Below, in pieces: positions 1 to 33,221 of a DNA stretch of 33,221 nucleotides. Origin of the DNA: a virus (lineage: Duplodnaviria > Caudoviricetes); the IMG/VR virus record IMGVR_UViG_3300027234_000001, positions 1 to 33,221 of that record; one strand, written 5' to 3'. The notes under the pieces are model-generated. The model did no database searches and was not told the DNA's origin. It saw nothing but the letters and a program-made list of their open reading frames with translations. A program made the position numbers and the translations under genes. How positions within the stretch are numbered: the stretch's first letter is position 1; each line of letters opens with the position of its first letter.

Positions 1-100
1 TAACTTTTGGGTTATTTTAAAAAGCTTGAATAGTTTTTGTTTATATACTCATAGGCGTAAAAAAAGAGGTAACTCTGGTAACTGGAATAACCTATTTCTG
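1..100. repeat. Terminal direct repeat, left copy (circular or terminally redundant genome, or assembler overlap)
   Basis: Bases 1-100 are identical to 33122-33221. Confidence 0.97.
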
Positions 101-188
101 AACCTAGATCTGTAGAGAAAAAAAAATAAAAAAAATTCCTGTACAGACACAGGTTGAGAAACAGGTTACTTCGGTTATCAAAGTTACC
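68..188. promoter_or_regulatory. Putative replication origin: imperfect inverted repeat with 9-bp-spaced TAAC/GTTA iterons around an A-tract
   Basis: 68-105 matches the reverse complement of 151-188 at 31/38 positions. GGTAAC-like units start at 68, 77, 86 and inverted units at 164, 173, 182. A-rich centre at about 116-135. Lies just upstream of the primase-helicase operon. Confidence 0.6.
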
Positions 189-246
189 TTTACAATTCTT
201 TTATATAACAATCCAATAATCAACCTACCAATTCATGTAACAATCC

Positions 247-279
247 TTAAATATACCACTATTACTACGGTAGTGGTAT
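247..279 (+). promoter_or_regulatory. Archaeal TATA box plus 9-bp inverted-repeat operator of the replication operon
   Basis: TTAAATATA at 247-255. ATACCACTA (253-261) and TAGTGGTAT (271-279) form a perfect inverted repeat reaching the ATG at 278. Confidence 0.65.
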
Positions 280-538
280 GCCAGTAAACTTTGTTCCAAT
301 AATGATACCAGAAGATTTTAGAGTGTTTTTACAATCAGTAAAAGGTGACTTATCTTATGAGAAATATATTAAATCACAGTTTCTTCTACTACTTGAATTA
401 CAAGAATGGAAACTATCACAGTTGAGAGATGAAAATTGGGATAGATCAGATGATACTTTAGAAGATAACACCGCCAGTGAAAATGCATCCAAGCACACTG
501 ACGGTAAAGAACCACACGGACTGGATGGTATAATATGA
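278..538 (+). CDS. Small RHH/CopG-like DNA-binding protein
   Basis: Strand-helix-helix pattern VPIMIPED-FRVFLQSVK-GDLSYEKYIKS. ATGA overlap with the rep gene, as in pRN-type replicons. Confidence 0.55.
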   Translation: MPVNFVPIMIPEDFRVFLQSVKGDLSYEKYIKSQFLLLLELQEWKLSQLRDENWDRSDDTLEDNTASENASKHTDGKEPHGLDGII

Positions 539-2925
539 GTGGTTATAACTCAGATAAAAAACCTTCGACACCGAATGAATGGGCTGATTTTTGGCGTTAT
601 GTCATTGGTGTGAACGTTATACCAGCAGTCAACCGAACCAAAACCCCCAAAGTTACTTGGAAAGAATATCAAGATGCACCCATACCCCAAGAACTGCATG
701 ACGAATGGAAATCGAAAGGTATGTTCGATGATGGATTGGCATCTATTATGGGTAAAGTATTCCATAATGAATCATTAAAAGACTACTGGTTAAACATGGT
801 TGACTGCGATAACAAGTTAGGCATAGAACAAATGACTGCGAATATTATCGAATTGGCTCGTGGTACTTTGGTTGAGCAAAGTGCAAACCGTGAGAAATGT
901 CATGTTTATTTTTACACAACCGAACCCCTAAAAAATAGGGTACTCCAAAATCCAACACTTGATGATCTGCCAAAAATTGAGGTAAAGTCAAGGGGTAGAA
1001 ATCTAAGTTATTGTGCTGGTGGCAAGCATAAAAACGGGTCATTGATTGACATCATTGACAATAGAATCCCAAAACATGCTGATGGGTTTCAACTTGAAAC
1101 CTTTATGGCTGGTATTTTCGCAAAGTATGAGCCAAAGAAAACAACACTGAAAGCATCACCAACTGAACATGACATGGTTAACGATCTTATAACCAGAAAG
1201 GAAGATTCTAATCGAGGGGATTTATTGATGAAAATTCTTTTCAAACAATTCTCTAGTATGTCCATTGATGTTCTAAAAAAAGATGATGTGTTATCATTTG
1301 CAAAAGACTTGGTTGCAAAGATGAAATATCCTATAGTTGATGACAGACTTGCTGGATGTGTTGATTGGGTTTATGGCAAAAGAATTGAGGATGGTGACAT
1401 ACGATTATCATATAACCAAAACAAAAAAGAAATGGATAGGATGAATATTTTATTAAAAAATAATGATGATCTCGAAGCACAAAGAAAATTTCAAAAGGAG
1501 TTCCCAGAAATATATGAATCAAAAAGAAAAAGTATTTACAAAGTTGCAAAAACAGATATTCATAAAGAAACCAAAAATATTGCTGAGGAAGAATATACAG
1601 ATGATGATTATATGATTTCTCTTGGCGATAAAATTATGAGTGAGTACACCTTCAAAACAATGACAAATCATGGACACGGTGATCATGAAACAAGATTTTA
1701 TGCCAATGGTAGGTATCAGGTAGGGGGGGCTGAGGTTATATCATCTAGAGCAAGAAAACATTGGAGTAGTATTAAAAAAGGTCAGGTAAGTGAGGTGGTT
1801 GCATATATACAATCATTGACTGGTTGGCACAGACCAGAAGAATTTGATACAAAATCAAATTTGATTAATTTAAAAAATGTGACATTTGATTTACGAACTG
1901 GATTGCCACGGGATTTAGACACAGAACATCTTACAATGATACAAGTACCTGTGTACTATAACCAACATGCAAAGTGTCCACGGTTTGATAAATTCTTACA
2001 CGCATCACTTGAGGGGGATGAAAAGAAAATCAGAATGGTTTTGGAGATGATTGCATTGTGTTTCATCAAGGATAATTTTCTTTTACAAAAAGCATTTATG
2101 AATACAGGCTCAGGTTCAAACGGCAAGTCAGTTTTATTCGGTATCATGTATTCAATGCTTGGTAATGAAAACGTCAGTACCAAAACAATCCATGACTTTG
2201 ATAACAATCAGTTTGTCGGTGCTGGACTTGACCGCAAGCTGGCAAACATCTGTGCGGATGTCGGTTCAAAGGGTATAACCAGTACGGAAGCATTAAAGAA
2301 AATAATTGGTGGTGACTCTATTGAGTGTGAGTACAAGTTTCAAATGTCCTACTCGTTCATACCTTATGCGGATTTAATTTTTAGTGCCAATGACGTACCG
2401 CATGTCGAGGACACCAGTGACGGATTTGCAAGAAGATTTGAACTGATAGAATGGACAAAGTCGTTCTATGGTGCAGATCGTGACCATACAGTCCAGACAA
2501 TAAAACACGATCCAGAAGAATTGAGTGGTATCTTTAACAAGTTAATACCAATATTTAGTTATCTTTTCAAACATCAAAAACTGATGTATGAAAGTACGGT
2601 TGCAGATGCACGAATCGCATGGTTGAAAAAGTCTGATACGGTTCTAAGATTCATTGATGACATGTGTATAACCAATAGAAAATATTTTACTCCCGTCAGC
2701 GTGTTAAGAAATGCGTATGAAAAATTCTGTGCTGAAAATGAACTAAATGATGTTGACAATAAGGATTTTATCAGACGTATGGTGCGACATGGGTGCACAA
2801 ACAAGGGGAAGAAAGAAAATGGGGATGTTTACAAAGCATGGTTTGGTATCTGTTTAAAGTCAGAAGAATCAAAGTTTTTGGTGAGTGGCGATAACAATAC
2901 AATGGACAGTTTTAAGGATGAATGA
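535..2925 (+). CDS. Bifunctional prim-pol primase / superfamily 3 (D5/P4-type) helicase replication protein
   Basis: N-terminal prim-pol motifs (NVIP..KTP..W, VDCD, HVYF, IEVK). Walker A GSGSNGKS, Walker B region KLANICAD, motif C IFSAND, Arg finger FARRF and a wHTH-like C-terminus. Confidence 0.92.
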   Translation: MSGYNSDKKPSTPNEWADFWRYVIGVNVIPAVNRTKTPKVTWKEYQDAPIPQELHDEWKSKGMFDDGLASIMGKVFHNESLKDYWLNMVDCDNKLGIEQMTANIIELARGTLVEQSANREKCHVYFYTTEPLKNRVLQNPTLDDLPKIEVKSRGRNLSYCAGGKHKNGSLIDIIDNRIPKHADGFQLETFMAGIFAKYEPKKTTLKASPTEHDMVNDLITRKEDSNRGDLLMKILFKQFSSMSIDVLKKDDVLSFAKDLVAKMKYPIVDDRLAGCVDWVYGKRIEDGDIRLSYNQNKKEMDRMNILLKNNDDLEAQRKFQKEFPEIYESKRKSIYKVAKTDIHKETKNIAEEEYTDDDYMISLGDKIMSEYTFKTMTNHGHGDHETRFYANGRYQVGGAEVISSRARKHWSSIKKGQVSEVVAYIQSLTGWHRPEEFDTKSNLINLKNVTFDLRTGLPRDLDTEHLTMIQVPVYYNQHAKCPRFDKFLHASLEGDEKKIRMVLEMIALCFIKDNFLLQKAFMNTGSGSNGKSVLFGIMYSMLGNENVSTKTIHDFDNNQFVGAGLDRKLANICADVGSKGITSTEALKKIIGGDSIECEYKFQMSYSFIPYADLIFSANDVPHVEDTSDGFARRFELIEWTKSFYGADRDHTVQTIKHDPEELSGIFNKLIPIFSYLFKHQKLMYESTVADARIAWLKKSDTVLRFIDDMCITNRKYFTPVSVLRNAYEKFCAENELNDVDNKDFIRRMVRHGCTNKGKKENGDVYKAWFGICLKSEESKFLVSGDNNTMDSFKDE

Positions 2926-3634
2926 AAAACTTGACTATACCAATGGCGAGTGTACAAGACACATACACAAGTTTGAAGACTTGACAAAAACAAGGTTGGA
3001 TGATTGGTCTGCACCTGTTATTCAGCGTATTGTTTACACGTCTGAAAAGCCTGTTGTTGTTTATGATGACTATGACGGGTACACTTGGATAGAACCGTTT
3101 GGGTTTTATTTGAGAAACACCGATCCTGTCAGATATAACCTAATACAAAAAAGCCATGATGATAACAGGGACTTTGGAACGTCAGGCGAAATTTTATGGA
3201 TAAACAGTTGTGAGTATTGTGGACATGGTATCTATCATGAGAAATATTTTATTGTCAATGACGTTGTAAAATTAAAAATGAGGATAGGCAGTTTTTGTGT
3301 CAAGTATTTTTACAATGTTATGTCTGATACGGACAACGTCAACACTTACAAACTTAAATTAATGTTGAGACAGTTCAATGATTGGTGGATGGACAGGGTT
3401 ATATTTCTGCTTAACGCATATCCACAGGACTACGGTTATGGTTATCATCGTGACCTTCGTACTGGCAAGTATGCAGGCGGTCGTCTTTATGCCGAACCTA
3501 AAAAATTATTGAAGGAACTAATGTCTTTTAATAATTTCTGGACAGCACCCACTTTAAAACAACTAAAACATATCAATACAGTAGCAAAAAACTGGGAATT
3601 GCCGTCAATGTTTGAGGACACCGATACGACATGA
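2918..3634 (+). CDS. Hypothetical protein with Zn-binding motif
   Basis: CEYCGH...IGSFC motif. ATG 2918 overlapping the rep stop is preferred over GTG 2885. Confidence 0.7.
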   Translation: MNEKLDYTNGECTRHIHKFEDLTKTRLDDWSAPVIQRIVYTSEKPVVVYDDYDGYTWIEPFGFYLRNTDPVRYNLIQKSHDDNRDFGTSGEILWINSCEYCGHGIYHEKYFIVNDVVKLKMRIGSFCVKYFYNVMSDTDNVNTYKLKLMLRQFNDWWMDRVIFLLNAYPQDYGYGYHRDLRTGKYAGGRLYAEPKKLLKELMSFNNFWTAPTLKQLKHINTVAKNWELPSMFEDTDTT

Positions 3635-3738
3635 GGTGCAAGTCATGCGGAAAGGTGGTAAGGGTGGCAACAAAGTATCACTGCTGGCAGGTCGCACAGC
3701 AGTGCGGTGCGTGCCACTATGTGGGCGGTGTAAGATAA
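3631..3738 (+). CDS. 35-aa Zn-finger microprotein (MRCK..QQCxxCHY family), absent from ORF track
   Basis: MRCKSCGKVVRVATKYHCWQVAQQCGACHYVGGVR. ATGA overlap upstream, TAATG overlap downstream, and two paralogs on the minus strand. Confidence 0.75.
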   Translation: MRCKSCGKVVRVATKYHCWQVAQQCGACHYVGGVR

Positions 3739-3911
3739 TGGCTGGCAGAAACTACGAGCTGTACTCGTACTGCAACGGCTGTACTGAACGTCCTCTGAAA
3801 CAGTATTCAAAAGACATGCTGAGATGCCCAGCATGCAATCAGAAGCTAAGACACAAGCCAAAGTCATGCTCTGCGAAAAAAACTGCCGAGAGATACTATG
3901 CTCATCTTTAA
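3738..3911 (+). CDS. Zn-ribbon protein
   Basis: YCNGC...CPAC.KLRHKPK. Start at ATG 3738 inferred from TAATG coupling. Confidence 0.75.
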   Translation: MAGRNYELYSYCNGCTERPLKQYSKDMLRCPACNQKLRHKPKSCSAKKTAERYYAHL

Positions 3912-3940
3912 ATATAAGTATAGTTTGGTATAGTCAGGGC

Positions 3941-4117
3941 ATGACTAGACCAAGAATTGATTATGATACTCAGTGCATTTGTATGGAGTGCAATCAGGTC
4001 TATCTGAAGGAATTACGTCTAACAATGTGTCCAAATATCAACTGTCACAACTCTCATTTGAGGTTCCAGTCAAGAAGTCAAACGACTAGACGCAGACGAG
4101 AGGTCAAGAGGTATTGA
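3941..4117 (+). CDS. Zn-ribbon protein with basic tail
   Basis: CMEC...CPNINC..LRFQSR. TATA box TTTAAATA at 3907-3914 supports ATG 3941. Confidence 0.7.
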   Translation: MTRPRIDYDTQCICMECNQVYLKELRLTMCPNINCHNSHLRFQSRSQTTRRRREVKRY

Positions 4118-4215
4118 GGTGCAAGCTTTGCGGAGAGACATTTGACGAGGACGACAGGTACAGGCACCAGAGTCAGAAACATTTTTGGTACTTGGGGGAC
4201 ATAACCGATGATTGA
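4114..4215 (+). CDS. 33-aa C2H2 Zn-finger microprotein, absent from ORF track
   Basis: TTG start overlapping the upstream stop. MRCKLCGETFDEDDRYRHQSQKHFW fits CxxC-x-F-x-HxxxxH. Confidence 0.65.
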   Translation: MRCKLCGETFDEDDRYRHQSQKHFWYLGDITDD

Positions 4216-5224
4216 AATAATTATGCTGTTGATGCTGGGCGGTGACACTGACATGTCAACCCAACTGGCATTTAATGTCGACGAACAAAACGAAACCGTG
4301 GACATGTTGCAGACCGAATATGACATACTTCAAGAGGAACTGACACTGATTCAGACAGACATGAACGTAAAGTATGCCGAGTGGATAAAATTAAAGTATC
4401 TTGAAGAAAACAACAACGACAGTGATGCCGTGCAACATTATCATCATTCCAACACAGGCATAGCAAAAGACGAATGGCGTGCAATGAACAGTGACATGGA
4501 AGACATGAGGGACAGGCTTGACGAGTTAAAATTTGAACTGGACACTGAAATCGTACTGCTTGAAAAGATGGAAAAGGACTTGGAAAACCTGTTAAAGGCA
4601 AATTCAGACACCGTGAGATATTCAAACACAAGCATATCTCTGTCAAAGAACTGTCAGACAATGATTAAGTACGAACTGTACACGAAATGCCCTACCTATC
4701 GGGAACTGTTTGACATGTTTGACAACTCCGACCCGACTGTCTCAGGCATGATGGTCGACTATGGATATGACATTTCAAGGGAAGACATAATGAAAAAACA
4801 CTGGAAGTTCTATGAAACGTATGATGATTTTGAACTGGTAGTGGTTGACCCTGACTCTGACTTTCAGCACAAGAGTATCAACATAGAGATTCAGCCAAGA
4901 GCATTTACGTCACTTGCACTAATCGGTGACAGCAATACAAAGAACTGGACTAACGAAAGCTATACGACTTGGCATAACTTTAAGGTTGACGACAACTGTA
5001 AAAGAATCATGGTAGCACCTGACTTGGAATTGATAGCCGAGGCTGTCGAGTTTGCTCGCAACAACTGTGACGGTGAAATGACACTGTTGGAAAACAAGAC
5101 AGTCAAGCGTGAAAGCACTGAATGGAGTGACCGTGACTGGCGTTCTTCACCGGCATTGGTATATCAGGACTGGCTAAGGAACGCCATTGAGAACAACAAG
5201 GGACTGAGATTGGGACTTGACTAA
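4208..5224 (+). CDS. Hypothetical exported or membrane-anchored coiled-coil protein
   Basis: Short hydrophobic N-terminus, acidic heptad-rich region at about aa 20-130, and Cys pairs in the C-terminal domain. Confidence 0.7.
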   Translation: MIEIIMLLMLGGDTDMSTQLAFNVDEQNETVDMLQTEYDILQEELTLIQTDMNVKYAEWIKLKYLEENNNDSDAVQHYHHSNTGIAKDEWRAMNSDMEDMRDRLDELKFELDTEIVLLEKMEKDLENLLKANSDTVRYSNTSISLSKNCQTMIKYELYTKCPTYRELFDMFDNSDPTVSGMMVDYGYDISREDIMKKHWKFYETYDDFELVVVDPDSDFQHKSINIEIQPRAFTSLALIGDSNTKNWTNESYTTWHNFKVDDNCKRIMVAPDLELIAEAVEFARNNCDGEMTLLENKTVKRESTEWSDRDWRSSPALVYQDWLRNAIENNKGLRLGLD

Positions 5225-5546
5225 CAAAAAATATAACGGAAAGTATGACAGGCTTCCGACATGGAAAAGACTGTTGCATCAGAACGCCGGATTTATCGTA
5301 ATGGGAATATCAGTGGTCATAATATTCTACGCTTGGACTCTGTATGACCAAGACCAAGAGTTCTATTCCTCATGGAGTTGCAGTAAGCTTTACGGGTACA
5401 TGGTTACCGAGTCAAACTATGGCTATCCAGACCATGACGACTTGACTGAAGCACAGCATTTGAAACTGCATGAAATCTATGCCAACGAGTGTACCACTGA
5501 CGAGGAATGGCAACAGGAGTTGGACGATATGAAGATGAAACACTAG
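5217..5546 (+). CDS. Single-pass membrane protein
   Basis: TTG start, TM segment GFIVMGISVVIIFYAW and an acidic Cys-containing C-terminal domain. Confidence 0.7.
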   Translation: MTNKKYNGKYDRLPTWKRLLHQNAGFIVMGISVVIIFYAWTLYDQDQEFYSSWSCSKLYGYMVTESNYGYPDHDDLTEAQHLKLHEIYANECTTDEEWQQELDDMKMKH

Positions 5547-5593
5547 CCGTACGGATTTTAATCTTTAAATACAACATAGTAAAAATTATATCT

Positions 5594-5743
5594 ATGGCTA
5601 GATGGGACTCTGACATTACACCGACACAGGATTTAGTCCAGATTAAACGTGACAAGTTAAAAAAATTATTGGCATTGTACGGCATCGCCGGTGCGTTGAC
5701 AGGCGTATCATTCGGACTGTATTTTTCGGGAGCTGTCTGCTAA
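5594..5743 (+). CDS. Small membrane protein
   Basis: TATA box TTTAAATA at 5564-5571 precedes ATG 5594. C-terminal hydrophobic helix. Confidence 0.6.
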   Translation: MARWDSDITPTQDLVQIKRDKLKKLLALYGIAGALTGVSFGLYFSGAVC

Positions 5744-5865
5744 TGCCTATCTCTGGATTCGGTTACGGCGTTACAAACTACAAGGTAAAAGACGGCAAAC
5801 GTTGCCCTGCCTGCGGAAAGACAAAATGCAAGCATGGCAAGGGCAGACGACCCAGAGTATTCTAA
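5743..5865 (+). CDS. 40-aa basic Cys/His microprotein, absent from ORF track
   Basis: MPISGFGYGVTNYKVKDGKRCPACGKTKCKHGKGRRPRVF, with TAATG overlaps at both ends. Confidence 0.65.
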   Translation: MPISGFGYGVTNYKVKDGKRCPACGKTKCKHGKGRRPRVF

Positions 5866-6443
5866 TGCAAGACAAGGTAAACTATATTTCCCCAGAAACT
5901 TTTGAGGACATAATCAATCACGTTCCGGTTCTGGGTATTCGCAAATGGCTGGACAATGACATTCAGATGCTCTATAAGATAATGTACTACTGTGCGTTGA
6001 GAGCCAACGAGGCAATTAATTTAAAAAAAGAGGGATTCAACTTGGAAGACAGGGAAATATATCTGGGCAAGACCAAGACCAAGAAACAGGACACGGCACA
6101 CATACCTCATATCTTTGTACAGGAACTAAAGACTTGGCTGATATTCAAGGAAAAAGGCAGACTCTTTGAGGGACTGACCTATCCAAGACTGTACTCATGG
6201 TGCAAGAGGATAGGCACTGACTTGGATATTGCCGCATGGCAAAGTCTTGAAACTGAAGTGGGTGAAAAAGTTGTGACACATTTGATGAGGAAAAGTATCG
6301 GCAAGGAGATGCTAAGCGGAACCTATGGCGAGAAGGCTTCGTCAATACCAGTAATATCCAAACACCTCAGACATTCAAAGCCTTCAATGACCGTTGACCA
6401 CTATCTTAAAGCCAGTCTTGAGTCAGTCAAAGAGGCATGGTAG
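5865..6443 (+). CDS. Tyrosine recombinase/integrase, catalytic domain only (about 192 aa)
   Basis: YCALRANE (R), KTK (K), HLMR (HxxR), LRHS...TVDHY (H, Y). Start at 5865 inferred from TAATG coupling. Confidence 0.9.
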   Translation: MQDKVNYISPETFEDIINHVPVLGIRKWLDNDIQMLYKIMYYCALRANEAINLKKEGFNLEDREIYLGKTKTKKQDTAHIPHIFVQELKTWLIFKEKGRLFEGLTYPRLYSWCKRIGTDLDIAAWQSLETEVGEKVVTHLMRKSIGKEMLSGTYGEKASSIPVISKHLRHSKPSMTVDHYLKASLESVKEAW

Positions 6444-6475
6444 TATTTTTATAGTATTAGTTTTGTACAAATATC

Positions 6476-6562
6476 ATGCCGTTTAAGAAAGGAAACAAAC
6501 CTCACAACAAGGGACATGTAAAAGTTGGCTCACATTTTAAGGCAAAGCCAAAAAAGAAATGA
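6476..6562 (+). CDS. 28-aa Lys-rich micropeptide with FKKGNKPHNKG motif
   Basis: TATA box TTTTTATA at 6446-6453. Sequence MPFKKGNKPHNKGHVKVGSHFKAKPKKK. Confidence 0.55.
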   Translation: MPFKKGNKPHNKGHVKVGSHFKAKPKKK

Positions 6563-6645
6563 CGGGTGTAAAAGGTTCTTGCAGAACAAAATACAATCGT
6601 TCTATTCCAAAGACTTACAAAAAAAAGAAAAGTAAAAAGAAATAG
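6559..6645 (+). CDS. 28-aa Lys-rich micropeptide
   Basis: ATGA overlap. MTGVKGSCRTKYNRSIPKTYKKKKSKKK. Its stop abuts the stop of the convergent gene. Confidence 0.45.
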   Translation: MTGVKGSCRTKYNRSIPKTYKKKKSKKK

Positions 6646-6921
6646 TTATTTTTTAAACTGACTCATAAAGGCATCAATCAATACCACGCAATCGTTTACC
6701 GGTTCGCTTGTATCAACTAGAAACGACTTGTTTTCCACGAACTTCAAGTCAAACTGAATGTCCTTTGTGACCATTACCACGTCGTCCCTAGTCACAAGCC
6801 AGTCTTCCAAGTCATAGTCGGAAACCCCCTGCGGCTTGAAGACCAAGTCATGTCCAAGTTTTTTTAGCTTCCTTACCAGCTTCACGTCCCTGATATTCTC
6901 GTCAAGAAATATTTTTTTCAT
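6646..6921 (-). CDS. PIN-like domain protein (DUF5615/Mut7-C type)
   Basis: Acidic motif pattern IFLDENI...LGHD...GVSD..L...VMVTKD.F. TATA-like CTTAATA about 24 nt upstream. Confidence 0.75.
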   Translation of the reverse strand: MKKIFLDENIRDVKLVRKLKKLGHDLVFKPQGVSDYDLEDWLVTRDDVVMVTKDIQFDLKFVENKSFLVDTSEPVNDCVVLIDAFMSQFKK

Positions 6922-7039
6922 GATTAGTAATTATCACGGGGTGTATTAAGTGTATAGGTTTCTATGGTAAATAACATTACGGCTCGTTGGGTTCGACGGG
7001 TCTGCATTTTGTACAAAAATGAAATCGTTTTGTCATGTG

Positions 7040-7177
7040 CTAGTATTTGGCAGAACTGATATAAGATTTTCCTGAAAAGCCAGCCATGCCATAGTGGCAC
7101 AGGGCACACTGCTGGCAAGTCCAGTTGTGTCTAGGCTTGTGGTTGTGAGAGCACTTGCCGCATGTCTTGCACCTCAT
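7040..7177 (-). CDS. 45-aa Zn-finger microprotein (MRCK..QQCxxCHY family)
   Basis: MRCKTCGKCSHNHKPRHNWTCQQCALCHYG..., ATGA overlap. Confidence 0.72.
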   Translation of the reverse strand: MRCKTCGKCSHNHKPRHNWTCQQCALCHYGMAGFSGKSYISSAKY

Positions 7178-7317
7178 GCGGATTCCTTTTTTAATTTTCT
7201 TCCTGAAACTGGGACGTTAAAATAATGACACTTTGCACACTGCTGGTTTGACTGCCAAGAGTGCCGTCCCTTTGTCTTGGTTGCCTTTACTGATTTTGTA
7301 CAAATCTTGCACCTCAT
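7174..7317 (-). CDS. 47-aa Zn-finger microprotein (MRCK..QQCxxCHY family)
   Basis: MRCKICTKSVKATKTKGRHSWQSNQQCAKCHYF..., ATGA overlaps at both ends. Confidence 0.75.
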   Translation of the reverse strand: MRCKICTKSVKATKTKGRHSWQSNQQCAKCHYFNVPVSGRKLKKESA

Positions 7318-7517
7318 GCCGTCAACTTTGACCTTGTCTTTCTTGGCTTCTGCCTAGTTGAAAGCCTGCAACGACAGCACGGACAGAATATGCCCTCGTA
7401 TGATATGCACAAACAGCAGCTACTGCATTTTTTGTAAGTCGTATTTTTAATGTCCCTTACGACTTTCTTGTGGGCGTACACTGGTTTTGTACAAATACCC
7501 TTGCATCTAAAATTCAT
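7314..7517 (-). CDS. Cys-rich Zn-finger protein resembling a small thaumarchaeal family
   Basis: CKGIC...KKCSSC...YEGIFCPCC..RL pattern, recalled from Nitrosopumilus hypothetical proteins (not searched). Confidence 0.75.
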   Translation of the reverse strand: MNFRCKGICTKPVYAHKKVVRDIKNTTYKKCSSCCLCISYEGIFCPCCRCRLSTRQKPRKTRSKLTA

Positions 7518-7789
7518 CTTTTACGCTTCCTTTTTTTCTTTGGTGCCGGCTGTGAGCTGAACATCTGAATCATCTGCAAAGTTCCCACACCTATCACGCC
7601 CATTACATGACCAGCCTGCTTGATGATTTGAATCTTTCTCTCTTTGGATTTTCTTTTTCTTTCGGTTTCTATTTCTTGCCTTGTCTGAAAGTCCGTGAGC
7701 CTGATGTTGTATTTTGTACATAAAATTTCCTGCATGTCAATGTCAAACCTAGACCACTCAAGCATGGAATAATTTTTTATGTATCTCAT
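7514..7789 (-). CDS. Hypothetical basic protein
   Basis: ORF track gives 7514-7804; ATG 7789 gives ATGA coupling. K/R-rich tail. Confidence 0.65.
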   Translation of the reverse strand: MRYIKNYSMLEWSRFDIDMQEILCTKYNIRLTDFQTRQEIETERKRKSKERKIQIIKQAGHVMGVIGVGTLQMIQMFSSQPAPKKKRKRKR

Positions 7790-8280
7790 ATGACACAAAT
7801 CCATTTCAGTTTATGTCTTCTAAAGTGCGGCTTTGAATCTTTCATGTTAAGATAGATTTTTTTCTGCTTGTACACGGGGTGGCTTGTCTGTATCAGTTTG
7901 GAATTGCATACGTCACAGCACCCGTTTTCATCTACTGGAAATTGCTTCATCCCAGTTTTTTCAAAGTGTGACATGACACACACATATTTGAACGAGTTTC
8001 TCCCGTACTGCTTGCCAATCTGCTTTCTATGGACTGAGCTACCGTTTTTATTTACCCACATGATTTTTTTATCCATGTCGACAACTTCCAGATTATAATA
8101 TCCATTGGTATCTTTGGTCATTGGCTTTACTGGCTCATAGCACAGAGAGCATATCCAGCCATCATCTTTTTGTACAAAAATATCATTCCTTGTGCCCGTG
8201 GCTGAACCTCTCACTCTCGCACCGTTTCTGATAAAATTTTTTCCAGACTGTGAGACTCTCTGTCTCTGCTGATACTTCAT
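7786..8280 (-). CDS. Hypothetical protein with two CxxC...H modules
   Basis: CSLC...VH and CDVC...PH motifs, ATGA coupling. Confidence 0.75.
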   Translation of the reverse strand: MKYQQRQRVSQSGKNFIRNGARVRGSATGTRNDIFVQKDDGWICSLCYEPVKPMTKDTNGYYNLEVVDMDKKIMWVNKNGSSVHRKQIGKQYGRNSFKYVCVMSHFEKTGMKQFPVDENGCCDVCNSKLIQTSHPVYKQKKIYLNMKDSKPHFRRHKLKWICVI

Positions 8281-8474
8281 CTTAAAGACTCCTTAAGGCT
8301 GTCTTTGACTTGAAGCATTTCCTCAAGCATGTCAAGCACATACTCGACATTCTGAATGTTTTTTAAAATGCCCTCTTTGCCATCATCGGTCGGCTCTATG
8401 GAGTACATATCTTCAAGAAAATCATAGAGGCGGATGTTCAGCCAATATGTTTTTTTCAAATCCCTGTCATTCAT
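8277..8474 (-). CDS. Hypothetical protein
   Basis: 65-aa helical ORF within the coupled operon. Confidence 0.7.
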   Translation of the reverse strand: MNDRDLKKTYWLNIRLYDFLEDMYSIEPTDDGKEGILKNIQNVEYVLDMLEEMLQVKDSLKESLR

Positions 8475-8611
8475 TGTTCCAAGTCCTTCAAAAATTCTAA
8501 TTCTTCTTTAAGACATTCAGTACAGATATGATGTTCTCCGATTGATTCAAACACATATAATTTTTTGTGACTATAACAATAATCACAAACCACAGGATGT
8601 TTTTTATTCAT
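8471..8611 (-). CDS. 46-aa Zn-finger microprotein
   Basis: CDYC...ICTEC, with ATGA overlaps at both ends. Confidence 0.72.
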   Translation of the reverse strand: MNKKHPVVCDYCYSHKKLYVFESIGEHHICTECLKEELEFLKDLEQ

Positions 8612-8772
8612 TGTCCGAACCCCTCGCCAATAGATTCAAGTTTTTCATATCTCAGGCAGTCCCGACAAACTAAAAAAACGGGTTCGTTAAAGGTACCGTT
8701 TTCGTTTTGTGTTGCGTCTATTGTCAAGTCTTTACCCTTGCAGTTCTTGCATTGAAAGTCTGTGAGGGTCAT
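8608..8772 (-). CDS. 54-aa Zn-ribbon microprotein
   Basis: CKNC...CRDC, with ATGA overlaps at both ends. Confidence 0.72.
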   Translation of the reverse strand: MTLTDFQCKNCKGKDLTIDATQNENGTFNEPVFLVCRDCLRYEKLESIGEGFGQ

Positions 8773-8951
8773 TTTAAACCCTCACTAATCAAGGCATCTA
8801 ACGAGTCCACGATTTCTATTTTAAACCCGTCCTTGACCATGTCTGTTATTTCTCTTTGTGTATACTGGCTTAATCCATAAACTGAATCGTACCAGTAGAA
8901 AGTCCAGCCGTATTTTTTAGTCGGAACTTGTGCGACTTGTAGAGTTGTCAT
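8769..8951 (-). CDS. Hypothetical protein
   Basis: 60-aa ORF coupled at both ends. Confidence 0.7.
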   Translation of the reverse strand: MTTLQVAQVPTKKYGWTFYWYDSVYGLSQYTQREITDMVKDGFKIEIVDSLDALISEGLK

Positions 8952-9088
8952 TTCTCCAAGTCCTCAATGTAGGATTCAAAACTAAACATATTTTCGTCAC
9001 AATTAGGACAAAAATATGGATAATCCAGATTTGTTTCTAGCTCTAGTATGCTCTTACATCTTTTACATTTACGGATTATAATGTTCAT
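8948..9088 (-). CDS. 46-aa Zn-ribbon microprotein
   Basis: CKRC...YFCPNCDENM, with ATGA overlaps. Confidence 0.72.
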   Translation of the reverse strand: MNIIIRKCKRCKSILELETNLDYPYFCPNCDENMFSFESYIEDLEK

Positions 9089-9273
9089 TCTTCAAACCCT
9101 CTTTGATTTGTGACATTATACCATATTTCATATAATACAACATGTCCCCGTTCTGTTAAAAATCCATTACAGGCATCCTCAACAAGTTTTAGTTGTTCGG
9201 GTTTCAAATCATCACCGTCATGGGTATTTTGTAAAATACCCATTGACAGTTTGAATACTTGACTTTGTTCCAT
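9085..9273 (-). CDS. Hypothetical protein
   Basis: 62-aa ORF coupled at both ends. Confidence 0.7.
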   Translation of the reverse strand: MEQSQVFKLSMGILQNTHDGDDLKPEQLKLVEDACNGFLTERGHVVLYEIWYNVTNQRGFEE

Positions 9274-9404
9274 TATGATTGAACCCCCATCATTTTATTA
9301 ACAGTTGCCTGAAAGAAATTATAACATTCCTTACATACTGTTTTTCCGCTTGAATAGGTGTGATGTATTTCGATACTATCACATATTGTACAAGTTATCA
9401 TCAT
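9273..9404 (-). CDS. 43-aa Zn-finger microprotein
   Basis: CTIC...VCKECY, with ATGA and TAATG overlaps. Confidence 0.7.
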   Translation of the reverse strand: MMITCTICDSIEIHHTYSSGKTVCKECYNFFQATVNKMMGVQS

Positions 9405-10000
9405 ACAGTCCCCCTGATGAAGTGTTCATCATCATCAAACAGTTTTTTCCCTAAGCCGTATGTAAAACTGTGATACGGATTGGCATCCAATACCCCAAAC
9501 TTGAAGCCCAGACACTTCAATGATACATTGTAAGGTTTACCCTCAACAAGTACAAAGAATGTATAATAATTCTTGTTTTTGTTTTCGTGTGGTACTTCAT
9601 AAAGTATTGTCCCTTTTGGCAGTTTCATTAAAACGGCTAATGTGTTTAGCTCGCTTAGATACAAACTGGCTGTACTCATTCTTTTTTCGTTTATGTCTGT
9701 GATTTCATCACCTTGTTTTGTAAGTGAACCCCATTCGTAATGTGAACATATCAAATTATGTTCATCCTCACAGGCATGCTGTAAAATGCTTAGAATGTGG
9801 TGATGCCTCATATTGTCCCCGTTTGACAAGTCCGTGACTTTCTTGATTTTCAAGGCTTTTAGGCATCCCTTAATCCTATCCTCAAAAACGGTAGGAGCGA
9901 TACCTGCATACTTTTTTGACAAGTCAGCATGAAATTTTTTATTTTCTTTTGAACCATGTTCTAGCCAGACCGATTTATCGGTTGTGTCTATGTGAGGCAT
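9401..10000 (-). CDS. Hypothetical protein (199 aa)
   Basis: Long ORF with GAGGTGA ribosome-binding site at 10010-10016 on the minus strand. Confidence 0.8.
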   Translation of the reverse strand: MPHIDTTDKSVWLEHGSKENKKFHADLSKKYAGIAPTVFEDRIKGCLKALKIKKVTDLSNGDNMRHHHILSILQHACEDEHNLICSHYEWGSLTKQGDEITDINEKRMSTASLYLSELNTLAVLMKLPKGTILYEVPHENKNKNYYTFFVLVEGKPYNVSLKCLGFKFGVLDANPYHSFTYGLGKKLFDDDEHFIRGTV

Positions 10001-10167
10001 CAGTTAAAATCACCTCTTAATATTTCGGCTACAACTAGATATAATTGCTCATAGATAACCGGAGTTTTTGAAAAATTACCCGTTCCTATTGAGTTAATCA
10101 TGTTCTGACTTTGTTGAGTGATTTCATCAATCACTAACAAGTCTTGAACTTGAAACTTTGTATTCAT
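10000..10167 (-). CDS. 55-aa hypothetical protein, first gene of the leftward operon
   Basis: MNTKFQVQDLLVID..., TATA box TTTTATTA at 10190-10197 (minus strand) and TGATG coupling to the next gene. Confidence 0.65.
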   Translation of the reverse strand: MNTKFQVQDLLVIDEITQQSQNMINSIGTGNFSKTPVIYEQLYLVVAEILRGDFN

Positions 10168-10169
10168 AC

Positions 10170-10345
10170 AGTATAGAAATCTATACTATAATAAAAGGGT
10201 TGGTAATCTTATACTAAATTATAGAATCACATAGAAAGAATCTATGAAACCGTTAATCTAAGGCGTTAGGGGGGGTGAATTGACTTGTATTTTTTAGGCG
10301 TGAGACTTTGTAGTTATTTGTTATAGAAAACTATACTTTAATTAA
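10170..10345. promoter_or_regulatory. Divergent promoter pair with three related palindromic operators
   Basis: AGTATAGA-aa-TCTATACT (10170-10187), CATAGA-n5-TCTATG (10230-10246), TATAG-aaaa-CTATA (10322-10335). TATA boxes at 10190-10197 (-) and 10337-10344 (+). Confidence 0.55.
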
Positions 10346-10366
10346 GAAGTGGTTAGAATAGTATGT

Positions 10367-10591
10367 ATGAAACAACAAGAATGTATAACATTAGAAAAAC
10401 TCCAAGACACTTTATTAAAAATTGGAATAGACGAAGAAACCGACGAATCAAACAATGAGGATGAATTACAAGAGGTTCAATATCAAATGAGCCAACACTT
10501 TATGTCTTGTAAACATCCAGACTGTATAACATCATTTCATGCTAGAGTTGAAGTGGGTATCCAGACAACCGACGGAGTTTACTTGAAATGA
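10367..10591 (+). CDS. Hypothetical acidic protein
   Basis: ATG 10367 about 23 nt after a TATA box. H..SC.H..C motif. Confidence 0.65.
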   Translation: MKQQECITLEKLQDTLLKIGIDEETDESNNEDELQEVQYQMSQHFMSCKHPDCITSFHARVEVGIQTTDGVYLK

Positions 10592-10689
10592 ATCAAGCAA
10601 AAAGAAAAGCAATAATCCGCATAATTAAGATATGCGACAAATACGACATAACACCTAATGACATTGACCGTGGTATGATAGGTGAATAG
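10588..10689 (+). CDS. 33-aa microprotein
   Basis: MNQAKRKAIIRIIKICDKYDITPNDID..., ATGA overlap. Confidence 0.5.
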   Translation: MNQAKRKAIIRIIKICDKYDITPNDIDRGMIGE

Positions 10690-10696
10690 AGTAGAT

Positions 10697-11098
10697 ATGA
10701 CAACAAAACAACAGATAATTAAATATATGAACGAGGCAAGATCAACTCCAAGAATGACAAATATGGTCAAATTCATTAATGAAAAATCTACTGCAACAGC
10801 AAAGGTTAACACAAAATCACATTTCCATGTAGGACATACACACTCAAGTGGTGTAAGAATTGGAAGTGGTCATTCCACAATACACCATGTTGTAACTGTG
10901 ACTGATTCAAATGGAATGGTTATGATTGATGAAGAAATTACACCAAAAGATTTTGCAGTTTGGGTATATGAGAATATTATGAATAGAAAACATTGGAGAT
11001 TTAGTGGTTCAACAATGACTAAAGGCGATACGTCAATGACATTTGCAGAATGGGATACACAAGAAATCGAGAATGAAAAGAACGATACCACAAATTAA
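10697..11098 (+). CDS. Hypothetical protein with His-rich segment
   Basis: AGGTGA ribosome-binding site at 10680-10685 before ATG 10697. Followed by a T-tract. Confidence 0.75.
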   Translation: MTTKQQIIKYMNEARSTPRMTNMVKFINEKSTATAKVNTKSHFHVGHTHSSGVRIGSGHSTIHHVVTVTDSNGMVMIDEEITPKDFAVWVYENIMNRKHWRFSGSTMTKGDTSMTFAEWDTQEIENEKNDTTN

Positions 11099-11110
11099 TA
11101 ATTAATTCCA

Positions 11111-11126
11111 TTTTATTCTTTTTTTT
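11111..11126 (+). terminator. Archaeal oligo-T terminator
   Basis: TTTTATTCTTTTTTTT directly after the stop at 11098. Confidence 0.5.
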
Positions 11127-11534
11127 AAAGTCTTAACCGCATAACATGTAATGTTATCAGGGTTATTTTGACAAAGACCCGCATCATGTTAACATTATCA
11201 ATGTTAATTTCTAATTGTATTCCACTAAATATGGTTTTGATGATAACATAATTGAGAGCCTGATTAGTGACTAGATACAATTTTCTTAAAATATTTCGTG
11301 TATTGTGTCTCTAGTCAGTTTAACAAGTCCTTCTCTATATGTAAGCGAATAATTACACTCGTATGTTTACCATTTATGTACAAATTCTCAAATCCTGTAT
11401 CATTTCGTTATTTTCGAAAACAAAAAAATTTTAGGCATGATTGGTAACAAAATATGCTAAACAGAACATGTGACGGACTTTTTTGTACATAATCTTATAT
11501 CGTTCCGTTCATACACAAATTAGGGTGATATGTT

Positions 11535-12128
11535 ATGCCACAAAGTAGACTACCTGACATTAATACCGCATTTATCAGGTATCGTTCAGAGGCAATCAAC
11601 GCATTACACAGTAAGAACTGGTCAGCCATGCACGGTGCATTGAACGGCATCAACTCACTGCTTCCTATGGAATATCAGGTGGTCATATCCAGCACGGACT
11701 ACGACCAGCTAGCCAAGACGGAGATTACCTACGGTTGCAACAAGTGCAGTGAAGCCATAGACAAGTCGGACGTACAGGTTTTTGAGCTGATACCTGACAG
11801 CATGCAGACTTTGCTCAACGGCAGAATGTTTAATAAAGTATGGAATTGTATAAAATGTCACAGTACCAACATGCTAAACAATACTGCCATCTCACAGACC
11901 ATACTTCAGAACCCTACATTTTTGGGAGTCGTACCTGACCCGCCTCAGAGAAAAAACGGACTCATGGACAGGATGAAGTTCAACATAGAGATTGAGAGAT
12001 GGGGATGGCTTGTACTGAACGAGGAAGAATTCAAGATGGCAAAGTTCAGGGACGACAACTGGAACAAGGGTGACGAGGAACTGGGCGGCATTGACACCTC
12101 GCTGGACGACAAAGAGGGAGACAAGTAA
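11535..12128 (+). CDS. Hypothetical protein with CxxC...CxxC insert
   Basis: CNKC and CIKC motifs, GGGTGA ribosome-binding site, TAATG coupling to the ATPase. Confidence 0.8.
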   Translation: MPQSRLPDINTAFIRYRSEAINALHSKNWSAMHGALNGINSLLPMEYQVVISSTDYDQLAKTEITYGCNKCSEAIDKSDVQVFELIPDSMQTLLNGRMFNKVWNCIKCHSTNMLNNTAISQTILQNPTFLGVVPDPPQRKNGLMDRMKFNIEIERWGWLVLNEEEFKMAKFRDDNWNKGDEELGGIDTSLDDKEGDK

Positions 12129-13201
12129 TGCCGATAACCACAACCACCAAAAAACCAGTTGACAAGCAAAGCAGTGACAGGGCAAAGCCCGTTGTCACAA
12201 AATGGAAGGGAACATCAATGGTCAGGAATCATTCCTTTCTGGCGACTGTCAGGGAAATTATTAATTTTTCGGCTGAGATAGACGTGTGCAGAATCGGGCT
12301 CATCGGTTCAATGCACTCTGGAAAGTCAACGCTGAGTCAGAGCATAGCACATGCGATACACAAGCATGCGGAATTGCCATACAAGATTAAGATTCTGTAC
12401 AAGGAAGATTTGCTTAACTTTGAGAAGACATTGTTAGACTTAGAGCCTGTCAACTATATCATGATATTTGACGACGTTTCGTTCATGGGTGCAACTGCCA
12501 ACAAGAAGCAGATAGAGATGGTAAAGTCAGCCGTGACGACAATCAGGCACCTCGATGGCGGTCGTGACGTTAAGGTTATCGTAATGATGAACTACCACTA
12601 TTCGATGGGTCTTGACAAGTATCTTCGTTCTGCTGACTTCAAGTACGTTACGACGGTGGACTCATCAGAAAACGAGAACATGATAAACATGTTTGGTAAA
12701 AAGTACACCGACAAGATTCTTGACTTTAAGAAGTACAGACACATGGCTATCACCAAAAAATACTGGCTGATGAAGATTGCAAAGAACGGTGAGCCGTTCA
12801 AGTATGATTATAGAAAGCCGTTCATCCCCGTGATGTTCTGGAACGAAAACTCGCTACGCTTTGTGGTATCGCCCACAAGACAGTGGCAAGACCCGATATG
12901 TTCAAAATGCTCTGAAGCCACGACCTCAGGCGAACTTGAGTCTGACGTACCTATCGCACAGTTCTGTGACGAAAGCGAAGCCAAATGGGACAAGCAGACA
13001 TGGCTGGCAAGTATCAAGCTTAACATGTATGTCGAGGGCATGACGGTGTACAATCCTAAAATCATATCATGTCTGAAATACATCAACAAGTGCAGGGAAA
13101 AGAAGCTGATTACGCTGGAAGCCATAGCCGCACATTACGACTTTGTACCAAAGAAGACTAGGCTTCGCAAGAAACTGTCGGGAGTGGTAAATGATGAGTA
13201 A
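12128..13201 (+). CDS. P-loop ATPase, candidate packaging/morphogenesis ATPase of spindle-shaped viruses
   Basis: Walker A GSMHSGKS and Walker B MIFDD. The role is inferred from context. Confidence 0.8.
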   Translation: MPITTTTKKPVDKQSSDRAKPVVTKWKGTSMVRNHSFLATVREIINFSAEIDVCRIGLIGSMHSGKSTLSQSIAHAIHKHAELPYKIKILYKEDLLNFEKTLLDLEPVNYIMIFDDVSFMGATANKKQIEMVKSAVTTIRHLDGGRDVKVIVMMNYHYSMGLDKYLRSADFKYVTTVDSSENENMINMFGKKYTDKILDFKKYRHMAITKKYWLMKIAKNGEPFKYDYRKPFIPVMFWNENSLRFVVSPTRQWQDPICSKCSEATTSGELESDVPIAQFCDESEAKWDKQTWLASIKLNMYVEGMTVYNPKIISCLKYINKCREKKLITLEAIAAHYDFVPKKTRLRKKLSGVVNDE

Positions 13202-13301
13202 TCTTGACAGCTTTATCTCGTCTAGGTGCAAAAGCGTACTGCACTCGTTCTGCTCGGAAAAGGCATGTATATGCTGGTGTCACCTAATGGGGAACCACTG
13301 A
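13194..13301 (+). CDS. 35-aa Cys/His microprotein
   Basis: C-x4-H-x2-C-x4-CxCxCH pattern, overlapping the ATPase stop. Confidence 0.6.
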   Translation: MSNLDSFISSRCKSVLHSFCSEKACICWCHLMGNH

Positions 13302-13302
13302 C

Positions 13303-13485
13303 ATGAGGATTTGCTATGACTGCATGGAAGTCGCACCGTATCTGGTGCTTGACAAGGGCATGAAGGTATGCCAGTCATGTTTCCACAGAAGGTACTCCAA
13401 GAAGAAGTATGTGAACAACAACTACCAGTACAGAAAATATACAATCAAGGACGTAAAGAAACATCTGGAAAAGGATTGGGACTAG
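13303..13485 (+). CDS. Zn-finger protein
   Basis: CYDC...VCQSC with a basic tail. Confidence 0.7.
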   Translation: MRICYDCMEVAPYLVLDKGMKVCQSCFHRRYSKKKYVNNNYQYRKYTIKDVKKHLEKDWD

Positions 13486-13513
13486 TATGTACAGTATGAG
13501 AAAATGAATACTG

Positions 13514-13585
13514 TTAATTCTTCCAGTCTTCTTTTAGAACTGTCCACATTGACTTGCAAAATCTTTTGATGTTGCTCATAATCAT
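13514..13585 (-). CDS. About 23-aa micropeptide, paralog of 13783-13863
   Basis: MIMSNIKRFCKSMWTVLKEDWKN. Confidence 0.4.
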   Translation of the reverse strand: MIMSNIKRFCKSMWTVLKEDWKN

Positions 13586-13589
13586 TAGG

Positions 13590-13691
13590 TCACACATCGT
13601 AATGCTCTCTCATGTGTTCGGATAACTCATGTACCGTCTTCTTGCAGAGTTCGCACCAGTTGTTTTCATGTCTGTTGGAAAAGTCTTTCAT
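13590..13691 (-). CDS. 33-aa C2H2 Zn-finger microprotein
   Basis: WCELC...LSEHMREH, ATGA overlap. Confidence 0.65.
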   Translation of the reverse strand: MKDFSNRHENNWCELCKKTVHELSEHMREHYDV

Positions 13692-13786
13692 CCTAACTTT
13701 CCTGTAAAGAACAATTTCCAGAACCTAAACGTAAATGCGTGTTTCCATAATTCTATTTCACCTTTGATTGCTTTCAATACGTTCAA
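13688..13786 (-). CDS. 32-aa aromatic-rich micropeptide
   Basis: TTG start, overlapping the neighbours by 4 nt at both ends. Confidence 0.4.
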   Translation of the reverse strand: MNVLKAIKGEIELWKHAFTFRFWKLFFTGKLG

Positions 13787-13863
13787 TCCTTAAAGTCCTC
13801 TTTGGCTACCTTCCACATGGTAGTCCAGAACTTCTTTGTAAATATCAGTCTTACGTCACACAT
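13783..13863 (-). CDS. 26-aa micropeptide
   Basis: MCDVRLIFTKKFWTTMWKVAKEDFKD, starting 2 nt after the upstream stop. Confidence 0.45.
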   Translation of the reverse strand: MCDVRLIFTKKFWTTMWKVAKEDFKD

Positions 13864-13865
13864 GG

Positions 13866-14339
13866 TCAGTCAGATTCCATGTCTTCTTCCTTGTCCTTGC
13901 CCATCATGGCATCAAGGAAGGAACGTCTTTTCTCGCCCTTGACCTGATAGGAACGTTCAATCTTGTTTCTTGCAATCTTGTCTATCAAGGTGCTTTGTGC
14001 GGAGCCGTTCTCTCTTATGCTCTCTGAGGATTTTGAGTCGATTGAATACTGGTATGCGATAACCAGTTCCTTGATTTGTTCCGACAGTGCGGTTGCCTTT
14101 CGTCTGGACATGAAGTTGAAAGCCTGTGCGGATAGGTTCTGAAAGTTTTCAAGTTCCAGTACGAACCTTGCAAGGTGCGGTGATGCGACGATAAGTGTCT
14201 TGTAGTATAACGACTTTGGGTCAATGACCAAAGACTTTTCAAAGGTTCCGTCTTCCAACGGAACGTGTTCGATTCGCTGGACGGACTGTACAAGTATGTC
14301 AACTAAGTCCTTGTGTTCCGGTTCGCTTTGTGGTATCAT
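13866..14339 (-). CDS. Hypothetical protein (157 aa)
   Basis: Long helical ORF, divergent from 14398. Confidence 0.8.
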   Translation of the reverse strand: MIPQSEPEHKDLVDILVQSVQRIEHVPLEDGTFEKSLVIDPKSLYYKTLIVASPHLARFVLELENFQNLSAQAFNFMSRRKATALSEQIKELVIAYQYSIDSKSSESIRENGSAQSTLIDKIARNKIERSYQVKGEKRRSFLDAMMGKDKEEDMESD

Positions 14340-14397
14340 AGCCCTGATGATTCAAGTTACTATAACCTTAAAAGGATAGTGGTTTTGAAAAAACATA

Positions 14398-14550
14398 TTG
14401 GCACGGTCAAAGAAATATCACAGGGAATATTCCAAAAAATACAGGGAAGACGACAAGGAAATATCCAAAAAATACAGGACACTTGGCGTCACCGGAAGCT
14501 TTTCGGCATTTAGAAAGTCAGAGAAAAAGAATAAAAAGTCATTGATATAA
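14398..14550 (+). CDS. 50-aa basic protein with internal SKKYR repeats, candidate DNA-binding core protein
   Basis: TTG start about 24 nt after CTTAAAA. MARSKKYHREYSKKYREDDKEISKKYRT... Confidence 0.55.
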   Translation: MARSKKYHREYSKKYREDDKEISKKYRTLGVTGSFSAFRKSEKKNKKSLI

Positions 14551-14640
14551 CTAAGATTGAAAGTATGCCCTTGCTTTCCCCCTATCCTTTACGGGATAGG
14601 GAGATAATATTAAATAGATAACTATACGATTAAGATTACA

Positions 14641-15657
14641 ATGGGCGTTTTACATGGCAGAGATTTACTTTCACCTAAATGGATAACTGCCATAATTTCT
14701 GATGCCTCACACAGAGTTCATTTCGTACCAATCAAACATACCATCGGTGACTACTTTATCACCGACATTGACGGTGACGTCTATGCCTTCAAGATTGACG
14801 GCAGAAGAATATTACAATACAGGGAATCAATGGTCAAGACATTTAGAATATTACAGTATGACATTTCACATCATCTTCCGTTAAGTGCTGATGGCAAGGA
14901 ACTGGAAATCATACTGGAACTTAACAAGCTTCCAAAGGTTGACGGCATGCTTGCAAACATATTCAAGATACTTGGCTCAAAGGAACGTGACGACTTTGTA
15001 TCTCACAAGCTGTCAGAACTGATTGACAAGATTCAGGGATATGAAAAGGTTCAGGCACAGACGGAACTCAACGAAAGATACTCAAAGGAAGCCATGAACA
15101 TGATTAACTATCTAGACCACTTGGACGTCAGGGAAATTGTCACGCCTCTAAAGAAGGTGTCAGAGTTTATTCAGGAAGACCTGATTGCGACAGACCCAAA
15201 GTTCATGGGCACTATCGTATCGTCATATCAAAGAACCGATATGGAGCACAAGAAGGTTACAAACACGCCTATCGCTTCCAAGCAGGCATGGATTAAGTTT
15301 GTCGCTATCTTCATGGCTATCGGCATGGTAGGTGCGGTAGGCTACATTGTCTATGACGGTGGACATTTGGACTCAATGATGGGTGGCATGTCAGTGCCAA
15401 CACTGGGTCAGTTAGATGATGCAACAATCATGGCAAAGTATCCTGACGGTGAGTCGCTCAGACTTGCAGTCGATTCAGGCGAGGTTGACTATACAAAACT
15501 GTCCTCTGTCGCACAGAGTATCGTGGACGAGCATAGAGAGTCATTCCCTATAATGTTACAGCCTGAAGAACCAGTGGTTGTCATTGAGCCTGAGGTTCCG
15601 GTACAGCCTGAACCCGTAGCCATCGAGGTCGAACCAGTTCTAATCGAACAACCTTAA
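14641..15657 (+). CDS. Membrane-anchored protein, first gene of the virion module
   Basis: TATA box TTTAAATA at 14610-14617, TM segment WIKFVAIFMAIGMVGAVGYIVY and a Pro/Glu/Val-rich tail. Confidence 0.8.
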   Translation: MGVLHGRDLLSPKWITAIISDASHRVHFVPIKHTIGDYFITDIDGDVYAFKIDGRRILQYRESMVKTFRILQYDISHHLPLSADGKELEIILELNKLPKVDGMLANIFKILGSKERDDFVSHKLSELIDKIQGYEKVQAQTELNERYSKEAMNMINYLDHLDVREIVTPLKKVSEFIQEDLIATDPKFMGTIVSSYQRTDMEHKKVTNTPIASKQAWIKFVAIFMAIGMVGAVGYIVYDGGHLDSMMGGMSVPTLGQLDDATIMAKYPDGESLRLAVDSGEVDYTKLSSVAQSIVDEHRESFPIMLQPEEPVVVIEPEVPVQPEPVAIEVEPVLIEQP

Positions 15658-15675
15658 TACTAGAAAAGGATTTCA

Positions 15676-16104
15676 ATGACTGTGTACCTGTACGTTCTGC
15701 TGGCAATAATTGCAGTATCATTCGCATCCAACGAAGTATATGCACAGGCACAGACAGTGGTTATCACGGGTGACGAAAACTTACAGCCGTGCTTTATGAA
15801 CATGACGGCTGGTGCACAGATGTGGGAAAACTGCGGTGCATCTGATGATTACTTGGACTTTGCACTAGCACCTTTTGAATACATCACTGGCGGTTATTTC
15901 TCAATGATACTTGTTACGATATTTGTCATCATGTCCTACATCAAATATCATACCGTGTTATACCCAATGCTTATCGGTCTACTGTTCCTTCCAATAAGCT
16001 ATACGTTCTTCCCAGACACTTTCTTGGTATACGCATTGGCACTGCTCGCAGTTGGTGTGGGTGGCTCATTGACATACATGCTTCTGTGGCGTGGACGAAA
16101 CTAA
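15676..16104 (+). CDS. Multi-pass membrane virion protein
   Basis: Signal peptide ending VYA, a Cys pair and about 3 C-terminal TM helices. Confidence 0.8.
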   Translation: MTVYLYVLLAIIAVSFASNEVYAQAQTVVITGDENLQPCFMNMTAGAQMWENCGASDDYLDFALAPFEYITGGYFSMILVTIFVIMSYIKYHTVLYPMLIGLLFLPISYTFFPDTFLVYALALLAVGVGGSLTYMLLWRGRN

Positions 16105-16161
16105 GTCACGCCTAGAGTTTACTTTAACATTATATACTAGAAATATTTGAGAGTAAGCATA

Positions 16162-16428
16162 ATGGTCGAAAACAACATTATGGCATTAGTAGGTGCCTTC
16201 ATAGGCATAGCTATCCTTCTTGGGATTGGAACTCAAATCCTTGGCAACTCAGTCCAAGATTGTACCAATTTGTCAGACTACGACGCAACCTCCGGTGCAA
16301 CACAAACCGGATGGGCAGCACAATGTGAAGCTAACAACAGCCAAACACAAAACGCATACGCATTATTAATCATCGTATTAATTGTGATTGCAGCAGTCGT
16401 AATTTTGACAGTAGTCAAAATGCTTTAA
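16162..16428 (+). CDS. Major capsid protein, spindle-shaped virus type (SSV1 VP1/His1/NSV-like)
   Basis: 88 aa with two hydrophobic helices separated by a polar loop carrying N-x-S sequons. Own TATA box (TTATATA 16131-16137) and T-rich terminator. Confidence 0.8.
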   Translation: MVENNIMALVGAFIGIAILLGIGTQILGNSVQDCTNLSDYDATSGATQTGWAAQCEANNSQTQNAYALLIIVLIVIAAVVILTVVKML

Positions 16429-16446
16429 GTCTAAAAAACTTAAACA

Positions 16447-16459
16447 TTTTTACTTTTTT
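16447..16459 (+). terminator. Oligo-T terminator after the MCP gene
   Basis: TTTTTACTTTTTT. Confidence 0.55.
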
Positions 16460-16498
16460 AAATAACTTTAATAATGACTGACCGCACTTGTTGGTAGT

Positions 16499-16768
16499 AT
16501 GAGTAGTCTAATCTTCTTGGGATTTTCGGTTATACTGTTCATCATATCCTACGGTGTCATGTTTACAATCGCACCGATGATACTCGGTTCTGTATTCACA
16601 GTCATGGAAGCAAACCTTACCAACGGCTCAATGACACAGGAATGGATTGACATGTACAACCAGACCAAAGAGACAACTCAATATCTAGTTCCGTTGATTC
16701 CCTCAATCGGCATATTCATTCTGGTAATCAAGGTACTCATGGTTGCAAGTGCTAGAGGGCGTGACTGA
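16499..16768 (+). CDS. Minor capsid protein (VP3-like)
   Basis: 89 aa with the same two-hydrophobic-helix layout, sequons NLT/NGS/NQT and a basic C-terminus. Confidence 0.7.
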   Translation: MSSLIFLGFSVILFIISYGVMFTIAPMILGSVFTVMEANLTNGSMTQEWIDMYNQTKETTQYLVPLIPSIGIFILVIKVLMVASARGRD

Positions 16769-16770
16769 TT

Positions 16771-19700
16771 ATGAACTCAAAGGTTATACTGGTTATACCC
16801 TTAATGGTATTCCTACTCGTACCGACTGCTGTCTTTGCACAGACCGACTTTGGTTCGACAAGCAATCAAACTATTTCTGGTTTTGAACCCCTTGAAGATA
16901 TTGTAATGACACCGCCACCAAGCACCACTCCGCTTAACGAATACACATTTACACCGTCACAAGAAATTGAGATAACCACACCGATAACTGGATTAGTATC
17001 ATCCCCCCCAGATGGATTTGAAAGTGTGACAGTAGAAAAGTTTGGCACAAACTATGAAACCTTTGTAGATGAATCGGGATATTTGTATAGAGTTTATGAC
17101 ATGTGGAGTAATGTAACCATAACAGGATTAGTAAATTCAGAACAAAGAACATTCCAACAGTATAATGATTCTTGGCATTACGAATTAGATGCTGATAATA
17201 AAATTATAATAATTAATGATATGGTAGAGCAATCTGAATACCCACAAGTCACAGAAAACTACACCATTGAACAAATAGATGATGAAACCTTTTTGTACTC
17301 AACTCATACCCCATACGTTTCAGACGGATATGACTGGAAGCCATACGTTCTAGGACAGGATGAAAACGTAGTTCAGGTACAGGTTGCTGGTGGAACTATT
17401 GTCTTTGACAAAGTAGCTGGTGCGGTTACAATATTCAATGACTATGAAACCGTAATTGATTCTGACAGTTATACCGTAAGAACCGCATTGTTAGATTCTG
17501 ACGTTTGGGCTAGCCTTGATGTGAACAATGCCGATGTCGAAACTACCGTTGTAGAGGATGGCGACAAAGTAACAGTCTCGTTCATTCGTGAAAATAACGA
17601 GGGGTTGTTCAAAACTGAATACGTCATTGGCAGCGGACAGGTAAAGACAACTGCATACTTTACAAACTACATCTATGATAATAACAAGTTTGCATTTACA
17701 CAAACTTTGGACTTGCCTGACAGCATAATATCCCTAAATGAAATGGAGTCTATTGACTTGACCGATTACGTTGGTCAGTCTTTTCCTAGAGAAGTGCTGG
17801 AACAAAACGAGGATTTGATTTTAAACATAAAGGACATGTATTATAGTTCAGGATTGGGATTTGATAATTTGTGGAGTGTCAATGTTACAACACCAACTAA
17901 GGTCAGTTTGGATTATGCCAACGTAGAACAAACACAAACTGTGATAGGTGATACAGTAGAACTTGATCCTATATTTGGGATAGGTACAACTGCTGGATGG
18001 ATTAGATCAGTTGGCGTAACCTCAACCCCTAGTCAAAATTGTCCCGTTGCTTCTGATTCTAAAATTTATTATTTGAGAAACTATAACTCATATCCAAGCT
18101 ATAACGGTTGTAGAGCACCAATAGCCGAGTTTGACGTATCATCTATTCCAGATAATGCAACTGTAACAAGTGTTAATATCAACTATGAGATTGATTGGGT
18201 ATCTGGAGCTTCCAACGGCATGAACGCAGTTGATTGGAACGACATTTCAATAAAAGACCATACCACAACGATGATAGGATGGGATGATGCAACCAACGCA
18301 TCATCAGGACAAAGTTATGTTACAAATGAAACGGGTGGCAACGGTTCGGCAGGAGATATAGTCAATGTCAATTTGGGAACTTTGGGAAATACCAATGTTG
18401 AAAATCAATTAAACGCATCAACTTCCGTTGATGGTGTGGCTGATTGGTTCAGTGTGGGTTTTCCTTTTAGTAACACAACTCAACAATCCTATGTGCGTGA
18501 TGTTGGCTACAAAAATGTTGCAATGTCAGTAGTTTACACCTTACCCCCATCAACGCCAACTAATGTCACTACAACTGCCAACGGTTCAAATGTTGACTTG
18601 TCTTGGACTGCATCAAATTCAAATTCTGATTATATAGTATCAAGTTCTGCTTCAACTGCTGATGGAACCAACTATGGTGCGACAAATGGGGTAAGTGGAA
18701 AGATTGGTAACGCATGGGATTTTGATGGAATAAATGATTATGTAAATATTCCAAGTATTACCAATGGATCTAATGGTTATACTTGGTCGGTGTGGGCGGA
18801 TATTACTTCAAATGGTAATGGCATGGAAATTTTAGGCAAGGCAAATGCCGGTAATCTCTTAATTCCTGACGAATCAACTTATGGTTCTTCATGGGCTAGC
18901 GTTTACTTTGCTGGGACAACTTCTGGAACTGGAATTAATACAATGGATTCGGGATGGCATCACTATGTTGGAGTAACTGACTGTGCAGGATATTCCCAAT
19001 GGCAGTGTCCTGTGACAATTTATATGGATGGCTCTAGTATCGCAACTGGAACAAGTGGATATTATGCGGATAACTATTATTTTTTAGGAGCTAGAAACAA
19101 TAGTGGATCACCAGCATACTTTACAAATGGAACAATAGATGAACTTGCAATATATCAAAGAGCATTAACATCAAGTGAAGTTGGTACACTTTACAATTCA
19201 GGTAATGCAAATACTCCTAATTCAATTTCCACAAGCAACCTATCACACTATTACAACTTTGAGCAAACTGGAAATACATTAACTAACATGGCAGTGACAG
19301 TCGATCCTTTAGTTGTAACGTATGATGTAAAGCGTGACGGTACAAGTCTAGGAACTACGACCAATACTTCATTTACAGACACTACTACTGCTTACGGTAC
19401 ACCTTATCTTTTTAGTTTGACAGCTTCCACAAGTAACGGTACAAGTCCATCAACAGCAAACATTCCAATTACACTTACAGTTCCAGAACCGACAAATCTT
19501 TCCGCATCATTGAACGCACCAAACGTTGACCTGTCATGGACAGGTGCAAGCGGTGCAACGGGCTACAAGATTGAACACAGTACGGATGGTACGACTTGGA
19601 CTAACGTAGTTGCAAACGCATCTGCAAATCCGTGGACATGGGATAGTGCAAACAGTTTTAGCATTAGTGTTAATGGTACTGAAATTACTAAAACAAGCGG

Positions 19701-22700
19701 TGCTGGATGGAACAGTTACATTAGAACCAATCAAACCATAACGTCAGGTTCAGGCGGTTCGATTGCATGGAAATTACCAACTGCGACCTCAAACAATTAT
19801 GAAACAGGTGGATTCAGTCAAGGAAGTTATACACCGAACAGTACATACAGTGACTTCAAATACAGTATCATGTTTATCAATTCAGGACAAGTACAAGTAT
19901 GGGAAAATAATGCTCACATGGGTAATTTCACAATAACTGGATTTAACCCATCCACGTCAGTCTTTAAAGTAGATATGGACAATACTGGAACTGTAACCTA
20001 CTGGCATAATAATGAATTACTTCATACAAGTAATACCACAGCAAGTGGAACTTATTACGGACACGCTGCATTATACACTCAAAATACTACATTATTGATG
20101 TTGGATGAGTCTTACTCCCATACCGCACCGACACAAAACAGCGATAACTATTATCAGGTCAAGGCACTGATAGGCTCTGCCGAGTCAACTGCCAATACTG
20201 GATCATCAACAATAACACCAGTCAATTACAGAACATACACTTCAACTGCTTCCGCATCAACCTGTGACACTGGAACAATAACTGCTGACATAATGCACGA
20301 AATCGGCATGCCCTCTCAAGTTGGTGGAAACCGATACTGTCTTGTAACTTCAATGGAATATGACATATCCGCAATTTCTGATGCTGCAACAATTACAAGT
20401 GCAGTTATCGAAGAAAGCCATGTCATTTGGTCAACTGGATTTTCCCCATCATGTGACTATAAATCCAATATGTTCTATCAGCCATCAACCTCAACAACAC
20501 AGGAGAAATGGGATTCCGTAATAGCTGGTACAGTATATGCGAATGATCCAGCCTGTATCACAGGTTATACAAGTAACAACGTGTATGACGTACCGTTAAG
20601 TGCACAGGCTATGACAGACATAGAAACACAGTTGTCAGGGGATTGGTTTGGAATTAATTGGGCTATTGATAACTTCCCAAGTCTAGCCAATGCTGGAACT
20701 GTCGGTACACCAGCATCAATCTATAACGGATCATCATTACTAAAATTAGAATACATAGCACCAGCTAGTCTAGCGGTCGGTGGCACACCTGATGCACCTA
20801 CTGGACTTACTGCGACATTCAATGTGACAACTGCCGACATGGACTTGGCATGGAGTACCCCAGCATCCGATAACGGAAGTGCAATAGTTGGTTACAAAGT
20901 TGAAGTCTCAACTGACGATATAACTTATACAACACTGGTCGCTGACACTGGAAACACAAACACAACTTACACAGATCTAAATCCTACAATGGGTTCACTC
21001 AACTATTACAAAGTTTCTGCGATTAACGCATACGGAAGTGGTGCAGTTTCAAACACAGACAATGACATGGCTGGCGTACCACCTGATGCACCAACGATAA
21101 CCTCAACCTCAACTGACAGTGCAAACTCAGCACCTTTGGAAATCACAGTTAACTGGTCTGCACCAACGGTAACTGGAACTGCTGGAATTTCTAACTATGA
21201 GGTCTATCGTGATTCCACATTGATAACGACAGTCGGCAATGTCACAACCTATGTTGACACCGTTCCGACTGGCGGTGGCACGTTTGTCTATGAATTGAAA
21301 TCAGTAACTCCGCATGGAACTTCCGTACTGTCTGCAACTGCATCACACACGACACCGACTCCACCGCCAGCACCGACTTCATCACCTACACTTGACATAG
21401 CAAATCCAAACCCGTCACCGTTTGACGTAACCGTAACGTTTGCCATGCCATCGTCAGGCGGTTCAGCAATCACATCATTTGAGATATTCAGAAGTACCGA
21501 TGACGTAACGTTTGCATCAGTTGGTACGACCTCGACTTTGATATTTTCTGACACAGTTCCTAACGCTGGAACTTTCTACTACAAGTTTGCAAGTACGAAC
21601 CTTGTTGGAAACTCTGGACAGTCTCCAAGTGGCAGTATAACAACAGCAACCGTACCTGATTCGCCTACCGTCACACTCGCAATTAACAATCCAAACACCT
21701 TGCCATTTGACATTACCGCAACATTTGTAGCACCAGCAAGTGACGGTGGAAGTGCACTCATTGATTACGACTTGCAATATTCTGACGACAATGTAACATT
21801 CGCTGAGATTGCTGGCGGTATAACTGGATCATATACTCACACGGTAGCAACGGCTGGAACGCATTACTTCCAAGCAACTGTCCGTAACAATGTCGGTGAC
21901 AGTGTAACTGGCGTGGTGGCAAACATGGACACGCCAACCGTGCCTGATGCACCGACAGTAGCCGTGACAACTGACAATCCTAACACAAATCCGTTGGACA
22001 TAACATCCTCATTTGTAGCACCAGCCGATAACGGTGGAAGTACAATAACTGGATACAACTTGTTCGTATCGGATGATGATATAACCTACACTCAAGTTCA
22101 AACCAACGTGACCGCTGATCAAGTCACGACAGTTGCAAGTTCTGGAACATATTATTTCAAAGCACAGGCAATCAACCTAGTCGGTACAAGTTTACAGGGT
22201 AGTGCTTCGATAAACGTCACTCCGACATTACCTTCAGTACCGTTGAACGCTACAAGTGCAATATCAAATGTTGACACAGCACCTTACACAATGATTGTCT
22301 CATGGGATACACCGACTTCAAACGGTGGTTCTAACCTGACTGGATATGACGTTTACAGAAAACAGGGCAGTGCATCACCAGTGTTCATTACAAACACGAC
22401 CGCACTAACTATAACCGATACAGTTCCAAGCGTACTCAGTACCAACTTTACATATCAAATTTATTCCGTGAACAACGTAGGTCAGTCCGCAACATACGTT
22501 GACACCGTGGTAACGACAAACAACGTGCCTTCAGCACCAGTACTCGCAGTGACAACTGGAACCACAGTGCTGTCATGGAACGCACCAGCCAGTGACGCAA
22601 CAATAACAGGCTACAAGGTGTTCAGAGACAGCGTGTTACTTACGACCGTAACCACCCTGACACACACCGACTTTACCACAATCGTGTTTGGAAATTCCTA

Positions 22701-23766
22701 CGTCTATAAGGTAGTCGCAGTATCGTCATTGGGTGATTCCGCAGACTCGAACAATGTCACAACGACTCCTGAGACAGAAATCACTGGCATGGTGGCACTG
22801 GGAGTCACTGGAACTGGTGCTGTAATTGACTGGGACGAGCCAGCATACTATCAAGGTCAGGTAACTTCGTATAACGTGTACTATGGAAACAGTGGAACAC
22901 CAGCCACAGGTGCGGGAACCACGACCAATACATATTCCAACTTTGCACCGCAACTGGATTATGATACAACATACGTCTTTGGTGTAAGTATTAACTCACC
23001 TCTAGGCAACTCTGGACTCAGTAACATTGTTGCAATAACAACTAACGTTGACACCAGCATAGTTTCATCCGACCCTACTACTGGCGGCATGTCATGGTTT
23101 GACATTGACTCCGTGAACAATCAGTCAGTCAACGTCATAGAGTTCCAAAGAGAGACTCAGGACGACATAGTAAACGGCACAACCGTCGTGTTTGACACAT
23201 TACAAGTCGGCTACCCTTCATGGTGGGACGAAATGACATGTGACGTTGACTACAAGTTCGCTGGACAGACAGACCAATATGTCGAGGGAACTGACATGGT
23301 GGCAGTGGTTAATCCGGCAGATGGCAACCAGCAAATCATAGGATTCCAGTTCCATGACATTGACAACGAAGTCGTCACGGTACAGTGTGCACCTCAACAA
23401 ACAACACAAGATGATGGCGTATCAGCAAAATATGTCATGACACAAAACAGTTTTGGTACCTTACAGGCTGACGGGACTTACACAGAGGGACTTCCTAACA
23501 TCCCAATAGTGTCACAGATTACCAACTTTTCAAACGGAACCTACGGAACTGACGGTGACTTTGGTGCATTGAACATTGTCGGACTGTTTGCAATATTGAT
23601 TTCAATGGTAGGATTTAACAGGCTAAACCCAATAGTAGGTGTACTTTTATCAGCCAGTATGATATTCGTATTGTCATGGTTCGGAATTATAACAATACCA
23701 ACTGCACTGATAGGTGCAATAGCATTGGTCATATTCCTAGCATGGGGAGCTACGAGGAATAGATAA
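16771..23766 (+). CDS. Giant adhesin / tail filament protein (FN3 repeats, LamG-like and DNRLRE-like domains)
   Basis: Signal peptide. LamG motifs GKIGNAWDFDG...WHH...GTIDELAIYQRAL. About 10 FN3 units (PxAP..W..P..G.S.I.GY). Thr/Ser/Asn-rich, with C-terminal TM helices. Confidence 0.9.
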   Translation: MNSKVILVIPLMVFLLVPTAVFAQTDFGSTSNQTISGFEPLEDIVMTPPPSTTPLNEYTFTPSQEIEITTPITGLVSSPPDGFESVTVEKFGTNYETFVDESGYLYRVYDMWSNVTITGLVNSEQRTFQQYNDSWHYELDADNKIIIINDMVEQSEYPQVTENYTIEQIDDETFLYSTHTPYVSDGYDWKPYVLGQDENVVQVQVAGGTIVFDKVAGAVTIFNDYETVIDSDSYTVRTALLDSDVWASLDVNNADVETTVVEDGDKVTVSFIRENNEGLFKTEYVIGSGQVKTTAYFTNYIYDNNKFAFTQTLDLPDSIISLNEMESIDLTDYVGQSFPREVLEQNEDLILNIKDMYYSSGLGFDNLWSVNVTTPTKVSLDYANVEQTQTVIGDTVELDPIFGIGTTAGWIRSVGVTSTPSQNCPVASDSKIYYLRNYNSYPSYNGCRAPIAEFDVSSIPDNATVTSVNINYEIDWVSGASNGMNAVDWNDISIKDHTTTMIGWDDATNASSGQSYVTNETGGNGSAGDIVNVNLGTLGNTNVENQLNASTSVDGVADWFSVGFPFSNTTQQSYVRDVGYKNVAMSVVYTLPPSTPTNVTTTANGSNVDLSWTASNSNSDYIVSSSASTADGTNYGATNGVSGKIGNAWDFDGINDYVNIPSITNGSNGYTWSVWADITSNGNGMEILGKANAGNLLIPDESTYGSSWASVYFAGTTSGTGINTMDSGWHHYVGVTDCAGYSQWQCPVTIYMDGSSIATGTSGYYADNYYFLGARNNSGSPAYFTNGTIDELAIYQRALTSSEVGTLYNSGNANTPNSISTSNLSHYYNFEQTGNTLTNMAVTVDPLVVTYDVKRDGTSLGTTTNTSFTDTTTAYGTPYLFSLTASTSNGTSPSTANIPITLTVPEPTNLSASLNAPNVDLSWTGASGATGYKIEHSTDGTTWTNVVANASANPWTWDSANSFSISVNGTEITKTSGAGWNSYIRTNQTITSGSGGSIAWKLPTATSNNYETGGFSQGSYTPNSTYSDFKYSIMFINSGQVQVWENNAHMGNFTITGFNPSTSVFKVDMDNTGTVTYWHNNELLHTSNTTASGTYYGHAALYTQNTTLLMLDESYSHTAPTQNSDNYYQVKALIGSAESTANTGSSTITPVNYRTYTSTASASTCDTGTITADIMHEIGMPSQVGGNRYCLVTSMEYDISAISDAATITSAVIEESHVIWSTGFSPSCDYKSNMFYQPSTSTTQEKWDSVIAGTVYANDPACITGYTSNNVYDVPLSAQAMTDIETQLSGDWFGINWAIDNFPSLANAGTVGTPASIYNGSSLLKLEYIAPASLAVGGTPDAPTGLTATFNVTTADMDLAWSTPASDNGSAIVGYKVEVSTDDITYTTLVADTGNTNTTYTDLNPTMGSLNYYKVSAINAYGSGAVSNTDNDMAGVPPDAPTITSTSTDSANSAPLEITVNWSAPTVTGTAGISNYEVYRDSTLITTVGNVTTYVDTVPTGGGTFVYELKSVTPHGTSVLSATASHTTPTPPPAPTSSPTLDIANPNPSPFDVTVTFAMPSSGGSAITSFEIFRSTDDVTFASVGTTSTLIFSDTVPNAGTFYYKFASTNLVGNSGQSPSGSITTATVPDSPTVTLAINNPNTLPFDITATFVAPASDGGSALIDYDLQYSDDNVTFAEIAGGITGSYTHTVATAGTHYFQATVRNNVGDSVTGVVANMDTPTVPDAPTVAVTTDNPNTNPLDITSSFVAPADNGGSTITGYNLFVSDDDITYTQVQTNVTADQVTTVASSGTYYFKAQAINLVGTSLQGSASINVTPTLPSVPLNATSAISNVDTAPYTMIVSWDTPTSNGGSNLTGYDVYRKQGSASPVFITNTTALTITDTVPSVLSTNFTYQIYSVNNVGQSATYVDTVVTTNNVPSAPVLAVTTGTTVLSWNAPASDATITGYKVFRDSVLLTTVTTLTHTDFTTIVFGNSYVYKVVAVSSLGDSADSNNVTTTPETEITGMVALGVTGTGAVIDWDEPAYYQGQVTSYNVYYGNSGTPATGAGTTTNTYSNFAPQLDYDTTYVFGVSINSPLGNSGLSNIVAITTNVDTSIVSSDPTTGGMSWFDIDSVNNQSVNVIEFQRETQDDIVNGTTVVFDTLQVGYPSWWDEMTCDVDYKFAGQTDQYVEGTDMVAVVNPADGNQQIIGFQFHDIDNEVVTVQCAPQQTTQDDGVSAKYVMTQNSFGTLQADGTYTEGLPNIPIVSQITNFSNGTYGTDGDFGALNIVGLFAILISMVGFNRLNPIVGVLLSASMIFVLSWFGIITIPTALIGAIALVIFLAWGATRNR

Positions 23767-24320
23767 TGGTAAGTCTTAACGAAATAGCCATGTTTACAAT
23801 CATCTTTGCGTATGTATCATCATTTGCATTTTTAGGCGTACAGGATTCGGTAGGCGACCTTGTGGGTGTGGATTTGAAGGCATTTGATGTGGCAACTGGT
23901 GGATTCACAGGCGAGACAATAAAAACAGAGATACAAACAATGACAGATACCTTTGCTGGATGCTATGACAATCAGACACCGCCAGTACTGATTGGGGGTT
24001 TTAACAGTCCAACATATACAACTGAAGCATCATGCAATGCGGCTGGATATACTTGGGATGTGGGTACGGGCTCGTCTTTCTCACAAATGTCTGCTCAGAC
24101 TGCTCGCATGCAGATAACAATGGCTGACGAACCATCAATCACGAACAATCCAATCGCAAGTGCAACGACAATGATATTCCAACTGTTCCAAATCGTAACT
24201 GGAACCTATGCGTTCAATCTGCTAATATTCATGGGAATTCCCCACATATTCGTAGTCGGCATTACGGCTGTGTATGTAATACTGTTGGCAATCTATGTCT
24301 TTGAGAAACTACACCCATGA
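23766..24320 (+). CDS. Membrane virion protein
   Basis: N- and C-terminal hydrophobic helices, a Cys pair and TAATG coupling to the adhesin. Confidence 0.8.
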   Translation: MVSLNEIAMFTIIFAYVSSFAFLGVQDSVGDLVGVDLKAFDVATGGFTGETIKTEIQTMTDTFAGCYDNQTPPVLIGGFNSPTYTTEASCNAAGYTWDVGTGSSFSQMSAQTARMQITMADEPSITNNPIASATTMIFQLFQIVTGTYAFNLLIFMGIPHIFVVGITAVYVILLAIYVFEKLHP

Positions 24321-24412
24321 CCGACAAGGAATACGAAGAACGACCCGAATGGGCTTGGCTTGTAGAAGATTGATACCCAAACTATCAAACTAGGCACAAG
24401 TAATGATAGAAC

Positions 24413-24775
24413 CTAGTCTCTAAACAGTAACAACTGCAAGGTCTGCATGATAAAGTGGAACGTCATGAGAATTCCAAACATAAAGTTTACCAAAATCCAG
24501 ACTGGATTGACCAGTGTTATGACATAGTTTTCAATCAGTGTCGTAGGCTGTGCCTGTTCGGTTCCAGTAGTAGCAACGTCATACAGTCCGACGGTTTCCC
24601 CCATGCCAGCCAGCAAGAAGGCACAGACTATTGACGGAATGAGATACATGGCACGGGTAAATGACTGTGATTTGGTCTGAGGTGCCTCACGAATAGTAGA
24701 AATGATTAGCATAAGCATACCTGAGTATGCAATAAATGCGTAAACTGCAAACTCGATAATGCTAATGTCAGCCAT
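24413..24775 (-). CDS. Three-TM membrane protein
   Basis: Three hydrophobic segments, TATA box about 26 nt upstream. Confidence 0.8.
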   Translation of the reverse strand: MADISIIEFAVYAFIAYSGMLMLIISTIREAPQTKSQSFTRAMYLIPSIVCAFLLAGMGETVGLYDVATTGTEQAQPTTLIENYVITLVNPVWILVNFMFGILMTFHFIMQTLQLLLFRD

Positions 24776-24800
24776 CTAAATTTCTGTTGCGGTTCTGCTA

Positions 24801-24818
24801 TATAAATAATATTTATTA
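24801..24818. promoter_or_regulatory. Symmetric back-to-back TATA boxes
   Basis: ATAAATA-a-TATTTAT (24802-24816), placed about 25 nt from both ATG 24775 (-) and ATG 24842 (+). Confidence 0.55.
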
Positions 24819-24841
24819 ACTTAACTGACTTGGTATAGTCA

Positions 24842-27800
24842 ATGGCACAATCTGACTTGGAAAAAGAACTGACAAAACAGTACGAGGATGCAAAGTCAAA
24901 GTCTGCTGGCGAGGTCGCAACCGCACAGATTGAGGTCTATGAAGGTCAAACGTATGAGGCAAAAAACGCATACCAAGAGGCAAAGGCAAAAAGGTCAACG
25001 GCAAGAGGCAAACTTCCTGAGAAAATACCTGACGACAAATATTACAAGGAAAGACTGTTGGAAGCCCAGTACATCAAAGCTAGAGTATCAAGTCCAGAAC
25101 AAAGAGAAGAAATTGATGATTATACCACTGAAATAAAGAAACAGCAAAAGGCACACGCAACCGTACAGGTGTTGGACAAAGCCATGCCGTCATTGTATTC
25201 AAGTGCCGTTGAGGAATCAAAGGCGATAGAAACCAAAGTAGAAAAAGCAAGAGTTACAGAATTAAAAAGACAAGAAGAACTATTCACAGGATTTCAAACT
25301 GCAATTACAACGGAACAAAAATCCGAGAGTGCTAGAATTAAAAAGATTGAAGACGCAGAGGCAAAACGAGTTGCAGATATTACGGCATTGGAAGCCAAAA
25401 AAACAGCAGAAGCAAAAGCACTGGCAGATTCCCGACAGGCTATGTTTGACTCTACAAAGGGTATTGGAAAGAACATGAGTAATGAATTACATTATTACCA
25501 GTTTGCAGGGTTGCCGTTTGAACATGGTGATGTCATAGCAAAAGACAGAGGGCGTGGTTCAAGATGGTCGCCATCATGGAATGTATCACCGCTATACTAT
25601 GAGAGGGCTTCTGACAAATTTGGCATCACCCCAGAACAGGCAAGAGATGCTTCATTAGTTGGTGCTAGGACACAATCAGGCAAGGCACGAGATAACGCAC
25701 TTCGAGCATTTCAGGATGCCAATGACGGTGGCAACAGAGCAAACCAATATGCACAAAATAGAGCATTGGCAAAAAAGACAACCGCATCGGCATACGGTTC
25801 AATGTCAGCGATTGAACGGTCAACAAGTTCCGCATTGGCTTCGGAGTTTGCAACAAACCCTGATGCAAAAAAGAAAAACGATTTGGGTGTGTTACATGAA
25901 ACAAGTGGCGGCTTGATTGGTAAGTCAATAAAAGATACTGGTGTTGCAAAAGGGGAACCTTCATCGTTCAAGGTGTATGAAACAAACGAGAAGTTATACA
26001 AGTCAAGCAACGGATTATTGGGAAAGAAAGATGTCACTGCCAAAGTCATGCCAATCATCGAGAAGCAAAGAGAAACAGAGCTGGCAAACAGAAGGCAACA
26101 ACAATATGTTGAAGAACTTCGTGCTGGCAATATCGGTATCGCAACTGCATTGACAAACCCACAGACGACGCAAAGTTATCAAAACACTTCAACTGTGAAT
26201 CTTAAAGCATATTTGGATGACCGCAAGATTGTGGCTCACACAACATCTGACTCGTTGTTTAGTGCCGATGTAGACAAAAGAGGAATGGGTGTAAAGGTTA
26301 CTGGAAAGGAAGTCACTGAAAGAAAACAAGCACAGGAAAGGATTGATGTTTTCAAACCTACGGTTTACAACACGCAAAAAGTGGAAGGTTCAACTGCTGT
26401 AAAATTTACCAATCTGTCTGAACCGACTGTCGGCACACTTGACTCAGGCGGTGTGTTGACAAAGAAAGATTTTAATCCTTATTCTGCCAGTGACCCTATC
26501 GGAATGGCACAGGGCTATAAGTACACGGTTCCAAGCAAAGGCGTTACTGCTTTCCCTACATTGACTGGTCAAACATTTGACGCAAAGACCCCCACTTCTT
26601 TTGATACAATGGCTGAAGCAAAGGCATATCTTAAAGAAAGTAAACCGAAATTATTCTCTGGAACCGACAATGAAATGTTTAACAGATGGAATTATCCTTC
26701 GGCAGTTGACACTGGCGAGGTGATACATCCAAGTAAGACCAAAACTTTGTATGACGACGTAAGACTGGGATTTGGATACGTCTTCAGACCGACTTACAAT
26801 ATCGGTGCCACTGTTTACAATTTAGCACAGCCTGAGAATAAACAGGTTCCAATATTTGCAACTGCCGAAGACAAGTTAATCGGTGGTACTATCACTGATG
26901 TTATGGACGGTACACCGTTAAAAGGTACAGGTGTAACTGGATTTGCTGACTATGTTGTAGAAAACCCGTTAAGGGCTTTGGCTGAAGTTCCAAGTGCCGT
27001 TGTCACAGGTGTCTTGGGTGGCAAGGCAGTAACTTATGGAGTCAAAGGAGTTAGTGCTGGTGTAAAGGCATCAACAAAACTTGGCAACAAGATAATTCAA
27101 AGTGAGGCACCTACAATCATCAAGGTTCCGACTATGGCTGTGATGGGTGCCGGTCAGGCAGTTCAACGTGTCGGTACAAAAATATCCGCAGTTCCAGTGA
27201 AGATAGGAAGTGCAGTTTACGATTACGGTACGATTCCAAGAGGTATGAAATATGGTACGCAGGTTTTCACAACCCCGCAACAGGTGGTACGTCAGGGAAT
27301 TGTAAGACCTTATGACAGTGCGACAATGTTTCAGGGAAATCGTGTCGGGTTTGGTGCTAAGGCTAATTTTATTTTGACACCTTCAGGCAGAATGTTTGTA
27401 AGACAGTCAACTGATATTGCCGGTGAGATAGGTGCAAAGCCGCAGTTCCTTAACAGACAGGTTGCCATGTTTGAGAATGAAAACGTCGTAGGATTCGCAA
27501 CAAGAGGCAAGATGAAAACAACAAAATATGAAATGCCAAAAGAAACACCGTTCAAGTCTGATGTGTTTACACCAACTGGTAAAACAAAATTAATTCCAAA
27601 AGAAACCCCTTATTCAAAACCGTTAGATTCTGTAACAAGTATTAGAATTGGTAAACCTGATATACAAACGCCTACCGTTACATCACCATTAAAAAAACCT
27701 GATATTTTTGACAGAATTAAATCAACCACGTTGTACAGAACAAAAGTCAGTACAAAACAATACAAGACAAACATTGACGAGGTTACATTTTACTCAGATA

Positions 27801-29443
27801 CCACTGGTGATTTGGTCAAGGGTGTCAAAAGACCTAAAGCCGAATTGCAAGGCGAGGGTGTCAATTACAGGGGATTTGAAAAGCCTGAGATAACTGGAAC
27901 CCGAACAAGACTTCAGGATTACAAGACTTCAACAAGTCAGTCAACAATCAAAGGTCAGCTAAAGTATTCTGAAGTTGCCGGTGGCAAGATAAAGTTCAAG
28001 GGAAGTCCGATAAGACAGGTTGACACGATAGTCACTGGTGCAAAACTTACTGGCAAAAAGAACTTGAAACTAATTGATGATATGGTAGAAGAAGGACAGA
28101 TTGAAGAAGTTGGAAAGAAGACTGTAATGAAGGGGACTGATTATTTCGGGGGTGGCAAGAAGGCTGGTCAGTTAAAACAGTCATTGGAAAGCAGAAACCC
28201 TACAACGTATGAAGCCCAAAGTGGAAAGATAAAACCAAAAGATGAAACAATACTTTACGGCGTAAGCAAGGGAAAGATTCCAGTTGACAAGAAGGCTTTC
28301 GCACAGACCATGAAGGAGTCAAACCTTCTCAGAGAGATGGCAGACAAAGCACCGCTAAACAAAAAGCCTGTCGTCCCAAAGGGAGTTGACGAGCCAGTAG
28401 GAAAGTATCACGCATTTGTCGGTGAGTCAAAGTCAACTGGTAAGACTTTTCAGGGAACTAGAATTGAACTTGGTTCAGGCATTGGTACAACGGGTGTCGG
28501 CAGTAGTTTCACAAAAACAAATGTTGACTTGGGTAAAGGTGGTGGTATCTCTAACATAAAAGATGTTAAAGGAATGTCTAGCAAACCTGATGTTGTTGGC
28601 GTTACAACCAATAGAATAAACGTAAAAAAGTTTGAAGAACCTAAAATACAAAAAGGTGATAAGATAGTTGACGGTAAAGAGGGGTCAACTGTTCAAAGAA
28701 CAAAACTTGATACATTCCAAGAAACCAAAATCAAACTGGGTCAAAGTGCAGTAGCAAAACCAGCACAGATACAAGTGCCAAAAGTTAAGGCTAGTGTCAA
28801 GTCACCAAAGGTTTCGCCAAAAGTTAAACAGATTGTCACACCTACCGTAAGTCAAAAAACTGGAACTGGTTTGGTACAAGAAACTGCACAGTTGACCAAG
28901 CAACAAACAAAACAACAATCTAAGATTAAACAGTCACAACGACTAAGAGCAATTCAAAGTCAGGTTGCAGTGACAGCAGTAGTTGCAAGAACGGCACAGA
29001 TTCAAGCCACCGCCACAATGACACCATCAGTATTACAAAGAACTGTTGCAAGAAAACCAGCAGTGACCATGAACATTGACTTGCCTGTCCCTGAAAGAAA
29101 GCCAAGAAAAACAAAGCGTGGAAAGAAGGCTGGCTTTATCGGCAACGTAAGACTTGACAACGTCATGGGCATGTACAAGAGAAAGGAAATTACATACGGT
29201 CAGAAGAAAGTTAAAAAATTAGAAAGACAGGACATGAGACTGACGGCTGGAACCTCAAACAGAATATCAATGCCGGCATCAGGACTGCTAAAGACCAAGA
29301 AGAAGAAGAAAAAGAAAACTGAAACAGTCTTTGGCAGAACCGTAGCAAAGACTAGGGACGAGTTTTCAGGATTCGTATCAAAGCCTAAAGGCAAAAAGAA
29401 AGGCAAGAAGAAAACCAAATCTACAAAAGTCAGATTAATGTAG
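24842..29443 (+). CDS. 1533-aa Lys-rich protein of unknown function, probable internal virion protein
   Basis: Coiled-coil N-terminus, Gly/Ala/Val-rich centre, K/T/Q-rich C-terminal half with poly-Lys tail, and no Cys. Confidence 0.85.
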   Translation: MAQSDLEKELTKQYEDAKSKSAGEVATAQIEVYEGQTYEAKNAYQEAKAKRSTARGKLPEKIPDDKYYKERLLEAQYIKARVSSPEQREEIDDYTTEIKKQQKAHATVQVLDKAMPSLYSSAVEESKAIETKVEKARVTELKRQEELFTGFQTAITTEQKSESARIKKIEDAEAKRVADITALEAKKTAEAKALADSRQAMFDSTKGIGKNMSNELHYYQFAGLPFEHGDVIAKDRGRGSRWSPSWNVSPLYYERASDKFGITPEQARDASLVGARTQSGKARDNALRAFQDANDGGNRANQYAQNRALAKKTTASAYGSMSAIERSTSSALASEFATNPDAKKKNDLGVLHETSGGLIGKSIKDTGVAKGEPSSFKVYETNEKLYKSSNGLLGKKDVTAKVMPIIEKQRETELANRRQQQYVEELRAGNIGIATALTNPQTTQSYQNTSTVNLKAYLDDRKIVAHTTSDSLFSADVDKRGMGVKVTGKEVTERKQAQERIDVFKPTVYNTQKVEGSTAVKFTNLSEPTVGTLDSGGVLTKKDFNPYSASDPIGMAQGYKYTVPSKGVTAFPTLTGQTFDAKTPTSFDTMAEAKAYLKESKPKLFSGTDNEMFNRWNYPSAVDTGEVIHPSKTKTLYDDVRLGFGYVFRPTYNIGATVYNLAQPENKQVPIFATAEDKLIGGTITDVMDGTPLKGTGVTGFADYVVENPLRALAEVPSAVVTGVLGGKAVTYGVKGVSAGVKASTKLGNKIIQSEAPTIIKVPTMAVMGAGQAVQRVGTKISAVPVKIGSAVYDYGTIPRGMKYGTQVFTTPQQVVRQGIVRPYDSATMFQGNRVGFGAKANFILTPSGRMFVRQSTDIAGEIGAKPQFLNRQVAMFENENVVGFATRGKMKTTKYEMPKETPFKSDVFTPTGKTKLIPKETPYSKPLDSVTSIRIGKPDIQTPTVTSPLKKPDIFDRIKSTTLYRTKVSTKQYKTNIDEVTFYSDTTGDLVKGVKRPKAELQGEGVNYRGFEKPEITGTRTRLQDYKTSTSQSTIKGQLKYSEVAGGKIKFKGSPIRQVDTIVTGAKLTGKKNLKLIDDMVEEGQIEEVGKKTVMKGTDYFGGGKKAGQLKQSLESRNPTTYEAQSGKIKPKDETILYGVSKGKIPVDKKAFAQTMKESNLLREMADKAPLNKKPVVPKGVDEPVGKYHAFVGESKSTGKTFQGTRIELGSGIGTTGVGSSFTKTNVDLGKGGGISNIKDVKGMSSKPDVVGVTTNRINVKKFEEPKIQKGDKIVDGKEGSTVQRTKLDTFQETKIKLGQSAVAKPAQIQVPKVKASVKSPKVSPKVKQIVTPTVSQKTGTGLVQETAQLTKQQTKQQSKIKQSQRLRAIQSQVAVTAVVARTAQIQATATMTPSVLQRTVARKPAVTMNIDLPVPERKPRKTKRGKKAGFIGNVRLDNVMGMYKRKEITYGQKKVKKLERQDMRLTAGTSNRISMPASGLLKTKKKKKKKTETVFGRTVAKTRDEFSGFVSKPKGKKKGKKKTKSTKVRLM

Positions 29444-29476
29444 AAAGATATATTAAAGCAAAAGATTCTATACTAC

Positions 29477-29626
29477 ATGTTGTCAGAAAATAATAACGGT
29501 TCAACTGTCGCTGTAAGCAACGAGGTACTCGCAGATATTCACAAACTATGCAAGCGGGACGACCTCAAGGTAAAGGCAGTTGTGAACATGGCTTTGAAAG
29601 AGTATCTGAAGGGCAGGGTACAATGA
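29477..29626 (+). CDS. 49-aa ribbon-helix-helix protein, absent from ORF track
   Basis: STVAVSNEVLADIHKLCKRDDLKVKAVVNMALKEYL. TATA box at about 29450-29457 and ATGA coupling. Confidence 0.75.
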   Translation: MLSENNNGSTVAVSNEVLADIHKLCKRDDLKVKAVVNMALKEYLKGRVQ

Positions 29627-30102
29627 CCTTAAAGCATACCTTAGAAAACTATCTGGGAAATTTAGTGAACTCTGACCCCAGAGTCAAAGAAAATCTCGAT
29701 AAGTTGTTTCCCAATGACTCGACCCTGAGGGAAATAACTGACAGCGTTGACAGTGAGGTTACAACAGACTCACAGGAAGGTGAAACAAAAGAAATGGCAA
29801 AATTTGAAAAACAAGAATCAGAATACATAAGCGGAAACGACTTGGTTGGTATCGATGATGTTAGATTTGAAATCCTTACGGAAGCGAAACTGGAATCTAG
29901 TAACTTCGGTATGAAGCCAAGATGCTCTGTCAATGTATCAAAGAAGGGTGTGACGACAAAACACACATGGACTCTGAACCAACAGAACGTCAACTATCTG
30001 ATTGACTCTTTTGGCGACGAATCAACCACTTGGGTTGGAAAGTCCGTCGGCGTGTTCGTTGAAAACATCAAGGGTAACAATGCAATCAGAGTGAAGGCAT
30101 AG
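29623..30102 (+). CDS. Putative single-stranded DNA-binding (OB-fold-like) protein
   Basis: WTLNQQN..YLIDSFGDESTTWVGK motif typical of viral SSB-like proteins. Alternative start at 29794 with AGGTGA upstream. Confidence 0.6.
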   Translation: MTLKHTLENYLGNLVNSDPRVKENLDKLFPNDSTLREITDSVDSEVTTDSQEGETKEMAKFEKQESEYISGNDLVGIDDVRFEILTEAKLESSNFGMKPRCSVNVSKKGVTTKHTWTLNQQNVNYLIDSFGDESTTWVGKSVGVFVENIKGNNAIRVKA

Positions 30103-30192
30103 TGTGTTACTCTCAATTTAGAATGTCACAGGTTTTGAAACGTGACACATCTAATCTTTTTTCTAAACAGGATAAATCAGACGAGGACAACA

Positions 30193-30471
30193 ATGAAGCC
30201 AGTAAACCTTAGCACCCAGTTTCTATTATTCTTCATACCGGTCGCAGGGTATTACGCATGGTACAGGATAGGCAAACTATGGTCTGGATTCTTTTTGAAC
30301 CTCGCACTGGGACTTACGGTGGTTCCGTTATTTGTTTTTCCAAACATGCTTCTGTATCAGAACTTTATGTTCCTAAGCATATCGATGGTCGGACTTGCGA
30401 TAAAAATATACTTTTTAGTAAAGTGGTCTAAACAACATAACGAGAGGTGTGAGAATGACAAAAAGAATTAA
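30193..30471 (+). CDS. Small membrane protein
   Basis: Three hydrophobic segments. ATG 30193 preferred over GTG 30142. Confidence 0.7.
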   Translation: MKPVNLSTQFLLFFIPVAGYYAWYRIGKLWSGFFLNLALGLTVVPLFVFPNMLLYQNFMFLSISMVGLAIKIYFLVKWSKQHNERCENDKKN

Positions 30472-30544
30472 GTGTACAATGTGCGGTGCGGACAACCACT
30501 TTGGAAACATGAAGTGCAAAGAATGTGAGCAGAACTTTGAATGA
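30455..30544 (+). CDS. 29-aa Zn-ribbon microprotein
   Basis: MTKRIKCTMCGADNHFGNMKCKECEQNFE. Confidence 0.6.
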   Translation: MTKRIKCTMCGADNHFGNMKCKECEQNFE

Positions 30545-31217
30545 GATAATACTTGGGGATTGTCTTGAGAAGATAAAAGACATACCTGACAATTCCATTG
30601 ACCTTGTTATTACAAGCCCACCTTACGATAACATTGAGGGTGCAGGGTATGGCAAAGGCACTAAAGATGTACTGTTCTTAAAGTTATATTCAGAGTTCTT
30701 TGGAAGCATACTTCAACAGGTAAGAAGGGTGTTAAAACCAACAGGACAATTTTATCTTAACCTAAAGAGTGGAACTATCGCAAAGACATTGATAACACCA
30801 CATTGGATTGAGTTTCTTCCAGAGTTTAAAGACTTTAAATTAAAATCATATATTATATGGAAATACTCAGGTTCATTCGATAGTACAAAGGCAAGGTTTC
30901 ATTTAGATTATGAGATAATATACCACTTATCAAAGACTGATGACATATCAATTAACTATGAGGAAGGAGAGCATGACCCGTTAACTTCAGTATGGAACAT
31001 ACCACATCATATTAAAGATAGGTTACACCCTGTACAAATGCCTGAGTTACTTGCGGAGAAGATAATAAAACGTGGAAGCAAAGAGGGGGAAGTTGTATTG
31101 GATATATTCGCAGGGAGTGGAACTTCACTTGTTGTTGCAAAAAGATTAGATAGAAAATACATAGGATTTGAGATAAACCCAAAACATTATGAAACAATTA
31201 AGGAGAGACTAAAATGA
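30525..31217 (+). CDS. DNA methyltransferase, N4-C/N6-A beta class
   Basis: GDCL, IDLVITSPPY (motif IV) preceding HP..MP and VLDIFAGSGT (motif I), GFEIN. True start may be TTG 30537. Confidence 0.92.
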   Translation: MSRTLNEIILGDCLEKIKDIPDNSIDLVITSPPYDNIEGAGYGKGTKDVLFLKLYSEFFGSILQQVRRVLKPTGQFYLNLKSGTIAKTLITPHWIEFLPEFKDFKLKSYIIWKYSGSFDSTKARFHLDYEIIYHLSKTDDISINYEEGEHDPLTSVWNIPHHIKDRLHPVQMPELLAEKIIKRGSKEGEVVLDIFAGSGTSLVVAKRLDRKYIGFEINPKHYETIKERLK

Positions 31218-31459
31218 CTGACTGCGAATGTGAATCACCGCCATGCAAGTGCCAGTCCTTTCAAAGGGATACGACATGCGACAACATTGACAGGTACGGC
31301 GAGAACATGTGCGGCAAGGAAGGAACACTCAGGGATGATTGCAACTACATGTGGAGTGCCAAGCGTGTACTGTGTGACGAGCACTATGAAGGACACAGGG
31401 ACGCAGTTGATAAAAAATGCAGAATTTGTGGCACACCCAGAAGGGAATGTTGCTGTTGA
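31214..31459 (+). CDS. Cys-rich protein (13 Cys in 81 aa)
   Basis: CEC...CKC...CRIC...CCC. Confidence 0.65.
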   Translation: MTDCECESPPCKCQSFQRDTTCDNIDRYGENMCGKEGTLRDDCNYMWSAKRVLCDEHYEGHRDAVDKKCRICGTPRRECCC

Positions 31460-31535
31460 TGCTTGTCGGTTTACTTGCTGGACAAGGTGGTTGGCTACCG
31501 CTTAGTTAATTAGATGGGGGGGTTTACCCCCTATC

Positions 31536-31637
31536 ATGACTGGACTTTGTAACAAATGCTTTGAATCCAATGTGGAACTGTTTGACGTGAACGAGGGAAT
31601 GTATCAGTGTGAGATTTGCATAACAGGCAACGAATGA
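31536..31637 (+). CDS. 33-aa Zn-ribbon microprotein
   Basis: CNKC...YQCEIC, with ATGA coupling to the next gene. Confidence 0.65.
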   Translation: MTGLCNKCFESNVELFDVNEGMYQCEICITGNE

Positions 31638-31954
31638 GAATAAGCAATGGTCACGCTACAAAATATCTACTGCAACAAAAATATAACCACGTTTGGCTCA
31701 AGGCGCACACAAAATTTAAAGACAAGGTACAATGTCAGGATAGTAAATACTATGCTCTTGACCTATGGAATCTATATGATGGCTTGTGCTTTGATGCCAA
31801 AGGTGTTCTATGGGCTGTCCAAATTAAGACAAACGCATGGGCGAAAGCCAGTGACATTATAGAGTTTCAGAAAGACCACAGGATAAGGTGTATCGTCTTG
31901 AACGTAAAGAAGCAGGGTTCAAGATGGAAGGTCTTTGAGAGAAAATATTTATGA
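31634..31954 (+). CDS. PD-(D/E)xK nuclease, Holliday junction resolvase-like
   Basis: DLWNLYDGLC...WAVQIKT motif, about 106 aa. Confidence 0.7.
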   Translation: MRISNGHATKYLLQQKYNHVWLKAHTKFKDKVQCQDSKYYALDLWNLYDGLCFDAKGVLWAVQIKTNAWAKASDIIEFQKDHRIRCIVLNVKKQGSRWKVFERKYL

Positions 31955-32102
31955 AGGCATATTCTCAGTATAACTCTAGAAGGCTAGAACTGAATCATAC
32001 GGAGTGCGACGCACGAAACCTAAAATTCAGCAAGGGTTACACTTGTATCGCCTCATTGATGCCTTCGCAACATTTAATATATAGTAAATTATATTTTACA
32101 AC

Positions 32103-32198
32103 ATGGAATCTAACTGCCTGCCATGTCAAAACGGCACGCATCAGGACAGACAGTGTACCTATCGTTGCAACTGCACACATGAGGCACATGAGGAATGA
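32103..32198 (+). CDS. 31-aa Cys/His microprotein
   Basis: CLPC...H...C...CNC.H pattern, TATA box TTTAATATA at 32073-32081 and ATGA coupling. Confidence 0.6.
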   Translation: MESNCLPCQNGTHQDRQCTYRCNCTHEAHEE

Positions 32199-32734
32199 AC
32201 TTTCCAGATAAAAAATATAACATTATCTATGCAGATCCACCGTGGTCTTATCCTAAATCTGGGGGTAAAAAATCAGCTAGGGGATTAGCAAAGTCATTCT
32301 ATGATACCATGACAACAGATGAGATAAAAGATATTGATGTTCAGTCAATCAGTCAGGATAATTGTTATTGTTTCATGTGGACAACATCCCCAAAACTACC
32401 CGAATCATTAGAAGTTATGAAAGCATGGGGATTTGAATACTTTAATGTCATATTCACATGGATAAAAACAAACAAGGTATCAGATACATTATTCTGGGGT
32501 ATGGGTAATACTACAAGAGCCAATGCAGAATATGTGTTACTTGGTAGAAAAGGTAAACTAGACAGATTAAATGCAGGCGTTCATTCTGTTGTAATGTCAA
32601 AGATAGAAAAACATTCAAAGAAGCCTGATGAAGTTAGAAATCGAATCGAGTCATTATATGGAGACTTACCACGTATAGAATTATTTGCAAGAGAAAAGAT
32701 AAATGGGTGGGATTCATGGGGTAATGAGTTATGA
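32195..32734 (+). CDS. MT-A70 family adenine methyltransferase
   Basis: IIYADPPW, FMWTT, AWGF.Y...FTWIK, HSKKP, IELFAR and GWDSWGNE motifs. Confidence 0.93.
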   Translation: MNFPDKKYNIIYADPPWSYPKSGGKKSARGLAKSFYDTMTTDEIKDIDVQSISQDNCYCFMWTTSPKLPESLEVMKAWGFEYFNVIFTWIKTNKVSDTLFWGMGNTTRANAEYVLLGRKGKLDRLNAGVHSVVMSKIEKHSKKPDEVRNRIESLYGDLPRIELFAREKINGWDSWGNEL

Positions 32735-32835
32735 GCTGGTTTAACCTGTCTGTAAACGCCAAGACCTGTAAAAGATGCAAGCAAAGAATTATGAACTATC
32801 CATGCGTGGAATGTGGATTTAATATAACCCGATAG
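32731..32835 (+). CDS. 34-aa Zn-ribbon microprotein
   Basis: CKRC...YPCVECG, ATGA overlap. Confidence 0.62.
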   Translation: MSWFNLSVNAKTCKRCKQRIMNYPCVECGFNITR

Positions 32836-33043
32836 AGGGCGTCATTCTATCGGTGTAAATGAGTGCCAACGCAAATTAGTACTCAATAGTTTAATCATGT
32901 CAAAACCTTAAAAGGTTTGGTTCGTGACGAATTTAATCTAATCAACGAACTTGTTCTAATATCTGTCATATTATATTTAAGATTACAGTAAACTGGGACA
33001 TTCATTGGCGTAGCCATTGTGCTCGGTTTTAGTATTAAAGATA

Positions 33044-33062
33044 ATCGGACACGGTGTCCGAT
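33044..33062. repeat. Perfect 9-1-9 palindrome
   Basis: ATCGGACAC-G-GTGTCCGAT. Confidence 0.8.
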
Positions 33063-33121
33063 CTTCTTATAAGTTATAACAGCACCGCTAATTGGGTTTA
33101 TATATGAAAGGTTTATAAAGG

Positions 33122-33221
33122 TAACTTTTGGGTTATTTTAAAAAGCTTGAATAGTTTTTGTTTATATACTCATAGGCGTAAAAAAAGAGGTAACTCTGGT
33201 AACTGGAATAACCTATTTCTG
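33122..33221. repeat. Terminal direct repeat, right copy
   Basis: Identical to 1-100. Confidence 0.97.

Follow-up and report, generated by a model that had tools for sequence, protein, structure and literature searches.

Known relatives and identity of the genome

The joining of a spindle-shaped virion module to a plasmid-type replicon has been published for wyrdviruses, for the A3-VLP provirus, in which the module is accompanied by an AEP primase, and for SRCE satellites; the original prediction that such a combination would be new does not hold. Like the virus analysed here, NMC1, wyrdviruses combine a spindle module with replication genes that are not orthologous to one another yet occupy an equivalent locus, and they include circular members, but they encode pPolB or a HUH Rep instead of SF3-based initiators and are linked to Asgard hosts (bioRxiv 10.1101/2021.07.29.453957). 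The primpol-S3H replicons of thaumarchaeal ICE/CIE elements share with NMC1 the AEP and SF3 architecture and the host group, but are integrated and lack a spindle virion module (PMC6563490). Members of the Thaspiviridae (NSV1, compared by description) and Halspiviridae (His1) resemble NMC1 in predicted morphotype and ATPase, NSV1 also in host family; however, their genomes are linear and encode a family B polymerase, whereas the inverted terminal repeats and protein-primed PolB typical of both families are absent from NMC1. SSV1 of the Fuselloviridae is similar in its circular map, in weak VP1/VP3 matches and in a weakly similar ATPase (E 0.36), but no primase-helicase is annotated in it.

The stretch of DNA analysed here (the window; 33,221 nt) is not a new virus. 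Its bases 1–33,121 match NMC1 (GenBank BK067789) with no mismatches and the same ORF coordinates, the sole sequence difference being an additional 100-bp end overlap in the window. NMC1 is, according to ICTV, the exemplar of Marefusivirus columbiaense, family Nipumfusiviridae (Ni et al. 2024; PMC10866085, PMC12451623). The virus is thus already published and classified, contrary to the novelty originally claimed for it, and as a virus discovery the present analysis adds nothing. In the GenBank record the ORFs bear no functional names; the supplement of Ni et al. 2024 already lists primase hits and 'site-specific integrase' hits, the terms primase, helicase, integrase, recombinase, circular and provir- do not occur in the main text (figures aside), and the host was predicted weakly (iPHoP 0.55–0.67) (PMC10866085, PMC12451623). 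The family description leaves replication unexplained, and what can be added is mechanistic: a replication cassette unlike that of the four sister species, and small MCP-bearing elements in the chromosomes of the likely host. We are fairly confident in reading NMC1 as a predicted spindle-shaped virus of Nitrosopumilaceae, maintained as a circular episome, with an exchangeable cassette in which a prim-pol/SF3 initiator accompanies a candidate origin of palindromic structure. Sequence identity apart, its virion, host and replication are features that we infer.

Average identity of NMC1 (tblastn) is 69–75% with the four other Marefusivirus genomes (NMM1, NMH1, NMP1 and NMJ1; 24–27 shared genes) and 38–44% with five other genomes of the family (shared genes, NTT2 left out). 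The congeners have the same gene order and similar MCPs (94–98%), ATPases (86–92%) and recombinases (83–90%), but differ in encoding a Cys-rich SF3 helicase of 553–557 aa without a prim-pol domain, in the palindrome and small gene that accompany it, and in lacking both NMC1 methyltransferases. An extra 25 kb on the NMJ1-bearing contig was considered as host DNA and rejected; it is a second related virus.

Predicted virion proteins

The predicted major capsid protein is ORF33 (16162–16428, plus strand), for which modelling gave a two-helix hairpin (pLDDT 82). Its similarity to fusellovirus proteins is weak: the match to SSV1 VP3 has an E-value of 0.006, and the VP1 PHROG was reached by 15 of 76 MCP homologues at E-values of 0.018–1, also weak. 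His1 ORF21 was absent from the top matches of the MCP comparison. Foldseek searches of PDB and BFVD together with VIA-align retrieved generic helical hairpins only, among which no spindle MCP stood out, and against PDB sequences the MCP profile had a single weak match, to an unrelated protein. Given this lack of structural or significant profile matches, ORF33 might not be a capsid protein at all and the element a non-spindle virus or a plasmid; we hold this to be very unlikely. The adjacent ORF34 (16499–16768, plus strand) is a second two-helix hydrophobic protein. A paralogous pair had been proposed; the hairpin MCP stands as a model, while paralogy with ORF34 is plausible, although the two are only 18% identical and ORF34 has no PHROG match.

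The remaining virion-related genes are as expected from the original prediction. A predicted adhesin or tail protein of 2,331 aa (16771–23766, plus strand) has LamG, F5/8 and fn3 domains and hydrophobic ends. ORF28 (12128–13201, plus strand) is a Walker-A-containing P-loop ATPase with AAA/Zot-like look-alikes. Neither terminase, portal nor PolB was found among the 45 ORFs with Pfam and PHROGs, and tblastn with His1 pPolB gave no match in any of the 11 family genomes. Orthologues of the MCP and the ATPase are present in all ten other genomes of the Nipumfusiviridae, as are ORF27 (11535–12128, plus strand; Cys pairs, 29–92% identity), ORF30 (13866–14339, minus strand), the membrane proteins ORF31 and ORF32 (14641–16104, plus strand), ORF34 and ORF37, a set that would correspond to the conserved Zn-binding protein and three core proteins of the family description. 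A spindle-shaped virion is likely for NMC1, as had been suggested. If other spindle viruses are a guide, MCP hairpins, ATPase and adhesin would build virions that may be released without lysis.

Genome ends

The window begins and ends with an exact direct repeat of 100 bp (1–100 and 33122–33221), the right copy of which is missing from BK067789, and contains no terminal inverted repeat. IMG/VR classes the record as having direct terminal repeats. End overlaps of sister contigs vary in length (48, 127 and 123 nt), and the repeat probably arose during assembly, as an overlap between the ends of a circular or permuted genome, rather than marking a biological end.

The circular map originally proposed agrees with the public assemblies, as judged from the extent of contigs rather than from raw reads or letters in runs all four of which are possible sources of the record. 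In each of the four runs compared, base 1 is covered by one contig that extends 67 letters beyond it. The length of this extension matches positions 33,055–33,121, consistent with a branch at 33,084 and with equal depth over 33,082–33,221. A 34,168-bp contig cut within the MCP gene bears a stretch 99.98% identical to NMC1, and gene order continues across the junction in all four congeners. Circularly permuted linear DNA, cut from concatemers, would give an identical assembly picture, and GenBank lists BK067789 as linear. However, no terminase or portal was found, and circular genomes of spindle viruses have been published; a linear packaged genome therefore appears improbable, and we retain the circular episome.

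The replication cassette

Nucleotide homology with all four congeners stops sharply at 32,992–33,021 and restarts at 3,606–3,629. Between these borders lies an NMC1-specific cassette of ∼3.7 kb, which runs from 33020–33121 over the junction into 1–3605 (plus strand) and comprises a palindromic candidate origin, a small gene, the prim-pol–SF3 gene and ORF3. The candidate origin is a 123-bp imperfect palindrome with a central A-tract (67–189), flanked by outer inverted arms (33091–33128 and 180–217). Its score of 61 exceeds the maximum of 50 in 1,000 dinucleotide shuffles and is the best in the genome, the runner-up scoring 42. A different significant palindrome occupies the same slot in NMM1, NMP1 and the related contig L016 (0 of 1,000 shuffles each).

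ORF1 (278–538, plus strand; 86 aa) has no match in the ten relatives or in Pfam and is likely a regulator; the congeners have in its place a 64-aa gene whose RHH-like label was read off its sequence. ORF2 (535–2925, plus strand; 796 aa) is the predicted replication initiator. As the original prediction had it, this is a prim-pol/D5 helicase: Pfam domains D5_N, DUF5906/SF3 and Pox_D5 were found, the TIGR01613 model of the P4-family primase C-terminus matched above its cut-off, and Prim-Pol matched at an E-value of 0.003, below Pfam's cut-off. Five putative AEP residues (D90, D92, H123, E149 and H165), whose catalytic roles we assume, are the same in all 16 homologues that were aligned. In ORF2, putative AEP catalytic motifs and an SF3 helicase are thus joined within one protein, as in pRN1-like replicons. 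ORF3 (2918–3634, plus strand; 238 aa) is specific to the cassette in the comparison of relatives and has no assigned function. We suggest that ORF2 would load onto the A-tract palindrome, that its SF3 domain would unwind and its AEP domain prime the DNA, and that a host polymerase would elongate, because no viral replicative polymerase was found.

The congener helicases are 81–93% identical to each other and 25–27% identical to ORF2, in the SF3 part only. L016 has a third type of initiator in the slot, 52% identical to that of NYM1, and no recognisable replication gene was found in the three Terrafusivirus genomes. In a tree of SF3 helicases, which left out L016 and P0027 as missed by the Walker-A pattern, NMC1 formed a group with primases from metagenomes (100/99), and the congeners one with helicases of small integrated elements (99/100; see below). 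The candidate origin thus co-varies with three types of initiator in one slot, and the replicon is therefore unfit to define a lineage; since the prim-pol/SF3 type occurs in one of 11 family genomes and the SF3 helicase of the four congeners lacks a primase, the 'chimeric lineage' of the original prediction is not upheld. Instead, the cassette is likely exchanged between the virus and mobile elements integrated in genomes of the host family.

Contigs of public runs fork at the cassette borders, with a loose end into an alternative origin at 33,018 (runs X2, X8 and X11) and another from an alternative helicase C-terminus at 3,612 (run X8); such forks in 31-mer contigs could stem from co-occurring species rather than recombinants. 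They would also be expected if the cassette were a chimera created by assembly, or if a separate plasmid-like element had been wrongly joined to the virus, and the source contig of one congener is indeed joined to a second virus. Against a mis-join, single contigs of flat depth and with 0–2 differences lead from the cassette through ORF4 to ORF5 in X2, X3 and X11, ten near-identical ORF2 proteins are on record, and the cassette occupies the slot of the congeners' helicase, so that we give this explanation hardly any weight and treat the cassette as part of the virus. A search of IMG/VR with ORF2 gave no match.

Tyrosine recombinase

The predicted recombinase (5865–6443, plus strand; PF00589) is present with all six catalytic residues (R46, K71, H139, R142, H170 and Y180), in a protein of 192 aa consisting of the catalytic domain only. 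An N-terminal domain was absent from 62 homologues, mostly of 185–211 aa, in a search that spanned lengths of 105–336 aa. Such a minimal enzyme is more likely a resolvase than an integrase, and would resolve genome multimers.

Were it a true integrase, NMC1 would be temperate and form proviruses in the manner of fuselloviruses. The intact catalytic residues, retention of the gene in ten of 11 family genomes (nine besides NMC1), the published 'site-specific integrase' matches and one chromosomal orthologue are compatible with this. However, that sole chromosomal orthologue lies in an element with a separate 350-aa integrase; the 335-aa tRNA-targeting integrase of SSV1 gives no match to the Nipumfusiviridae recombinase; and the window contains no tRNA gene. 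No full provirus was found with the MCP profile, the recombinase or a DNA search of bases 1–16,500 in 401 Nitrosopumilaceae genomes, a sample in which many are incomplete. Nor was there a recurring att-like match: the recurrent match of 22–28 nt at 8484–8513 falls in host coding sequence at all four loci inspected, and this and the match at 13970–13996, also within coding sequence, were rejected both as att sites and as spacers. A temperate NMC1 thus seems unlikely, and resolution remains the preferred role.

Host and integrated elements

MCPs 65–71% identical to that of NMC1 are encoded within elements in Nitrosopumilaceae chromosomes. They provide evidence, at the level of chromosomes, on the host of a family without cultured members and make marine ammonia-oxidising archaea of the Nitrosopumilaceae the likely host, in line with the host group first suggested. 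The elements, of 4–5 kb, consist of the MCP, an integrase and either a HUH-like Rep or a helicase of the sister-species type. No end repeat was seen on the 16 contigs inspected, several of which are partial; a 12-bp att-like repeat is present at one element (G270:C28).

A small size, with a spindle MCP and a plasmid-type Rep or primase-helicase, is shared with SRCE, pSSVx and pSSVi (bioRxiv 10.1101/2025.02.15.638363), and, as in SRCEs, other virion genes are absent. Unlike SRCEs, the elements are integrated, reside in Nitrosopumilaceae and lack an ATPase, and one class has a helicase common to the putative helper genus. By analogy with haloarchaeal SRCEs they are probable satellites; if so, the range of capsid-encoding satellites would extend to abundant marine nitrifying archaea. 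A broader scenario, to which we give slightly less than even chances, is that integrated capsid-encoding satellites parasitise nipumfusiviruses and whole origin–initiator cassettes are traded, the four species having obtained their helicase from satellites and NMC1 its prim-pol–SF3 from another host element, with the alternatives segregating within one population.

The HUH-like Rep had no match in IMG/VR, and 22 other HUH-Rep loci had no MCP within about 1.5 kb of flank. One further MCP match (G391) was discarded, being a 3' fragment only. None of 13 pattern matches to the ATPase alone in GTDB genomes was confirmed; an alignment-based ATPase search found four short contigs with family genes, of which three lie in bacterial MAGs, probably through mis-binning.

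Other genes

Two unannotated lysine-rich ORFs of 28 aa (6476–6562 and 6559–6645, plus strand) are kept in the DNA alignment of all five Marefusivirus genomes and are candidate DNA-condensing peptides. A basic low-complexity protein of 1,533 aa (24842–29443, plus strand) gave no match to a protein family. Two accessory methyltransferases, of the N6/N4 DNA type (30537–31217, plus strand) and the MT-A70 family (32195–32734, plus strand), are skipped by co-occurring genotypes. Public RNA runs contain 5–9% of the words of the genome.

Identity and ends of the genome

The virus in the window is already known. Isolate NMC1 (BK067789, 33,121 bases) shows 0 mismatches to window positions 1–33,121; this same phage record is matched at 100% identity and equal coordinates by both the 796-aa primase-helicase and the 88-aa major capsid protein (MCP) candidate. 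In the accessible text of PMC12451623, NMC1 is the exemplar of Marefusivirus columbiaense (family Nipumfusiviridae), ratified in 2025. Its description (PMC10866085), in the portion available, bases its proposal of the MCP on structure, remarks that a family B polymerase is absent and predicts Nitrosopumilaceae as hosts with limited confidence. The terms primase, helicase, integrase, recombinase, circular and 'provir-' have zero occurrences in the main text as available; the available part of its supplementary spreadsheet gives NMC1 gene 2 a P4-family primase match (38%) and gene 8 an integrase match, and annotates a primase/helicase and a XerD-like gene in NYM1. The original prediction of a new chimeric lineage is therefore unsupported: the genome is that of a published, classified virus, the replicon of which differs from that of its congeners. 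Our additions are modest and testable, namely cassette exchange and probable satellites.

As predicted, the first 100 bases of the window recur exactly and in direct orientation as its last 100, with no terminal inverted repeat at the window ends. The likeliest explanation of this repeat is an overlap left by the assembly of a circular or permuted genome, because contigs appear to span the junction, a 34,168-bp contig is cut differently and the overlaps of congeners are unrelated. In all four runs examined, which are possibly sources of the sequence itself, base 1 is covered by one contig carrying 67 letters more, which would take it back to 33,055; a branch at 33,084 agrees, as does the right-end depth, the junction being deduced from the lengths of contigs. 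The 34,168-bp contig, cut inside the MCP gene, has 99.98% identity in the compared stretch of 9,289 bases, and end overlaps in three congeners (48, 127 and 123 bases) fall in unrelated places.

Replication cassette

Core genes of NMC1 are 75–98% identical to those of its four congeners, and the match of ORF2 (535–2925), the prim-pol/SF3 helicase, is confined to the SF3 part at 25–27%. All 16 aligned homologues share the putative AEP-type residues of ORF2 without change. The congener helicase is 553–557 aa long, has an N-terminus rich in Cys and gives no Prim-Pol match; the layout in NBD1 is similar. NYM1 and NBC1 encode a third protein type (44% identical to each other), that of NBC1 having a weak primase/polymerase PHROG match, and no replication gene was recognised in the three Terrafusivirus genomes (L009, L010, L011), in two of which a total of 24 larger ORFs were scanned.

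DNA homology with the congeners ends at 32,992–33,021 and restarts at 3,606–3,629. Within this slot, a 123-bp palindrome with a central A-tract (67–189) outscores each of 1,000 shuffles and any other segment of the genome. In NMM1, NMP1 and the Marefusivirus-like contig L016, this slot holds unrelated palindromes that likewise outscore each of 1,000 shuffles; L016 carries an NYM1-type initiator there. Because palindrome and initiator change together, we consider the palindrome a candidate replication origin.

Among public sequencing runs, contigs diverge from NMC1 at 33,018 and continue into a congener-type palindrome (X2, X8, X11), and in X8 a contig from the congener helicase C-terminus rejoins NMC1 at 3,612; at that point depth increases from 39.7 to 64.5 across 607 identical bases. 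Both cassettes thus seem to exist on near-identical flanks; branches at the cassette borders could also arise from co-occurring species. A loose end at 33084 in X2 and X3 leads into other sequence, possibly another cassette type.

A 25-row tree of SF3 sequences places NMC1 among metagenomic primases (100/99), and its congeners beside small-element helicases (99/100). On a chromosomal island of G042 lies the gene for a primase-helicase of 728 aa whose SF3 region has 45% identity to ORF2, and primpol-S3H genes are known from thaumarchaeal integrated elements (PMC6563490, as far as available). Judged from these sequence comparisons, the NMC1 replicon appears to be a swapped cassette. Exchangeable replication genes combined with spindle modules have already been described for wyrdviruses; AEP primases are reported, in the accessible parts of the sources, for the circular spindle genomes of Itzamnaviridae and for the spindle-related provirus A3-VLP (PMC5862659).

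In the metagenomic proteins P0063–P0068, domains 56–58% identical to the NMC1 prim-pol N-terminal domain are fused to MCM-type helicases, and the NMC1-type primase thus seems to undergo domain shuffling.

Protein domains and the predicted capsid protein

A domain search confirmed the domains originally assigned to the window ORFs, and the predicted absences were confirmed as well: the 45 ORFs yielded no PolB, terminase or portal, and the His1 pPolB matched none of the 11 family genomes. The predicted two-helix MCP (ORF33, 16162–16428) was indeed modelled as a helical hairpin (pLDDT 82); its likeness to spindle-virus proteins is weak. Against 273 six-frame segments of SSV1 and His1 the top match was SSV1 VP3 (E 0.006), 15 of 76 MCP homologues touch a PHROG that SSV1 VP3 also matches, and three fold searches with the model returned only generic hairpins. 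We tentatively regard it as a spindle-virus capsid protein. Separately, positions 24842–29443 encode a basic low-complexity protein of 1,533 aa with no family match; Terrafusivirus has shorter proteins (640–654 aa) of similar make-up.

Role of the recombinase

The 192-aa recombinase (5865–6443), which lacks an N-terminal domain, retains R46, K71, H139, R142, H170 and Y180; of the 10 other family genomes, 9 have it too. Among 401 genomes of Nitrosopumilaceae, three contained MCP matches, none of them a provirus, and window DNA 1–16,500 gave no recurring att-like match to host genomes. A close recombinase was present in one of the 401, within a chromosomal element (G186:C1:727821-736466, L174) that is about 9 kb long and adjoins ilvD; as read from sequence, this element combines the minimal recombinase with a separate full-length integrase of 350 aa, a helicase of the Marefusivirus type and an ORF of 1,050 aa, with no MCP match. 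Multimer resolution is the probable role of the viral enzyme, and integration seems rather unlikely. The three Terrafusivirus sequences keep the recombinase despite having no recognisable replication protein.

Small integrated elements carrying the capsid gene

The MCP matches in host genomes lie in small integrated elements. One of 4.3 kb (G270:C28:67969-72256, L041) encodes an integrase, a HUH-like Rep, small Zn-finger-like proteins and an MCP 71% identical to the viral one; a 12-bp att-like direct repeat lies at both bounds, its right copy forming the end of a tRNA-Ser(CGA) that contains an intron. Similar integrase/Rep/MCP elements occur in G270:C16 (L044) and G308:C23 (L045). Together with L099, L101, L146 and L154, these elements measure 4–5 kb and carry nipumfusivirus-type MCPs (65–88% identical) and no other virion gene. 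Their Rep is labelled HUH-like because it has an HFH motif together with a conserved Tyr; searches of Pfam, PHROG and NCBIfam gave no match to it. This Rep is present in 49 of the 401 host-family genomes (47 without two unpublished ones), mostly with no nearby MCP (0 of 22 other loci).

Of the best 80 of at least 124 confirmed metagenomic MCP loci, 63 have virus core neighbours, four a Rep module and 13 neither. All 12 inspected loci of the latter group contain mini-element genes, and six of them have a helicase 46–64% identical to that of the congeners. A second class of mini-element (L109, L131, L133, L147, L121, L145; also L134, L125, L111) has MCP, an RHH-like gene, an integrase and a Cys-rich SF3 helicase 46–64% identical to that of Marefusivirus. 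L131 ends at tRNA-Ser(CGA). No free circle was seen among the elements inspected, and their MCPs interleave with viral ones in a weakly supported tree. The 4–5 kb integrase/Rep/MCP elements are probably satellites; among known classes they come nearest to SRCE satellites, according to the available part of bioRxiv 10.1101/2025.02.15.638363. The literature searched, which covered few subscription journals, gave no report of such elements for Nitrosopumilaceae. Beside a GAPDH-like gene on a host chromosome (G391:C4:52158-52280) lies the 3' part of a family MCP gene, likely a relic.

Other features

Two unannotated lysine-rich 28-aa ORFs directly follow the recombinase (6476–6645) and are kept in all five Marefusivirus genomes; they are candidate genome-condensing peptides. 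A near-palindromic motif of the TTTGTACAA type recurs at 6462, 7008, 7295, 7486 and 8169, among the clustered small minus-strand genes and ahead of the basic ORFs, and is possibly a regulator or recombination site. The methyltransferase region is a gene-exchange hotspot, since both genes (30537–31217 and 32195–32734) are bypassed by contig joints in co-occurring genotypes and the congeners have PAPS-reductase-family genes near the equivalent region. Finally, NMJ1 shares its contig with another nipumfusivirus-like genome (G001:C1:1-25356; L018, L019), which is more distantly related (ATPase 32% identical) and joined to it via adhesin repeats.
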